A stretch of DNA of 64,000 nucleotides, taken from NCBI GenBank assembly GCA_963801355.1, contig CAWDEM010000008.1, positions 832,001 to 896,000 on the forward strand. Direction: 5' to 3'. The DNA is from Ignavibacteriota bacterium. GTDB taxonomy: Bacteria > Bacteroidota > Ignavibacteria > UBA10030 > UBA6906. Position numbers and translations under genes: made by a program. The notes under the pieces were generated by a model. It was not told where the DNA came from. It worked only from the letters and a program-made list of their open reading frames with translations, and did not search any database. Each line of letters opens with the position of its first letter. Position 1 is the first letter of the stretch. Of the stretch, positions 1 to 64,000 are shown one piece after another.

Positions 1-661
1 CTTCAAATCGCATGAGGGAAACGAGGAGTCTGCCATCTCTTTTGAGGAACAAGTGGGAAAAGCGTAAGGTCTCGGAATGACTTGAAACGAAAAACGCCCA
101 CGAGCAACCGCCAAGGACAAACCTGTAGACTCTGTGTCCCTCTACCCGCGCCGCGTCTGGTGATACAATGAGGTCTTTCAAAAAGCCCCCTTCTTGGAGC
201 ATCGGTACCGCAACAAACACGCCATATTCGCAGTACTCACCGGGCCTCTTCGTCAGGAGCATTGATCGAATGCGCTCCTCGTGAGGCCCCAACTTTACAG
301 CCTTGAAAGCTGGCAACGATGAAACGCTGGCACGCCACAAAAGCGAGAGTTGGAACAGGCGAAATTTGTCGTAGTCGATATTGCTGATTAGCCAGTAGCC
401 CTTCCCTCTTTCTATCCCGATTTCCACTCCGCCATAGAAAACCTCGCTTACATATTTTTCCCATGGGCTGATTAGCTCTTCACACCTGTCGCACAGGAGG
501 GTCTCACGTAGCCCCTTCTGCACGATTCGATTCTTTTCGTCCTCGTCGATTGAGAGTGCATAGAATCGGTGTAGCTCGTCATACAACGGTTTATAGAAGA
601 ACTCTGGGATAATGTGGGATTCCACGAGTCCAGCTTCACGAAGGCAAAGTTTACAGACCAT
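1..661 (-). CDS. HNH/His-Me-finger-like Zn-binding protein, 3' end runs off the window (not in ORF track)
   Basis: Hand-translated open frame from ATG 661, with GGAGAAGG RBS upstream: MVCKLCLREAGLVESHIIPEFFYKPLYDELHRF...QKGLRETLLCDRCEELISPWEKY...IDYDKFRLFQLSLLWRASVSS...LGPHEERIRSMLL...GHRVYRFVLGGCSWAFFVSSH. No stop down to position 1. CxxC-x9-HIIP...CxxC layout. Confidence 0.8.
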   Translation of the reverse strand, partial: MVCKLCLREAGLVESHIIPEFFYKPLYDELHRFYALSIDEDEKNRIVQKGLRETLLCDRCEELISPWEKYVSEVFYGGVEIGIERGKGYWLISNIDYDKFRLFQLSLLWRASVSSLPAFKAVKLGPHEERIRSMLLTKRPGEYCEYGVFVAVPMLQEGGFLKDLIVSPDAARVEGHRVYRFVLGGCSWAFFVSSHSETLRFSHLFLKRDGRLLVSLMRFE

Positions 662-692
662 ATGGATATCCTTCTCCGACTTACATCCTCTA

Positions 693-1388
693 TCACGCAG
701 GCTTTCCACCCATCCGCGCCACATACTCTACCGCTTTTCGACACTTGGCAATCTGATACTCAAGGTCGGGAATCGCGGCATAGACCTCCGTGTGTCGATC
801 TGCCAATTCCATCAGATGGCGGAGTGCGCGGGGGTCTGACGCGTCGGCTCTGACAGCCGCAATGAAGCTCCGTGCCGCCTCCGCATAGCGGCCCTGTCCT
901 TCGAGTGACAGGCCAAGATTCTTGAACGCGTTTGCCCGTGTGTTCTCTATGGCAATTGCCTCATGCAAGTACTTTTCAGCGTCGGTAAATCGGCCCTGTT
1001 GATTTAACGAGAAGCCAATGTTGTTGTGGATCATGTACCAGTAGAGTCTGCTTCGCGGTCGCAACTCCATGGCCCGTGTGTACCACCGGATCGCGGATTC
1101 CCAGTCCGAAATGCGTTCCATCGTCTGTCCAAGGTGATAATAACATTCTGCGCGGGCCTCCGTATCCGCCGTCTCAACCAGATAGTCCCTCGCGACAGCA
1201 AGTGCATCCACGGCGCGTGCCATTGACCGATAAAGCCGAATCAACTCCAGCCGGACTCGTTGGTGATCCTCGGTAGGGTCATTCAATCGCGCAAGGAGGT
1301 GCTTTTCCACTTCTTCGGCGAAGATAGTCTCAGCCTTGACGGGGTGATGCCGACGGAAGCTGAAACGCCATTTATCGTCAACTGTCAT
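693..1388 (-). CDS. Tetratricopeptide repeat protein
   Basis: Several TPR consensus units (YYHLGQTMERISDWESAIRWYTRAMEL; HNNIGFSLNQQGRFTDAEKYLHEAIAI; FKNLGLSLEGQGRYAEA). Abuts the upstream gene's stop. Confidence 0.85.
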   Translation of the reverse strand: MTVDDKWRFSFRRHHPVKAETIFAEEVEKHLLARLNDPTEDHQRVRLELIRLYRSMARAVDALAVARDYLVETADTEARAECYYHLGQTMERISDWESAIRWYTRAMELRPRSRLYWYMIHNNIGFSLNQQGRFTDAEKYLHEAIAIENTRANAFKNLGLSLEGQGRYAEAARSFIAAVRADASDPRALRHLMELADRHTEVYAAIPDLEYQIAKCRKAVEYVARMGGKPA

Positions 1389-1712
1389 CTACAACTGTCC
1401 TTTCTTTTGGTTGTTCATTGCCGCAAGTCGCTCGATGCTCTCAATTGCTTGCCGCATGCGAGCCAGAGCCGGGCCATTATCAGTATGAGCATTGATATAG
1501 GCTGGCGGAACGAACCCGTGGAGGGCCACTTGTTCTTCCAACCAAGCGAGGATACCCATGCCTGTTCCAATCGTCTCGTCCCCACCAAGATCGTGATCAA
1601 GACTAAGCTTCACCACTTGACCAGTCTTCAAATGTGTGATGACCTCTTCGGGGGTGTACGCTCTCACCCACCCTTTGGGTGCCGGTCGTTTGTCGTCAAG
1701 CCAGACTTTCAT
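1389..1712 (-). CDS. Cyclic-phosphate-processing receiver-like (cREC) domain protein
   Basis: Motifs VWLDDKRPAPKGW, LSLDHDLG, GTG and HTDN match the stand-alone cREC family common in phages and MGEs. GAGGGAGG-like RBS upstream. Confidence 0.8.
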   Translation of the reverse strand: MKVWLDDKRPAPKGWVRAYTPEEVITHLKTGQVVKLSLDHDLGGDETIGTGMGILAWLEEQVALHGFVPPAYINAHTDNGPALARMRQAIESIERLAAMNNQKKGQL

Positions 1713-1808
1713 TGCACGTCCCTCCTCGTTCTTTCTTTTCTGAAATCCTGTGTGTGCTAAGACTGAAGTCCACGGCCTACAACGGGTCGTTGAGTCTCCA
1801 ACTGGACT

Positions 1809-2093
1809 TCACGCACCCTCTTCCCTCTTCTGGGGCACGTACGTGTAAGTGAATGCTGGTCGCCCTTGCTCTGTCTTCCGCTTTGACTTGCGAGCCGACC
1901 TCATGATGAAAGAGATGAGCAATCCCCAAAAAACCAACACGAACACCGTCGCCATGACCCGGTCTTCGGTCGTTGAACTGATATTGTTCGAACCGGTCAC
2001 CAAATCCCACGCCATTGCGTGAACGAAGAGGAAGGCCGGAATGATGAGATATGATAGTGCTACCAACGTGAGAAAAGTCTCAAAGCTTCGCAT
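1809..2093 (-). CDS. Small two-TM hypothetical membrane protein
   Basis: Two hydrophobic segments and a basic tail. Starts immediately after the 2094 stop, consistent with an operon. Confidence 0.6.
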   Translation of the reverse strand: MRSFETFLTLVALSYLIIPAFLFVHAMAWDLVTGSNNISSTTEDRVMATVFVLVFWGLLISFIMRSARKSKRKTEQGRPAFTYTYVPQKREEGA

Positions 2094-2339
2094 TCAGGCC
2101 TCATCCTTTTCTATCTGCTCGCGAATCGCTTGTAGCCACCGCACGTTGTCCGCCCTCTCCTTTTCAAGAAATTCCTGATAAGCTCGCGAAAGTTCGTTTA
2201 CTCGACCGCATCTTGGGCAAACCCTCACTTCATCGGAACGAACGAACCGGAGAGTGTAATCACACGCATCACAGTCGTAGAAGAAATTGCCGAATACAAT
2301 TGGCTTACGAATTGGCGCTGCTATCTCAAGCCAGAGCAT
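2094..2339 (-). CDS. Zn-ribbon hypothetical protein
   Basis: CDAC-x14-CPRC followed by a helical tail. AGGGGG RBS. Confidence 0.65.
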   Translation of the reverse strand: MLWLEIAAPIRKPIVFGNFFYDCDACDYTLRFVRSDEVRVCPRCGRVNELSRAYQEFLEKERADNVRWLQAIREQIEKDEA

Positions 2340-2398
2340 GGTTGGTCCCCCTGTGCACTTTCTTTACCTCTCAGATTCCTCAGCGAAAGACATGGATT

Positions 2399-2743
2399 CT
2401 ATTTCAGAAATACGTATCGATTTCGTTTTTGGTCGCGTTTGACTTCGATATAGCCTGCGCGCTGCAAGAGCCGGACACATCTCGGCAAGTTCGAAACTGC
2501 GATCCCAGACCTCTCGGCGATTTGGATCAATGACGGACTGCATTCCCCCTTCGAAACGGCGAATGTTGCGAGTACGGCGTAGACCAACTTTGGCACCGCC
2601 TGCACATTCCGGTCTTGCACGAGTCCGATTGGAATCCTTATCTCCGAAGGCTCCAACGGTTGGCGCGAATGTGAATTTGAACTGGACGTCTGGGCGCCTG
2701 ACCTTGGGGGTGAGGATGTTGAAGTGGCGGAACATCGTTCCAT
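2399..2743 (-). CDS. Winged HTH protein (HTH_36 / replication-initiator N-terminus-like)
   Basis: PKLVYAVLATF...CSPSLIQIAERSGIAVSNLPRCVRLLQRAGYIEV is typical of MGE HTH_36-type proteins. Confidence 0.7.
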   Translation of the reverse strand: MERCSATSTSSPPRSGAQTSSSNSHSRQPLEPSEIRIPIGLVQDRNVQAVPKLVYAVLATFAVSKGECSPSLIQIAERSGIAVSNLPRCVRLLQRAGYIEVKRDQKRNRYVFLK

Positions 2744-2763
2744 CGGCGTGACTTTGTGTAAGT

Positions 2764-2791
2764 ATTATAATGAGAGTTATCACCGTGATAA
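2764..2791 (-). promoter_or_regulatory. Promoter (-10 TATAAT) overlapped by the palindrome TTATCAC-C-GTGATAA
   Basis: TATAAT on the - strand at 2764-2769. Perfect 7-bp inverted repeat at 2777-2791, just upstream of the HTH gene. Confidence 0.55.
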
Positions 2792-3159
2792 TGTAATACA
2801 TGGAGGATCAAAATCCAAGCCTTTTTTAGAGGCATCTTTCCCCCAGCCTTGCCAAGTACATTCTGTCGGATAGTGGCAGAGGCACAGTCTATTATATCGA
2901 CGGACGGGTGTTTGCTTAGCACTTCTGCCTGATGACCGAGACTGTATCGTACCAATTCCGAAACCTACCGTAACCAACCCAGTCAGAATCGAGGACTGGC
3001 TAACGGCATTAGCGATTCTGGCCAGAACGCGCATAGAAAGATCAGGCGATAGGGGGACGCAGGAGACAGATCAAAGACGTGATGCCGCGAGTTGACCAAC
3101 CGCACAACCCTGCCGCTTTGAGCGATTGGACGGAAGCCAGTCAGAAACAGGCAGCGAAA

Positions 3160-4446
3160 TCAAGCTGATGTGCGCGAGCGCTCCATCTGCAACAACTCTT
3201 CGACGAGAACTGTCAGCTTGGCGATAGACGGACGACCCTTCTTCCCCTTCTTTGGGAGTTTTGCGTTTGCACGCGTTTGTGCGGGGCCAGTAATCATCGC
3301 CGCGATTTGGGGATGGTTCAGCGTATCCAATATCCCCCACAAATTGCTTGGTGCAAGATGAGCATATATCTCGGTCGTCTTCGTGTCAGAATGCCCCATC
3401 ATTTTGCCCACTGAGAACAATGGCACACCATTCGTTGCGAGATTGCTCGCGAATGAATGCCTTAGATCGTGAAACCGTAGCTGAGGATTCAGACCTGCTT
3501 TGCGTACCCATCGTTTGAAGCATCTTCCCAGATAGCTTTCATCCATAACCTTCAACTGTCCGTTGCGTAATTGCGGGAACATCAAGCTGTTCTTGTCTCT
3601 GACATTCTTAGCTCTGACTTTCAAGACTTCGTACGCAGTGTCATTTAACGGAACAATCCGCTCACGGCTCGACTTCGTCGTAAAACCAGAATTATTTTCA
3701 TCTTTGAGTGTGTTGCGCACCTTGAGTACTCGACGCTCCAAATCCACGGCATTGGCACGTAAGTTTCGAAGTTCACCACTTCGAAGGCCTGTGTTGAAGG
3801 CGGTGATTATAAGCCGATGCATCGTTTTCCGGTTAACCACAGCATCACGTTCGTGTTGCTTGAGCGACTTGTCAACGTTTAGCCTGATGGAATCCCTTTG
3901 GGATTCCGCCGCCATCGTATCCATCAACTTGGCAAACTCGTTTACAGTCAGCCAGTTCGGTGTACGCTCAACGAGCTTAGGTTTCTTGATTGACCGCCAG
4001 ACATTGGTCTCAACATATCCCCACTTGCGAGCAGATTCGAATGCAGACGCCATTGCGGTGTAGATTCGCCGTGCGGTAGCTGCACTGGTCTTGCTCTGCT
4101 TTTCGTCCATGAAATCCTGAATGTCTTTGACCTTGATGTCGCGAATGCGCCGATCACCAATGCACCGGATGAAAACGTTGAAGCACGTTTGACAGTTCTT
4201 GTATGTCTTTAGCTTGTGTTGCTGGCGACTATGGTTGAGATACTCAGCACTGAATTCCTTGATGGATAAGTTCTTCCTCTTCGATCTTGCTTGAACTTGA
4301 CCACCGAGGAATTTCATTACCCAAGTCTTTGCATCAGCCTTCTGTTTGGAACCTGTGCTTACTTTTCTTCGCTTGCCATTTTCGTCGACGTACCAGAGGT
4401 AGAGTACTCCGCTTGCATGGCGGGACAACGAATGAGATGGTTTCAT
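3160..4446 (-). CDS. int: Tyrosine recombinase / phage-type integrase
   Basis: TGLRSGEL (R), FHDLRHSFAS (HxxR), MGHS, TTEIYAHL (catalytic Y). N-terminal arm-binding-like region (RRKVSTG) and SAM-like domain. Confidence 0.95.
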   Translation of the reverse strand: MKPSHSLSRHASGVLYLWYVDENGKRRKVSTGSKQKADAKTWVMKFLGGQVQARSKRKNLSIKEFSAEYLNHSRQQHKLKTYKNCQTCFNVFIRCIGDRRIRDIKVKDIQDFMDEKQSKTSAATARRIYTAMASAFESARKWGYVETNVWRSIKKPKLVERTPNWLTVNEFAKLMDTMAAESQRDSIRLNVDKSLKQHERDAVVNRKTMHRLIITAFNTGLRSGELRNLRANAVDLERRVLKVRNTLKDENNSGFTTKSSRERIVPLNDTAYEVLKVRAKNVRDKNSLMFPQLRNGQLKVMDESYLGRCFKRWVRKAGLNPQLRFHDLRHSFASNLATNGVPLFSVGKMMGHSDTKTTEIYAHLAPSNLWGILDTLNHPQIAAMITGPAQTRANAKLPKKGKKGRPSIAKLTVLVEELLQMERSRTSA

Positions 4447-4557
4447 GAGACACTCCTCCCTAATAGGATTATCGGCAGGAAGGAGCGAATTTTTAGGAGT
4501 GTTTTGCTACCAGTAGTTCCAAAAGCGCGGAAAACAGAATGGATTCCCCAGATTCAG

Positions 4558-4603
4558 ACGGTTTAGGAAACCGTCGCTCTATCCATTACTGAGCTACGAG
4601 GGC
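4558..4603 (-). tRNA. tRNA-Arg(CCT) 5' half only (att-site remnant)
   Basis: Reverse complement GCCCTCG TA GCTC AGTAATGGATA GAGC G ACGGT TTCCTAA ACCGT gives the acceptor 5' strand, D-arm and anticodon arm (CCT). It is followed by CTGAATCTGGGGAATCC, with no TTCGA loop and no CGAGGGC 3' acceptor strand. Confidence 0.85.
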
Positions 4604-4650
4604 AAACACATGAAAATGTACAATGGACCGAGCTCTAACGCTGAGGTTTC

Positions 4651-4679
4651 AATATAGGAAGCATTGCCTCGATATGAAA
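4651..4679 (-). promoter_or_regulatory. Putative sigma70 promoter of the tRNA locus
   Basis: TTTCAT-17-TATATT on the - strand. The same TATATT -10 is seen at other promoters in this window. Confidence 0.4.
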
Positions 4680-4697
4680 GCCTCTCTCGATCCCCCA

Positions 4698-4925
4698 CTA
4701 CGGTCGCATCGTCATCAAGATCGACACCGCAAGATCCCTGGCCTCGGGACCAGATATCTCCACCAGCACCACCACTGGATCTCCATCAGGCCGGAAATAT
4801 GCTTTCATCCCGACCATCCTGCTGAAATGGGAATCGTACACATGGAACATCCCGAGGCCCTCAAACAACACTGCTGTGCGTCCGTGCAGCGTTGTGGATT
4901 GTTCCTGATAGTCGATGGAAGACAT
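4698..4925 (-). CDS. Hypothetical protein (75 aa)
   Basis: Protein-like composition and GAGGAAG upstream. No recognised motif. Confidence 0.35.
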   Translation of the reverse strand: MSSIDYQEQSTTLHGRTAVLFEGLGMFHVYDSHFSRMVGMKAYFRPDGDPVVVLVEISGPEARDLAVSILMTMRP

Positions 4926-5152
4926 GGAGGATTCTTCCTCATTTCGCTACACTAGCAGAATATGCTAAGAGGAGTGGAGTTAGCATGCCCAGGTCTATCC
5001 ACGAAACGCCGACGCAATTTAAGAAAATCAGAGGCGGGAGACAAGCGCGGAACAACCTGACTTCTGAAGACCGCTTGGAAAGACTCGAAACCACGAAGAG
5101 GCGTGCACTAGAGTACACGCCGAGAACACCAGTCTGCACTTTCGCGGTGGGA

Positions 5153-6532
5153 TCAAAATTGCACAGATCGGCCCGCGCTGGTGATATAGTAGTTCGCCGG
5201 CGTGGATGCCGATGTCGGACCGTTCACGGTCTGAGCCGCATAGCGGCCGTTAGCAGCTGCTCCCTGAACATTCGGTGTCCAGGTGTTGCCAACCGCTTGA
5301 ACAGCGGGGCCTGTCCCTGTGACGTCCGATTGGAGGCCGTACTTCGTGTTGTTCTGAAATGTGTTGCCGCCAGGATCCGATGCCGTTCCTATGTCGGCGA
5401 GACTCGTTGATGCCACCAGATGAACGGCAGTGCCCGTGTAGCTCACATTGGTATTCCGGAGAACGAGCGAGACGCCCCCGTTGACGATGATTCCCCGGTC
5501 CGACGCCCCGGAAATCAGACTGTTTCGAATGGTAAAATTTCCCTGAGAAAGTACTATCCCGCGCTCTCCGCTATTCGTGATCGTGGTGCTGTCGATCGAG
5601 GCGGAACCGTAAAGGTATAGTGAAGCCCCATTGATGCTAGCGCCGTTCCTGTCGAAGTACACCCTCTTCAGTGTGAGCGAAGCCGTCGGGCTTTCCATGC
5701 TTATTGCCTGGCCATACGTCTGCGAGATTGTCGATCCAACTATGGTGACCTTCGCGGTGCCGCGAAGGGAGATGGCGGTGCTGGAACCCGCTCCATGAAG
5801 CCCGGTGTTTGTAAACGTACTCGTGTTGATCTCCGCCACCGACGCGTCCAACATTTCCAGAACTGTCGTTGGCGCGTCCTTGATCGTTGTGCCGGTTATC
5901 GATGCCCTGGCGGCATTGCTGAGCTGGATGATGGAGTAGGTGGTAGTGCCCGAAAGCAGGCAATTCTTGACAGTAATCCTACTGAAGTCTTTTCCTGAGC
6001 CGATAATTGCGGCTGTTCCTGTGCCGGATTCCCAGGTTCCCTCTGCTGCGCCGTAAAGGTCGAATGTCTTGTATATCGATGTGAGAGTGACTCCCAGAAG
6101 AACGTGCGATCCCGCGCCTGCCTTGATGCAAGTGTTGAAACCCTGGAGTTCAAGGTATTTTAAAGTGTCCGTGCCGGAAGCGTAGAAGGCGATATCTCCC
6201 GGCGTCCCAAGCAGGACGGCTTGCCCTGCTGAAACCGATTCCATGACCACACCGGAAGGGAGAGAGTCGGGGAAGACCTGCCCATTGGCTACGCTGTAAG
6301 TACCCGCCTGAAGTTCGATCTTCTTTCCGGAACGGAAAAGTGAGAATGCCTTGTGAATCGTTTTGAGCGGTGAGCTCTGGGTACCAGTGCCTGCATCGCT
6401 GCCTGTCAGCGGATTCACGAAGATGAACTGCTGTTCGGCGACAGAGGCCGAAGGGCCGGCAGGGTTATCGGTCTTACTGCAACCGGCGACAAGAGCGGCA
6501 GACACGAGGAGTACAGCAAGTAATCGGTACAT
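5153..6532 (-). CDS. Lipoprotein with DUF1565-like N-terminus and right-handed beta-helix repeats
   Basis: Lipobox LVAG-C. FVNPLTGSDAGTGTQSSPLKTIHKA motif. Ser/Thr/Gly/Ile-rich parallel beta-helix repeats. Confidence 0.8.
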   Translation of the reverse strand: MYRLLAVLLVSAALVAGCSKTDNPAGPSASVAEQQFIFVNPLTGSDAGTGTQSSPLKTIHKAFSLFRSGKKIELQAGTYSVANGQVFPDSLPSGVVMESVSAGQAVLLGTPGDIAFYASGTDTLKYLELQGFNTCIKAGAGSHVLLGVTLTSIYKTFDLYGAAEGTWESGTGTAAIIGSGKDFSRITVKNCLLSGTTTYSIIQLSNAARASITGTTIKDAPTTVLEMLDASVAEINTSTFTNTGLHGAGSSTAISLRGTAKVTIVGSTISQTYGQAISMESPTASLTLKRVYFDRNGASINGASLYLYGSASIDSTTITNSGERGIVLSQGNFTIRNSLISGASDRGIIVNGGVSLVLRNTNVSYTGTAVHLVASTSLADIGTASDPGGNTFQNNTKYGLQSDVTGTGPAVQAVGNTWTPNVQGAAANGRYAAQTVNGPTSASTPANYYITSAGRSVQF

Positions 6533-6662
6533 CTGCGGCCTCGTATGAGAGTGTTGGCGGGCCTATGGCCAGCCTGATGGATGAACACCCTCCGGGTGAA
6601 GATTGTTCCCCACAAAAACAGAGAGAGCCGTGAAACCTTAACGGCATCACGGCTCCGCAGGC

Positions 6663-6690
6663 AAAGGGCCGGAGTTAATTCCGGCCCTTT
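6663..6690. terminator. Intrinsic terminator hairpin (possibly bidirectional)
   Basis: AAAGGGCCGGA-gttaat-TCCGGCCCTTT, downstream of the DUF362 gene. Confidence 0.7.
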
Positions 6691-6737
6691 CCAAGTTCGT
6701 CTACTTGTTTCAAGAAACAACACTGATCGCCTGTTCA

Positions 6738-8798
6738 TTACCTCAGAAGCAACGACTTGCGCGTCTCCACAAAACCCAGTCCTGAACTGCGTAAAAGATC
6801 CGTTGCTCCGCTCCTGGAGTCATGCCCGACAGCTGCATTGGAGGGACGAACTTGTATCCTGTAGAAGTACACTCCACTCGGGAGACCATTCCCTTCAAAC
6901 TTCACATCATGGTACCCTGCCTCCCTTTCTCCATCCTGGAGAACTGCGAACTGCTGACCGAGGGCGTTGAACACGGTCAGGGTCACATGCGAACGATTCG
7001 TCAAGCTGTAGCTGAGCGTCGTTGACGGGTTGAAAGGGTTCGGGTAGTTCTGGTACAATATAGCCTGGACGGCCACTGTAGGCGGATCGTCATTCACCGA
7101 TGAAGTCTGATTACCCTTTAAGAGTTCAATTCCATTGCCCGTTCCCATGTTTCTGGAATATTGCATATGGAGACTATCGTTCCAGTGTTCATGCGTTCCA
7201 AGACTTGCGAGCACTGTGCCGTCGTTCTCCGGATCATATCTGATGCCGGCGGGCCAATTGGTGGTGTCGGCGGCCTGGTGAAGATAGTCATCGGTGGCAT
7301 TCATCTGGGGATACGTGCCTGCGCCCCGGGCCGCGGTCCACTCCGCCCGCAGAAAATCATACCCCACCGACTCAATCGCCAGCGGATCAAAAGACGCAAA
7401 TACCGAAGACATCCAATCGTTATTGAACGGTGCCATCATCCATTTCAATGGGAAGTGCAGCTCATAGTCGGTCGCCCACAACGCATCCATCAGATAGAAG
7501 AGGTTTTTCTTCCCCAGCAATTGATGCCCCATCAGATCCACCTGGACACGGTACATCCCGTAGTCCATACGATACGGAGTGTTTGGATACTCCTCCGGCG
7601 CCACCAACCCTCCGTGGAGGTGTGAGGCACTGGACCGTGTGTGCGATCCGAAGTGATTCTTGGCAAACATGGTCACGCCTCCCCGCTTATGCCCTTTCAG
7701 CATCGGGATATTGAGCAGGTATTCGGCTTTGTCGAAGACATCATAGAGCAGATCCTCGGTGATGGCTGTCCCCGTCGACCCACTCGATTTCAGAACGGTT
7801 CCTCTGTCAGAATACTTGATCTTTGCAGTGGTGCTCTTAACGGCCTTCTCTCTTCCCAGGTTCGTGTAGCCATCCGTGTCCAGGTAGTGGACATCAGGGA
7901 ACTCGGCGTGCCAGAGATCGTAGCAGTGTTTGTAGATATGCTTCATGGGATCGCCGACATAGATGTCCGCCTGAGCTACACCGACAACGTTCACCAATTG
8001 ACGCAACACCGAAAGAACAATGGCAGGAGATGTCTCAGAGACGGCATAGTACATGACGCCCGTGCGTGCACTGAGATCGGCGGTATTGAACTGGCCGCTC
8101 CAACTGCTCGTCGCATTCGTTTTGATGAAAACCTTCTCTCCTGATGTATATCCCACTGCTCCCTTTCCGCGGGTGGAGTTATGAAACCGGAAAATGGCAA
8201 CCCAGGCCGCGGAATCCGACGATGTGCCGGTCAACCTGCTGATGGCTGTCGACACCATCGTATCAATGACAGGCTGATTGTTGTTTTCGGGGCGATACCA
8301 TTCGTGGCTGACAACGGCCGGGGTGCAGTTTTCGTTTGTCGCCTCCGGACGGTGTATCCAAACGACTCTTCCCGGAAATATCCCGACGGCGGTCCCGATC
8401 GGTTGATTCCCCACCAGATGGAAGGTGGGTAGCTTGACATCATAGGCGTTTGCAGGATCATTGACGAGCGTATACGAGACGAACAGCCCCATCAATGCGA
8501 GCACAGACATAAACACTAGAGCCGGGATCGTCTGCTGCTTCTTCGCTTTTGCCCACAGCAAGAGCGACACACCCACGAAGAGGAGATATCCAATGAAGCT
8601 CGAGGCAAATGGCATTGCGGCACGTACACAAGGATAGGCAATACGGCTTGGCTTTGTGGCAACCCGAAAGATTATCCATGCGAGGGCCACCAAGCCGACA
8701 ATCGGTGCCAGGACCATTGCGAGACCGTGTGGCCTCTTCAGACCGACGAACTTGCCAGACTTAGGGCAAAAACGGAGATACTCTCTGAAGAATTTCAT
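6738..8798 (-). CDS. DUF362-domain protein with C-terminal T9SS (Por) sorting domain
   Basis: GIFPGRVVWIH, KVFIKTN, LNIPMLKGH, TMFAKNHFG, DPLAIESVG are DUF362 motifs. CTD LYQNYPNPFNPSTTLSYSL...SGVYFYRI. Start placed at MKFFREY. Confidence 0.8.
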   Translation of the reverse strand: MKFFREYLRFCPKSGKFVGLKRPHGLAMVLAPIVGLVALAWIIFRVATKPSRIAYPCVRAAMPFASSFIGYLLFVGVSLLLWAKAKKQQTIPALVFMSVLALMGLFVSYTLVNDPANAYDVKLPTFHLVGNQPIGTAVGIFPGRVVWIHRPEATNENCTPAVVSHEWYRPENNNQPVIDTMVSTAISRLTGTSSDSAAWVAIFRFHNSTRGKGAVGYTSGEKVFIKTNATSSWSGQFNTADLSARTGVMYYAVSETSPAIVLSVLRQLVNVVGVAQADIYVGDPMKHIYKHCYDLWHAEFPDVHYLDTDGYTNLGREKAVKSTTAKIKYSDRGTVLKSSGSTGTAITEDLLYDVFDKAEYLLNIPMLKGHKRGGVTMFAKNHFGSHTRSSASHLHGGLVAPEEYPNTPYRMDYGMYRVQVDLMGHQLLGKKNLFYLMDALWATDYELHFPLKWMMAPFNNDWMSSVFASFDPLAIESVGYDFLRAEWTAARGAGTYPQMNATDDYLHQAADTTNWPAGIRYDPENDGTVLASLGTHEHWNDSLHMQYSRNMGTGNGIELLKGNQTSSVNDDPPTVAVQAILYQNYPNPFNPSTTLSYSLTNRSHVTLTVFNALGQQFAVLQDGEREAGYHDVKFEGNGLPSGVYFYRIQVRPSNAAVGHDSRSGATDLLRSSGLGFVETRKSLLLR

Positions 8799-8956
8799 GC
8801 TCACTACCCTTCTCTTATGCAGATCATTTCGGTCGAACGGAACCCTGATCTGTTGCACACGTTCCCGCCGACCGCGACTCCTCCACAACGCACCGCAGGC
8901 AGGCATTAGATAATATTGGCCTAAAAAGAGGGAAAGTCAAGAAGAGCAAGTGCGCC

Positions 8957-10627
8957 TCAATCCCAGTCGAACTCCACCACTTCCCCATTCAGTTTCCATT
9001 TCCCGGGGAAGGCGTTCTGCATCCAATCAAGAGGTTCTCCGATGGGTAGCTCCTGGGCTGCCAAACGAAAGCACTCCTTTGTCATCTCCCTCTGTGCAGT
9101 TCCCATTGCTTCCGGTTGAGCCGAGATGAAGAGCGGAGTACCACTTCTGGCAACCAGTTCCATCCACTGTTTGTTCTTCTCCCAGGGAATTTTCGTGGTC
9201 AACCCCACGCAGTCCGGGTCGGCAGCGTAAAAAACCCCGTGCTGCAACCCCCTGAATGCCAGAGTGTTCACACCCATCTTGCGAGTCCGTTGCCACTCAT
9301 TGCCTGAGGTATCGTCGCCAATGCGATTCAATTCGAACAACCCCGCTGATAGATGACTGATTGTATTGCAGGCGATAACATAAGTTTCCCCTGCGGCTTC
9401 TCGAATGGTTCTGTAAAGATCGAGAATGATCTCTGCATTGGTTCTGGAGTTGTCGTGCATACGCCAATCGGGGCTGCTCATGGCGCGATCCCGCAGCATT
9501 TCAAAGCCCCATTTTCCGAAGATATCAAAAGTCGTGAAGTCGAATTTTACTATTTCATAACTCCAGTTTCTGTAGAGTGCAAAATAGCCTCGTATGCGTT
9601 CGAGGTTTTCAGGAATGGTCGGATCAAGCACAGGTCTCTTTTCCTCCCTGCCCTTCACGAGCGGGAGCATCAACGACTGCGGGTCTTTGTAGCTCCCACA
9701 AAGCGGACGGGTCCAAATGCCAGGTCGCATTCCGACTGCTCGTATTTTGCCCGCAAGCCTGGCCATGTCGCCAAACCGCGAATTGGAAAGATCCATTCGA
9801 TCTCCCCAGCAACAGTCATTCGGCGATGACGGCGGTCCGATAAACCACCCCGCATCAATCACAGAAAAGGGACGGTTGTCCAGACCATCTGCCATGGGAG
9901 CCATCATTTCGGTGTGTTTAAGAATCAGTTCTTCCGAGTTGTTGCCATAGGTAAAGTACCAGTCGTTGATGCCGTACACAGGCTGCTTTGGCATGCGCGC
10001 CTTGTCACACATCATCCGGGCGAACCTCCGGGTGGTCTGAAACGGGGATTCTCCTGAAAGGCTCTTCGTTGCCACAATCTCTGCAGCCTGTATTCTTCTT
10101 CCTCCACATTGAACTCCCTTGCCGCCGGACCGTGTATCCATTGATAAACTCAGACGTCCGTCGCCCGCCTGCCAGAAGCAGAAGGCAGCAGCTCCTGTTT
10201 TCACGCCGAATCCATTCGTGTTGGTACCGTCGTTTTCCATGAAATACCAGGGGAGGATCTCTGATTCTGCCGGCGCATGCCAGGATACATCACCATACGT
10301 CCGTTCCCAGTGGTCGTTCATGATGCTGGACGCAACGTTTCCCGGCTTCTTCCAATGCAGCGTCACCGCACTCACACTTGATTGAGGAGCTTCAATTTCT
10401 ACGACAAGGCTATCATTGTCGTATTTCAGAACGACTTTCAGATCGTTATATGTCCAGGAGGATGTGCTCTTGCCGCCCAGTGTGACTGGCTGATCGTTCA
10501 AGATTGCAGTTACTTCATCGGGGAAGCTGATGAAGTGCCCCTTCTGCCCACCGGCGAAGAGGGATTCGCTCATCAGAATGGATGCCAATGAGATGCCTGT
10601 CGTTCGTATGAAATGTCTGCGATTCAT
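8957..10627 (-). CDS. Tat-exported GH36/GH27-like (alpha-galactosidase-like) glycoside hydrolase
   Basis: MNRRHFIRTTG twin-arginine signal. NDWY, VIDAGWF, VKFDF (nucleophile D) and RIGDD (acid/base) are clan GH-D motifs. Confidence 0.75.
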   Translation of the reverse strand: MNRRHFIRTTGISLASILMSESLFAGGQKGHFISFPDEVTAILNDQPVTLGGKSTSSWTYNDLKVVLKYDNDSLVVEIEAPQSSVSAVTLHWKKPGNVASSIMNDHWERTYGDVSWHAPAESEILPWYFMENDGTNTNGFGVKTGAAAFCFWQAGDGRLSLSMDTRSGGKGVQCGGRRIQAAEIVATKSLSGESPFQTTRRFARMMCDKARMPKQPVYGINDWYFTYGNNSEELILKHTEMMAPMADGLDNRPFSVIDAGWFIGPPSSPNDCCWGDRMDLSNSRFGDMARLAGKIRAVGMRPGIWTRPLCGSYKDPQSLMLPLVKGREEKRPVLDPTIPENLERIRGYFALYRNWSYEIVKFDFTTFDIFGKWGFEMLRDRAMSSPDWRMHDNSRTNAEIILDLYRTIREAAGETYVIACNTISHLSAGLFELNRIGDDTSGNEWQRTRKMGVNTLAFRGLQHGVFYAADPDCVGLTTKIPWEKNKQWMELVARSGTPLFISAQPEAMGTAQREMTKECFRLAAQELPIGEPLDWMQNAFPGKWKLNGEVVEFDWD

Positions 10628-10673
10628 GGTAATAGGTGAAATCCATCCACAGAAGGTACGCCGCGATTTCGGC

Positions 10674-10733
10674 ATTATCAAACAAGAGTCACAAAATGAA
10701 TCCGCCGAAAGCATCAAAGAGTAGTTAATCCCC
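10674..10733 (-). promoter_or_regulatory. Conserved island promoter motif, copy 1 (upstream of the GH36-like gene)
   Basis: + strand ATGAATCCGCCGAAAGCATCAAAGAGTAGTTAATCCCC. GATAAT -10 on the - strand. Confidence 0.65.
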
Positions 10734-10758
10734 GTTATCTGTGCTGCTGGAAGGTTTG

Positions 10759-13700
10759 TCAATTGCCCATGCGCACGACGATCCGATGCTTGATGAAATC
10801 GCGACCGAGAGGAATCACCCCGCCTTTCATTCGCTGCCCGTCCATTTCCACCCAGGAGATTCCCCGCTCGTAGTGTTCCGGATTCTCGACCTGTATTGCA
10901 TACACCGATTCACCGTGACGGTAGCTCATCTGGAAGCCATCCCACCATCCCGGAATGACCGGGGTGAAGCTCATGGTCTCTCCACGCACCTGAAGCCCCA
11001 GTATCTCTTCAACCCAAGTACGATACATCAACGCTGCCGAGCCTGTGTACCAGGACCAGCCACCCTTGCCTATCCTTCCGGGCAAGCGGTACACGTCAGC
11101 CGCGACCACATAAGGCTCAATACCGTAACGCCACACCGTTTCCGGATCGCGTGCATGCTCAATCGGGTTCAGTATGCGCATCATGTTCGCCGCACGGGTG
11201 CCATCCCCGCTCCGCGCGATGGCAATGGCGAGCCACAAGGCAGCATGGGTATACTGGCCTCCGTTCTCGCGTACACCCGGAGGGTATCCCTTGATATATC
11301 CTGGCGATAGCTCCGTCTTGTCAAAGGGAGGCTCAAAGAGAAGCACAAGCTTGTCTTCTTCGCGAACGAGATTCTTCCAGGCCGATTCCAGTGCTTTTTT
11401 CGCCCGGTCGCTGTCGGCAGCACCGCTGATCCAGGCCCAGGATTGCGGAATCGAATCGATGCGTGCTTCCTGATTTACCGAAGAACCGAGCGGGGTCCCG
11501 TCGTCGAAGGTCCCACGGAGATACCACTCCCCATCCCACGCAAAGCCTTCGACATGCTCAATCAAGATCTTCCGGTCTTGAAGATATGCCAGACTTAGAT
11601 CCGGCCTGCCCATCTCTGTAGACATCTCGGCCATGCCCTTCAGCACATCAACCAGGAACCACGCAAGCCAGACGCTCTCGCCCTTACCTGCGGCCCCTAC
11701 AAGATTCATCCCGTCATTCCAGTCGCCCGTTCCGATCAGGGGCAATCCGTGGGACCCTGACGTGTGGCCGCGCGTGACGGCACGCCGGCAATGTTCAAAG
11801 AGCGAGGCGTGTTCCGATGAGTTCCCCGGAGATTTCAGGCTCTCGTTCTGGTTTTTCTCCAGCGGTGGCGCATCGAGGAACCCGACCATCTCGTGGAGAA
11901 TTGAGACATCCCCCGTAATTCTGACGTAGTGCGCGGCGACGTATGGAAGCCAGAGGAGATCATCGGAGATCCGCGAGCGGATTCCCGCGCCACCCGGGAC
12001 ATGCCACCAGTGCTGGACATCGCCCTCCGTGAACTGGCGGCCTGCCGCGAGCAGAATGTGCGCTCGCGCCAGCCCGGGTTGCGCGTACAGCAAAGCCATC
12101 ACATCCTGCAATTGATCGCGGAAACCAAACGCACCACCTGACTGGTAGAAGCCCGAGCGTCCCCAGAGCCTGCAGGCGAGCGTCTGGTAGAGCAGCCAGC
12201 GGTTGATTAAAAAGTCAACGGCAAGTTCGGGAGTATGCACCTGAACCACGTCGAGCCGCTCGTTCCACCAGGCTTTCGTTTGCACGAGCGCGGCCTTAAC
12301 CACTGTATTCTCACGGTACGCAAGCACGAGCGCCCGGGCCTTGTTCAACGACGGGGCCTGACCGAGCACACACGTGATTTCCACATTCTCGCCAGGCGCC
12401 AAACGCACGGTGGTCTGCAATGCAGCGCAAGGGTCCAGGCCCGCTCCTGTCCTCCGGGAAAGCCCGGTGCGCTCCATCGCCGCCGGGTTTACCATCGAGC
12501 GGTTACGACCAAGAAACGCTGTGCGATCACCGGTGTAGGATTCCGCCGGCAGGCTCAGGGCCGCGAACGCCACACTGTCCGAAAAATCAGGATGGTAGTA
12601 GTTGTGCGCGATCATTGCCTCGACTTCGTCATCCCAGTCGGTCACGACGTGGTTCTGGGACGACTCCCGGAACTCGCCCAATGTCCATTCCACGTAGTAC
12701 GTCAGAGACAGCTTGCGTGGCCTGGCCGAGTCGTTTTTCAACAACAGGCGCTGGAGCTTCACCGGCTCGCCCCCCCCATCATCAACGGGCACGAAGACCG
12801 TCAGTTCGTGTTCGATACCGTGGCTGTTATGTTCGAATACCGAGTACCCCGCTCCATGTCTTGCGCGGTAGTCCGTTCCCTCGCGGATAGGTGAAGCGCA
12901 CGGCGTCCAGTAGGCTCCTGTTTCCTCATCGCGAATGTACAGTGCTTCGGAAGGTGGATCCGTCACCGGGTCGTTTGACCATTGTGTCAGGCGATTTCGC
13001 TGACTGTTGCCCTGCCAGGTAAACCCGGCACCTGTCTCGCTGATGAGTGTACCGAAGCCCGGGTTGGCAATGATGTTGACCCAAGGCATGGGCGTGTTCA
13101 TTCCCGGACCAAGATAGACAGCGTACTCATTCCCATCGGGAGTAAAACCGCCGATGCTGTTGAAGTAAGGAAGTTCCATGAAAGGGAGCGCAGCCGCGGG
13201 ATCACGGGAATCCCGTTTTGAAGCGATGGGCCCCGGTGTCTCGGGGATTTCAATCGAGACGCCCAATTGCTGCTGTAGAGTTCCACGAGCCGCCACCATC
13301 ACTGTACTTGCCACAGCCTGCAGCAGTGTGAGGTCTTCCTCCGGAATCATATCCGCGCTGCGCAAGAAGATTCCCCCAGGCCGGTCCACCCCGGTAGTGG
13401 CCGAATGCGATTGGATCAGTCGCTGGAGTTGTTCATGCAACGGGCGCTCGTAGCCACGGCTCTCTTCGTTCAGAATTACCAGATCGGTTGTGAACCCGTG
13501 CATGCGCCAATAGGTATGTGCCTGGAGCATCTGACGGACCAGGCTCATGTCCTCCACTTCGCCGATGGCGACAAGTGCAATCGGGACGTCGCCCGAAATC
13601 CCGTAGGTCCATAGGCCGGCCTGTCCCTTGCGGTTTTCTGCGATGCGTTCCGCCGCCGCGCGCAGGAGGAGATTCGGAAACAGCAGATGGCTCGCCAGCT

Positions 13701-16700
13701 GCTGAAAGCGTCGCGCGTCGTCGGGTTGAATGTGCAGGAGCCGCAATTCAAGCTGGGCTGAGGCCCACGCAAAGTCCATTGCGCGATCAATCGCACGTGG
13801 ATCTCCATACTTGCTCATCAAGCTCAGGACCTGTTCGCGCGTTGACGCGCCGGCCAATACCATGGAGACTTGTGCGCGCTGACCGGGGCCCACGGTCAGG
13901 CTCTGGCGCAGGCTGAGAATCGGGTCAATGGCGAAACCCTGGCTCTGCCCGGGTTCTTGAACGGCTCCCATGGGAGCACTGAGCGTTCGCCCCCGGCCGA
14001 TGAACCGGGCCCGATCCGTCTCGAAGCGCAACGCATCAACGTCATCGTGTTCGAGTGTGAAGCGGTGCCCGACATACACGGGCGGGTCACCGTCCTGCCT
14101 GGGCCGACGGAAGGCCAGGAGGGCGTGCTGACCGGGAACTGCCTCAGTCTGGATGAACAGCTTGTTGAAAGCCGGATGCTGGCGGTCCGCATCGTGAGGC
14201 GCGAGCGAGAGTTCGATGTAGCTCGTCAGATCGAGCTGGCGTGTACGGAGAGAACGATTGATCAGGGTTATGCGGCGAATCTCGACGTCCTCTTCCGGGG
14301 CGACGACAATCTCGGTTTCACTCTGTATCCCGTTGTCGATGCGCCGGAAGACCGCCCGGTCCAGGGAAAAGTCGGCGGAATAGTCCTCCACTTTCCCCCG
14401 AGTCGGCTGGTACGTGTTGCACCACAACCGATCGGAGTCTGTGTCGTGGATGTAACAGAAAGTCCCCCATGGGTCGCTCGTTCGATCCGACCTCCATCGT
14501 GTGATCTCAACATCACCCCAGCGGCTGTAGCCGCCGCCCGCATTCGTCAGCATCACTCCGTACCGGCCGTTGCAGAGCAGTTGCGTCTTTGGCGTAGAGG
14601 TGTGGGGCGTATCAAACTGACTCACCGAGGGTGCGACTTCGCCGACGGCCGCTATCGAAGAGATCCGCGCACGCGTTGAAATCTGGTTCAATGGTGGGAC
14701 GATGGGAATGCGTTCATGAAGCAATGGCTCGACCGTGCGTACGCGTGGGTCGCGGTGGAAATAGTTCTGGATGGAATTCCCATGGAGGAGATTGGTCAGC
14801 GCCAGGAAGCCCATTCCTTGATGATGTGCCATATAGGCCCGTACGATGACTCCGCGCTCCCCTTCCCGGGTTTGCTGTTGGCTGAAGTCGAGTGCTTCGT
14901 AGTAGCCATACTCGTCGAGCAGTCCCAACTTGGCAAGGCGTTTCAGATTTCGCAGACTTTCCCGCGGCTGGATGTTGATAGCCAGGAGCGTGGCATAGGG
15001 CGCAATGACGATCTTCTCCTCCAGCCCGCGCTTGAGTCCGAGCGCCGGCACGCCGAAAGCATGATATTGATAGGTCTTATTGATGTCCAGATCCCCGGAA
15101 GCAGACTCCGAGATTCCCCACGGAACGTCGTGCCTGGGGCCGTAATCGATCTGAATCGCGACGGCTTCCTGCGTCGCCTTGTCGAGCAGCGAGTTTCCAT
15201 AGGAGCGCTGGAAGAGAAGAGGCATCAGATATTCGAACATTGTTCCGGTCCAGCTCAGCAATACCTGGCGCCGGCCGACGGCACCGTACGGCCGGCTCAT
15301 AGCAAACCAATGCTCGATCGGAACGTCCCCCCGGGCAATTGCGACGAAGCTTCCGAGTCGTGCCTCACTCGCCAGGAGGTCGTAGTAGGCGTGATCCAAT
15401 CGTCCTTCAGTGACATTGTAGCCGATCGAGAACAATCTGCGGTCGGCGTTATAGAGGAAGCGCATGTTCATGGATGCAGAGAGTTCACGTGCTGCCTGTG
15501 CAAGCTGCTCGCCCGAGGCAAGCATTTCACCGGCAAGCCATTTCGACGTATCGAGGGCCCCGAATACGCGGTCAATCCAGGATGCGACCGCAGACGTGTC
15601 CGACGGCTCCCGTTTCCGGAGTGCCCGGAGAAGCGGGATCCACGGGAGATTCCCATTGGCGAGATCATGAAGGGATGGGGCATGATGAAGAGCCTGCTGG
15701 AGTTCCGGCGCACCGTTTTGATCCAGCATGGCGATTTCATCCGCGGTCTTCTCACCCAGGATTTCAATCCAGCCAAGGTAACGGTCCACGACATTCAGCC
15801 AGGCATCCGTCTGGCTCTGCATCTGCTTTACCCAGTGGGACACGCTCCCTCCAGGGAGAGCAGATACATTGGTCATTGTGGCGAATTCGCTGACGCTTTG
15901 TTTGGCCCGGCGAAGAAGGCCGACAGCGTCCGGGATGCGGTCCGGTGGAGATTCCCAGGTGAGCAATAGTGCACGAAGGGCGTCACCATCCAGACTGGTG
16001 GACTTCTCTGTGACAATGGCCTGACGCAGGGATTCTCCGGCATCCCGCAACCCCGCAAAGGCTCTCGCGTCGAGCAATTCTTCATGCATCAACGCATCGA
16101 GTCCGTGATCGATGGACCACAGGGCGGCAAGCAGATTTCCGCTGTCAACCGTGGAGACGTAGTGCGGCTTCAGAGGAGCCAGGGTTTGAATATCGTACCA
16201 ATTGAGAAGATGGCCCTCATGGCGATCCAGTTTGCCGATCGTCTCCATCGTCCCCGTCAGTTTGCGAGTAACTTCATCCAGAGTGAGGTATCCAAAATCA
16301 TGCGCCCCAAGGACGCTGACCATCCAGAGACCGATATTTGTCGGACTGGTCCGCATGGCCAGTTGATTCTGATACGCGACCTGGTAATTATCGGGTGGCA
16401 ACCACGAAGTTTCTTGATTGACAAAGTCCGAGAAATACCGCCAGGTTCGACATGCGATGTTCCTGAGGAATTGTCGATCGTTCTCCCGGAGCATTGCTTG
16501 AGGCTGTTTCCGTTCCGGACGCCGGTTGAGGACCCAACCGACCACCGGTGATAGAAACCAGAGAACTAACCAGGGGATGGCGATCAAGACAGTCGATAGT
16601 CCCATAGATTGCACTCCCCACCCAACGATCACGCTGAACAGGCTCGCGAGGCACATAGAAAGGAGGAACATTGGGACCCGGGCCCGGGCTTCATCCTGCA

Positions 16701-19700
16701 TCACCTGAGCCGAAGTCCACTCCAGCAATCCCCGATGTGAAATGTGGCGCCGGTACAGGACTCGCACGATCGCATCAAGAGCCAGCCAGGACTGGTATGG
16801 AAGCAAAGCGGCTTCGGCAACCACTCGCAATAGATCGTGCGCGAACTTCGAAACGGAGGTGCCCCTGCCTCCGGTGGATGTCGTCGCCCAGGTAAACGGC
16901 TGCACCAGGGAATGAAATAGGAGTTGCGTAGCGACCACTGCTGAGGCGATCCACCCGGCCTGAGAGGATATCAGCCAGGAGGCCAACAGCAAGCTCAGGC
17001 TGGCAACGGGAAGCATGCTGCGTCTCAAGTTGTCGAAAATCTTCCCGCGGTCGAACCAGGAAAGCGGGTTCGGGCCTATTCCATTCCCCGGGAGGGGGAC
17101 GCTTGGCATGATCCAATTCGCAATTTGCCAATCGCCACGGATCCAGCGATGTTGCCGCTTAATGAAACTCACATAGTCCTGAGGGAACTCGTCATAGAGC
17201 TCGATGTCGCTGGCCAGACCCACGCGGACGTGTGCACCTTCGATCAAGTCATGGCTGAGGAGCCAGGCTTCGGGGAACCGGCCGGCAAGCACCCGGCTGA
17301 AGGCCCGGACATCGTAGATACCTTTGCCATGGTAGGAGCCCTCTCCTGCCAGGTCCTGATTGACGTCGGAAACGGCGTTGGTGTAGGGATCGATGCCGAT
17401 GGGGTCCGAAAAGAGGCGGCTGAACGGTGAGCCGCTCATGCTCGGCAGCGAAGGGCTCACGCGCGGCTGGATTATCGTATAGCCTGAGAGGATCCGGCCC
17501 CTCTCATCGACCCGCGCGTGGTTCAGCGGATGAGACAGGGTCTCAATCAACCGGCGGGCGGTGCCGCTTGGCAGTTGTGTATCGCTATCCAGAGTAATGA
17601 CATAGCGTATGCCGGAGAGTTGATCCGGGTTGCCCACGTGAAGCAGACGGCCCGCCTCCTGCGGTCGCGTGCCGTTGATCAAGCCGTTAAGTTCTTCAAG
17701 CTTTCCGCGCTTGCGTTCCCAACCGATGAATTTTTGTTCGGAATCACTCCATCGCCGCTCACGATGAAACAGGAAGAAGCGGTTGCCGCCATAGCGCTGA
17801 TTGAGGGTTTCAATGCATACCTTCGCGGCTTGAAGCAGCGATTCGTCCGCTTCGCACCGGGCCTGCGTTGCATCTACGTAATCCGAGAAAAGGCTGAAAA
17901 GAAGATTGTCCTCCTTGTTGGCGAGATAACGTATTTCGAGCTTCTCCGCCTCAGCGAGAACGGTCTCCAGGTCCATCAGCATAACGGGCACGACGACGAG
18001 AGTCCGGCACGTGTCGGGAATTCCGGAGAGCCTGTAGTCCATCTTAGGGAGTGTGCGGGGGGGCAATACCCGCATGATCAGGTAATTCATCACCTCAAGC
18101 GCAAGCTGACTTGCCGGTATGAGCAACAAGAGGGCAACCAAAAACTGAACGGCACGTGCCTCGCTTTGCAGTCCGATCAGCACGAACAGAGCGACAAATG
18201 CAAGGGCAAGGGAAATGACGCCGGTGAAGTAGACCGAGGAATGATGACGATACGTCCAGCGCAGTCCGAGGAAACGCAGCGTCTCGCGGCAGCCGATTAA
18301 TCGCGCGAGATTGTTTCTTCGATCGCCGATCAGGTATGTTCCAACATGACGCAACCGTTCGTTCCCGGGTGAATCATGGGCTGCCTGGGCGGCCAGCTCA
18401 AGTACGCGCCGGGCCACCAGGTCTTCTGCCACGTCCGAGCCCCGGTGAAGGTCCTCAATTGCTCGGCGGCATCGATCGCGCGTGTCGAAATCCATGTGTG
18501 GATAGATGCCGGCAGGATCCTGGCGCAGCAGGGCCTCAACATCGCTCAGCTGTTCGAAGCAGACTTTCCAATCGAGAAGGTCGAGGAAGCGCAAACTGGT
18601 AAACGCATTCCCGATCGAAATCTGATCCTTCGTCTGGCGGTTTTTTTCCCGCAGACTGAGATCGGCCAGGGACTTCTGAAATTTGCGTTCAAGCCAGCTG
18701 AGAACCGGCGCCAGCGCGGTTATTTCGTCATAGAGGTAATCGATCAGTTCAGTTGCGAAATGCGGGCTCGGGGCCTGTTGGGATTCCGTGAGTTCCGCCA
18801 GAACCGAGAAGATCTTCTGGGGATCCCGCCGGTTGACTGCGATCAGCCTGTTGGCCCAGAAGTTGGCAAGCTCACGTTCACGCAGGTCGGTCTGCGTCCT
18901 TCCGGCAATTTCCTGGATGCCTTCCATGAGGGTCGCGCGCAACATCTGAGGAACGGCCCAGAGCTCCCCGATAGACAGTCGCGACTCGCTTTGATAGGCT
19001 GCAATGAACGCCAGGATGCTCTCCCGGTCGAGTCGCAGATCCGAATGGGACACGAGCTCCCGCGCCAGACAGTAGATGCGTGCAGAGCCCCGGTCGGGTT
19101 CGGTCGTGAGTGCCGGTAGTTGCCGGTAATACCGCCGGGGCAGGTTGAGGAGGACCCTTCGAGCGTTGCCCTCGATGACATACTCGTTGTCGAGGAGCCA
19201 CTCGGCCGCCGGTGACACAATTTGCTCAAGGCGATTCGCTACGGCGAGATCAAGGCAGGCTTCGTGAACCCACCGGCGGCCCCGCTCAATTCGCTTGAGG
19301 AGTTCGGTGTTCTGCGGCGGACCAAGGGCCTCCCGGTGGGTGGTGGCCAGACGCCGGGCATGCTCCTCGAGTTGAGCCGGCATGAGGAGTGTCCCGGGAC
19401 CTCCATTTTCTCCGTTAGGGCTTTCTCGTTTCGGATAGAGGATGAAGACCGCGGGCTGGATTTCCCCGCTCTCCAGTACGGCGGCCATCGGAACCTGCAA
19501 GGTCTCGATAGGCGACTGGAGAATCAGGACGCTTTCGCCGGAGACAAGCCACCGTGCGTGATCCTCAACAAATCCCCGTTCCAGGCCGAACGTTGACCGC
19601 CGCACCCAGGCGACACACACAAGGGCGCCAAGCAGTCCTCCTACCAGGAATGGGACCGAGACAGAACCCCACAGCGCCGGACCGGACCATGCAAGGCCAA

Positions 19701-19914
19701 AGGAAACAACGGAGGCAAGAGCCCCGAAGAGAACGAAAGCCAGGACGGCGCTGAAGGCCCGAAGCCTGTCGAAAGGGTCCGAGATACGGACATCTCCAGC
19801 GGTACTCTTGCTCGCCCATGCGGCGCGCCGATACCCCTTCCCGCGCAATTGCCTGGCCGCTTTGCGTGCTTCATCCTGCTTCCCAAAGTATCCAATGAGC
19901 CTACCCGTGTACAT
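10759..19914 (-). CDS. ndvB: Cyclic beta-1,2-glucan synthase (NdvB/ChvB/Cgs; GT84 plus C-terminal GH94 phosphorylase)
   Basis: 3051 aa. GWERKRGKLEELN, VITLDSDT, LSHDLIEG, RQHRWIRGDWQ, PPDNYQ, RTSPTNIG, YYDLLASEARL, GH94 QSGGAFGFRDQLQD, GDWNDGMN, GVRENGGQYTH, GWSWYTGSA. Confidence 0.93.
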   Translation of the reverse strand: MYTGRLIGYFGKQDEARKAARQLRGKGYRRAAWASKSTAGDVRISDPFDRLRAFSAVLAFVLFGALASVVSFGLAWSGPALWGSVSVPFLVGGLLGALVCVAWVRRSTFGLERGFVEDHARWLVSGESVLILQSPIETLQVPMAAVLESGEIQPAVFILYPKRESPNGENGGPGTLLMPAQLEEHARRLATTHREALGPPQNTELLKRIERGRRWVHEACLDLAVANRLEQIVSPAAEWLLDNEYVIEGNARRVLLNLPRRYYRQLPALTTEPDRGSARIYCLARELVSHSDLRLDRESILAFIAAYQSESRLSIGELWAVPQMLRATLMEGIQEIAGRTQTDLRERELANFWANRLIAVNRRDPQKIFSVLAELTESQQAPSPHFATELIDYLYDEITALAPVLSWLERKFQKSLADLSLREKNRQTKDQISIGNAFTSLRFLDLLDWKVCFEQLSDVEALLRQDPAGIYPHMDFDTRDRCRRAIEDLHRGSDVAEDLVARRVLELAAQAAHDSPGNERLRHVGTYLIGDRRNNLARLIGCRETLRFLGLRWTYRHHSSVYFTGVISLALAFVALFVLIGLQSEARAVQFLVALLLLIPASQLALEVMNYLIMRVLPPRTLPKMDYRLSGIPDTCRTLVVVPVMLMDLETVLAEAEKLEIRYLANKEDNLLFSLFSDYVDATQARCEADESLLQAAKVCIETLNQRYGGNRFFLFHRERRWSDSEQKFIGWERKRGKLEELNGLINGTRPQEAGRLLHVGNPDQLSGIRYVITLDSDTQLPSGTARRLIETLSHPLNHARVDERGRILSGYTIIQPRVSPSLPSMSGSPFSRLFSDPIGIDPYTNAVSDVNQDLAGEGSYHGKGIYDVRAFSRVLAGRFPEAWLLSHDLIEGAHVRVGLASDIELYDEFPQDYVSFIKRQHRWIRGDWQIANWIMPSVPLPGNGIGPNPLSWFDRGKIFDNLRRSMLPVASLSLLLASWLISSQAGWIASAVVATQLLFHSLVQPFTWATTSTGGRGTSVSKFAHDLLRVVAEAALLPYQSWLALDAIVRVLYRRHISHRGLLEWTSAQVMQDEARARVPMFLLSMCLASLFSVIVGWGVQSMGLSTVLIAIPWLVLWFLSPVVGWVLNRRPERKQPQAMLRENDRQFLRNIACRTWRYFSDFVNQETSWLPPDNYQVAYQNQLAMRTSPTNIGLWMVSVLGAHDFGYLTLDEVTRKLTGTMETIGKLDRHEGHLLNWYDIQTLAPLKPHYVSTVDSGNLLAALWSIDHGLDALMHEELLDARAFAGLRDAGESLRQAIVTEKSTSLDGDALRALLLTWESPPDRIPDAVGLLRRAKQSVSEFATMTNVSALPGGSVSHWVKQMQSQTDAWLNVVDRYLGWIEILGEKTADEIAMLDQNGAPELQQALHHAPSLHDLANGNLPWIPLLRALRKREPSDTSAVASWIDRVFGALDTSKWLAGEMLASGEQLAQAARELSASMNMRFLYNADRRLFSIGYNVTEGRLDHAYYDLLASEARLGSFVAIARGDVPIEHWFAMSRPYGAVGRRQVLLSWTGTMFEYLMPLLFQRSYGNSLLDKATQEAVAIQIDYGPRHDVPWGISESASGDLDINKTYQYHAFGVPALGLKRGLEEKIVIAPYATLLAINIQPRESLRNLKRLAKLGLLDEYGYYEALDFSQQQTREGERGVIVRAYMAHHQGMGFLALTNLLHGNSIQNYFHRDPRVRTVEPLLHERIPIVPPLNQISTRARISSIAAVGEVAPSVSQFDTPHTSTPKTQLLCNGRYGVMLTNAGGGYSRWGDVEITRWRSDRTSDPWGTFCYIHDTDSDRLWCNTYQPTRGKVEDYSADFSLDRAVFRRIDNGIQSETEIVVAPEEDVEIRRITLINRSLRTRQLDLTSYIELSLAPHDADRQHPAFNKLFIQTEAVPGQHALLAFRRPRQDGDPPVYVGHRFTLEHDDVDALRFETDRARFIGRGRTLSAPMGAVQEPGQSQGFAIDPILSLRQSLTVGPGQRAQVSMVLAGASTREQVLSLMSKYGDPRAIDRAMDFAWASAQLELRLLHIQPDDARRFQQLASHLLFPNLLLRAAAERIAENRKGQAGLWTYGISGDVPIALVAIGEVEDMSLVRQMLQAHTYWRMHGFTTDLVILNEESRGYERPLHEQLQRLIQSHSATTGVDRPGGIFLRSADMIPEEDLTLLQAVASTVMVAARGTLQQQLGVSIEIPETPGPIASKRDSRDPAAALPFMELPYFNSIGGFTPDGNEYAVYLGPGMNTPMPWVNIIANPGFGTLISETGAGFTWQGNSQRNRLTQWSNDPVTDPPSEALYIRDEETGAYWTPCASPIREGTDYRARHGAGYSVFEHNSHGIEHELTVFVPVDDGGGEPVKLQRLLLKNDSARPRKLSLTYYVEWTLGEFRESSQNHVVTDWDDEVEAMIAHNYYHPDFSDSVAFAALSLPAESYTGDRTAFLGRNRSMVNPAAMERTGLSRRTGAGLDPCAALQTTVRLAPGENVEITCVLGQAPSLNKARALVLAYRENTVVKAALVQTKAWWNERLDVVQVHTPELAVDFLINRWLLYQTLACRLWGRSGFYQSGGAFGFRDQLQDVMALLYAQPGLARAHILLAAGRQFTEGDVQHWWHVPGGAGIRSRISDDLLWLPYVAAHYVRITGDVSILHEMVGFLDAPPLEKNQNESLKSPGNSSEHASLFEHCRRAVTRGHTSGSHGLPLIGTGDWNDGMNLVGAAGKGESVWLAWFLVDVLKGMAEMSTEMGRPDLSLAYLQDRKILIEHVEGFAWDGEWYLRGTFDDGTPLGSSVNQEARIDSIPQSWAWISGAADSDRAKKALESAWKNLVREEDKLVLLFEPPFDKTELSPGYIKGYPPGVRENGGQYTHAALWLAIAIARSGDGTRAANMMRILNPIEHARDPETVWRYGIEPYVVAADVYRLPGRIGKGGWSWYTGSAALMYRTWVEEILGLQVRGETMSFTPVIPGWWDGFQMSYRHGESVYAIQVENPEHYERGISWVEMDGQRMKGGVIPLGRDFIKHRIVVRMGN

Positions 19915-20069
19915 CCCTGGTCCTCATGGACGTGGAGAGAAAGAGTGTGCTGAAGACCGGGGACCCCTTCAGGTTCAAGAATCTGCACCACGTGATGGTC
20001 CTTGCATACAGTGCATGGAATTACTCCATCCTACGACGGAGCCTTGCATTTCCGGTCCGGGGGCAACGG

Positions 20070-20327
20070 TTACTTGGACTTGACGAGCCGGACGATGTAC
20101 AGCAGGATGAGTGCACCCACGACGGCCGCAATCAACAAGCCGATGATACCTGCGCTGGAAATTCCGAGCAGACCAAATACCCAGACTCCGATGAAAGCGC
20201 CTATGACCCCGATGATCAAATCGCCGACCAGGCCGAACCCGGAGCCCTTAAATATCTTTCCTGCGAGGAATCCCGCAACGATCCCGATCGCGAGGAAAAT
20301 AAGCAGGTGTTCTGTACTCGTATCCAT
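20070..20327 (-). CDS. GlsB/YeaQ/YmgE family (transglycosylase-associated) stress membrane protein
   Basis: IGIVAGFLAGKIFKGSGFGLVGDLIIGVIGAFIG...AAVVGALILL signature. Confidence 0.9.
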   Translation of the reverse strand: MDTSTEHLLIFLAIGIVAGFLAGKIFKGSGFGLVGDLIIGVIGAFIGVWVFGLLGISSAGIIGLLIAAVVGALILLYIVRLVKSK

Positions 20328-20388
20328 GTTGCTCTCTCCTTTGTTGGTTGGGCATATTGCCCGTTCAGTGAGGCAGTGTGGTTGTTAT

Positions 20389-21315
20389 TCATCCCCTAAG
20401 TGCGGCCAATTGTTTGAACAGCTCGAATTCCTTTTCAGTGAGATGCTCCGGCACCTTGATATCTACTTTCACGAATAGATTTCCGAACTCATTCTTCCTG
20501 CCATAGACCGGCATCCCGAGCCCCAGGAGCCTGAGTTCCGTACCGTTCTGTGTTTCTTTCGGAATATTCATTTTTACCCAGCCCTTCAGCGTTTCGACCT
20601 GCGTCTTCCCTCCCAAGAGAGCCGTATACAGATCGACTGAGATCGTGCGGTGGAGATCGTCTCCCCTGCGGAGAAACACAGGATGAAGTGCAATCCTGAT
20701 GGTCAGATAGAGGTCGCCGTTTGGACCGCCGTTTCTTCCGGCGCCCCCTTTGCCTGCGATCCTCAAGACCTGCGTGTCCACAACCCCCGGTTTGATGGTC
20801 ACTTTGATAGTCTGACCATGCAGCTGGATAAGCCGGGTCGTGCCATGATAGGCTTCTTCCAGCGACAGGGTCGTTTCAGCTTCGAGATTCTCTCCTGTAA
20901 CCGCGGCGCGTCCGCCCCCCCGTCCCCTGCCACCACGTTGTCCAAACAACAATTCAAACAAATCTCCCACACCCCCGTCACCGAAGGTTTCATCGAATTC
21001 TTCGCGACTCACCCGGCGCCCTTGCCCACCCTGACCTGCCGCATATTTCGACCAGTCAAATCCTCCCGGCTTCCCGCCGGTTTGTTCGTACTGCTTCCAC
21101 TCCGCGCCAAACTGATCGTACTTTTTCCTTTTCTCAGGGTCGCTGAGAACTTCGTTCGCTTCGTTGATTTCTTTGAACTTCTCTTCAGCTGCTTTGTTTC
21201 CCTTGGTCTTGTCGGGATGGTGTTTCAATGCAAGCTTGCGATATGCTCTTTTGATGTCTTCCGGCGTAGCGGTCTTTTCGACGCCAAGCACTTTATAATA
21301 GTCTTTGTAGGTCAC
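20389..21315 (-). CDS. cbpA: DnaJ-class co-chaperone, CbpA-like (J domain plus C-terminal domain, no Zn finger)
   Basis: KDYYKVLGV...HHPD...[18 protein letters not shown] region, no CxxCxGxG repeats. Confidence 0.85.
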
Positions 21316-21416
21316 TTTCTCTCGGCTTGCCCATCATTATTGTGCCACTTGCACCTGCGCCGGGCGCAACAATTCGTCATTCCAGAGATACCCTTGACGC
21401 AGGACCGCGGCCGGCG

Positions 21417-21830
21417 TTAGTCGAACCGCAACGTCGAGGCCATGGCTTCAACCTTGTCCCGTTCCAGTTTCCACGCGTCCTCGCGATTCTCAAGAGCCGT
21501 CGCTTCCTTCTGTGCGTATTCTTTGTATGCTTTATTCGTCGTTGCGAGTGCTTGCTTCAATGCCGGCAGCTGCGTGGCCGGGACTTCTTCAAGCTCACAA
21601 TGCACCACAAGAAAGCCGCCGTCGATGTCCGCTTCTGCCGTCTGATTCAGCGTTTTCCATTCGCGGTCAAAGATCTCGCACCATTCCGGTGGCGGATGTC
21701 CTGACAGCTCAAAATACACGTGATACACCGTATCCGACCCGACGTCTTTGCGGGTTTTCTCGGTGTTCATTCTCTTGATGAACATATCAGGTGCGGATGG
21801 AACCTGAGTGTCTTTTGGCTTGTCGGTCAT
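21417..21830 (-). CDS. Hypothetical protein (137 aa)
   Basis: AGGAGG RBS. Globular N-terminus and coiled-coil C-terminus. Lies directly downstream of motif copy 2. Confidence 0.7.
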   Translation of the reverse strand: MTDKPKDTQVPSAPDMFIKRMNTEKTRKDVGSDTVYHVYFELSGHPPPEWCEIFDREWKTLNQTAEADIDGGFLVVHCELEEVPATQLPALKQALATTNKAYKEYAQKEATALENREDAWKLERDKVEAMASTLRFD

Positions 21831-21895
21831 GTGGTACCTCCTGTGGCCCGAAAGGAGCGATTCTTGATAAAGAAAGCACCAAAGTGAGCACTGTA

Positions 21896-21956
21896 AGCAT
21901 ACCGGATATTGCTGCGGAATGAATCACCTGAAAGGATGAAAGAGGAGCTAGTCCCC
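21896..21956 (-). promoter_or_regulatory. Conserved island promoter motif, copy 2
   Basis: AGCATA-17-ATGAATCACCTGAAAGGATGAAAGAGGAGCTAGTCCCC (-10 TATGCT on the - strand). Confidence 0.75.
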
Positions 21957-21992
21957 GGAATTCCACCAAATGGCCCGGTATGCGCCGGGAGG

Positions 21993-22682
21993 TTATCCTT
22001 CAAGCACTTTCTGGATGGATTTCTTGTGACCGAACAGCACCAGAACATCTCCTCGTTCAACGATCGTTGTTGGTGCCGGCACGCCTATGATCGACTCAAT
22101 CTCCCGCTTTCTGAGACCGAGGAACTGTGGCTTTGTTTCCATCCGTTTGATCGTGATAAGACTGATCTCGAAACGTTGTCTGAGGTCCAGTTCCTGAATG
22201 GTGCATCCGATGAAAGATTCAGGGGCAATTGCTTCGGCAATCGTGAAATCGGACGTGAAAGCAAACGAATTGACCACCTTTTCGAAGATCAGGCTATTTG
22301 CAAGCCGTTCTGCTGCCTCGGCTCCAGGAAGCACGACTTCCTTGATCCCGAGATGATTCAAGATCTGTTCGTGCACTGCCGTTGTCGCTCGCACGATGAT
22401 CCGCTTAACACCAATCTTCTGCAAAAAAGTCACAGTGAGGAGCGAGGCCTCGAAATCTTCACCGATACCCACAACGACAGCATCGTATTCATCCAGGCCC
22501 TGACTGCGTAGCGCCTTTTCATCCGTCGCATCCAGCTGCACAGTGTGCGTCACGAGTTCTTTTATGTCGTCGAGCTTCGGGAGATTCTCGTCGATGGCGA
22601 GAACTTCCGCACCCTGCTGTGCCAACCGCGCAGCAAGACGGTCTCCAAAATACCCCAGGCCGATGATTGCGAATTTCTTCAT
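21993..22682 (-). CDS. trkA: TrkA/KtrA potassium uptake regulatory subunit
   Basis: IIGLGYFG Rossmann motif, RCK-N and RCK-C domains. Confidence 0.9.
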   Translation of the reverse strand: MKKFAIIGLGYFGDRLAARLAQQGAEVLAIDENLPKLDDIKELVTHTVQLDATDEKALRSQGLDEYDAVVVGIGEDFEASLLTVTFLQKIGVKRIIVRATTAVHEQILNHLGIKEVVLPGAEAAERLANSLIFEKVVNSFAFTSDFTIAEAIAPESFIGCTIQELDLRQRFEISLITIKRMETKPQFLGLRKREIESIIGVPAPTTIVERGDVLVLFGHKKSIQKVLEG

Positions 22683-22697
22683 GGGATGGTCCGTATT

Positions 22698-24518
22698 TTA
22701 TGTAATGAGAATATTCTCCTCTGTGTAGCCATATCGTCCTTCCGTGCGCCGGGGGGTCACGGCAATCACAATCGCAAGAAGGCCGACGCGTCCTGCAATC
22801 ATGCAACCCGTGATGATCAGTTTCCCCGGCAGCGTGAGTTGTGGCGTGATGCCTGTCGAAAGGCCGACCGTGCTCAGTGCAGAGACAACTTCGAACAGGA
22901 GCTGTTCGAAGGAACTCTTTTCAGTCAGGAGTAGGCAAAACACCGCTCCGGTCACAAAACAAAATGAGAGCAACACAGTGGTAAATGCCTTTGTGATGGC
23001 AATTTCGGGCACACGCTTCCGGAAGATCTCAACATTCTTCCTTCCTGACGCAATAGCGTGAATCTTGAGGATCGTAAGAGCTGCAGTCGTTGTCTTGATG
23101 CCGCCACCTGTTGATCCTGGAGATGCGCCAATCCACATGAGCACAATCAGTACGAAAAGCGTCGGCACGGTACATGAGCCGATGTCGAGGATGTTGAAAC
23201 CGGCTGTCCGGGCTGTTACCGAATTGAAGAGAGATGCAAACATCTTGTCGGTGAAGGAGAGATCGCGCAGAGTGCCGTTCCCTTCAAGAAGAAGAAAACC
23301 CAGTGCACCACCGGCCAGCAGAACAGCGGTTGTGAGAAGCACAACCTTTGAGTGAAGGGACAGCCTGCAGCGAGCGCGGGCGTTGACGGCACCCACCATC
23401 TTTGTGCCGCTGTTCGCGAGAACGGGAAAGCCAAGCCCGCCGAGAACAACCAGTATCATGATGGTGGACAAGAAGCCTGTGTTGGCATGAAGAACGCTAT
23501 CCGCGAGATTGTCAGTTGTGAGAGTGAAGCCGGCATTACAGAACGCTGAGATTGAGTGAAACACGGAAAACAGCAGCGGATCTCCTTCACCAACAGACCA
23601 GGCATTACCGATGAATTCATACAAGGCAAAAGCTCCCATGCCCTCGATCGCGAACGTGACGAACGCAATCTGCAGAATTGTCTTCTTAATCGCCCCCAGA
23701 CTGTCTTCACCAAGGAGCGTTTGCATGTTTGAATACTCCTTCAGGCGAGCTCCTCCGCCGAGAACAAAGGCGAAGAATGTTGTCAGCGTCATGATGCCCA
23801 ATCCACCGACCTGGATTAATACCATCAGCACCACATGCCCGAACGGCGTGAAGTTGGTCGCTGTGTCAACAACAATGAGTCCGGTAACACACACAGCGCT
23901 GGTCGCAGTGAATAGCGCGTCAACAAATGAGATGGAGTGAGAGACGGTTGCCCGAGGTAGAAGCAGCGCAACTGTCCCTACGGTGACCAGGATGAGAAAG
24001 CTGAGAAGGATAAGCATAGATGGTTGAACATTGCTCGTCATCGCGCGCTTGCCGTAACGCAAGAGTGCCGGCACAAAGGAAAACGCAACGAATACTTGAG
24101 TGATGGCGAGGTATATTCGTGCAAGGGCGCCGGGAGACAATTGAGAGTCAAAGGAAAGCAATAGTGCTTCAATCTGAGTGGAGAGCAGAAGGTACAGCAG
24201 AATTGACATCAGCAACGCGTGCTCAAACCATCGTGAGCGGATATACTCAAGATGCTTTCGGGCCAATCCGAGTTTCAAGGCGCCTTGCAGCACAAATCCG
24301 TAGAGTATGGCTATGTTAAGACATTGAGCTCGCTCCTCCCATTCGGCGGAAAGGTAGAAGCCGTGCTGTGCAAGCAATACGCCAAGTGCAGCCAGTGCAA
24401 GAAAGAAGACTCCAACATTGATGATGCATACAAACTGTTCCCGGTGCCGGGCAATAAATGAAACGTCTTCCCTGCGTTCAATGTGCCGCCTGAGAAATCG
24501 AATAAGGAGTTTCGACAT
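22698..24518 (-). CDS. trkH: TrkH/KtrB potassium transporter membrane subunit with N-terminal TM extension
   Basis: SAVCVTGL, QVGGLGIMT, SAFCNAGF, RTAGF, GSTGGGIKTTT, SALSTVGLS selectivity-filter motifs. Confidence 0.9.
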   Translation of the reverse strand: MSKLLIRFLRRHIERREDVSFIARHREQFVCIINVGVFFLALAALGVLLAQHGFYLSAEWEERAQCLNIAILYGFVLQGALKLGLARKHLEYIRSRWFEHALLMSILLYLLLSTQIEALLLSFDSQLSPGALARIYLAITQVFVAFSFVPALLRYGKRAMTSNVQPSMLILLSFLILVTVGTVALLLPRATVSHSISFVDALFTATSAVCVTGLIVVDTATNFTPFGHVVLMVLIQVGGLGIMTLTTFFAFVLGGGARLKEYSNMQTLLGEDSLGAIKKTILQIAFVTFAIEGMGAFALYEFIGNAWSVGEGDPLLFSVFHSISAFCNAGFTLTTDNLADSVLHANTGFLSTIMILVVLGGLGFPVLANSGTKMVGAVNARARCRLSLHSKVVLLTTAVLLAGGALGFLLLEGNGTLRDLSFTDKMFASLFNSVTARTAGFNILDIGSCTVPTLFVLIVLMWIGASPGSTGGGIKTTTAALTILKIHAIASGRKNVEIFRKRVPEIAITKAFTTVLLSFCFVTGAVFCLLLTEKSSFEQLLFEVVSALSTVGLSTGITPQLTLPGKLIITGCMIAGRVGLLAIVIAVTPRRTEGRYGYTEENILIT

Positions 24519-24578
24519 GTCGGTCTCGCCGTGAGAGGGAGCACACGCCGTGCGATCCTTGCGGGCGATCCTTGCATG

Positions 24579-24639
24579 AGTGTATCGATTCGCGCTTCGA
24601 AATCATATCCCCTAGAAGGATGAAATAGTAGCTAACCCC
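24579..24639 (-). promoter_or_regulatory. Conserved island promoter motif, copy 3 (drives trkH-trkA)
   Basis: AGTGTA (TACACT on -)...ATCCCCTAGAAGGATGAAATAGTAGCTAACCCC. Confidence 0.7.
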
Positions 24640-24653
24640 ATCGATGTCATAGA

Positions 24654-24714
24654 GGGATTAGCTACTATTTCGATCTATTGGCCGATTACAATTGCAGGGG
24701 GCCCTCCGTATACT
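24654..24714 (+). promoter_or_regulatory. Conserved island promoter motif, copy 4 (inverted; drives the + strand gene)
   Basis: GGGATTAGCTACTATTTCGATCTATTGGCCGATTACA-18-TATACT, the reverse-complement orientation of the consensus. Confidence 0.75.
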
Positions 24715-24861
24715 TCGTCCTGGCGATTTACGCAATGATGTGTTTTGGAACTACCCACGAACACTGTTGTTCCGAACGATCCCGGAGGCCAAAGTGGAAG
24801 CACCGCGCAACAGCGAGACCTACGACACACACCAATGTGATTGCCGGCGGGGCCACATGCA

Positions 24862-25221
24862 ATGCATACGCTCAATTCAACTACGCGCCTCATGATTCTT
24901 GCTGTACTGGGGGTTGTGGCAGGAGCAATCATGACGTCGTCTCTCCATGAAAAGGTGGCGGGGAACGAAAAGAGAACACCAGGAGTCCAGGCAGAATACT
25001 CCAGCGCGTGGCAGACGCTCAAGAGCAAATCCGAGGCCCAGATCAGGGAAAATGGAAGGAAGATCAGCAAGTTCAAAACGCAGAGGGAAAAAGGGAGTAG
25101 AGCGTTTCGTCCGACCTACGACAGGCGGGTGGCGGAGCTTGAGCGAAGGAACATCGCCCTCCAGGTCTCGCTCAATGACTTTAAGGGCGACAGGAGTGAT
25201 GCACGGGCGGAGTTCAAATAG
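24862..25221 (+). CDS. Exported/anchored coiled-coil hypothetical protein
   Basis: N-terminal hydrophobic segment, then WQTLKSKSEAQIRENGRKISKFK...VAELERRN coiled coil. Preceded by motif copy 4. Confidence 0.7.
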   Translation: MHTLNSTTRLMILAVLGVVAGAIMTSSLHEKVAGNEKRTPGVQAEYSSAWQTLKSKSEAQIRENGRKISKFKTQREKGSRAFRPTYDRRVAELERRNIALQVSLNDFKGDRSDARAEFK

Positions 25222-25248
25222 TCTGAAAAGGCCTTCGCCATCTCTGTA

Positions 25249-26397
25249 TCATTGCAGTTCCCTCCTCATGAGTGGTTCTCTCTCCCTCCAGCATTCCCAT
25301 CCCGAATGGTGCTGTTTCTCCTTTGAACGACCAAAGCGGGGCGGGCGGTAGAATACATCCACCCCATCGCTCGTCGTCGCCGGCATGACCGAGGGAAGAT
25401 CCGCACAATCACAGTGTTCCATCGCAGCCATGGGCACCTGCCCCGCCGACTTCACTGAGTTCATCGTTTGCTCGTACACACCCTGGTACGCGCGTAAGAA
25501 CTTCTGCACGCGGTCTACATCATACACTGCGACGCTCACTGTTGTCTGGATATGCTCTTTCAGTGTGTCAAATGCCAGGCCGGCATATCTCTTTGCAAAA
25601 CCGGGCACATCGACATCCCGAAAGCCGGCGTCCAATCGTTCCAGCGGTCGCATGTCGAAGTAAGACAAGTGAAGATTTTCGGGAGATGCGACGATATACC
25701 GCGCAGCTGTTCCGAGTGCACCGACGGTGTAGGGTGTACCGCCAAAACAGGTGGAAAGTAAAAGGATATCAAATCTTGAGGAATCGGCCCTGAAGCTCCT
25801 CACCCCTCGCGCGAACCCCGGGACGGTGAGTGGTCGATCGGGATAGGATGCATCATAGCCTGCACCGTCAAACTCCGGGACTTCATGACCAAAGTAGAGA
25901 AACAGGGAGACCATCCCGGGCTGATTGCCCGCGCTCAAGCGGCGATACAGCCCCATTTCAGTCTTGAGAGGCGATTCTTCCTGATCGCGCCAATACACAT
26001 CATTGGCGATGAGCCGCCCGTTCCGGTAACAATAAAAGGTCCCATCGCGAAGTGGAAAGAAGAACAGGAAGTGTCTTCTGGGTCGTTGGTGAAAAATTAA
26101 CACCTCAGCATGTGGGTTGCGCAGCGCGACCCTCTGTGCCTCAGCGAGTGCCACCTCGTCTGCCCGGTATTCGTTTCCGCCAGTATCATGGTAAAGATAA
26201 TCACCGTCACCGTGGATCACACACACGATCGAGTACGCCGTCGCCTGCACCCCCACGTCATTCTCTTGAGCTGCACGCTGAACGGGAAGCTCGGCGCCGC
26301 ACGAGGACAGCAGCACGGCGAGCGTGGCGCAAGCAACGCTCACCCACAGCATCTGGAACGGATTGGTCCTCGCCGATCTGTTCTGCGGATTCGACAT
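25249..26397 (-). CDS. Lipoprotein, clostripain (C11) / caspase-fold peptidase-like
   Basis: Lipobox LSS-C. LFLYFGHE and FDILLLSTCFGG...ARYIVASPE resemble the C11 His/Cys dyad contexts. Confidence 0.55.
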   Translation of the reverse strand: MSNPQNRSARTNPFQMLWVSVACATLAVLLSSCGAELPVQRAAQENDVGVQATAYSIVCVIHGDGDYLYHDTGGNEYRADEVALAEAQRVALRNPHAEVLIFHQRPRRHFLFFFPLRDGTFYCYRNGRLIANDVYWRDQEESPLKTEMGLYRRLSAGNQPGMVSLFLYFGHEVPEFDGAGYDASYPDRPLTVPGFARGVRSFRADSSRFDILLLSTCFGGTPYTVGALGTAARYIVASPENLHLSYFDMRPLERLDAGFRDVDVPGFAKRYAGLAFDTLKEHIQTTVSVAVYDVDRVQKFLRAYQGVYEQTMNSVKSAGQVPMAAMEHCDCADLPSVMPATTSDGVDVFYRPPRFGRSKEKQHHSGWECWREREPLMRRELQ

Positions 26398-26433
26398 ATC
26401 GAACGCCTGAAATGTCCTCTCAGGGTAATGTTG

Positions 26434-26898
26434 TTACAATATGAGGATGAGGATGATGACAATCAGCAGCAGTGTGACGACACTGATAGTAATCATCTGG
26501 TCAGCCTGCTCCATATCCTGGACGACATATTGAGAAAACGCATTGAGCTGCGTATCCGGTACGCGCGGGAAGCCGTTCACGCCTGCAAGCTCATCCTGTT
26601 TCTCTTGCAGCGAGGCTCTGATAAGTTCAATCCCGGCGGCATCGGCGTCGGAGACTTGCGTCGACGTTTCGACTATGTCCAGGGCTTTGCACATGCTTTG
26701 GAGTGATTCGTTAAGGATCGCACGTTTCGCGGATGGATCTTCAGTTGCTTGCACTTTGACTGCTGCATTGTTGAAGTACTGCTGCAGTTCCGCTTTGCCG
26801 CCGGCCAGTGCCGGGAGTGCCAGAACGGACATCATGATGATTAAACCGGATGCTCGTCGAGTTGTCATCGCTGTACCTTTCATGGTGTTGGGTGACAT
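26434..26898 (-). CDS. Hypothetical exported helical protein with C-terminal membrane anchor
   Basis: Signal peptide ...LALPALA-GG, helical body, C-terminal ITISVVTLLLIVIILILIL. Confidence 0.75.
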   Translation of the reverse strand: MSPNTMKGTAMTTRRASGLIIMMSVLALPALAGGKAELQQYFNNAAVKVQATEDPSAKRAILNESLQSMCKALDIVETSTQVSDADAAGIELIRASLQEKQDELAGVNGFPRVPDTQLNAFSQYVVQDMEQADQMITISVVTLLLIVIILILIL

Positions 26899-26918
26899 TG
26901 ATCACTGTTCACAGTATG

Positions 26919-26978
26919 AATCTAGAGGAACACCTGTCATAATGAAATCGGCCAAAGGAACGAATGGGTAGTTAATCC
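26919..26978 (-). promoter_or_regulatory. Conserved island promoter motif, copy 5
   Basis: AATCTA (TAGATT on -)...AAATCGGCCAAAGGAACGAATGGGTAGTTAATCC. Confidence 0.7.
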
Positions 26979-27100
26979 TTTCGCATAGCACGGGGAACGT
27001 GGTTCCGGCTTGCCCGGGCTTATGATTTTGCTCTTCGCTTGCCCTGAACCTCTACCGACTCCGAAGGATCGCCGGAACCACGTAGGGATTTGCCCGACAG

Positions 27101-27250
27101 TCATGCGGCCCTTCGCCCACTAATCAAGTTAAACACCACAGCGATGACGGCGAGGACCAGAAGCACGTGAACGAAACCTCCCATGGTGGTGGAGGTGACC
27201 AGTCCTAAGAGCCACAGGACCAAGAGAATGATTGCGATTGTGTACAGCAT
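27101..27250 (-). CDS. lmo0937-family (DUF5670) small membrane protein, 49 aa (below ORF-track cutoff)
   Basis: Hand translation MLYTIAIILLVLWLLGLVTSTTMGGFVHVLLVLAVIAVVFNLISGRRAA. AAAGGA RBS. Confidence 0.9.
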   Translation of the reverse strand: MLYTIAIILLVLWLLGLVTSTTMGGFVHVLLVLAVIAVVFNLISGRRAA

Positions 27251-27327
27251 GGTAAGTATCCTTTCTGTGTTAGACAGCTCCCGGATGTCGCTCTTGTGAA
27301 GAGCGCCGTTCGTATGAGAACTAATGA

Positions 27328-27388
27328 AGTATACAGGAATGAACTTCAGGATGAATCGGCTGAAAGGATGAAAGGGTAGTTAATCCCC
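27328..27388 (-). promoter_or_regulatory. Conserved island promoter motif, copy 6
   Basis: AGTATA-17-ATGAATCGGCTGAAAGGATGAAAGGGTAGTTAATCCCC. Confidence 0.8.
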
Positions 27389-27418
27389 TCCGTTTACGGC
27401 GACTACGTTGCGGTGTTG

Positions 27419-27658
27419 TCATGCCACTTTCTTGAAGTCGATATATCCGCGTTCCACATCCGTGCTGACCAGTTGCACGCGTAGCTCGTGACCGACATCC
27501 ATGCCTTCATAGCCACTCTCCAGTCTTCCTTCAATGGGTGAAGGCAGAAGACGCACCCAGGTGCCTTTGTCAGAGGCGCCGGTGACGATGGCATCGAACT
27601 TCTCTCCGATTCTGTTCTCCAGCAGTATCGCGCGGTGCTCTCCCACGTTTGTTTTCAT
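27419..27658 (-). pseudogene. Internally deleted RNB-family (RNase II/R-like) gene retaining only the C-terminal S1-like domain
   Basis: LLENRIGEKFDAIVTGASDKGTWVRL...EGRL...GMDVGHELRVQLVSTDVERGYIDF is the C-terminus of short RNB-domain RNases. No catalytic RNB domain. ATGA-coupled to the upstream gene. Confidence 0.65.
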
Positions 27659-27870
27659 TTTGATTTCTTTTTGCCAAGGAAGAGAATGCCGGCACCAACT
27701 ACTGCCATTCCGACACCCACGTACGGTTGCCAGTTCACCGTATGCTGCTTATCAGCCGTTATCTCGAGTTCCCCCAGGTCCACAACCTTCTCTTTGGTGA
27801 CATAGGTAAAGCCTGTGTACAGGGTCATTACCAGACCCGCGATGAGGAGAATGATACCGAGTGTTTTCAT
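27655..27870 (-). CDS. Small two-TM membrane protein (DUF3185-like)
   Basis: MKTLGIILLIAGLVM...TKEKVVDLGELEITADK...PYVGVGMAVVG. GGAAGGA RBS. Confidence 0.75.
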   Translation of the reverse strand: MKTLGIILLIAGLVMTLYTGFTYVTKEKVVDLGELEITADKQHTVNWQPYVGVGMAVVGAGILFLGKKKSK

Positions 27871-27896
27871 GCCGATTTCCTTCCTTCTGTAAGTGT

Positions 27897-28967
27897 TCAT
27901 GTTTTTGCCTTATTCGACAACCCCGGAGAGCCCATACGGGAGATCTCAGGTCCGAGCAAAACTGCTATCCATTGTGTTTCTTCATTCTCCTCACAGGCGA
28001 GCTTCAGGGTCATGGTGAGAGGGACGCAGAGGAGTGCACCGACCACACCGAGAAGGCTCCCCCAAACAATCAACGACACGAAGACGACCAGGGTGGACAG
28101 GCCGAGTCTGCTCCCCATGATCTTTGGTTCAAGGATGTTGCCGATTACCAACCCGATCACGAGATATCCCCCCGCCGTAAGGACGGCATGCCCTGGTCCA
28201 AGTTGGAGAAGCGCCACCAGGACTGCAGGGATCGCAGCGACAACAGAGCCCAGACTCGGCACAAAGTGGAGGAGAAACGCGAGAAATCCCCACAGGACAG
28301 GGTAGTCGACGCCCAGAATGACCAGCCATAACGTTGTCAGAACGCCTGCAGCCAGGTTTATCAACGTCTTGATGACCATATAGCGTTTGATGTCGTTGAC
28401 GAACCTCGTATACTGTGGAAACACGGCTTTAGGGTTATCGAGAATAGTGCGGAGCTTGGCCGGAAAGCTTGCGGCTTCGAGCAGGATAAACATCACCGTA
28501 AAGAGAATGACCACGACATTGGAGAGCGCGGAGCTCAGTGCGGTGAACAGGGCGGCGGTGTAGTTCATCAACGCAGCAGGGTTGAGATATCCGAGCAGAA
28601 CTTTGTCGGTGACGGCAATCCCCTTTTGGGCCAGCACCGGCTTGAGCGAAAGGAGCATATCATGTAATCGGGCCTGGTAGACCGGCACTGCATTCGAGAA
28701 ATCGTTGAGCGACGCACCTATGACGGCACCAATACTCATCAGAAGAGCCACGAAAGTTGCCATCACAATTACCACCGCGGCAACTGAAGGGACACCTTTC
28801 CGTTCCATCCAGAGGACCGGCACCGTGCCGATGACAGCGAGAAAACCGGAGACAAGGAACAACACGACCACTGCTTGTGCCTGATAGATTCCCCAGATGA
28901 TAATCACGCATGTTGCCGCGATGATGAGAAGCGGCGTTCCTCGATGAGCCTCGCCCTGATCACTCAT
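27897..28967 (-). CDS. AI-2E family transporter
   Basis: Multi-TM. RYMVIKTLIN, LWGFLAFLLHFVPSLGS, NILEPKIMGSRLGLS, WGSLLGVVGALLCVPLT. Confidence 0.9.
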   Translation of the reverse strand: MSDQGEAHRGTPLLIIAATCVIIIWGIYQAQAVVVLFLVSGFLAVIGTVPVLWMERKGVPSVAAVVIVMATFVALLMSIGAVIGASLNDFSNAVPVYQARLHDMLLSLKPVLAQKGIAVTDKVLLGYLNPAALMNYTAALFTALSSALSNVVVILFTVMFILLEAASFPAKLRTILDNPKAVFPQYTRFVNDIKRYMVIKTLINLAAGVLTTLWLVILGVDYPVLWGFLAFLLHFVPSLGSVVAAIPAVLVALLQLGPGHAVLTAGGYLVIGLVIGNILEPKIMGSRLGLSTLVVFVSLIVWGSLLGVVGALLCVPLTMTLKLACEENEETQWIAVLLGPEISRMGSPGLSNKAKT

Positions 28968-28985
28968 ACTCCCATCCTTCGTCGT

Positions 28986-30374
28986 TTAGAAGCCCACCAC
29001 ATCTCCCACTCCACTGCGAAGTGCGAACCATACAAAGCGTAAGAACGGATCGTTCCGCTGACGCATGTACTTCACTGTGCCGATCTTCACCACACCCGAG
29101 TCATCCGGCACATTCGTCCCGCGGATCTTGAAGGTGTTGGCAATGAATGAAGCGAAGAGGTCGGCGGCACCGTTCTGGCTACCCGTCTTTCTGTCGATGG
29201 CCGCAAGAATCAGATCTCTGTAGACAGCCCGCACGTTACCCCTGGCGTGCCCCGAAGAGACGGTGATATCGAATTGTGCCGACTGAAGGACCCCCGTCAC
29301 GATGCGCATCTGTTCGGCTGTTTCCAGGAACGGATTGAGTGCTCTGATGTCCATCCTGCCCATCGATCCGGAGTATTGGAACGAGAAGGCCGGCGATCCG
29401 ACCGGAATCACCATGTGCACATTCATCGCCCCCTCCTGCATGAACATTCCCTGGGCGTGCACGACAACGGTTGCACCACTGTCTCCCTGATTGGCAATCC
29501 GTTCTGCCAACACCTGCATGCTGTCAAACGAGATGAGGCCCGGTTTCGCACCGACCGCGAACCTTTCTCCGTAGCGCACACGTCCGTTCATGATGCGCAG
29601 GCTATCGACATGAAGAAGTGCCTGCATCGAAGCAAGAATCTCAGTGGGCATAACGGGATATGAAGTGTCATGGGCGGACGGCTTGTCCTTGTTGATCAGC
29701 ACATCGAGGACCGGATCGCGGATGAGGATGGAGCGGGCATCGTAAGACTCCCCTTGCAGGAGTGCGAGGCACGCCACACCTGCCACGCTGCACTGCTGAG
29801 ACGCGAGGCTGAATCGCGTAGCTCTGAACTTACTCCCTCTGAAGAACTCCTCATCGTCTGTCAGCAGATGAAGCTCCAGGACATCAGCCACGATCTCAGA
29901 ATCGGGCGCCGACAAATGCAGACGCTGACAATTGACTCTATAGTTCGACTGCAAGAAGTTTAACGCGATATCGTCTGCATCGATGACGACACCGGCAAAG
30001 TCCTCCGGCTCCAGTTTTCCTCCCCAGAGGAGATGCATCCAGCTGATCGCGCTCACGGAGTACCGCCCGATATTGCCTGAGAAAATGCCATCGACTGTGC
30101 TCAAGGCAACGGAGTCAAGTTCAAAGCGGTTCTGTGCGACGCTGTACTTCATTTCTCCGATGCGTAGCGAGTATGCGGGATACGTTTCAGCAAACGCCCC
30201 GGCAATCCTTGGTTTGATGAATCGATTCACAAAGGGATCAGGGAAGAGCAGCAGAACCAGCAGGCAGACGAGGAGCAGTGCTCCTGCGGCGGCACCTGCA
30301 TACGATGCTCTCTTCAGTAGAGACGGCTTCTGTCGCTCAGCCGTTGAATGCCCGTTCTGCATGAGGTCTATCAC
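28986..30374 (-). CDS. Membrane-anchored beta-rich protein (DUF748/AsmA-like)
   Basis: Single N-terminal TM, repeated beta-strand character, C-terminal FIANTFKI...RQRNDPFLRFVW. Confidence 0.6.
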   Translation of the reverse strand: MIDLMQNGHSTAERQKPSLLKRASYAGAAAGALLLVCLLVLLLFPDPFVNRFIKPRIAGAFAETYPAYSLRIGEMKYSVAQNRFELDSVALSTVDGIFSGNIGRYSVSAISWMHLLWGGKLEPEDFAGVVIDADDIALNFLQSNYRVNCQRLHLSAPDSEIVADVLELHLLTDDEEFFRGSKFRATRFSLASQQCSVAGVACLALLQGESYDARSILIRDPVLDVLINKDKPSAHDTSYPVMPTEILASMQALLHVDSLRIMNGRVRYGERFAVGAKPGLISFDSMQVLAERIANQGDSGATVVVHAQGMFMQEGAMNVHMVIPVGSPAFSFQYSGSMGRMDIRALNPFLETAEQMRIVTGVLQSAQFDITVSSGHARGNVRAVYRDLILAAIDRKTGSQNGAADLFASFIANTFKIRGTNVPDDSGVVKIGTVKYMRQRNDPFLRFVWFALRSGVGDVVGF

Positions 30375-30405
30375 ACTGCTTTCTTTCTCCCGAGACCTGG
30401 ACAGG

Positions 30406-31017
30406 TCAAAGCACGCTCACGAGGGCAGCCAGCCCCGACGCCATGATCAAGACGCCGGCGATTCTGTTGACCCATCGGAGTCCACCCGAGTTCAGCTTCT
30501 TTCTGAAGAATGTGGCAATGGCACCAAGGACCACGAACCAGAGAGATGCTCCCGCAAACACTCCCAGGACAAGAATAGACGCTGAAACGATCTTCATCGT
30601 ATGTCCCAGTCCAAACGCAGCGAAAACAGCAATAAAGGCAAAGATGGTCACCGGATTGGTGAGTGCGAGGAGAAATGCGGAGACATACGACCCCAATTTC
30701 CCCTTGTTGTCGAAGGGGATGATAGGATCCTTACGCTTGGCGCGGAATGTCCTCAGGCCAAGGAACAGAAGCAATACTCCTCCACCAAGACGCAGCCACA
30801 ACTCCTGGCTGGTGATCGCATCCGAGACAAACGTGAGACCGAACGCAGCAATGCTGCCGAAGAGTGCATCGGCGGTGGCAGCCCCAAAACCGACGATGAG
30901 TCCGCGGATGCGCCCTTCTGCGAGCGTTTTGCGTATGCACAGAATGCCGAGCGGTCCGACGGGCACCGCCATCGCAAAACCAATTATCAGTCCTTTGAAG
31001 AAGAAAATCGGCTCCAT
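30406..31017 (-). CDS. LysE family translocator
   Basis: AVPVGPLGILCIRKTL, GAATADA, LTNPVTI, VNRIAG. Confidence 0.9.
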   Translation of the reverse strand: MEPIFFFKGLIIGFAMAVPVGPLGILCIRKTLAEGRIRGLIVGFGAATADALFGSIAAFGLTFVSDAITSQELWLRLGGGVLLLFLGLRTFRAKRKDPIIPFDNKGKLGSYVSAFLLALTNPVTIFAFIAVFAAFGLGHTMKIVSASILVLGVFAGASLWFVVLGAIATFFRKKLNSGGLRWVNRIAGVLIMASGLAALVSVL

Positions 31018-31122
31018 ACTCTCGGTTGCCTGGCGACTGAAGGATCTGCGCTAATTCTGAAGAGACATTCCGCCCACCAACGTCCACATCGCCTTATCGG
31101 TGGCCGAACCGGTAACACTACA

Positions 31123-31148
31123 AGGGACCCGGAATATTCCCAGGTCCC
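31123..31148 (-). terminator. Hairpin downstream of the OmpA-family gene
   Basis: GGGACC CGGAATATTCCCA GGTCCC inverted repeat. Poly-U tail is weak. Confidence 0.4.
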
Positions 31149-31180
31149 GTGTATCCCACCAAGTGCTTCATGCCTGACGA

Positions 31181-31990
31181 CTATTTGGCGACGATGATCT
31201 CAACCCGCCGATTGTTCGCCCGGCCTTCGGCGCTGGTATTTGCTGCAACCGGTCTGTCTTCACCAATCCCGTGCGCTTCAATCATATCACCCGGGTAGCC
31301 ACGAGAGATGATATACGAGCGGACTGCATCCGCACGCCGCTGCGACAGCTCCTGGTTGGAGCTGGAAGAACCCTGGGAATCCGTGTGACCTTCAACGATA
31401 AGCTTCCGGTCTTTTGTCATCAAGAGCGCATCGGCAACCTGGTTCAGCCGTGTCTGCGCCGCGGACGAGAGCTCTGACTTGTTCGAAGTAAACAGGACGC
31501 TTCCCGAGAGCGTAATGACAAGACCGCGAGCTTCTTCTTTCACTGCTGCGAGTTTCGCGAGATCTGCTTGTGCAGTAGCCAACCTTGCGTCTGCCTCGGC
31601 CCGTGCTTTTTGCTCAATCGCAAGGTCCGCTTTCGCCTTCGCTGCAATATCCGCCTGTGTTTTCTCGAGCTCCTTAGCTGCTTTAGCAGCGACTGCATTT
31701 TCAGCGACGGTGGTGGCTAGCGCTTCGGCCATCTTGGCTTTGCGATTCGCGACATAGGCGAGATCCTTCGTACGGAATGACTTAGGCTCGTCCAGGAACG
31801 ACTTCTCGGCGAGTGCAAGAGCCTCTTGTGCCTTATGCAGTTCTGCCGGCACCAATTGTGCCGCCTGCCCCGCACTTGCGTGCTGGTACGCTTGACGTGC
31901 CTCGATGAGCTCTGTCGGGGGAAGGGTAGTGCCGCAGCCAACCAGAAGTCCGGCGCATGCGACGATGATAAGCGATGTGATGGGTTTCAT
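31181..31990 (-). CDS. DUF4398 + OmpA-family lipoprotein
   Basis: Lipobox LVG-C, Ala-rich helical region, VEGHTDSQGS...NQELSQRRADAV...GRANNRRVEI. Confidence 0.9.
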   Translation of the reverse strand: MKPITSLIIVACAGLLVGCGTTLPPTELIEARQAYQHASAGQAAQLVPAELHKAQEALALAEKSFLDEPKSFRTKDLAYVANRKAKMAEALATTVAENAVAAKAAKELEKTQADIAAKAKADLAIEQKARAEADARLATAQADLAKLAAVKEEARGLVITLSGSVLFTSNKSELSSAAQTRLNQVADALLMTKDRKLIVEGHTDSQGSSSSNQELSQRRADAVRSYIISRGYPGDMIEAHGIGEDRPVAANTSAEGRANNRRVEIIVAK

Positions 31991-31992
31991 GG

Positions 31993-32370
31993 CTAATTCC
32001 TTTCACGAGGTAACTGGTTGTCTTTCCGAAGCTGCCGTACCCGCTCAATCGCTTTTGTGGCTTCTGCTTTGTCGGCATCCCCACGCGAGAGTGCTACCGC
32101 CAATTCGCCATCGGCCTCTGCACGCAACAGCATTGATGCAGCCTGTTCCTGCTCGCCTTTCGCTGCAAGTGCTTTAGCTTTCTCCAACCCCTCCTTGGCA
32201 AGTTGCAGATAGAGAGATGCGGTCGGAACAGTCGACGCACCAACCTCCTCAGCGGCACGGATCGCCGATGTGGTAGGCTCCTTGTTGAGCGCGGGGCTGC
32301 TGCCGCAACCTGCGAGCAGCGCACCGAACAGAACACTTCCGGCCACTATGGCCACGGTCAGATGTTTCAT
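31993..32370 (-). CDS. DUF4398 lipoprotein
   Basis: Lipobox LAG-C, SAIRAAEEVGA...ASLYLQLAKE...RAEADGELA. Canonical partner of the OmpA gene. Confidence 0.8.
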   Translation of the reverse strand: MKHLTVAIVAGSVLFGALLAGCGSSPALNKEPTTSAIRAAEEVGASTVPTASLYLQLAKEGLEKAKALAAKGEQEQAASMLLRAEADGELAVALSRGDADKAEATKAIERVRQLRKDNQLPRERN

Positions 32371-32451
32371 TGAAACCTCCTGTTGTGTTATTCTAAAACG
32401 TGAGCTACAAACCCTCCTCTTTCGGTATGGGCTATCTCATGGTCGCGACAT

Positions 32452-32512
32452 AGTGTACCGTTGATTGGAGCGCAATCCAATAGGCCGAAGGGATGATAAA
32501 GTGCTTAATCCC
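32452..32512 (-). promoter_or_regulatory. Conserved island promoter motif, copy 7
   Basis: AGTGTA (TACACT on -)...AATAGGCCGAAGGGATGATAAAGTGCTTAATCCC. Confidence 0.65.
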
Positions 32513-32570
32513 TGGAAGGATAGAAAGAAAGGAGTACTGACATTACGCGGAGACGGGAACGAGGCGGGGC

Positions 32571-33248
32571 TTAGGATTCCCCGTTTTCGAACGAGTGAGT
32601 TGCTATCTGCAGGCGGCTGTGAAGCGCCAACTTCTCGAGGATATTATGCACGTGGCTTTTCACCGTGTAGGTCGAGAGGCTCAGTTGTTGGGCGATTTCC
32701 TTGTTACTCATTCCCTCAGCAATGAGGATGATGATCTCACGTTCACGTCTTGTCATCCGCGTTGCCGAGGACAGTTTGACGTTCCCAAGTCGGACTGCAT
32801 TCTCGACAATATGCGTGAACAGTGATCCCGTCAGCACGGGGGGAAGGATTCTTGTTCCTTTCGCGACGGATCGGATGGTTGCCAGGACCTCACCTATCGA
32901 TGCGTCTTTAAGTATGAAGCCCAACGCACCGGCCTGGACCAACTCGACGATGTCCTGTTGCGACGGAATGAGACCCATCCCGATCACTTTGACCTCTGAC
33001 AATTCACGGAGCAGAGACTTTACAACATTGATACCGTTCGCACTCCGAAGCCCCAGGTCTAAGAGGACTATGTGCGGCTTCAGATTCCGCGCCTGCTCCA
33101 GGGTATCGTGATTGCCCACGGTTGATCCGACGACTCTGAGATCCGGCTGCTTGTCGATGAGCGACTTGATGCCATCGCGCAATATGCGATTGTCTTCGAT
33201 GAGCAGGATCTTTGTCTTCTTCACCCTAATAATCCCTGGATAATGCAC
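32571..33248 (-). CDS. Orphan NarL/LuxR-family response regulator
   Basis: REC domain (LIEDN...LLDLGL...FILKD) and LuxR HTH (MTRREREII...GMSNKEIAQQLSLSTYTVKSHVHNILEKL). Confidence 0.92.
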   Translation of the reverse strand: MHYPGIIRVKKTKILLIEDNRILRDGIKSLIDKQPDLRVVGSTVGNHDTLEQARNLKPHIVLLDLGLRSANGINVVKSLLRELSEVKVIGMGLIPSQQDIVELVQAGALGFILKDASIGEVLATIRSVAKGTRILPPVLTGSLFTHIVENAVRLGNVKLSSATRMTRREREIIILIAEGMSNKEIAQQLSLSTYTVKSHVHNILEKLALHSRLQIATHSFENGES

Positions 33249-33619
33249 GCGAAGATTTCATTCCCCTCATGTACTATGGTACCCCAGTGAATTGTCATTT
33301 TCAAGGGAATTCTTTTGATGACGGGCATTGGTCACATCAGTGTGAGCTGTTATATACCGCGGGGGTACATCAGAAGCGGCCACAGGAGAGGTTCATCACC
33401 CCGAACGCTGTTTATTCTTACTTCCTACGGATCCTCATCTGCTTCTTCCGTTACCACCGTCGTTCTGCCGGCGAAAGGCTACACCATCGCGAAGCGGTTG
33501 TTCTGGAACTTCGAGATCCAGCTTGTGCAAGCCCTTCTCAGAAACCGTGGAGCCCCGCGAAGGGTGGTTTGCTTCACACCCGTTCGCCTCAGACATGTCC
33601 GCCTCCGTCTCCACAGAGT

Positions 33620-33952
33620 CTATCCGGCTCGTTTCGATCGTGCTCGTTTTCTGAGCGGTGTTCTTGAGCTTGCCGGTCGTCGCACAACATGTTTCTGTTT
33701 GTTCAGCGCTTTTTGGGAGGCAATCAACTTGTTGTTGGTCTTCTTCAACAGCGCGACAGTCTTCTTGAACTCATTAACCTGGAGTCTTGCGTCATCCTTC
33801 GCAATCCCGTACTTTTCCTGTAGCTTTCCCACAAGCTCTTCGTATTTGCCGGAAATTGCAGCCAGCTCGTCGTTCATCAGCTTTCCCCACTGGTGCATCG
33901 CTTTCCCCCGTCCCTGTTTCCATTGCCCTTCAATGCGATCCCAGCTCATCAC
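33620..33952 (-). CDS. csbD: CsbD-family stress protein with basic C-terminal extension
   Basis: WDRIEGQWKQGRGKAMHQWGKLMNDEL...ELVGKLQEKYG. Confidence 0.85.
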   Translation of the reverse strand: MMSWDRIEGQWKQGRGKAMHQWGKLMNDELAAISGKYEELVGKLQEKYGIAKDDARLQVNEFKKTVALLKKTNNKLIASQKALNKQKHVVRRPASSRTPLRKRARSKRAG

Positions 33953-33967
33953 ATACCTCCTCTCGAT

Positions 33968-34246
33968 TTATGTATCCAGTCGCTGTGTTACAGGATGATC
34001 CCCGGTGAACAGCGTAACGTTTTGCGGCCATGCAATTCGCTCCGTTGTGTCGATTCCCTTCCAACGGTGCAGTTGAGTTTCGATAGCCGCTGCGGCATTG
34101 GTCTGGAAGTCGGAGATGTACTCTGCTTCAACCCGCTTCCTTTCGCTCTCTTCTTTCTCCCTGGTCTCGCGCCACATCGTACTTGATGCACTTCGCCAGA
34201 CGGGCAGAGCGGCAATCGCAGTGGTGATCGACACGATAGGTTTCAC
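33968..34246 (-). CDS. Hypothetical or degenerate ORF
   Basis: Sits between the two csbD copies and overlaps the upstream stop. No motif recognised. Confidence 0.3.
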   Translation of the reverse strand: MKPIVSITTAIAALPVWRSASSTMWRETREKEESERKRVEAEYISDFQTNAAAAIETQLHRWKGIDTTERIAWPQNVTLFTGDHPVTQRLDT

Positions 34247-34575
34247 GACGGCCTCTTTACTAAGTGGAATGTTTTCCTCACCGGCTTTCCGCTCACCGCG
34301 CGTTCTCTCCCCGCGTCTTTGTGCTCATGCAGGGATTTCTGCAACTGCATCAAACGGCTATTGGACTTCTTGAGGCGCCCGATCGTCTTCTTGAATTCTT
34401 TCACCTGCCGGCTCGCCTCTTCATTCACAATTCCGTATCTCTCCTGTAGCTTTCCCACGAGCTCCTCAAAGTGGCCCGCGATCGCAGCGAGGTCGTCGTT
34501 CATGACCTTTCCCCAATGGTGCATCGCCCTTCCTCTGCGCTGCTTCCACTCCCCCTCCATTTGATCCCAGTTCAT
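34243..34575 (-). CDS. csbD: CsbD-family stress protein, second paralogue
   Basis: MNWDQMEGEWKQRRGRAMHHWGKVMNDDL...ELVGKLQERYG. Start at 34575 after GAAGGA. Confidence 0.85.
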   Translation of the reverse strand: MNWDQMEGEWKQRRGRAMHHWGKVMNDDLAAIAGHFEELVGKLQERYGIVNEEASRQVKEFKKTIGRLKKSNSRLMQLQKSLHEHKDAGRERAVSGKPVRKTFHLVKRPS

Positions 34576-34591
34576 TGGTTTGTGTCCTTCT

Positions 34592-34954
34592 TCACTTTCT
34601 ATCGTTCGCGATTTCTGGTACCGTCGTCGGCATTCCATTGCTCGCACTGGTGGCACCGGAAGTTCTTGAGGCGTTTGCGCCGAGCACTTCCGCGAGCCTG
34701 GCTTCACGAACGGCAACGATGGCGATATGGCGCGCCTGTGACGATATGGGGTCTTTCCGGAAAGCTTCCTCTGCGAGAGCCAGTGTTTCCTGTGCCTTGC
34801 GCAAGTCGGCCGGCGCGAATTGTGTCGCGGGAGTCGCACTTGCGTGAGCGCAAGCCTGTCGCGCACTTATGAGCTCTGCCGGGGGCATGACCGTAGCGCA
34901 GCCAACCAGCATTCCTGCAAAGGCGATCATGAGGAGATGAGCGATGACTTTCAC
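34592..34954 (-). CDS. DUF4398-like lipoprotein (paralogue of the OmpA gene N-terminus, no OmpA domain)
   Basis: LVG-C...PPAELISARQA...APADLRKAQETLALAEEAF aligns with PPTELIEARQA...VPAELHKAQEALALAEKSF of 31181-31990. Confidence 0.75.
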   Translation of the reverse strand: MKVIAHLLMIAFAGMLVGCATVMPPAELISARQACAHASATPATQFAPADLRKAQETLALAEEAFRKDPISSQARHIAIVAVREARLAEVLGANASRTSGATSASNGMPTTVPEIANDRK

Positions 34955-35000
34955 AGTTACATCCTTTCCCTTGGTGCGTCAGGAATTCTAACGCAATTGA

Positions 35001-35060
35001 AGTATACAGAACTGAGCTGCAGAATGAATCGGCTGAAAGGATGAAAGAGGAGCTAATCCC
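35001..35060 (-). promoter_or_regulatory. Conserved island promoter motif, copy 8
   Basis: AGTATA-17-ATGAATCGGCTGAAAGGATGAAAGAGGAGCTAATCCC. Confidence 0.8.
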
Positions 35061-35306
35061 TTCGTGGAGAGAATTGTCTGTTTTTAGAGGGTCAAGGGAG
35101 ATGGGACGGAGACTGTGATGTGCGGGAAGGTTGAGGCTCGCAGGAAATTCAAGGAAGGGATGAAGAAGAGATATTGCGTGTGTTATGCGTATCCGGGAAG
35201 GGGGGTGGCCTCAAAGGGTGGCCGAAACAGGCAAATTTGAGCATTTCTGTCTTTTTTTTCAAAAACCGAGAATCTTTTTGGCGCAGTTATTGTTATATTA
35301 CGTGAG

Positions 35307-35471
35307 ATGAAAAAAGTACCCTACACAATTTGCCGTCAGTGCGGGCGGGATTTCCCCGGAAACCCGAGCATGCGCCGCTGCCCTACGTGCCGGAAGAAAG
35401 AGGCACAGTATCGCGCACAGCGTGAACGGATGAAGCGGAATCTGCCTTACTACCTCAAGACGGATATCTAG
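35307..35471 (+). CDS. Small Zn-ribbon protein, 54 aa (below ORF-track cutoff)
   Basis: Hand translation MKKVPYTICRQCGRDFPGNPSMRRCPTCRKKEAQYRAQRERMKRNLPYYLKTDI. TG-n-TATATT extended -10 at 35291-35299. Confidence 0.65.
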   Translation: MKKVPYTICRQCGRDFPGNPSMRRCPTCRKKEAQYRAQRERMKRNLPYYLKTDI

Positions 35472-35488
35472 GAGTCGTTGTCGCGACT

Positions 35489-36457
35489 TCACCGGCAGAG
35501 CTCGTGGTAACGCTCTAGAGCACCCGGCTCCCCGAGAGAAATACTCTTTCGTAGCGCAAGACAACCTTCACGGCTTTCACCCCGGAGAAGACGGCATTCG
35601 CCCAGCAGAAGCCAGGCACCTCCGTCAAGACTGTCTTCTCTTATCACCTTCTGCAGCGCGTCGACTGCTTCTCCGGTCCTCCCGCTCATCTTCAGCGACA
35701 AAGCTCTGTTAAACAGCAAGAACCCGCAGGAATCGCACTCTCGCAACGCCTCGGCGTAATCTCTGATCGCATCGTCATACCTCCCCATCCTGTGCAGCAG
35801 TCTCCCCCTTTCGTTGAGGACATACGGGTCATAGGGCGACATTCGCACGCACTTGTCAAGCAGTGCAAGCGCCGTCTCAGATTCTCCTCTCTCGTCCAGG
35901 AGAATTGCGTATTCCATCTTCGCCGTGACATCATATTCGTCCAGCCTGATGATGTTGACCAGATCCTGCCCCATGAGCATGCTCAGCACCGAGCGCAGAT
36001 TTCTCTTCACCGGTTCTTCAAGCCGCCCCACATCCGTCTCTTCGAGAAGCTCGCGCCTCAGCCGCAGGATCTTGAACCGCTCCCAGCGGAAGTCTGCATT
36101 GTGCGGATCCAGCTGAACCGCCCGTTCAAAGTCAGCTTGAGCGGATTCGATCTCACCCATTTCTCTCTCTGCGAGACCGCGGCTGAAATATGCCACAGGG
36201 GATTCGGCACGGAGGAGGATTAACCGGGTATACGCTTCCCGGGCCTCACGGTAGGCTCCACAGGACAACAAAGCGTCTCCCTCATCTTGAAGTAGCTCTT
36301 CCGCGCTGTGGCATCCCGCAAGAAGGAGAATTGCTGTGAAGAGAACGCCTACCCAGGAGATCCGGCGCCGGAGATTCCCGTCGCTCCACCTGCGGCAGAC
36401 GCTTACGGCAGAGACGGGAAGGTGACCGATATGGAGGTGCCCGACTCGCGCTCGCAC
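35489..36457 (-). CDS. TPR-repeat lipoprotein (true start probably downstream of 36457)
   Basis: LLLAG-C lipobox and multiple TPRs (AYFSRGLAE, VLNERGRLLHRMGRYDDAIRDY, LLFNRAL, AWLLLGEC). Confidence 0.8.
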   Translation of the reverse strand: MRARVGHLHIGHLPVSAVSVCRRWSDGNLRRRISWVGVLFTAILLLAGCHSAEELLQDEGDALLSCGAYREAREAYTRLILLRAESPVAYFSRGLAEREMGEIESAQADFERAVQLDPHNADFRWERFKILRLRRELLEETDVGRLEEPVKRNLRSVLSMLMGQDLVNIIRLDEYDVTAKMEYAILLDERGESETALALLDKCVRMSPYDPYVLNERGRLLHRMGRYDDAIRDYAEALRECDSCGFLLFNRALSLKMSGRTGEAVDALQKVIREDSLDGGAWLLLGECRLLRGESREGCLALRKSISLGEPGALERYHELCR

Positions 36458-37833
36458 TCGAGAGTCCCTTTCAGCTGCCTCGCAAGATGGTTCACGAGGT
36501 GAAAGCCGACAGACTTTGGGCGACGTGGGTCGATGTCCTTGCGCAATCCCACTCCCCCATCTGCAACGCGCAACATCACACCATCCTCTTTCATCCGACG
36601 GAATTCCACGGTAATTTCGCCGCGGGTTCCTTCGGCGTAGGCATGGCGAAGCGAGTTCTGGAGCAACTCTCGAAGCATCAGCAGCGTATGTGCGGTTCGT
36701 TCGGCGTCAAGCTCGCAGGGATCGGCTTCGACCCTGTAGGTCAGGCGGGATGTACGGTGCTGCTTGAAAAGGTCGGCGGTCAGTGTTTGCACATACCGTT
36801 CGATTCCGACGGGTTGCTTGCTGCTATAGATCATCTCATAGATATCCAGTATCGACTGGAGACGACTCTTGAGAGCGAACAGATCCATCGCGGCATCCCG
36901 GCTTTTGACCGAGGTAAGTATCTTCAGGATGGATGAGAGGTTGTGGGTGTACATGCGCAGGTGATTCCGCACCGTCTGGCCGATCGATGACTGCGCGGCG
37001 AGCATCGCCTGCGCGTGCTGCTCCGCCTGCTTCCGCTCGGTGATATCCTGTGCCGCACCCATAATCCGCACAATGTGCTTCTTCGTCTCATCCCAGAGCG
37101 GGTGTGCCTCGTCACGCCACCAGCGATGCTCCCCGACCTGCGAGACGATTCGGTATTCCGCGACACCCTGTTCGCCGGAGAGCAGATGCGCCAGCCGGTT
37201 TTTCACCACCGGCTTATCGTCGGGGTGCACGTGATGAGACAGATCGCTGAGCGCTTCCACAGACAGGCCGGTTTTCCGAAATTCGTCAGTCACCCAATCG
37301 GTCGCCATGGACCCGTCGGGGCGGACCGAGACCGAATAGGCAAAGCCCGGAGACATCTCGGCAATCGCCCGGTAACGTTGCTCGCTTTCGCGCAGGCGCC
37401 GGTCCATCTGGGCTCTGTAGAGTGCAATTTCGATGATCGTGCGCAGCTCCCGCTCCTCAAAAGGCTTCAGCACGTAGCCGAATGGCTCTGTCACCCGGGC
37501 ACGCTTGAGCGTGGCGTCATCGGAATAGGCGGTTGCGTACACGATCGGGATATCCGCGGCCTGGCGTATCTGCTCCGCCGCCTGGATACCGTCGATAGGG
37601 CCCTTCAGATGCACATCCATGAGGATCAGATCGGGATGAACATCCCTGGCCTTGCGTATCGCCTCCTCGCCCGTGGTGGACAGACCGACAACCCGATATC
37701 CCATGGTTGTGAGCCTGCGCTCGATATCCCGCGCCATAATGACGCCGTCTTCGACCACAAGAACGCGTGCCGAAGTGCCTGTGAGTGTTCCCCCCTTTTG
37801 GGAATCACCGGAATGGCTGGTCATACATGTCAA
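36403..37833 (-). CDS. Hybrid REC-PAS-HisKA_2/HATPase sensor kinase
   Basis: VLVVED...LILMD...YATAY...VLKPF REC, VHPDD PAS/PAC, ELLQNSLRHA N-box, VADGGVG G1, SVGFHLV G2. Confidence 0.88.
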   Translation of the reverse strand: MTCMTSHSGDSQKGGTLTGTSARVLVVEDGVIMARDIERRLTTMGYRVVGLSTTGEEAIRKARDVHPDLILMDVHLKGPIDGIQAAEQIRQAADIPIVYATAYSDDATLKRARVTEPFGYVLKPFEERELRTIIEIALYRAQMDRRLRESEQRYRAIAEMSPGFAYSVSVRPDGSMATDWVTDEFRKTGLSVEALSDLSHHVHPDDKPVVKNRLAHLLSGEQGVAEYRIVSQVGEHRWWRDEAHPLWDETKKHIVRIMGAAQDITERKQAEQHAQAMLAAQSSIGQTVRNHLRMYTHNLSSILKILTSVKSRDAAMDLFALKSRLQSILDIYEMIYSSKQPVGIERYVQTLTADLFKQHRTSRLTYRVEADPCELDAERTAHTLLMLRELLQNSLRHAYAEGTRGEITVEFRRMKEDGVMLRVADGGVGLRKDIDPRRPKSVGFHLVNHLARQLKGTLECERESGTSISVTFPSLP

Positions 37834-37878
37834 GTGGAGTGTGTGGGTAAACCGGAGAACTGGCGGTGACGCGTAGAT

Positions 37879-38202
37879 TCATTCATCCGCGCGGCGTCGG
37901 ATTTCAATTATTGTCGCCCGGTGCTCGCCAAACTTGCTGAAATACACCAGCACGGCGACCTGTTCGGTCGAACCCGGTTGATCGCCGGCAAGAGTGACTC
38001 TGGAATAGTGCCAGCGATCCTTTGCATCATAGGTATACAGCCCGGTGGGCTCTCCCAACAATTCACGCACTTCATCGCGGGTTTTGCCCTGCAGAGCCTT
38101 CAACTCCGGCTCCGTCCAGACCGATTCCGGGCGTTCTTTCTTGTCCGACGAGCACCCGGCGGCAAGGACAAGAACAGCAAAGAGCAGGAGAAACCGTCTC
38201 AT
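37879..38202 (-). CDS. SmpA/BamE-like small lipoprotein
   Basis: LAAG-C lipobox, GKTRDEVRELLGEP...WHY. Confidence 0.65.
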   Translation of the reverse strand: MRRFLLLFAVLVLAAGCSSDKKERPESVWTEPELKALQGKTRDEVRELLGEPTGLYTYDAKDRWHYSRVTLAGDQPGSTEQVAVLVYFSKFGEHRATIIEIRRRADE

Positions 38203-38226
38203 GAGGAATCCCCACAATGTACACTT

Positions 38227-38823
38227 TCAAGCCGGGGAAAGCAAATAGAGCGCATGCTCGTGTATGTAGTGCTCCACTTCCGGGGTCACCATCCAGTGGA
38301 TTGACCGTCCCTCGCAGACCCTCCTCCTGATGTCTCGCGAGGCTATGCCGATCTCCGGGACTGCGCAAAGCTGCATCCGCCCTGCAAAAGGGGTATTCCG
38401 CTCCGGAGTCTTGTATCCGGGACGTGTCATTACTACGACACGCGCGATCCTGAGTATCTCCTCCGGGTCCTTCCAGGTGCCAAAATCGGCCACATTGTCC
38501 ATCCCGATGATAAGCGTCAGATCCACGCCCGGGTGCTCGCGCTGAAGTACCTGGAGGGTCTTGATGGTGTACGATACTCCTCCCCTTTTCACCTCCAGGT
38601 CGGAGACTTCCATCTGCGGCACACCGGCCACGGCGAGGCGCACCATGGCAAGCCGGTGCTCCGGGTCCGTGAGCACCCGGTCGCGCTTGTGTGGCGAAGT
38701 TGCCGAAGGGACCAGGATGATCCGGTCGAGACCGAGCGATTCGCGGACCTGCGAGACCACGAGCAGATGCCCGATGTGCGGCGGGTCGAACGTGCCGCCA
38801 AAAACACCGAATGAAGGATGAAT
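38227..38823 (-). CDS. nadD: Nicotinate-nucleotide adenylyltransferase (start codon unclear)
   Basis: In-frame FGVFGGTFDPPHIGHL upstream of the track ORF, then SPHK, SYTIKTL, IIGMD, W, ASRDIR. No ATG/GTG/TTG between the upstream TAG and the HIGH motif. Candidate ATT at 38823. Confidence 0.85.
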   Translation of the reverse strand: MHPSFGVFGGTFDPPHIGHLLVVSQVRESLGLDRIILVPSATSPHKRDRVLTDPEHRLAMVRLAVAGVPQMEVSDLEVKRGGVSYTIKTLQVLQREHPGVDLTLIIGMDNVADFGTWKDPEEILRIARVVVMTRPGYKTPERNTPFAGRMQLCAVPEIGIASRDIRRRVCEGRSIHWMVTPEVEHYIHEHALYLLSPA

Positions 38824-38863
38824 AGACGTTGAGATTCCTTCGCGCTACTGGGCCGAAGCGTCA

Positions 38864-38962
38864 AGATTGCTTCGCCCTTCGGGCTCGCAATGACTAGAGT
38901 CAGCGGGCTCGCAATGACAAGCGGAGCCGGTCCCGCAAGGACTAGAGGAGCGGGCCCGCAAC
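38864..38962. repeat. REP-like palindrome plus degenerate 23-24-bp tandem repeat
   Basis: AGATTGCTTCGCCCTTCGGGCTCGCAATGAC, then units CGGGCTCGCAATGACTAGAGTCAG / CGGGCTCGCAATGACAAGCGGAGC / CGGTCCCGCAAGGACTAGAGGAG / CGGGCCCGCAAC. Confidence 0.7.
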
Positions 38963-39946
38963 TTCGTACTTCAGACAGCCCTTCACCAGCGCAACGAGAT
39001 ACACAAACGGAAGAGCCGTAAAGCCGGCGGTTTCCTTGAACACATAGAGACGCAAACACCGGAGCCCCTGGTACTTGTAGCGAAAGAGCCATCCGCACAG
39101 GAACACGATTCCGGTTCCCGCCAGGGCGACCGGCAGCGATCCTGCCAGCAAACCTCCCAGCATCGTAATCAGTGCAACTAAATCCACTAAAGCAACAAAG
39201 TGCTGCGGACGGTGTATCACCAATGGTCCCAACGACTTTACCTCGATCGATTTACGGTATCGTTTGGGATGGCGCTTGTAAAGAAGCGCATCAAAGAAAT
39301 ACCGTCTTGCATGGCGGAAGCACTCGGCCATCGACTGGAACTGAAGGGGGTGAACCACCAGAAGGTCCTTATCGTAGAACATCCGTGCTCCGGCGTCGAG
39401 GAGGCGGAAGCCGAGATCCGAATCCTCCCTGAAATAGAGCTTTTCATTCCGGTCAAAGAACGCAGCGCTGTATCCGCCCGTGGCCAGGTAGAGGTCTCGC
39501 CTGATAAATAGGTTGCAGGGAATGAAGGAGACTCTGCCCGGATCTTCAAACTGACGCACGCTTGCGTGGGACCCCGGATAGCCGGTGTGTCCTTCGAGTA
39601 CGTCCAACTCCCCGTCTTCCAACGTCTTGTGGGCTTGCTCAAGCCATGTTCGTGACGGGGTAACGTCGTCTTCGGTAAAAGCCAGGAACCGGCCGCGTGC
39701 CAACGCAGCAGCGGCGTTCCTTGCCCGGCCGGCCCCCCCGTTTTGAAGCTCCAGAACCGTTAACGCGAATGGGAATGAGAGCGACCGCAAGTACTCCGCC
39801 GTCCGGTCGGTTGAGCCGTCCACAGCGACAATCACCTCGAGATCTCTCCAGTCAAATGTTTGTCCTGCAAGAGCTTCCAGGCAATGTCTCGCACCTTCCT
39901 TCCGATTGTATGTAGGCATGATGACCGTAAAGAACGGAGTGCTCAT
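38942..39946 (-). CDS. Glycosyltransferase family 2
   Basis: VIMPTYNR, VDGSTD, GAGRARN, FTEDD, REDSDLG. C-terminal TM segments. Confidence 0.9.
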   Translation of the reverse strand: MSTPFFTVIMPTYNRKEGARHCLEALAGQTFDWRDLEVIVAVDGSTDRTAEYLRSLSFPFALTVLELQNGGAGRARNAAAALARGRFLAFTEDDVTPSRTWLEQAHKTLEDGELDVLEGHTGYPGSHASVRQFEDPGRVSFIPCNLFIRRDLYLATGGYSAAFFDRNEKLYFREDSDLGFRLLDAGARMFYDKDLLVVHPLQFQSMAECFRHARRYFFDALLYKRHPKRYRKSIEVKSLGPLVIHRPQHFVALVDLVALITMLGGLLAGSLPVALAGTGIVFLCGWLFRYKYQGLRCLRLYVFKETAGFTALPFVYLVALVKGCLKYEVAGPLL

Positions 39947-40887
39947 GTAGCGCTCCTTCCCCGGAACATCATCGTAAAGACCCGGGCATAGCCCCTGATC
40001 GCCGACCGGGAACGGGCCCGCCGATTATCCCCAGGGAGCAGGGCGAGGATTCCCCACGCGAGCAGGCGCACAGCACTCCGTTTCAGAACAATCCCCCGGA
40101 GCACGAACCCCTCCCATGGAGCATGGTGCTTCTCGAAAAAGAGGAGCAGGCCTCGGTGATACTCCACAAGCCGTCGTTCATCGTAATGCCCGAACGCGCT
40201 TCCTCCAAAGTGAAAGACCTTCGCCCCCGGCACGTACCATACTTCTCCGCCGGAGTCCTTTATTCGTTTGCACCAGTCGGTTTCTTCAAAATACATGAAA
40301 AATGCCTCATCCAGCGCCCCCACCTTTTCAACGGTCTCACGCCTTACGAGTAGGCACGACCCCTGGACGTAGTCTACCTTACGTGGCACTTCAGGGTCGG
40401 TGTAGAGTTCGCGATGCGCGCCGAAAAGGCGCGAACGCGGGAAGAGACGGTCAAGGAAGAGCGCTTCGACAAAGAGATTCCAGAGTGACGGAAACTTGAC
40501 GCCTGTCCTCTGAGGAGTTCCATCGCCGTTCAGCAGTGCCGGTCCGCACGCTGAGACCTCCGGGTGGAGATCCATGAATTCAATGAGGCGGTCGCACGCA
40601 CCACTCTTGAGAATCGTGTCAGGGTTCAGGAGGAGGAAATAGCGTCCGTGCGAAAGCGCAAGCCCCTGATTATTGGCAGCCGCGAATCCACGGTTCACGG
40701 CATTCCTGTGGGTGATGCAGTCCGGAATCAGCGCACGCACATACGCCAGAGTGCCGTCAGAGGAGTCATTGTCCACAACAACGATTTCATGCTGGTGCCC
40801 TGCCGTCGCGGCAGCAATGCCAGGGAGACACCGTTTCAGATCTTTCCGGGAATTCCAGCTCACCATGATGATCGACAGGTCAGTCAT
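39943..40887 (-). CDS. Glycosyltransferase family 2 (rhamnosyltransferase/WbbL-like)
   Basis: VVDNDSSDG, NRGFAAANN, LLNPDT, FFMYFEETDWC. Confidence 0.9.
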   Translation of the reverse strand: MTDLSIIMVSWNSRKDLKRCLPGIAAATAGHQHEIVVVDNDSSDGTLAYVRALIPDCITHRNAVNRGFAAANNQGLALSHGRYFLLLNPDTILKSGACDRLIEFMDLHPEVSACGPALLNGDGTPQRTGVKFPSLWNLFVEALFLDRLFPRSRLFGAHRELYTDPEVPRKVDYVQGSCLLVRRETVEKVGALDEAFFMYFEETDWCKRIKDSGGEVWYVPGAKVFHFGGSAFGHYDERRLVEYHRGLLLFFEKHHAPWEGFVLRGIVLKRSAVRLLAWGILALLPGDNRRARSRSAIRGYARVFTMMFRGRSAT

Positions 40888-41905
40888 AGAATGGCAGCCT
40901 TACGATGCGAGCATAGGCACGCGCGGTGGCATTGAGGAAGCGTGAAACAGGCCCTCTCCCCTGCACGACGGCAGGACTCATCAATGTGAGAATTTCCGAG
41001 TCAGGCACACAGCGTGTCTTCTGCCAGATGCGGCGCTGTGCAAGAATCCAGCCCGGGTGGCACAAACACCAGAGATACGCTTGCAGGATTCCCCGGGTCG
41101 ATTTCCGTCCGCCGGCGAAGCTCAAGGCGATCTTTGCCCCTGCATCGGCCAACGCCAGGGGCGACAGTTTCACAAGTGTAACCGGCGAATACAGGATGAG
41201 GCCATTCAGCGTCCTGTTGCGTTCCTGATAGAACGTCATCAGGCGGCCCGGTTGCTTCCTGGTCGACGCGCTTCCCCGGTGCCGCACGACCGATTTCTGG
41301 GCCATACGCACGTCATACCCGGCAAGGCGCATGCGCCAGGACAGGAACAGATCTTCATGGTAGAGAAAATACTCCGGCGGAAAAGGATCTCCGACAACGG
41401 ACTTGCGAAACATCACAGACGCGCCGCCGGCAAAGAACACACGGGAGAGGTCTGTAAAGACCCTCATGATGTTATACCCGAGGAAATTCACTGATCCGTT
41501 CACATCGTAGAATTCCGCAGGTACGCCGTCGGTCACTACGCGAGAAGCGACCACCCCGACTCCCGGTCTTTTCAGCTGTTCCAGGAGGCCGGGGATCCAG
41601 TCCGCCCCCACTTCAGTATCGTTGTTCAGGAGCAGAATAATGTCACCAGTTGCCGCACGCACCCCGACGTTGTTGCCTCCGGCAAAGCCCAGGTTTCCCT
41701 CCTGCGGCAGATATCGCACTCCGGGAAACTCCTTCTCCACCAGGGTCCTGCTTGCCCCTGTCGAGCCATTGTCCACAAGAATGACTTCCACCGGCCTGTA
41801 CGGCTGGGCAAATACGCTGTGCAGGCAGGGTCTCAGGAGGTCCACCCCGTCATAATCGACGATCACCACGCTGACCAGCTGTGGATCGGCAGGCGTCATG
41901 GTCAT
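40880..41905 (-). CDS. Glycosyltransferase family 2
   Basis: LVDNGS, NLGFAGGNN, LLNNDT, YFLYHED. Confidence 0.9.
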   Translation of the reverse strand: MTMTPADPQLVSVVIVDYDGVDLLRPCLHSVFAQPYRPVEVILVDNGSTGASRTLVEKEFPGVRYLPQEGNLGFAGGNNVGVRAATGDIILLLNNDTEVGADWIPGLLEQLKRPGVGVVASRVVTDGVPAEFYDVNGSVNFLGYNIMRVFTDLSRVFFAGGASVMFRKSVVGDPFPPEYFLYHEDLFLSWRMRLAGYDVRMAQKSVVRHRGSASTRKQPGRLMTFYQERNRTLNGLILYSPVTLVKLSPLALADAGAKIALSFAGGRKSTRGILQAYLWCLCHPGWILAQRRIWQKTRCVPDSEILTLMSPAVVQGRGPVSRFLNATARAYARIVRLPFYD

Positions 41906-42645
41906 ACCGGTTTTCGCAAGGCAACCACAACTTCACCATCACCCATCTGAATGCATTCGATATCGTATCGCAGTTTCAATACGCGGGGTGCGCGGCGCAA
42001 CAGATCGATCAGATCATCCATCGTCCAGACGTGGTAATGAATGCTGTAGGCCTGTGCAATGAGTTCATCCGCGCGCTTGGTTATACCCGCGGGATCTGCG
42101 ACATGCTCGACATGTTCCACCCAATCCTTGAAGTGCTCCGCCCGGTGCCAGGCGGGACCTTCGCGAAAGTCCTTTTCGATATGTTCGAACGGGGTCACAC
42201 TTCGCGGCGCGTCAAACGTGTACCGCTTGTCGGGGACACACATGAACAGCACTCCTCCGGGCCGCAGAACGCGCAGCAGCTCCCCGATCGTTCGGAGGGG
42301 ATTCTCGCAATGTTCTAGAAAATGATTTGCCACAACGAAGTCTTGCGAGCCGTCAGCAATCATCAACAGCCGCTCGCCGTCGTCGATGATATCCACCGGA
42401 ACGAGGTCGCGGCGGGCGAGCTCCGGATACTGACGCCGCAGATCCTCGCGCGACATCCGGTCCACGTACCGTGCATGCGCCGCCCGGGGAAGTTTCAAGG
42501 GATTATGGAGCGCCCCGATTTCGATCCCCTCGCCTTTCAAGTAGTGCGCCGCAATCGCTTCCCGGTCAAGTTGCCGGAACATCCGGACAAATTTCCGTGC
42601 ATCGATAATCGTGGATTTCAAAAGCCGGCGAGGATCCATACGCAT
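41902..42645 (-). CDS. Class I SAM-dependent methyltransferase (glycan-cluster type)
   Basis: GEGIEIGAL, DFVVANHFLEH, RVLRPGG, VPDKRYTFD. Confidence 0.85.
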   Translation of the reverse strand: MRMDPRRLLKSTIIDARKFVRMFRQLDREAIAAHYLKGEGIEIGALHNPLKLPRAAHARYVDRMSREDLRRQYPELARRDLVPVDIIDDGERLLMIADGSQDFVVANHFLEHCENPLRTIGELLRVLRPGGVLFMCVPDKRYTFDAPRSVTPFEHIEKDFREGPAWHRAEHFKDWVEHVEHVADPAGITKRADELIAQAYSIHYHVWTMDDLIDLLRRAPRVLKLRYDIECIQMGDGEVVVALRKPV

Positions 42646-42646
42646 G

Positions 42647-43717
42647 CTATCCTGGGATTTTCTGACCTGGCATCTCCTGACTTGGGCTCTCCTGACCTGG
42701 TATCTCCTGACTTGGGCCCTCCTGACCTGGCATCTCTTGACTTGGGCTCTCCTGACTCGGGATTCCCGCGTCCCGTGCGGGCCGCCAGAACGGGAGGGCC
42801 CACCAGAGCGTCTTCCAGGAAAACACCATCATGTGCCGGGAAAATTCCGACGCGCGGAACGGCGCAACGACTGTCCAGCCGATCGACCGCAGAATGAAAC
42901 CTGCGATCGTACACAGGCGGTACAACACCACGGCGGCACGCCCGTGGTGCTTTTGATAGAAGAGAAGCACATTCTCATGCAGGACGCCGAAGAGCGCGAA
43001 CCGCCTGTTCACTTTCCCCACGGTGCTGCCAAGGTGGTGGACAACACGGGCTTCGGGCACGTACCAGATGGTCCACCCTGCTGCGTGCATCCGGTAGCAC
43101 CAATCCATATCGTTGTAATATATCGCAAACCGCTCATCCAGCAACCCCACATCTTCGAGCACTTTCCTGCGCACCAGAAACGCGGCAGCCATCAGGTGGT
43201 CAACCTGGCCAGCCCTGGTGTAGTCGAAGTAGCGCATCTCCCCCTTTCCAAACAGGCGCGAATTCGGGAAGAGGCGGTCCAGATAGAGCATATCACAGAA
43301 GTGCGTGAAGGGAGTCGGAAATCCTTTTGCCGAATGCTGCGTCCGTCCGTCGGGGTACACGAGCATCGGCCCACACGCGCCCACATTCGGATGGCCCTGC
43401 ATAAAACGAACCAGCGACTCGAATGCCCCTTCGCCTACTACCGTATCGGAATTCAGCAGGAGCACGTATCGTCCTTCCGACATCCTCAAGCCGAGATTAT
43501 TCGGACGCGCAAATCCCTCGTTCGTGGCATTTCTGTGAAGCTTGACAGACGCAAATTCAGACTGCACCATATCAGCGCTGCCGTCTGTCGAGCCGTTATC
43601 GACGACGATGACCTCGAGCGACAATGCTCCGGCGGTCCGGAACACTGACTCGAGGCAGACGCGAAGCAGCGTCTTCGTATTCAAATTGACGATGATGACG
43701 GAAACATCCGGCGGCAC
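42647..43717 (-). CDS. Glycosyltransferase family 2 with C-terminal pentapeptide repeat tail
   Basis: VVDNGSTDGS, GFARPNN, LLNSDT, YYNDMDWC. GTG start at 43717 just after the upstream stop. Confidence 0.88.
   Translation of the reverse strand: MPPDVSVIIVNLNTKTLLRVCLESVFRTAGALSLEVIVVDNGSTDGSADMVQSEFASVKLHRNATNEGFARPNNLGLRMSEGRYVLLLNSDTVVGEGAFESLVRFMQGHPNVGACGPMLVYPDGRTQHSAKGFPTPFTHFCDMLYLDRLFPNSRLFGKGEMRYFDYTRAGQVDHLMAAAFLVRRKVLEDVGLLDERFAIYYNDMDWCYRMHAAGWTIWYVPEARVVHHLGSTVGKVNRRFALFGVLHENVLLFYQKHHGRAAVVLYRLCTIAGFILRSIGWTVVAPFRASEFSRHMMVFSWKTLWWALPFWRPARDAGIPSQESPSQEMPGQEGPSQEIPGQESPSQEMPGQKIPG
42661..42765. repeat. In-frame 15-bp tandem repeat x7 (alternating A/B, 30-bp period)
   Basis: tctgacctggcatct / cctgacttgggctct / cctgacctggtatct / cctgacttgggccct / cctgacctggcatct / cttgacttgggctct / cctgactcgggattc. 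Encodes P[SG]QE[SMGI] repeats. Confidence 0.9.
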
Positions 43718-43718
43718 G

Positions 43719-44657
43719 TTAGTATCCGAACAGGCTGAGTATGTATTCTGTGGATTCACTGCGAAGACGGAGGACATCTCTTCGCTTGTGAAGCATGCGC
43801 GGCAGAAGAAGCAGACCCTGGAAAACTCCTTTGGCGGCAGCTCCGCCGCTCCCGGCCGCACATTCCCGCCAGAGACGCCGGGCCCGGCCGCCAAGGAACG
43901 CAGGTCCCTTCTTCAGCAGCACTGCAGCGGGCAAATTCTTCAGATGCAGCGCGGTGAGATTCCGCTCCTGCATGCGTACCGGAAAGTCCTGCATCCGTTT
44001 GGCAGTTGCGCCCCGCTTGTGGTAGCAGACTGACGTCGGCACATACACGCAGCGGTAGCCCGCAATTTGCGCGCGCAAAGAGAGGTCGGCGTCTTCATAG
44101 TACGAAACAAAGTCCTCATCGAACAACCCGATGCGTGTCAGCATCTCGCGTCTATACAATGCCGCGCCGGCACAGGTGCCCGGCACATAACGGCGTTGGT
44201 TGAAGGATGTCCCATCGGCTTCTCCGGCGCCCAGCGTGACCGGTGAGCCCCCGCGTGTGAAAGCGTCGCCTGCGGCATCGATGCGAGTGCGTTCGCCGAA
44301 ACGGAGCATTTTGCACGCCGCCATCCCCGCAGCGGGGTCAGTGCCCAGAGCAATAAGCATTTCTTCCAGCCAGCGGGGATCGAGTTCGGTGTCGTTGTTC
44401 AGGAGAGCAACGTACTCTTCCTGAGCTACCCTGATGCCGCGATTCACTGCGGCCGCAAATCCCTGATTCGAGGGGAGCGAAATGCACTCTACCCAGGGAA
44501 ACTTGCCGACAACGTATTCAACTGATCCGTCGGAGGAACCGTTATCCACCAGTATCGTCCGCGCCGGCCGGATCGACTGAGAGGCGACGGACCCCAGGCA
44601 CAGATCGAGGTGCTGCTGTCCGTTCCAATTTGGTATGATCAGTGCGGCCGGGCCCAT
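43719..44657 (-). CDS. Glycosyltransferase family 2
   Basis: IIPNWNG, VDNGSSDGS, NQGFAAAVN, LLNNDT, YYEDADL. Confidence 0.9.
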   Translation of the reverse strand: MGPAALIIPNWNGQQHLDLCLGSVASQSIRPARTILVDNGSSDGSVEYVVGKFPWVECISLPSNQGFAAAVNRGIRVAQEEYVALLNNDTELDPRWLEEMLIALGTDPAAGMAACKMLRFGERTRIDAAGDAFTRGGSPVTLGAGEADGTSFNQRRYVPGTCAGAALYRREMLTRIGLFDEDFVSYYEDADLSLRAQIAGYRCVYVPTSVCYHKRGATAKRMQDFPVRMQERNLTALHLKNLPAAVLLKKGPAFLGGRARRLWRECAAGSGGAAAKGVFQGLLLLPRMLHKRRDVLRLRSESTEYILSLFGY

Positions 44658-44663
44658 GCGGCG

Positions 44664-45458
44664 CTATCTCCAGGAACCGGGGCTCGGGTGCACGATATTC
44701 CAGATCTTCCGCAGGAATTGCATCGACCGCGACGAGTAGACCTCACGGTAGTGCAGCATCGACATCAGGCCGTACAGGTATGCCTCGCCGTTGTTGAGCA
44801 ACAATTCTTGAATCGCAGTGCACCGGTGAATAGCTGCATCACCGAATTCTATCACGAACACGGTAGACGGCAGCACATAGGAACGGATTGTTGCCCCTCC
44901 GGCATGCAAGTCATGCACAATCGTGTTCAATGCAGGAAAGACGATGTTCCCATCGTGGAAGACCATCACCCCGTCTTTCCGGAGAGCCTTGCGGCAGAAC
45001 GCATAGTCCGAGAGGGCGGCACGTTCGGTGTGTTCTCCGTCAATCAGGCAGAGGTCCGGCGCGAAGGGCAGGGATGCCGGATTCACTGCAGACGCATCGG
45101 CATCGATTGTAGTGATTTTGGAGACTGTATCGCCCGCGACGTTGCGGAGGAGTGCAAGCATGTGCTCTGTCGAGTTGTCTGGATAGGGCACGGCATCGAC
45201 GCGGTCATCCGCCACGGCATCCGGGCGCGCATCGATGGACACGATTCCGGCACACAGGGGATCCTGCAGGTGGGTTTGCAGGCTCCCCCCAAGATGCGAA
45301 CCGATTTCCAGATAGGTGTAGGACGGACGGAGATTTCGCATCCCCCACTGGATAGCCAGCAGGGAGCGTTTGTCGGCATCCGTGAGCTGAGCATCGATCG
45401 GCGAGAATATCGCGATATCCTGATTTCGCAGTGCGGTTTCGAGCTCTTCAGTGGTCAT
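44664..45458 (-). CDS. Class I SAM-dependent methyltransferase (Methyltransf_24-like)
   Basis: YLEIGSHLGGS, LIDGEHT, MVFHD. Confidence 0.8.
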   Translation of the reverse strand: MTTEELETALRNQDIAIFSPIDAQLTDADKRSLLAIQWGMRNLRPSYTYLEIGSHLGGSLQTHLQDPLCAGIVSIDARPDAVADDRVDAVPYPDNSTEHMLALLRNVAGDTVSKITTIDADASAVNPASLPFAPDLCLIDGEHTERAALSDYAFCRKALRKDGVMVFHDGNIVFPALNTIVHDLHAGGATIRSYVLPSTVFVIEFGDAAIHRCTAIQELLLNNGEAYLYGLMSMLHYREVYSSRSMQFLRKIWNIVHPSPGSWR

Positions 45459-47016
45459 GTGTCGAGCGTGTTTTGTGGGGGAACACATTGCGCAAGAAGC
45501 CCAGATCGTCGGCAGAAACGGCCCCGGTGAGCCAGATGGTGGCGGCGTAGGCCAACACAAACAGCAAGGATGCCGTGGCAAGCACAATGATACCCACGAG
45601 ACGGGAATCACCGGATGGGAGCCCGTCCCCCAGGGTCACGACAAGCACTCCGGCAAGGATGGCCGGTATGAGTGCAGCCAGAGGCCGGAGGAGTGTTACG
45701 CCGAGAAACTTGAACGGTGACACCATGACGCGCCGTGCATAGGCACGGAAGAACAGCACTCCGCCGATGATCATGGAGATTGTTGTGCCGGCGACTGCGC
45801 CCAGGAAGCCGTAGGCCTTGACGAGTGCCGTCGAGAGCATGATATTGATGATGGCCTGGACGAGCGTCGTTTGCATCTGGAACTGGGGTTCTCCTTTTCC
45901 GAGCGACACTAGTGAAAGCGCGCTCATCACCACAGAGACGAATGCGCCAATGGAGAGTCCTTGCATGGTGTAGGCGGCGTAGTCATTTCCCGGCCCGATC
46001 CAGAGGAGCATTGCGCGCCGGGCAAACAGAATACAGAGACAAAAGAGCGGCAGTGCCATCACCACCAGATAGCGGGTAGAGCGCACCACGGCGGCCTGGA
46101 TGCGGGCGTCATTGTCATTCGCATCGAGTGCGGACACGGCTGGAATGAGCGAAGATATAGCCGTGACGGGCAAGGTACGCAGGCGGTTGAGCGGGCGGGA
46201 GCCGTAGTCGTACATTGCCGTCGCCGAGAGTCCGATGTACTTCGTCAGCAGCAGCTTGTCATAGCTCATCTGCACGATATCGGCAATGCGGCTGACCTGG
46301 AGGCGCAAGCCGAATTTGAGCAGCGTTTGCATCAACGGCTTGTCAAACCCGTCCCATGTCAACGTCAAACCGGGCGCACATCCCCGTGCAAGAAAAAACA
46401 CCACGGGGATGCTCAGGGCTGTCGCGAGAAGATCCGCAATGAACATTCCGGTGACGCCGTAGCCCGCGGCGAGCGCGGCATAGGTGAAGGCGAACTTCGC
46501 AATGAGCAATCCGGCGAACTGCATGTTGAATGCATCCATCCTCTGCACGGCGGCGAGGACACTCCCGTAGACGCCCGCAACGCTCGTCACCGCAAACACC
46601 GCGACCGACAGGAAAAGCGCCGACCGGGCGGTACTCCAATCCGCATCCCCGATATTCAACACGCCAAACAACCAGGGGTAGGCTGCGAGGCTGATGACCA
46701 TCATGGCGCATGCCACCAGCATGTAGAACAGGAGGCCGTGTGAAACAACGCGATTGGCGCTCTTGAGATCACCCAGGGTCACATACCGTGCAATGTACGT
46801 GACAAACGAGGTGCTGAGGCCAAGGTCGGCGAGTCCGATGTAGCCCGTAATCGCCAGCACAGCGGTCCAGAGTCCGTATTGCTCTTTCCCGAGATAGCCT
46901 GTCGCCATCGGGACCAGCACGATCATGTACAGCGCCGACACGAGGAAGCCCGCGATATTGAACAGGCCGCTCCGCACGACGGCACGTGAGGATGAAAGCT
47001 GATCGGAGGAGATCAT
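45448..47016 (-). CDS. wzx: Wzx-type polysaccharide flippase
   Basis: About 14 TM segments, YLGKEQYGLW, ADLGL, DKLLL...YDYG. Located inside the GT cluster. Confidence 0.8.
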   Translation of the reverse strand: MISSDQLSSSRAVVRSGLFNIAGFLVSALYMIVLVPMATGYLGKEQYGLWTAVLAITGYIGLADLGLSTSFVTYIARYVTLGDLKSANRVVSHGLLFYMLVACAMMVISLAAYPWLFGVLNIGDADWSTARSALFLSVAVFAVTSVAGVYGSVLAAVQRMDAFNMQFAGLLIAKFAFTYAALAAGYGVTGMFIADLLATALSIPVVFFLARGCAPGLTLTWDGFDKPLMQTLLKFGLRLQVSRIADIVQMSYDKLLLTKYIGLSATAMYDYGSRPLNRLRTLPVTAISSLIPAVSALDANDNDARIQAAVVRSTRYLVVMALPLFCLCILFARRAMLLWIGPGNDYAAYTMQGLSIGAFVSVVMSALSLVSLGKGEPQFQMQTTLVQAIINIMLSTALVKAYGFLGAVAGTTISMIIGGVLFFRAYARRVMVSPFKFLGVTLLRPLAALIPAILAGVLVVTLGDGLPSGDSRLVGIIVLATASLLFVLAYAATIWLTGAVSADDLGFLRNVFPHKTRSTHDH

Positions 47017-47684
47017 TGGTCCACCTCCGCCACAGCGTAGAGCCGGAAGTAGAATGCCGGGGGGATGATGTACAGGCGGCCGAGGACTCTTCCCACGAAG
47101 CGGACCGGAGCGCCCGGAAAGAGTGCCAGGGGATTCAGGCCGTCCCCCTTCCACACGCGAACGCGGGGGAATATGGGGGCAAGCAGTTCCTCCAGCGTGG
47201 ACCGGGTAAAGAAGTTCCGGTGATCCAGGTCGGCGAAGTGCTCGTAGAGCAGGTTCGCTTGTTGCAGGGGCACGATGTCGCCGCTGTGCGGAGTGGTGAT
47301 CAACACATTCTTCCGGGCGATACGCCGGGCTTCGCGGAGAAGCGGCGCTGGATCTTCCGCGTGTTCGAGCACTTCGAAAAGCAGCACGGTGTCCACGCTT
47401 GCATCGTCGAAAGGCACGTAGTCAACTACCAGCCGGGCGTCGACCCCGCGATCGCGTGCAATCCGGACATACTCCGGGTGAATGTCTGCCCCGGCCATGG
47501 AGTACCCGAGTGCCGCCAGGTGCAGGCAGTAATTTCCGGTTGCGCAGCCGAGATCCAGAATGGACTTGCCGGCATACTTGCGCACGAAACGGATGTGAGG
47601 CCGGGAAACAGTATCGGGGGGGTATGCGGTATAGAGGTTCCGCGTGTCCCGGAAGACGCCGTCATGGATATCGCGGCCGATCAT
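47013..47684 (-). CDS. Class I SAM-dependent methyltransferase (Methyltransf_11-like)
   Basis: ILDLGCATG, PFDDASVD, FEVLEH. Confidence 0.85.
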   Translation of the reverse strand: MIGRDIHDGVFRDTRNLYTAYPPDTVSRPHIRFVRKYAGKSILDLGCATGNYCLHLAALGYSMAGADIHPEYVRIARDRGVDARLVVDYVPFDDASVDTVLLFEVLEHAEDPAPLLREARRIARKNVLITTPHSGDIVPLQQANLLYEHFADLDHRNFFTRSTLEELLAPIFPRVRVWKGDGLNPLALFPGAPVRFVGRVLGRLYIIPPAFYFRLYAVAEVDQ

Positions 47685-48559
47685 CACTGACCGTCCTCCT
47701 CGGCCGGCCGGAACAGTCTGAGCGCAATAGCACTGCGTGTCAGCAGGAGAAGGCGCACGGCAAGCACCGGCGTGAGGATCCACTGCGCGATCGGGCCCCT
47801 GTGCGCACGAAAGTACTCGATGATGTTTCTGTACATTTCGAGACGGATGACCGGAGGAGCCGAACGGGTTGTCATGCTCCCGTAGTGAATGATCTCTGTG
47901 TCCGCAACGTAATATATTTTCCACCCCCGGGCGCGGATCCTCTCGCACAGATCCACGTCGTTATACAGGATGGAGTACCGTGTATTGAATCCGTCCAGCT
48001 CATCGAGCAGCCGCCGGCGGACCATCAGGCAGGTTGCCGCGGGCTGATCCACTGCCTGGGTCCTGTAAAAATCGAAACCCTTCATCGAATACCGCCGTGC
48101 AAGCCAGTGCAGAGAAAGGTAGGTTGCCAGGGCGTCACGCAGACGCGGGAAGCGGCGGCAGGACATTTGAGGGGTGCGATCGGGGTTCAGCAACCGGCAA
48201 CTCGCCGCCCCTGCGTCCGGGTGTGCATCAAGAAAACCAGCCAGCGTCTGCACCGTGCCCGCCTGCACTATCGTATCGCTCCCGAGAAAGAGGACGTTCC
48301 TACCGCGCGCGAGCGCGATCCCCTGATTATTGGCGCGCGCAAACCCGAGGTTCTCTATGTTGCGGATGAGCCGCACCCCGGGATACCTCTCTCCCACCAG
48401 TGCCGGACTGCCGTCAGTGGACCCGTTGTCGATCACCAGTGTCTCTATGTCCGGCGGGGGGGCATGGCGCACGATGGCATCGAGCGTTCCATCCAACAGT
48501 TCGCAGGTGTTCCAGTTTGTAATGATGATGGAAACGGCGGTTTCCGGAGGAGTGGTCAT
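47684..48559 (-). CDS. Glycosyltransferase family 2
   Basis: IDNGSTDGS, NLGFARANN, LYNDVDLC. Confidence 0.9.
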   Translation of the reverse strand: MTTPPETAVSIIITNWNTCELLDGTLDAIVRHAPPPDIETLVIDNGSTDGSPALVGERYPGVRLIRNIENLGFARANNQGIALARGRNVLFLGSDTIVQAGTVQTLAGFLDAHPDAGAASCRLLNPDRTPQMSCRRFPRLRDALATYLSLHWLARRYSMKGFDFYRTQAVDQPAATCLMVRRRLLDELDGFNTRYSILYNDVDLCERIRARGWKIYYVADTEIIHYGSMTTRSAPPVIRLEMYRNIIEYFRAHRGPIAQWILTPVLAVRLLLLTRSAIALRLFRPAEEDGQ

Positions 48560-49860
48560 TCCTGCGGCCGGGGCTTTACTTTGATGAGTCGAATCCGTCG
48601 TTGGCTCTTGCGGATGACGGTAAATTGCCACCGACCGATGACAAGTTCTTCGTTCAACTCCGGAATACGCCCTGCCTGCTTGCAGAGGTAGCCGTTCATC
48701 GTTTCATAGTCCACACTTTCAGGGAGCGAGGCCTTGAACCGTTCGTTGAAATCGCCGATGGACACGTGCGCGTCCACAAGGGTGCTCCCGTCGGCGGCCT
48801 GCACGAATTCGCGCAGCTCCTCGTCATACTCATCATGGATTTCGCCCACGATCTCTTCCAGGATATCCTCCATGGTAACGATCCCTTCGGTGCCGCCGAA
48901 TTCGTCGGTCACAACCGCCATGTGGAGTTTCCGTTGCTGCAGTTCCTGCATCAAGACGCTGATCTTCATCGAGTCGGGCACGAAGTACGCGGGACGGAGG
49001 ATATCGTGCAGGATAATCGTGTTCCCGTACTCGAGCAGGCTGAGGAGGTCCTTCGTGAAGATGATGCCGATAATATGGTCAATGGTATCGCGGTACACCG
49101 GCACGCGGGAATACCCTTCTTCGAGAACCACCTTGACCAGTTTGTTGCGCGACATGGTCACATCCACAGCCATCACATCCGTCCGCGGCACCATGACTTC
49201 CTTCGCCGTCGTTTCGGTGAACTCGAAGATGCTCTTGATCAGCCGTTGTTCTGTGGTATCGATCACGCCCGACTTCGTGCCCTCGTCGAGCATCAACTTG
49301 AACTCTTCTTCGGACATGCGTGACTCAGTGAAGGTCGTACTGTCCTTGAACGGGCGCAGTACGAGGTTGCTGGCGAATGCCAGGAGCCGTGCGGGGTAGA
49401 GGAAGAGTGAGCGGAACACGGACATGGGGGAAGCCAGCTTGAGGGCAACCTGCTCCGCCGAGCGGAGTGCGAGGGATTTGGGCACCAGCTCGCCGAACAC
49501 CACCACGAGCCCGCCGATGGTCACCGCGGTAATTGCAAGTGCAACCCAGGCGCTCGCCCTGTGCAGCCATTCGATGGAGCTCCGCTCGAAGGCCGGTGAG
49601 AGCTGTTCCACGCCGATGATTCCCCCCAGACCCGATGCGACAATCAGCGTGAATATCACGCCGACGTGTACGGTGGCGAGAAAGTACTCGGGATCCTGCT
49701 GGAAGGAGAGGATGATGGCGGCCCGGCGGTCACCTGCGTCGGCAAGTTCCCGCATGCGGCTTTTGCGGCTTGAAAGGACCGCCACCTCGGCGGCGGAGAA
49801 GAAACCGACAAGGAGGATCATGAACAGCACACCGAGTATCTCGAGCCAGAAGGTCTCCAT
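48556..49860 (-). CDS. Hemolysin/CNNM-CBS-CorC family Mg/Co transporter
   Basis: GFFSAAEVA, FGELVPKSLA, EVMVPRTD, GYSRVPVY, DEFGGTEGIVTMEDILEEIVGEIHDEYD. Confidence 0.92.
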   Translation of the reverse strand: METFWLEILGVLFMILLVGFFSAAEVAVLSSRKSRMRELADAGDRRAAIILSFQQDPEYFLATVHVGVIFTLIVASGLGGIIGVEQLSPAFERSSIEWLHRASAWVALAITAVTIGGLVVVFGELVPKSLALRSAEQVALKLASPMSVFRSLFLYPARLLAFASNLVLRPFKDSTTFTESRMSEEEFKLMLDEGTKSGVIDTTEQRLIKSIFEFTETTAKEVMVPRTDVMAVDVTMSRNKLVKVVLEEGYSRVPVYRDTIDHIIGIIFTKDLLSLLEYGNTIILHDILRPAYFVPDSMKISVLMQELQQRKLHMAVVTDEFGGTEGIVTMEDILEEIVGEIHDEYDEELREFVQAADGSTLVDAHVSIGDFNERFKASLPESVDYETMNGYLCKQAGRIPELNEELVIGRWQFTVIRKSQRRIRLIKVKPRPQE

Positions 49861-49899
49861 AATGGATGTCGCTTGGCAACGCGACTGCCTTTCCCTCGC

Positions 49900-50412
49900 T
49901 TAGCGGGCCTGGCGCAGGAACTCCAGCCGGGGTTTGAGCCTATCGGTGGACATGAGCAGCCGGTCTTTTCCGAATATCGCATCCTCGGTGTTGAGGAATG
50001 TCAGCTCGTACTCATCGCTCATGATGATGGCCTCTTCCGGGCAGACTTCTTCACAGAAGCCGCAGAAGATGCAGCGCAGCATGTTGATCTCGAACCTCAC
50101 CGGATACCGTTCCTTAGGAAGGTCGGTCTCTGCGGCCTGCACTTCGATGGCCAATGCCGGGCAGACCCGTGCACAGAGGCCGCAAGCCACGCAGCGCTCG
50201 ACCCCCTGTTCTTCCACCAGCACCGGGCGTCCGCGGAACGAAGCGGGCGGATTCCACCGTTCCTCGGGGTATTGCCGGGTGAACTTCGGGCGGAACACCT
50301 GCTTCAGTGTCAGCATCATCCCTTTGAAGATCTCGGGAATGTATGAGCGCTGGAGCAGCGTCAGATCCTTATACCGGATTTGCCGGGTCTTCTGCGTGTC
50401 AGTCTTGGCCAT
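49900..50412 (-). CDS. nuoI: NADH-quinone oxidoreductase subunit I
   Basis: [29 protein letters not shown]. Confidence 0.95.
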
Positions 50413-50462
50413 AATGCGAACGGTCTTTCAGATACTCTCGCGGTGTTTCGGTCAACACCAGC

Positions 50463-51485
50463 CTATCGTCCCAGGATGAGCAACCACGCGGCCGTCAGCA
50501 CCAGATTCAGCACCGCCAGGGGGAGCATCACCTTCCAGCCCAGGTTCATGAGTTGGTCATACCGGAACCGGGGGATTGTCCACCGGATCCACATATAGAA
50601 CAGGATCATCGCGCCGACTTTCACGACGAATGTCAGCACCTGCAGGATACTCGTGAGCAGCGGCGACAGGCCGAATGTCTGGAGGTACGGAAACTGCCAT
50701 CCTCCCAGGAACAGCGTCACGATGATTGCGCTGGAGGTAATCATGTTCGCATATTCCGCAAGGAAGAATGTTCCGAACTTCATACCGCTATATTCCGTGT
50801 GGTACCCGCCGACAAGCTCGGGTTCTGCTTCCGGGAGATCGAAGGGGAGGCGGTTGGTCTCTGCAAACGATGCCACGAGGAACGTGATGAATCCGATCGG
50901 CGTCAAGAACGCATTCCACGCAAAGCCCGCCTGCAGTTCCACGATCCGGTCAAGCTCGAGCGTCCCGGCGACCATGATCACGCCCACGACCGACAGGCCC
51001 ATGGACAGTTCATAGCTTATCATTTGTGCTGACGACCGCAATCCTCCGAGCAGCGAATACTTGCTATTCGACGACCAACCGCTCAATGTGACGCCGTACA
51101 CGCCCATCGAGGTAAGGGCCAGAATGTAGAGGATGCCGATGTTCACGTCCGCAATGAGCAGCTTGATCTCACGGCCGAACAGCGTGATGGTGTCGCCGAA
51201 GGGGACCACAGCAAACGTGCTCAGGGCCACAGTAATGGAGATAATCGGGGCAAGCGAATGGATGACATGGTTGGCGGTCGTCGGAACGATGTCTTCCTTG
51301 ATAAACAGCTTCACCACGTCAGCAGGAGCCTGCAGAAGTCCCCATGGACCCGTCCGGTTCGGGCCGATTCTGTTCTGGATGAACGCACTCACCTTGCGTT
51401 CCATGTAGACGAGATTGGCCACGGTAGTCAGGATCACCAGGAGGACGATAGCGATCTTGAGGAGCGAGATGATGACAAATTCCAT
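50463..51485 (-). CDS. nuoH: NADH-quinone oxidoreductase subunit H
   Basis: ERKVSAFIQNRIGPNR, GGLRSSAQMISYE, NRLPFDLPEAE, RFRYDQLM. Confidence 0.97.
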   Translation of the reverse strand: MEFVIISLLKIAIVLLVILTTVANLVYMERKVSAFIQNRIGPNRTGPWGLLQAPADVVKLFIKEDIVPTTANHVIHSLAPIISITVALSTFAVVPFGDTITLFGREIKLLIADVNIGILYILALTSMGVYGVTLSGWSSNSKYSLLGGLRSSAQMISYELSMGLSVVGVIMVAGTLELDRIVELQAGFAWNAFLTPIGFITFLVASFAETNRLPFDLPEAEPELVGGYHTEYSGMKFGTFFLAEYANMITSSAIIVTLFLGGWQFPYLQTFGLSPLLTSILQVLTFVVKVGAMILFYMWIRWTIPRFRYDQLMNLGWKVMLPLAVLNLVLTAAWLLILGR

Positions 51486-51512
51486 TCAGATGTTCCTTGC
51501 GAAAGAGCCGGG

Positions 51513-53219
51513 TCAGGAGCGCACAGTTGATATGCTGGGGGTATTCAGCAGAGCTCCCGAGGTGCCGATAGTCCGGAACTCCATGCCGCGGAATGCCGGC
51601 AGGTTGGAGGCGAGTTCATGGAAAACATCTTCGGCGGACTGGTACTTGTATTTGAACCCCATCACCGAAGCGATTCCCGCGATGATTTTCCATGTGGGCC
51701 TGGCATCGCGTTTCTGGCCCTTGCCCCAGCGATCGAATGTGGTGCCTGCCCGGTCAAGACGGCTCATGGCAAATCCCTCGAGCGAGCGATCGATGTCCAG
51801 GGTCGCCACGGACGGCCGGATGCGCTGCACGCGGCCCTGGAAGTTTGTATAGGTTCCGTTCCGTTCGGCGAACGTCGACGCGGCAAAGACCAGATCCGCC
51901 TGGCGTGTGGTTTCATTCTCCGTGAATGCGTGCACAACAATGAAATCCAGCTTGCCCAGCACTGCAGCGACCTCCGCAATGGCAGAGACATCTTCTTCCA
52001 CAACATAGAGCGCACGGATTTGTCCTTCCTGGATCCGTTGCACCAGGGCGTCCAGGGCTGTGCGGTCGTACGACTCGACCAGGCCGAGTGACAGCAGGCC
52101 GCGTGCATTCGGTGCTTTGTCCGAACGTATCAGCAGTTCATCTTCATCACCGGGGACCATGTGCGGCACGGTGGCGACGTATTTCGTTCCGAGGACATCG
52201 CGCGCAAACTTCTGCAGGAGATAGAGGTCTTCATTGGTCGCGCAGGGGGAGGCGATGACGCCGACTTCGTTCTTCTGGAAGGAAGGGAATTCCGACGCCG
52301 CGCGGGCAATCGCCTCATCCCACGCTACCTCCACCAGCTCCCCTTCCCTGCGGCTGAGTGGAAACCGTATGCGGTTATCAGCGTTCACCGGAGGGAACGT
52401 ATGGAGTCTGCCGTAGTCGCACATCCAGTGGTCGTTCACCGCCGGGTTATACCGGGGGGTCTGGCGCAGGATTTCGTTGTTCCGCACCCAGGTGTAGATA
52501 TTGCAGCCACGTGCACAGCCCGGACAAATTGTCTCCGTAGCCGACATCTCCCAGACCCGCGCGTGAAAGCGGAATTCCCTGCTGGTCAACGCGCCCACGG
52601 GACAGATGTCAATCACATTCATGGAGTACGGGTTATCCAGCGGTTCGCCGGGAAAGGTGGTCAGCACAACGTGATCGCCCCGATTGGTGAAGGTCAACTG
52701 CGGCGTATGCGCGATCTCGTCGCAGAAACGCACGCACCGGGAACACATGATGCAGCGCTCCACATCAAGCATCACATGCGGGCCGAGGGCGACACGCTTC
52801 GGCTTGTGCACCTTATCTTCGTCGAAACGGCTGTATCCGATGCTGTGCGCGTACGCGTAGTCCTGCAGTTTGCATTCCCCCGCTTCGTCGCAGATGGGAC
52901 AATCCAGCGGATGGTTGATGAGCAGGAATTCCATGACGGCTTTCCGCGCCGCGAGAACGCGTTCAGAAGCGGTATGCACCACCATGCCCTGGGTTACCTG
53001 CGTCGAGCAGGCGATGACGAGTTTTGGCGACCGTTCGACTTCCACGAGGCACATGCGGCAATTGCCCGACACCGAGAGTCTCGGGTGCCAGCAAAAATGT
53101 GGAATGTCAATCCCGTTCTCCCGGGCAACCTCGATGATGGTGCGCCCCTCCTGTGCCTCGAGCGACTTGCCGTCGATGGTGAAAGTGATCATATCACGCG
53201 TTTTCCAGTGCTCGGACAT
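51513..53219 (-). CDS. nuoG: NADH-quinone oxidoreductase subunit G (compact form)
   Basis: IPHFCWH..GNCRMCLVE, NHPLDCPICDEAGECKLQ, RCIMCSRCVRFC..CPVGAL, N7-type CPGCARGC..C. Confidence 0.92.
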   Translation of the reverse strand: MSEHWKTRDMITFTIDGKSLEAQEGRTIIEVARENGIDIPHFCWHPRLSVSGNCRMCLVEVERSPKLVIACSTQVTQGMVVHTASERVLAARKAVMEFLLINHPLDCPICDEAGECKLQDYAYAHSIGYSRFDEDKVHKPKRVALGPHVMLDVERCIMCSRCVRFCDEIAHTPQLTFTNRGDHVVLTTFPGEPLDNPYSMNVIDICPVGALTSREFRFHARVWEMSATETICPGCARGCNIYTWVRNNEILRQTPRYNPAVNDHWMCDYGRLHTFPPVNADNRIRFPLSRREGELVEVAWDEAIARAASEFPSFQKNEVGVIASPCATNEDLYLLQKFARDVLGTKYVATVPHMVPGDEDELLIRSDKAPNARGLLSLGLVESYDRTALDALVQRIQEGQIRALYVVEEDVSAIAEVAAVLGKLDFIVVHAFTENETTRQADLVFAASTFAERNGTYTNFQGRVQRIRPSVATLDIDRSLEGFAMSRLDRAGTTFDRWGKGQKRDARPTWKIIAGIASVMGFKYKYQSAEDVFHELASNLPAFRGMEFRTIGTSGALLNTPSISTVRS

Positions 53220-54630
53220 AGTTCACATGGAAGCTCTTCAGACGTTCAACGAGGCTTTCGATCTGGTCGCGGGGAGGAAGGAACGTGGTACGGAAGTGAA
53301 ACGTTCCAGCCCGCTGGCCGAAACCCGATCCAGGCACCACGCAGATCCCTGTCTGCTCCAGCAGGGCCAGGCAATACTCATTGTCGCGCCCCGCTTCATA
53401 CTCCTGCCGCTCGGCGTGGGGCATCCTATAGACATTGACTCCCTCTTCTTCCGGCAGATCGAAGCGCACGAACGCGTACATCGCTCCCTGGGGAACATCC
53501 ATTGACATGCCCGGGATTGCATTTACGCCGGCGGCGAGGATCTCGGCCTTTGCTTTCAAATCAGCCAGTATCGCATCGCGTTCGCGGATATACGTGGCGT
53601 GGCTCTCATCCCCGGGTTGCGGCGGCGCCACCATCAAATATGTGGCAAACTGACCGCTGACGTTTGCACAGAGACTGATAGATTGCAATTTGATGAATTC
53701 GGCCAGGACATCATCCGGGATGTTCCGGAGCTCCAGATACCCGCCCCGGTGTCCGCACTCACCCAGAAAACCCTTCGACACAGAATGAAGACTGAACAGA
53801 GAGACGCCGGTCTCCTGCATCTCCGCCATCACAAGCGCAAAGGAATTGAAGCGAAGTGCCTTGTCGTACACATTTTCCTGGTAGACCTCGTCGGCAATGA
53901 TCGACAGGCCATGGGCGCGGGCAAAACGGACGATCATTTCAACGTTGTCACGGCTCAGCACGGCACCTGTGGGATTTCCCGGGTTGATTACGACGATGCC
54001 TTTCGGCCTGATGCCCTGCGCGAGGGCGCGCTCAATGCTCTCCGTCAGGATATCGTGGTTCAGCTGCCAGCGGTTCTCTTCATCAAGGTAGTACCCGATT
54101 TGTGCTCCGCCATACAGGGCCAGGGTTGCGCTGTAGAGCGGGTACTGCGGAATCGGAATCATGACCCCATCAGTCGGGGCTGTCAACCACGAGAGCAGCA
54201 CCGACTGGACGCCTTTGCTCGCGCCGTCAGTAAGGATAATGTGCTCTTTGTCGGTGGGAATTCCGTCGCGGCGCGCGATGAAGTCAGCCACCGCCTGACG
54301 GATGAACGGGATGCCCGGGCTCTGCGTGTATGCGCCGGTGCCGTGGGGGTGCTTCTTGAGGATATCCCGTACACGCGCAACGATATCCCGCGGATAGGAC
54401 GAAACGACCGAAGGAATCTCAAGCAGTTCGGGGTTTTCCAGCAGGCTCAAAGCCTGCCGCAGGTACCGGAGGGGGCGCTGATTGAGGGCCTGAGGGTTGC
54501 CGATGTTGCAGTAGATGATCTTCCTGCCCTGTGTTTCGAGTTCCTGGGCGCGCTGCACAATAGGTCCACGGACGGCATATTCCGCCTCCAGGACGTTTCG
54601 GTTCATGTCGTGAAGGGTAAGCATCGTCAT
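53194..54630 (-). CDS. Alanine aminotransferase, eukaryote-like (class I/II PLP)
   Basis: EYAVRGPIV, CNIGNPQ, PIPQYPLYSA, INPGNPTG, ADEVYQENVY, HSVSKGFLGECGHRGGY, GICVVPGSGFGQ..TFHFRTTFLP. Confidence 0.88.
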   Translation of the reverse strand: MTMLTLHDMNRNVLEAEYAVRGPIVQRAQELETQGRKIIYCNIGNPQALNQRPLRYLRQALSLLENPELLEIPSVVSSYPRDIVARVRDILKKHPHGTGAYTQSPGIPFIRQAVADFIARRDGIPTDKEHIILTDGASKGVQSVLLSWLTAPTDGVMIPIPQYPLYSATLALYGGAQIGYYLDEENRWQLNHDILTESIERALAQGIRPKGIVVINPGNPTGAVLSRDNVEMIVRFARAHGLSIIADEVYQENVYDKALRFNSFALVMAEMQETGVSLFSLHSVSKGFLGECGHRGGYLELRNIPDDVLAEFIKLQSISLCANVSGQFATYLMVAPPQPGDESHATYIRERDAILADLKAKAEILAAGVNAIPGMSMDVPQGAMYAFVRFDLPEEEGVNVYRMPHAERQEYEAGRDNEYCLALLEQTGICVVPGSGFGQRAGTFHFRTTFLPPRDQIESLVERLKSFHVNYVRALENA

Positions 54631-54636
54631 GCAGGT

Positions 54637-55920
54637 CTAGGATGGCCGGATGATTACCGTCGAGAAACGGTCTTGATGGAATACATCGTTCGAGACTTCC
54701 AGAATATCATCCGGCGTCACGGCATCCACTTTCTTCAGTATGGTGTCGAGTGAAATGTAGGATTCAAGATACAATTCGGCACTGCCGAGACGTGTCATCC
54801 GGCCTGACATATTTTCAAGTCCGAGCATGAGCGTTCCCTTGATCTGGGCTTTTGTTCGCTGGAGCTCGGCGCCGGAGACGGGGGTCTTCTTCAGTTTTTC
54901 CAGTTCATGGAAGACGAGCTCCACGGCGGCCTTGATGTTCTTCTTGTCTGCGCCGAGGTATGTCCCGAACACCCCCGTGTCACTCAGCAGGCTGACGAAC
55001 GAATAGACCGAGTAGGCCAGGCCATGTTTTTCCCGGATGGTCTGATAGAGGCGCGAGCTCATTCCCTCGCCCAGGAGTGTATTGGTCACCATCAGGGAAT
55101 AGCGGTGCGGATGTTTAACGCTGAAGCAGAGTGTGCCAAGGCAAATGTGGGCTTGTGCAATTGGCCGCGGGAATTCTTTGACTTTTTCCGCTCTGGCGGC
55201 CCCCGATGCGGGCTGCCGCGACTTGGGCTCGTCCTCACCGCGGAGATGCCCGAGATAACGGTTCACGAGGCGGGCCAGCAGATCATGGTCCACATTCCCC
55301 GCTGCCGCCACGACGATCTGGGTCGGGCGGTAGTGCGCACGCACATGGGCCCTCAGGTCTTCCCGGCGGAACCCGCGCACGTTGGCTTCCGTGCCGATGA
55401 CGGGGTTCCCGAGCGAATGCCGTGGGAACAGGGTTTTTTCAAAGTAGTCATGGATGATATCTTCGGGATCGTCTTCGGAGTTCTTCAGCTCCTCGATCAC
55501 CACGAGCTTCTCTTTTTCCATTTCCTGTCGCTCGAAGGTGGCGTTCAGCATGATATCCGAAAGCACATCCATGGCCTCGCGGATGTTTGTGTCCAGCACG
55601 CGGGCGTAATAGCAGGTCTGCTCTTTGGTTGTAAAGGCGTTGAGGTAGCCGCCCAGTGATTCGAGGCTCTGTGCAATCTCACGGACGCTTCGATTGCGCG
55701 TCCCTTTGAACACCATGTGCTCGAGGAAGTGGCTGATGCCGTTCTGCGGCCCGGTTTCATCCCGTGAGCCGACGTTGGCCCAGATGCCGAGAGAAACGGA
55801 ACGGACGTGCGGGATCGTTTCGCTGACTACCCGTATGCCATTACGAAGCGTGGTCTTACGGTAGAGCGCATTTTCGACCTGGCTATGTGCCGGAGTGGGT
55901 GTGCGTTTGACGCGTAGCAT
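54637..55920 (-). CDS. M16 (pitrilysin) family zinc peptidase
   Basis: GISHFLEHMVFKGT (HxxEH), NAFT, SSRLYQTIREKHGLAYS. Confidence 0.93.
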   Translation of the reverse strand: MLRVKRTPTPAHSQVENALYRKTTLRNGIRVVSETIPHVRSVSLGIWANVGSRDETGPQNGISHFLEHMVFKGTRNRSVREIAQSLESLGGYLNAFTTKEQTCYYARVLDTNIREAMDVLSDIMLNATFERQEMEKEKLVVIEELKNSEDDPEDIIHDYFEKTLFPRHSLGNPVIGTEANVRGFRREDLRAHVRAHYRPTQIVVAAAGNVDHDLLARLVNRYLGHLRGEDEPKSRQPASGAARAEKVKEFPRPIAQAHICLGTLCFSVKHPHRYSLMVTNTLLGEGMSSRLYQTIREKHGLAYSVYSFVSLLSDTGVFGTYLGADKKNIKAAVELVFHELEKLKKTPVSGAELQRTKAQIKGTLMLGLENMSGRMTRLGSAELYLESYISLDTILKKVDAVTPDDILEVSNDVFHQDRFSTVIIRPS

Positions 55921-55925
55921 GGAAA

Positions 55926-55954
55926 AATATACCCATTCTGGCGCGCAGAGTCAA
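55926..55954 (-). promoter_or_regulatory. sigma70 promoter, probably yielding a leaderless M16 peptidase mRNA
   Basis: TTGACT-17-TATATT, with the ATG (55920) 5 nt beyond the -10 box. Confidence 0.6.
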
Positions 55955-56000
55955 CCGGGCTGTTGTCCGGCGCCTCCGTTGCCTGGCGGGTGTTCCGGGG

Positions 56001-57599
56001 TTATGGAAGGATGGTGTCGCGGAGGAACTCAGCGTCGTTTCTGCTTCGGTAATCGGTAGTCACGTGCAATCCCCTGCTCTCCTTGCGCAGCATTGCGCAC
56101 TTGATGACCAGCATGGCGCACTGGGCAAGGTTACGGAGTTCGATCAACCCTTCTGTCACTCTGGTACGTTTGTAGAAGTCCTCGACTTCGTTCTGGATCA
56201 ACTCCATGCGGCGCAGGGCCCGGCCGAGACGGAGATCGGAACGCACGATGCCCACGTAGTCCCACATGACCTCCTGGATTTCGCGCCGGTTATGGGATAC
56301 GAGGATCCATTCCTCGCTGTTCAAGGTGCCGCTATAGTCCCAGGGGGCGACCTCCGGGAGAGGCTTTTTCAGGGGGGAGCCCTTGCCGATAGAAGCCCGC
56401 AGTGCCCGGTCTGAAAACACGAGTGCTTCCAGAAGCGAGTTGCTGGCAAGGCGGTTTGCGCCGTGGACGCCGGTCATGCTCACCTCGCCTGCGGCATACA
56501 GCCCGTGCACATTGGTCCGCCCGTCCACGTCGGTGACCACGCCCCCGCAAGAGTAGTGGGCGGCGGGAACGACCGGGATGGGTTCGGCGGTGATATCGAG
56601 CTTATATTTGGTCAGGCAGGTGCTGTAGATATGGGGGAAATGTTCCCGCACGCCATCGGCTGGGAGGTGGCGGAGATCCAGCAAGACATATTCGTCTCCC
56701 CGTTTCTTCAGTTCGGTATCGATGGCGTAAGCGACAATATCGCGCGGGGCCAGTTCCTTCCGCTCATCGTAGGCGTTCATGAATTCCTCCCCGCTCTGGG
56801 TCCGGAGCCTGGCACCGAAGCCCCGGACAGCCTCCGAGATCAGAAACGACGGGGTACCGGAGTTAAAGAGCGTTGTCGGGTGGAATTGAATGAATTCCAT
56901 ATTGGCAATTCTCGCGCCCGCGCGGTACGCCATTGCGACCCCGTCCCCTGTCGCGATCGCGGGGTTCGTTGTATGCAGGTACACCTGACCCAGCCCTCCC
57001 GTGGCCAGGAGCACGACAGGAGCGAGAAACATTTCCACTGCTCTGGTATGGTTATCGAGGACATATGCGCCCCAGCAGTGAATCGGGGTGTTGTTGGCGC
57101 GTTGCCGGTCTGCCAGGTTATGTTCGGTGATCAGCTCGAGGGCAACATGTTCTTCGAACATCTTGATATTCGGAGCGGCTGCGACGGCTGCAAGCAGGGC
57201 CCGCTCTATTTCATGGCCGGTAAGATCCTTTGCATGGACAATTCTATTGATCGAATGCCCGCCTTCCCGTCCGAGGTCCAGGGCGCCGTTTTTGTATGTG
57301 AACTGTGCGCCGATCGCGATCAGATCACGGAGCCGGTCAGGTCCCTCCCGCACCAGGATCGTCACCGCATCCTCGTGGCTCAAGCCCATGCCAGTTGAGA
57401 GCGTATCGCGGACGTGCAAATCGAAGGAATCGACCTGGGACATCACGGCCGCCACACCGCCCTGAGCGTAGTTCGTATTCGACTCCGCTTTTTCCTTCTT
57501 GGTAACGACAGCCACGGTGCCGAATTGGGCCGCTTTCACAGCATAGGTAAGCCCGGCAATGCCGGTACCTATGATAAGGAAATCGAAATGGTGTGGCAT
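56001..57599 (-). CDS. nadB: L-aspartate oxidase
   Basis: IGTGIAGL, NTNYAQGG, REGGHS..RIVH, EFIQFHPT, SEAVRG, GVHGANRLASNSLLE. Confidence 0.95.
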   Translation of the reverse strand: MPHHFDFLIIGTGIAGLTYAVKAAQFGTVAVVTKKEKAESNTNYAQGGVAAVMSQVDSFDLHVRDTLSTGMGLSHEDAVTILVREGPDRLRDLIAIGAQFTYKNGALDLGREGGHSINRIVHAKDLTGHEIERALLAAVAAAPNIKMFEEHVALELITEHNLADRQRANNTPIHCWGAYVLDNHTRAVEMFLAPVVLLATGGLGQVYLHTTNPAIATGDGVAMAYRAGARIANMEFIQFHPTTLFNSGTPSFLISEAVRGFGARLRTQSGEEFMNAYDERKELAPRDIVAYAIDTELKKRGDEYVLLDLRHLPADGVREHFPHIYSTCLTKYKLDITAEPIPVVPAAHYSCGGVVTDVDGRTNVHGLYAAGEVSMTGVHGANRLASNSLLEALVFSDRALRASIGKGSPLKKPLPEVAPWDYSGTLNSEEWILVSHNRREIQEVMWDYVGIVRSDLRLGRALRRMELIQNEVEDFYKRTRVTEGLIELRNLAQCAMLVIKCAMLRKESRGLHVTTDYRSRNDAEFLRDTILP

Positions 57600-57618
57600 G
57601 GTCTACAGGTAAGGGAAG

Positions 57619-57651
57619 AAAAAGGGCGGCCGCCGCAGTACGGAGCCGCCC
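57619..57651 (-). terminator. Intrinsic terminator after the OMP gene
   Basis: - strand GGGCGGC-loop-GCCGCCC-TTTTT. Confidence 0.7.
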
Positions 57652-57673
57652 GTTGGAGTACGCAGTCCGGCCG

Positions 57674-59071
57674 CTATTCGAAGCAATAACTGAGTGTAAC
57701 GTAGCCGAACGTATTGATGTTGTCTCCACCCAGCAAGCCGAGGCCCCGACGGAGAGCTTGTTCGCTGACCGTGGCATCCATGGCGAAGCCGCCGAACTTG
57801 AGCCCGAGGCCGAGCGTCATCAATCCGTTTTCGTCGTTCGCTGCGGGCACATAGCCGGCCAGCGACACGCCGCTGTTGCCGAGGCTGACATTGGATTCGG
57901 ATGTCGTGCCGCCATCGACTTCAGTTTTGCTCCCGAGCGTTGCCATCGCGCGATAGTAGCCTCCCCGGACCGTCAGCCAGTCGAGCACGGGATATTCCAC
58001 GCCCAGGTTGAAGACGGGGAATGCGGTAATGGAAGATGTCGACGTCGTTGTCTTGTCGGTTGGTGTGGCATTCGGATTCGTTTCCACCTTGTCCTTGCGG
58101 AGCGCAAAACTGAGACCGCCCGCGAGGTAGAAGTCCTTCACCTTCACTTCGCCGCCGACGCCCACGCTCATCGTAAACACGCTGCCCTTGTAAGAGTATT
58201 TTGTTTCCGCCTGTCCTTCCAGACGGTCGTCTTCCTTGGGCTCACCTGACCACAGACGCACGGCTCCATAGGGTACCAGTGTGAAGCGCTTGGACATTTT
58301 GAGAGCCGCACGCAGATTAGCTTCGATCTCGGTTGCGCTGGCGCTGTACCCGCTTGTACCTGTGCCAGCGCCTGTTCCGCCGATGGTGTATTTGTCCTTG
58401 GCACTGTTCATGCGGAGGGCGAGAGCAGCTTCAAACAACGAGCCGCTGCCCAGGTCCGCGCGCACGCCTGCCCGGATGCCGATCAAGCGGGCCGACAGCG
58501 ACGCCTCAGAGTTGTTTGTGGCGGGGGCAGCGGGAGTGAACTTCGTATCCTGATTCGATGAACCATACGAGAGGCCTGCCCCGACCGTCATTCCGTCAAG
58601 GTCAAATGCGGCCAGAACCTCGAAGATCTCGATAGCCCTTGCGGCGCCCAGGCCTGCCGCGGGGTTTGCCGCGGGGCGCGTGGAACGGGCAAGATAGGTG
58701 TTCAGCGGTGCCCAGAGGTCATTAGCGACTGAAGGATCATACGATAAGACTGCGCCGACGGCCATTCCCTTGCCGAAAGAGAAGTTCACGCCGCCGAACT
58801 GGTTTCCGTAGATATTCTCCCCACCATACCCGTTGATGGTCCCGCCTGCGATATTGAACCACGCGTAATCTGAGTAGCTCAACAAGTATGCAGGATTGAC
58901 GAGCTGCCACGTGGGATCCATCACAATGAACGGGTTCACGGCAATGTTGCGATCGACCCTTGCTGATCCCATCGATAGCTCGCGGGCGAACCCACCGGGT
59001 TTTGCCTGTGCAAAGAGGGTGGTGCTGGCCAGTACCAGAAGCAGGAGAACGATGGTAACTTTGCGCGTCAT
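57674..59071 (-). CDS. Outer-membrane beta-barrel protein
   Basis: Signal peptide ...TTLFA-Q, alternating amphipathic strands, C-terminal YVTLSYCFE. Has its own promoter and terminator. Confidence 0.7.
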   Translation of the reverse strand: MTRKVTIVLLLLVLASTTLFAQAKPGGFARELSMGSARVDRNIAVNPFIVMDPTWQLVNPAYLLSYSDYAWFNIAGGTINGYGGENIYGNQFGGVNFSFGKGMAVGAVLSYDPSVANDLWAPLNTYLARSTRPAANPAAGLGAARAIEIFEVLAAFDLDGMTVGAGLSYGSSNQDTKFTPAAPATNNSEASLSARLIGIRAGVRADLGSGSLFEAALALRMNSAKDKYTIGGTGAGTGTSGYSASATEIEANLRAALKMSKRFTLVPYGAVRLWSGEPKEDDRLEGQAETKYSYKGSVFTMSVGVGGEVKVKDFYLAGGLSFALRKDKVETNPNATPTDKTTTSTSSITAFPVFNLGVEYPVLDWLTVRGGYYRAMATLGSKTEVDGGTTSESNVSLGNSGVSLAGYVPAANDENGLMTLGLGLKFGGFAMDATVSEQALRRGLGLLGGDNINTFGYVTLSYCFE

Positions 59072-59127
59072 GTGACCTCCACATTGTTGGTGATGTACGT
59101 GCACGCTACAGCTGCACAAATTGAGAG

Positions 59128-59156
59128 AATATACAATCCCGTCATTTCAATTGCAA
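59128..59156 (-). promoter_or_regulatory. sigma70 promoter of the OMP gene
   Basis: TTGCAA-17-TATATT on the - strand. Confidence 0.55.
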
Positions 59157-59786
59157 ACCGGGTGCCATGGCCTTAAGAATTGTATCTAAGAATCTCACTT
59201 TCCCGTCCATCGCCGCCGCATCACTATCGTTGCGTATGACAAAATCCGCGCGGGCGACCTTTTTCGCCGCGGGGAGCTGTGCCGCAATGCGCAGGAGCAC
59301 CGCATCTCTCGTTATCCCATCCCGTTCCATCACACGACGGATCCTGGTCTCCTCTTCTGCATCGACCACGATCACCCGGTCGAGGAGGTCGTCCATCCCG
59401 CTCTCGTAGATCAACGCGGCTTCCACGATGACATAGGGGTGCCGTTGAGCCGCGGGCAATCCCTCCGCGGCGCGTGTGATTACATCAATGACGGGGGGGT
59501 GAACGATGGCGTTGAGTTTCTTCAGGAGCGCATGGTTGGCGAAGACGCGGGAGGCAACGAACTTCCGGTCCATAGTGCCGCCGCCGGGATACGCGGGGGG
59601 ACCGAGCAGTTCGGCAACACGCCGGCGGACCACGGGGTCGGCGTCGGAAATCTCCTGCGCGATGATATCCGCGCGAAGCACCGGTCGCCCGAGGCGCTCA
59701 AAGAGGGAGCAGACGAGTGACTTCCCGCTCCCGATGCCGCCCGTGACACCCACCAGGAGGTAGTCGCGCTTACTTGGCATATGCAA
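59142..59786 (-). CDS. coaE: Dephospho-CoA kinase
   Basis: [31 protein letters not shown]. Confidence 0.95.
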
Positions 59787-61335
59787 CCGCCCGGTATTCC
59801 CTGATCACCGTCACCTTGATCTGCCCGGGGTATTCCATCTCCCGCTCTATTTTCTCGGAGATATCGTGGGCAAGTTGATCGGCACGCGCATCATCCACGC
59901 GGTCCTGCTCGACCACAACGCGCACCTCCCTGCCCGCCTGGATAGCGTAGGATTTTGACACTCCGCGGAACGACTGTGAAAGCTCTTCGAGTTTTTCAAG
60001 TCGTTTCACATAGCCTTCCACTGATTCCCGGCGTGCTCCCGGCCGAGCGCCGCTGATCGCATCGGCCGCCTGGACCAGTGCGGCGATCGGCGATTCCATC
60101 GGGATATCATCGTGATGGGAGCCGATTGCGTTCGCCACCAGGGCATGTTCGCCGTACCTCTTGGCGACTTCGAAGCCGATCAAGGCATGCGGGCCCTCCA
60201 CGTTCTTGTCGACGCATTTCCCGATGTCGTGCAGAAGTCCAGCCCGTTTGGCAAGAATCGCATCGAGCCCCAGCTCGGCAGCCATCGCACCGGTGAGGAA
60301 TGAGACCTCGATGCTGTGCTGGAGCATATTCTGTCCGTAGCTCGAGCGGTACTTCATTTTTCCTATGAGCTTCAGGAGTTCCTTATGGGCGCCATGGAGC
60401 CCCACTTCGAGGAGTGTGTTTTCTCCGACTTTGAGGATTTCCTCCTCGAGTTCGGTGCGCACTTTCTCCACCACTTCCTCGATGCGCGCGGGGTGTATGC
60501 GCCCGTCGGCGATCAGGCGCTCGAGGGCGATGCGCGCAACTTCGCGGCGGAAGGGATCGAACCCCGAGAGGATGACGGCTTCGGGTGTATCATCGACAAT
60601 AACATCCACGCCTGTCGCCGCTTCAAACGCCCTGATATTGCGGCCTTCGCGTCCGATGATTCTCCCTTTCATTTCGTCGCTCTGGATATTCAGCACGCTG
60701 ACGGTCGTTTCGACGGAATGGTCCGCCGCCGTGCGCTGAATTGCCTGGACCACGAGTTTCTGGGCCTCTTTCTTGGCTTCATCCTTCGCGGTATCGCGGA
60801 TTCCCTTCAGCATCATAGCAGCTTCCGCACGCGCCTCGTTCGCCAGATTCTCGATCAGCTGCCGTTTGGCATCCTCGCGTGTCAGGCCGGAGAGGCGTTC
60901 CAGGCGGATATTTTCATCCGCCACCAGCCGTTCGAGTTCTTGTTCACGCGACTCAATGGCACGGTGCCGTTCGTCCATCTGGCGTTTCAACACCACCTGC
61001 TCCCGCTCTTTCCTGCTGAGCAGTTCGACTTTCCTATCGATGTTTTCTTCGCGGACGTCCAGGGCTTTTTCCTGGGCGGAGAGCTTGTTCCGCTTTGACT
61101 GCACGTCGGAGTCGAACTCCTTCTTTTTCGTGTACCACTCGTCTTTTACTTCAAGGAGTTTCTCCCGTTTCAGTGTATCTGCCTCTTTTGCCGCATCATC
61201 AAGGAGTTTCTTCGCCGCATCCTTTGCGGTCGCGATCCGGGTGCGGGACATCCGCTTGGTTACTGCCCAGCCGATGGTGAATCCCAGGACCGCGGCCACC
61301 AGGAGTATCGCGGGCGGCCACACACTAAGTTCCAT
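59770..61335 (-). CDS. rny: Ribonuclease Y
   Basis: N-terminal TM, coiled coil, KH ([14 protein letters not shown]), HD ([21 protein letters not shown]). GGAGG RBS before 61335. Confidence 0.97.
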
Positions 61336-61374
61336 ACCACCTCCATTTATCAAAGTCAGATCACAACAAAAAAA

Positions 61375-61610
61375 ATCCGCACTGCGTCAACCCTTCAGGA
61401 AGGCACATTAAAGAACCCTTCCATTCACAGTGGGTACCTGCCGGAGCGTCTTTTACTTCCACCCTCTCGCTCGTTCCGCGCTAGGCGGAAGTCATCGCAA
61501 GAATCCCGAACATCCGGGATGAGGCATGTAATCGACGCCCGCGAGCGGGGCTCCCATGATTACACTGTTGGTTCTTTATTTGTGTAAGTGAAGCGGTTGA
61601 CGGTGCGGAT
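61375..61610 (-). ncRNA. ssrS: 6S RNA
   Basis: Between zapA and rny, the conserved synteny. Closing stem ATCCGCACCGTCAACC / GGTTGACGCAGTGCGGAT, central bubble, inner stems AAAGAACC/GGTTCTTT and ACAGTG/CACTGT. Confidence 0.85.
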
Positions 61611-61653
61611 ATATTCCGTACGTCAGTACATCGACGATATTATGAAAGAACAG

Positions 61654-61947
61654 TCATTCCGACCGCATGCATGTATCCAGATGCTCGGACATCTTGACAA
61701 GCTCATCCTCGAACAGCGCGGCAACTGTTCCCGAGCGGTCGCGCTCTTTGAACAGCTCCTCCGTGATGTTCAGCGCGGTAAGTACCGCGACTGTCAGTGT
61801 CGGTTGTTCGGGGATCTTGTCATGGATGCTCGTAATCATTTCATCCACGTACGTAGCCACGCGGCGCGTGAAGTCTTCACTCTCGCCCCGCAGCGGGTAC
61901 TCCGAACCGAAAATCCGGACTTTGATACTTTTTTTATCCATGGTCAT
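61654..61947 (-). CDS. zapA: Cell division protein ZapA
   Basis: KVRIFGSEYPL...VATYVDEMI...AVLTALNITEEL. Confidence 0.9.
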   Translation of the reverse strand: MTMDKKSIKVRIFGSEYPLRGESEDFTRRVATYVDEMITSIHDKIPEQPTLTVAVLTALNITEELFKERDRSGTVAALFEDELVKMSEHLDTCMRSE

Positions 61948-61968
61948 CGTCGATCGTCGTCAGCCGCA

Positions 61969-62301
61969 TCACAGATACGCATCGATTCTCGCCAGAAGGT
62001 CCTTGACCTTCTGCGCGAGCGCCTCGCGTTCACCATTGCCAAAGGCCCTTGCCGCATCTCCCTCGCGGGCTTGCGACGCAGACCCGAGGAGTTGTTCCTT
62101 GCGCGAAAGCTCGGTCTGCAGATGCCGCACTTCCGCGCGCAACTGCTCTACCTGCGTGTGAAGAGCCTGCCGCTCCTCACGCAACTGCTGGATGAGATCG
62201 CCCGCCGAGCGCACTTTTTCCCAGAGTGCCTTCAGCGCGATCTCCACCGACCGAACATCTCCCGAAGCTTCAGATGGCGTTGTGCCGGTTGAGTTTTCCA
62301 A
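61969..62301 (-). CDS. ZapB-like coiled-coil protein
   Basis: Coiled coil ending REALAQKVKDLLARID, located between pheT and zapA. TTG start assumed. Confidence 0.7.
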   Translation of the reverse strand: MENSTGTTPSEASGDVRSVEIALKALWEKVRSAGDLIQQLREERQALHTQVEQLRAEVRHLQTELSRKEQLLGSASQAREGDAARAFGNGEREALAQKVKDLLARIDAYL

Positions 62302-62333
62302 GCTGTCGCTGTTGTTGTAGTGGCTGTTGAGTG

Positions 62334-64000
62334 CTACTGTACGCCGCGCAGCGTCCCACCGCACTCCTTCTCCACCGCGCCGATCACACGCTGCATCACC
62401 GCTTCAATATCGGCCTCGGTCAACGTCTTCTCCCGTGACATGAGTTCAAGTGCAAGGGCGATGCTCTTCACGCCCGCAGGGACATTGGGCCCCTGGTACA
62501 CATCAAACACTTCCACGGATGCAAGAAGTTCTCCCGCAGCTTTCCTGATCACATCAAGCACCGATCCGGCACTGGTGTCCTCGGCTACACCGAATGCGAC
62601 ATCCCGCCGCACTCTCGGATACCGTGGCAGCGAACTGAATTTCACTGCCCGGCGCCCCACAAGGCTCTCCAGTGCTATCTCCGCAACGAAAACTTCCTGC
62701 TCGATACCAAAGAACTTCAAGACGTCTGCCCGAACAGCTCCCGCATATCCGGCGTAACTGTCAGCAATTTCAATAGCTAGGGTGCTTTCAGTTAAACCGC
62801 TGGCGGTAGGATAAGAAATTACGCGGCATTTGTCAAGAGCAAATACTTCAAGCAAACCCTCGAGTATCCCCTTGATGTCATAGATGTCGCCCGCGCGCTT
62901 CTTTTCGCTCCAATCGCCGAGATTCCCAGCACCGGTCAGGAGCACCCCTATCCGCTCTTCTTCGAGAAAATCCTCCACAAGCTTCGGTTTTGCACTAAAA
63001 TCCCTACAAAAAACATGCCCAATTTCAAAGATCCGGAGGTCTGGAATGTTGATATTGATGTTTCGGGCCACGACATCCAGCATCCCCGGAATCAGGCTGG
63101 TACGCAGAAATCCCATATCCTGATTCTGCGGGTTGAGTATGGCAACGGGTTCTGCCCCGCTCAGCCGAGCGCGCTTTTCGTCATGCATGGAATTCGTGAT
63201 GACTTCGTGCAATCCCGATGCGACGAGATGCGTCCGGATGGGATCCGCCCGGGCCACCCGCGGAAACGGCTGGACAAAATCCACGCTCGTGCGTGTCTTG
63301 TCTTCGATGTTATTATACCCGTACACGCGCGCGACCTCTTCGATGAGATCGATCTCCCGTTCCAGATCGACCCTGAATGTCGGCACGGCAAATGTCACCA
63401 TCTCCTTCGTCTGTTTCACGGGCCGGAAACCCAGCCGGCGAAGCGAACGGAGCATGGCGGGGACGGGCTGGTTGATACCAATGATCGCGTTGGCCCGTGC
63501 CGGCCGCAACGTCACCAGACGTTCCTTCACCGGTTTTGGATAGACGTCGATCGCGCCTTTCAGGAGCGTGCCGCCTGCCAGATCCACGACAAGCGCTGCC
63601 GCACGCTCCAATGCATACGGCACGCCATTCGGATCGGCACCCCGTTCGAATCGCTGCGATGCATCAGTGCTTATCCCCAGCGACTTCGCAGTCCGCCTGA
63701 TGCTGGATGGGTTCCAATACGCGCTCTCGAGCACCACGTCGACGGTCGTGTCACGGATTTCAGAATTCTCGCCTCCCATGACGCCGGCAATGGACACCGG
63801 TTTCTTTCCGTCGCAGACCATGACCGAAGCCGGCGGCATCTCATGGTCCACACCGTCCAGCGTGCGGAAGCGAAGCCCTTCTCCCGCTTGCCGAATCACG
63901 AGACGCTGTCCTTCCAGCAAGGCATAATCGAACGCGTGCATCGGATGTCCCGATTCGAGCATGACAAAGTTCGTGATGTCGACGACATTGTTACGCGGGC
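62334..64000 (-). CDS. pheT: Phenylalanyl-tRNA synthetase beta subunit (5' part outside window)
   Basis: NVVDITNFVMLESGHPMHAFD, AGVMGG, ESAYW, RFERG, DLIEEVARVYGY, LRTSLIPG, FDVYQG anticodon-binding domain. Confidence 0.97.
   Translation of the reverse strand, partial: PRNNVVDITNFVMLESGHPMHAFDYALLEGQRLVIRQAGEGLRFRTLDGVDHEMPPASVMVCDGKKPVSIAGVMGGENSEIRDTTVDVVLESAYWNPSSIRRTAKSLGISTDASQRFERGADPNGVPYALERAAALVVDLAGGTLLKGAIDVYPKPVKERLVTLRPARANAIIGINQPVPAMLRSLRRLGFRPVKQTKEMVTFAVPTFRVDLEREIDLIEEVARVYGYNNIEDKTRTSVDFVQPFPRVARADPIRTHLVASGLHEVITNSMHDEKRARLSGAEPVAILNPQNQDMGFLRTSLIPGMLDVVARNININIPDLRIFEIGHVFCRDFSAKPKLVEDFLEEERIGVLLTGAGNLGDWSEKKRAGDIYDIKGILEGLLEVFALDKCRVISYPTASGLTESTLAIEIADSYAGYAGAVRADVLKFFGIEQEVFVAEIALESLVGRRAVKFSSLPRYPRVRRDVAFGVAEDTSAGSVLDVIRKAAGELLASVEVFDVYQGPNVPAGVKSIALALELMSREKTLTEADIEAVMQRVIGAVEKECGGTLRGVQ

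Follow-up and report, generated by a model that had tools for sequence, protein, structure and literature searches.

A conserved promoter module linked to a NarL/FixJ-type response regulator in class Ignavibacteria: a probable stress-protection regulon

DosR/DevR, the NarL-family regulator of Mycobacterium tuberculosis, is regarded as the activator of several dozen genes for survival under stress, including small heat-shock-like ones, from sites that adjoin or cover the -35 element of housekeeping-sigma promoters, and it regulates itself. VraR occupies a conserved upstream site; its phosphorylated form also binds a weaker site reaching the -35 element. VraR and LiaR work in operon-linked three-component systems (LiaFSR, VraTSR) that control small regulons for envelope stress in Firmicutes. 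The alphaproteobacterial PhyR system is fed by HisKA_2-type kinases. Sediments, hot springs, anammox reactors and wetlands are common habitats of Ignavibacteria; to our knowledge, almost nothing is known about gene regulation in this class, and a full-text literature search returned no description of an Ignavibacteria stress regulon or of the control sequence analyzed here. We analyzed a 64,000-nucleotide stretch of one Ignavibacteria genome (the window), in which a recurring promoter module accompanies a gene for a NarL/FixJ-type response regulator. We consider it probable that the modules are promoters of a class-wide Ignavibacteria stress-protection regulon, activated at sigma-A promoters by this island-encoded regulator.

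The locus resembles DosR/DevR in its predicted combination of a NarL/LuxR-type regulator, stress genes and sites near or over a housekeeping -35 element, and the solved structures related to the regulator include DevR (3c3w, E=1.6e-23). The operator is unrelated in sequence to the DosR/DevR site; it is far longer, at about 35 bp, and shows no clear palindrome of 20 bp. Lineage, gene content and kinase type (HisKA_2 here, DosS/DosT there) also differ, and the receiver lacks a Thr/Ser switch. The closest solved relative by sequence is VraR (5hev), over the full length (E=5.1e-35), and its two-site arrangement is similar to the layout of the box described below. In contrast to VraR/LiaR, at least 14 promoters are found here, a kinase is linked within one genus only, and the targets belong to general stress and osmoprotection. 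The gene content (CsbD, small heat-shock-like, OmpA-like and small membrane stress proteins, potassium transport) is like that of the RpoS, SigB and PhyR-NepR-EcfG regulons, and the HisKA_2-type kinase at the island border is a further likeness to the PhyR system. Unlike these regulons, the modules carry a housekeeping -10, no RpoS-, SigB- or EcfG-like sigma gene is linked, and control is apparently exerted by a DNA-binding response regulator rather than by a sigma switch. The kind of circuit, a response regulator at housekeeping-sigma promoters, is ordinary. With an operator of about 35 bp at a fixed promoter place, a single candidate regulator and a conserved target list now defined, the stress response of a class dominated by uncultured members becomes directly testable in vitro, and regulon prediction becomes possible in hundreds of metagenome-assembled genomes.

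The original prediction placed eight copies of a promoter motif in the window, and all eight were confirmed at those coordinates by sequence read-out (Table 1). Searching with a 23-nt core pattern, 3 mismatches at most being allowed, gave 4 matches, versus 0 in 100 shuffles. An nhmmer profile detected 14 copies at E<=1.1e-10 in the whole genome of 4.8 Mb; the best match after these had E=0.032. The profile search found no site at 35.1-64 kb of the window, in agreement with the claimed absence from 35-64 kb. All 14 copies are intergenic and oriented to the downstream ORF, so the placement claimed for the window holds for every copy in this genome. The module comprises about 60 bases, with the upstream box GGATTAaCTaC-TTTCATCC-TTyrGnCGATT followed at a fixed distance by GTATACT; the conserved box covers about 35 bp, from about -66 to -33. 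The reverse complement of TTTCATCC is GGATGAAA.

Table 1. Promoter modules and genes of the island in the window, with the motif sites elsewhere in the genome (contigs C4 and C8). The limits given for each window module are the end of its -10 and its upstream edge.
Feature	Position	Strand	Remarks
Module 1	10674..10732	-	weakest; -10 GATAAT; E=2.2e-4 (core profile); predicted target secreted protein gene, ~556 aa
Module 2	21896..21955	-	-10 TATGCT; predicted targets 137-aa gene and CbpA-like DnaJ gene
Module 3	24579..24639	-	-10 TACACT; predicted targets TrkH and TrkA
Module 4	24654..24714	+	-35 TTACAA, -10 TATACT; divergent from module 3; predicted target sll1863-family stress protein gene, 24841-25221
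Module 5	26919..26979	-	-10 TAGATT at conserved spacing; predicted targets 154-aa and 382-aa genes
Module 6	27328..27387	-	predicted target DUF5670 small membrane protein gene (27101-27250)
Module 7	32452..32512	-	-35 TTGGAT, -10 TACACT; predicted targets DUF4398 and DUF4398-OmpA genes
Module 8	35001..35060	-	box + N17 + TATACT; E=4.5e-11 (core profile)
Site outside window	C4:1562463	+	
Site outside window	C8:23327	+	
Site outside window	C8:274672	+	
Site outside window	C8:588534	-	
Site outside window	C8:1449721	-	
Site outside window	C8:2672847	-	
Cyclic beta-1,2-glucan synthase-like (ndvB-like) gene, 3051 aa	10759..19914	-	GT2, glucoamylase-like and GH94 domains
137-aa gene and CbpA-like DnaJ gene	20389..21830	-	
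TrkH and TrkA potassium uptake genes	21993..24518	-	
LysE-type exporter, 462-aa protein, AI-2E family transporter	27897..31017	-	
DUF4398-OmpA gene (31181-31990) and DUF4398 gene (31993-32370)	31181..32370	-	
NarL/FixJ-type response regulator	32571..33248	-	REC + GerE HTH; candidate binder of module
Second CsbD-like gene	33620..33952	-	overlaps plus-strand ORF 33315-33998
CsbD-like gene	34243..34566	-	start inferred inside ORF 34243-34866
DUF4398 protein gene	34592..34954	-	first gene after module 8
TPR-repeat protein gene	35489..36457	-	between kinase gene and module 8
Hybrid histidine kinase REC-PAS-HisKA_2-HATPase_c	36403..37833	-	island border; candidate partner kinase

A repeat of the REP/MITE kind, or a transcribed RNA motif rather than a transcription control site, would fit the close similarity of 10 of the 14 copies across about 60 nt and the near-identity, leaders included, of the duplicated loci at C8:23327 and C8:2672847. 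The scatter of a REP/MITE family was not seen: the genome holds only 14 copies, gene-facing and with fixed spacing to the -10, and because of this the elements were read as promoters. In more than 100 genomes the box is also kept, at promoters both orthologous and not, with a variable spacer sequence; neither terminal repeats nor target duplications were noticed. Against an RNA motif, RNAalifold predicted 0 consensus pairs across 71 aligned sites, no Rfam family reached the gathering score in the window, and transcription is predicted to start downstream of the box. The repeat or RNA reading is thus close to refuted, and we regard it as the most improbable of those considered.

The binding geometry inside the box was approached with several schemes, none of which was adopted. 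The imperfect dyad of the original prediction, ATCCT-TTCAG-CCGAT, was not upheld; it was rejected together with three- and four-half-site schemes (GATK...CATC...GATT...AATC), for which the fourth-place ATC was present in only 32 of 206 sites. A small palindrome GGnnyTArnnCC centered on the invariant TA was rejected as well: 69.0% of cells were paired versus 68.2% when shuffled, a level that 110 of 500 shuffles attained. Two-sided changes were mildly enriched, numbering 21 versus 14.9 expected by shuffling (9 of 500 shuffles reach 21), and a control slid by +1 was equally good (68.3% paired). No clear example of a NarL 7-2-7-type dyad was found in the box.

The promoter geometry was analyzed with 206 distinct sites taken from this genome and its relatives, covering more than 100 Ignavibacteria genomes. 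A TAnnnT hexamer starts at alignment index 58-60 in 180 of the 206 sites, and any other offset accounts for at most 13. The near-constant spacing to the -10 that had been proposed therefore stands for these 180 sites, while two of the window modules deviate in their hexamers: the 26919 site has CATACT 6 nt beyond its TAGATT, and at 10674 it is GATAAT that occupies the conserved spacing. As a reference for housekeeping promoters, TTGnnn-N17-TAnnnT was found upstream of 25 of 47 tRNA genes (200 shuffles: mean 3.2, maximum 7), with TATATT the commonest -10 (12 of these 25); a G usually stands before the hexamer, in 13 cases as CG. The tRNA promoters thus read TTGnnn-N17-(G)TATATT, from which the module GTATACT differs by one base; judged by this likeness, the module -10 is of housekeeping type. 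At the -35 position defined by N17, 154 of 178 sites match TTGACA at no more than 3 of its 6 positions; TTG is kept there in 76 of the 206 sites, so a poor -35 is not universal. Since the box spans about -66 to -33, it extends from upstream into the -35 hexamer. The class II placement originally proposed is therefore only roughly right, the overlap being present and the box extending further upstream.

The 19 sigma genes of this genome (PF04542) were assigned by reading gene lengths and sequences as 1 RpoD-like, 1 FliA-like and 17 others, and none of RpoS or SigB size was seen among them. Most of the 17 are of ECF size, as read from their lengths, which would suit a module that is itself an ECF-type alternative sigma promoter, its box holding the -35 and -10 and the regulator gene being a mere member of the regulon. 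In some relatives an ECF sigma gene does follow a variant module (5 candidate ORFs, e.g., L063:9029-9673), and general stress regulons elsewhere mostly run on alternative sigmas. However, the 19 sigma genes all lie away from the 14 sites, and the autoregulation usual for ECF sigmas is thus missing. Such a promoter would also leave the fixed housekeeping-type hexamer of the 180 sites unexplained, and inspection of the alignment showed that the conserved blocks are not spaced as an ECF -35/-10 pair. We therefore consider an ECF promoter very unlikely. A FliA-type reading, with GCCGAT as a sigma-28 -10, was rejected on inspection: judged by the sigma-28 consensus, any TAAA-like -35 is about 4 nt too far away, and the genes are non-flagellar.

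The original prediction suggested a comparison of motif occurrence with that of regulator orthologues. Among 40 relatives, the motif was present in 19/19 genomes with a regulator orthologue (E<=1e-65) and in 4/21 without one, the other 17 of the 21 giving no motif match. In a phylum sample of 151 genomes, it was present in 13/13 with a regulator-profile match and in 5/138 others, and 3 of these 5 matches were marginal (E 5e-4 to 8e-4). The best 80 regulator loci, all from metagenome-assembled genomes, held 169 motif matches in 72 loci, of which 162 were on the regulator strand; the reversed-sequence control of the loci gave 0. In 48 of the 80 loci a module follows the regulator gene at 350 bp or less, as module 7 does here, beginning about 60 nt past the regulator stop codon. 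A module lies within 350 bp before the gene, the autoregulatory position, in 13 and on either side in 58; the remaining 22 loci have no module within 350 bp. Regulator and motif thus occur together and are physically linked across class Ignavibacteria. Because of this co-occurrence and linkage, and with a -10 of apparent housekeeping type, the proposal of a stress regulon that relies on a sigma-A activator instead of an alternative sigma is largely supported.

The same data were weighed for the reading that the box is a sigma-A operator bound by another protein, or that the regulator represses or fine-tunes self-sufficient promoters. Since motif and regulator are located in one island, its loss or gain would give the same co-occurrence and linkage even with another binder. 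Two genomes (G030 and G107) have one strong motif match each and no regulator found by the queries used; G002 has 3 motif matches and no regulator orthologue in an assembly that is 93% complete and in 470 contigs. Since the sites behind the broadened motif models had been collected near regulator genes, variants in regulator-less genomes could be missed. Also in favor of this reading, the TTG-bearing sites could be self-sufficient, and about 32 of the 206 sites have a further half-site of ATC type in the spacer next to the -10; a protein bound there would obstruct the polymerase. Against this reading, the box is located upstream of the core promoter, the usual place for an activator, and the -35 is poor in most sites, as counted above. 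In addition, the regulator is the sole DNA-binding protein among the scanned genes of the window island, the modules directly upstream of regulator genes occupy the typical place for autoregulation, and a paralogue with a changed HTH start has a changed box alongside it. We consider another binder or a repressor unlikely, and the regulator as activator remains our preferred reading.

The regulator has a receiver domain (PF00072, residues 14-125, E=1.5e-16) followed by a GerE/LuxR HTH (PF00196, residues 165-217, E=2.7e-18), and aligns over its full length to VraR and NarL. Asp64 aligns with the Asp of NarL 'lilldl' and Lys114 with the Lys of NarL 'yllkd'. The acceptor D64, K114 and the recognition-helix residues T195, K197, S198, H199 and H201 are invariant in 22 homologues; an invariant recognition helix would fit the conserved operator and was counted in favor of the regulator as the binder. 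Gly92 is located opposite the Ser of NarL 'vvfSvs', which we take to be Ser87, and the homologues have Gly or Asp at this position. The receiver therefore lacks the Thr/Ser switch residue, and its signalling may be atypical. In the paralogue clade, which is 45-50% identical to the regulator, 'VD/VE' replaces 'TY' just before the recognition helix, and inspection of the sequences showed a variant box GGACyAGT...TTCCAwCC directly after the gene in about 10 of 13 loci. The paralogous regulator and the variant operator constitute a natural specificity experiment.

In the mechanism we propose, the regulator would bind the box as a dimer or higher oligomer and bring in sigma-A RNA polymerase at promoters that are otherwise weak. 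Its phosphorylation presumably takes place on Asp64, and the neighboring REC-PAS-HisKA_2 kinase is the candidate phosphodonor in this genus. We infer the binding, the sign of activation, the phosphodonor, the start sites and the inducing signal, which may be osmotic, desiccation or general stress. Some promoters that keep TTG at the -35 may fire without an activator, with the regulator then modulating or repressing them. The regulator had been described as an orphan, which was not upheld: the HisKA_2 kinase gene borders the island, and a homologue of it is on the same contig as motif sites in all 4 other sampled genus members (G001-G004), so the regulator is not clearly an orphan. A full-length kinase orthologue occurs only in G002 and G003, and G001 and G004 have a shorter two-piece form. 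The kinase was rejected as a universal partner; beyond these four genomes only the receiver part matched.

Conserved targets were read from the genes that come first after the module in relatives, which encode CsbD in 41 cases, DUF4398 alone or with OmpA in 19, the regulator in 15, a KaiC-like protein in 11, DUF5670 in 7 and the 154-aa protein in 6. The target list also includes a small heat-shock-like protein, the Trk and Kef potassium systems and beta-1,2-glucan synthase. The KaiC-like regulon member in this genome (C8:274888-276633) matches PF06745 in two stretches (E=7.3e-108) and is its only two-domain KaiC copy; no PF07689 match for a KaiB partner was found in the genome at E<=0.01. This ATPase, predicted to be module-controlled, is 70-80% identical across genera. 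It is conceivable, although we are doubtful, that module, regulator and KaiC-like ATPase form a general stress master circuit of Ignavibacteria that can do without an alternative sigma, in which the KaiC-like ATPase would exert feedback or timing on the atypical receiver and HisKA_2 kinases would be lineage-specific inputs. If true, this would add a third general-stress architecture to the sigma switching of RpoS and SigB and the partner switching of PhyR-NepR-EcfG.

RNA data were compared with the window. The search returned one RNA run only, with 7% of sampled words. Contigs from four runs were short and mostly 90-95% identical to the window (108 of 150 in run X1), and therefore come from relatives; because contigs cannot show starts, ends or levels, no expression was inferred from them. 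As a weak hint at most, given that contigs cannot show starts, the predicted start of module 5 is close to 26909, where one relative's contig ends with 3 letters unaligned beyond.

Within the window, module 8 is predicted from the sequence to drive the DUF4398, CsbD and CsbD-like genes, and the regulator gene is possibly transcribed from it by read-through. The plus-strand ORF at 33315-33998 was rejected as a gene owing to its odd composition and lack of a family match, and the opposite-strand CsbD-like gene was preferred. The genes at 27897..31017 may be read through from module 7; homologues of the 462-aa protein directly follow a module in 3 loci. No usable family match was obtained for the 137-aa, 154-aa, 382-aa and 462-aa proteins, the 382-aa protein giving a weak clostripain match (E=0.0013). 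Module 1 begins 24 nt past the stop of the ndvB-like gene, and the gene after it has a twin-arginine-like signal by reading of the sequence. The ndvB-like gene is located downstream of the module 2 targets on the same strand and may belong to the regulon by read-through; in two relatives (L121 and L126), an ndvB-like gene directly follows a module.

A genome-wide profile search (nhmmer) was performed with the copies of a promoter-like module, which consists of a conserved upstream box, a 17-nt spacer and a GTATACT-type −10. Exactly 14 sites were found at E≤1.1e-10 in the source genome (4.8 Mb, 57% G+C, 8 contigs), and the next match was at E=0.032. Eight of them, all of which the original prediction had claimed, lie in the window at 10.6–35.1 kb and six elsewhere in the genome; none lies in the window at 35.1–64 kb, where the original prediction had seen none either. 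Searching with a 23-nt core and allowing up to three mismatches gave 4 matches, compared with 0 in 100 shuffles. The 14 copies, with the consensus GGGGATTAACTACTCTTTCATCCTTTCAGCCGATTCAT-N17-GTATACTTCA, are all intergenic, and each faces a downstream ORF. The box letters TA, TTTCATCC, TT and ATT are invariant or nearly so among 71 diverse sites. Modules 3 and 4 stand back to back (24573–24722, upstream edges ~12 bp apart) and form a divergent promoter pair serving trkHA and the sll1863-family gene. The dyad originally described in the box does not stand out against controls, nor does a short palindromic sequence centred on the invariant TA, considered as a binding dyad. The consensus RNA structure of the element was predicted to contain 0 pairs, Rfam families had no match in the window, and the reading of the module as a repeat or RNA element is close to excluded.

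The type of promoter was evaluated using the tRNA genes of the same genome. TTGnnn-N17-TAnnnT was present in 25 of 47 tRNA upstream regions (mean 3.2 and maximum 7 in 200 shuffles), with a spacer of 17 nt in 25/25, TATATT as the commonest −10 (12/25) and a preceding CG in 13/25. The GTATACT of the module is the same kind of −10. Among 206 distinct sites of the source genome and its relatives, TAnnnT starts at alignment index 58–60 in 180, while other offsets account for at most 13 each, and the spacer sequence between box and −10 is variable. The −35 position has at most 3/6 matches to TTGACA in 154/178 sites, with TTG retained there in 76/206. Because the canonical tRNA promoters share the −10 type, the −10 is fixed in place and the −35 is usually poor, the elements are shown, as judged from sequence, to be promoters of the housekeeping sigma. 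When the start is placed, by assumption, 7 nt past the −10, this puts the conserved box at roughly −66 to −33. A PF04542 search of the genome returned 19 matches, which by length and sequence comprise one 285-aa RpoD-like protein encoded at C4:1314476-1315333, one 252-aa FliA-like protein and 17 others, mostly ECF-sized; none of the 19 genes adjoins any of the 14 sites. An ECF promoter is an improbable reading of the module, since no sigma gene is linked to it and a housekeeping-type −10 is kept at a fixed distance.

The regulator encoded in the island is assigned to the NarL/FixJ family by its domain content and acceptor residues, though the Thr/Ser switch residue usual in receivers is absent (Gly92 in the regulator, Gly or Asp in the homologues examined). 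It gave full-length alignments to VraR (E=5.1e-35) and to NarL (E=3.1e-31), and its Asp64 and Lys114 correspond to the acceptor Asp and the conserved Lys of NarL. Both residues are invariant among 22 homologues, as are T195, K197, S198, H199 and H201 of the recognition helix. Named relatives of the gene come almost exclusively from metagenome-assembled genomes that carry the labels Ignavibacteriae, Ignavibacteriota, Melioribacter or Bacteroidota.

Regulator protein matches in 40 relatives were bimodal, with either at least 45% or about 30% identity. Motif matches in these genomes were scored by a covariance model (R1), and orthologues were accepted at E≤1e-65. At least one motif match was present in 19/19 orthologue-bearing relatives and none in 17/21 others, which bears out the expected co-occurrence. 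Motif matches without an orthologue were found in G002 (three; assembly 93% complete, 470 contigs), G007 (two; 61% complete, with a 48% identical homologue adjoining a motif-like site), G024 (one, weak) and G030 (one, strong). In a phylum sample of 150 evenly drawn genomes plus the source genome, a second, broader motif model (R2, built from 71 sites) matched 18 genomes and the regulator profile (A2, E≤1e-60) matched 13, all among the 18. The five motif-only genomes were G030 and G107, with one strong match each, and three from other classes with marginal matches (E 5e-4 to 8e-4). Within the class, the distribution of regulator and motif is patchy yet concordant (2/7 and 3/7 genomes in family f8, 2/8 and 2/8 in f11, 1/2 and 1/2 in f16). 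Co-occurrence is given as counts without a test statistic because related genomes are not independent.

The position of the module was analyzed in the best 80 regulator loci from a species-wide genome collection using a broadened core profile, which gave 169 matches in 72 loci, 162 of them on the regulator strand, and 0 in reversed sequences. A module lies within 350 bp after the regulator gene in 48 of these loci, as at 32452 in the window, within 350 bp before it in 13, and before or after it in 58; the broadened models derive from sites near regulator genes, which brings some circularity into the coupling counts. Co-inheritance of the island could mimic such coupling, and TTG is kept at −35 in a third of the sites; both points leave some room for a less likely reading, that another protein binds the box or that the regulator represses rather than activates. 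A module-like match also directly follows a regulator homologue in Zixibacteria-labelled records (L106, CP070824.1; L127, OY969724.1; L100). The module may reach beyond Ignavibacteria, or else these labels may be wrong.

Which protein recognizes the box was also addressed by a regulator paralogue, whose clade is also found where the main motif is lacking (genomes G005, G010 and G012). The recognition helix is unchanged in 12/13 loci of this clade (the exception is L162), and the two residues preceding it are VD or VE, compared with TY in the main type. A variant box, GGACyAGT...TTCCAwCC, with a −10-like hexamer behind it, follows the paralogue gene in ~10/13 loci as counted by eye. The corresponding box letters are GGATTAAC in the main and GGACCAGT in the variant type, and the variant letters occur in some main-type sites too. 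The changed HTH travels with the changed box, which fits direct box recognition by the regulator protein family, and the paralogue with its variant boxes resembles a sister regulon whose operator has diverged. Among the ORFs taken as first-gene candidates behind motif matches in relatives, homologues of the 663-aa radical-SAM protein that follows the second variant box make up a cluster of 12.

We consider it probable that the regulator binds the conserved box and, once bound, would activate sigma-A promoters without a good −35 and, in part of the class, also regulate its own gene. For the activator-dependent sigma-A stress regulon of the original prediction, the observation was confirmed and the interpretation was largely supported by promoter type and regulator–motif coupling; the orphan status probably does not hold. 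The regulator is probably no orphan in the source genome, as a hybrid kinase gene lies at the island edge on the same strand. A kinase homologue shares one contig with motif sites in 4/4 other sampled genus members. It is full-length in G002 (92% identical) and G003 (61%); the form in G001 and G004 is shorter (~382 aa), with a two-piece match that leaves query residues 160–269, spanning the PAS match, unmatched. Outside the genus, the kinase search gave receiver-domain matches only, and in G028 and G040 other kinase genes stand at a distance of a few kb from that of the regulator.

DosR/DevR, VraR/LiaR and NarL are NarL-family regulons that act at housekeeping promoters, and the module circuit would be analogous to them. 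General stress regulons are alike in gene content, but the module regulon would not be run by RpoS, SigB or EcfG-type sigmas. Among the listings and abstracts retrieved by full-text literature searches, none described a regulon or motif of this kind for Ignavibacteria.

Features of the putative regulon in the source genome (bare coordinates are positions in the window, which is C8:832001-896000; C4 and C8 are contigs; module targets are genes preceded by a module)
Feature	Location	Strand	Description
Regulator	32571-33248	-	receiver + GerE/LuxR HTH domains
Hybrid kinase	36403-37833	-	unusual order REC-PAS-HisKA_2-HATPase_c; TPR protein gene between kinase and first module
Paralogue	C4:903486-904130	-	47% identical to regulator
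Weak variant box	C4:903441	-	GGACCAGT...TTCCATCC; after paralogue gene, precedes 545-aa B12/radical-SAM gene
Second variant box	C8:543596	-	precedes 663-aa radical-SAM gene (loci for paralogue and variant boxes: L156, L157)
Module target	window		DUF4398, CsbD, CsbD-like, 372-bp gap, regulator
Module target	window		DUF4398 + DUF4398-OmpA; then, same strand, LysE, 462-aa protein, AI-2E transporter
Module target	window		DUF5670
Module target	window		154-aa + 382-aa proteins
Module target	window		sll1863-family stress protein
Module target	window		TrkH + TrkA
Module target	window		137-aa protein + CbpA-like DnaJ; 475 bp on, 3051-aa beta-1,2-glucan synthase-like gene
Module target	window		secreted protein of ~556 aa
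Glucan synthase-like gene	10759-19914	-	3051 aa, cyclic beta-1,2 type, within island; GH94 + glucoamylase-like + weak GT2 match
Module target	outside window		second DUF5670 gene + SLT transglycosylase
Module target (duplicated locus, L151, L155)	C8:23327-26200; C8:2672847-2669100	+; -	60-aa ORF + 116-aa protein
Module target (L152)	C8:274888-276633	+	two-domain KaiC-like ATPase
Module target	outside window		170-aa protein
Module target	outside window		238-aa protein + Kef-type cation/proton antiporter

The genes are of kinds expected to protect against osmotic, desiccation or general stress, and an inducing signal of this type is what we infer. In relatives, the first candidate ORF after the site matches a regulon protein of the source genome at 112 of 199 sites, a sample drawn from loci around regulator genes and thus biased toward the island. 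These first ORFs include CsbD in 41 cases, DUF4398 alone or with OmpA in 19, the regulator in 15, KaiC-like in 11, DUF5670 in 7 and the 154-aa protein in 6. The KaiC-like protein is 70–80% identical across genera and is the sole two-domain copy in the source genome, in which no KaiB gene was found; in several relatives its gene comes immediately after that of the regulator and a module. The copies of the duplicated locus are near-identical through the module, a ~290-nt conserved leader, the 60-aa ORF, the 116-aa gene and a DUF4440 gene, and are no longer alike beyond that; a segmental duplication of recent date is suggested. The 116-aa protein is interpreted as small heat-shock-like; the one Pfam match it has is weak (PIH1_CS, E=0.0055). 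The ORF at 33315–33998(+), 227 aa, is probably no gene; its composition is odd, it matches no family, and it overlaps the well-supported CsbD-like gene on the opposite strand.

A variant module is followed by an ECF sigma gene in some relatives; the candidate ORFs form a cluster of 5, with L063:9029-9673(-) in G017:C24 as an example. This gene is similar to the sigma gene at C4:200313-200954 of the source genome, and the arrangement may represent a regulatory cascade. Other module-preceded genes in relatives encode ice-binding-like, 765-aa glycosyltransferase and DUF932 proteins (L065:15962-16789(-), L058:4490-6784(+), L063:7738-8907(-)), which hints at lineage-specific cold or desiccation members of the regulon.
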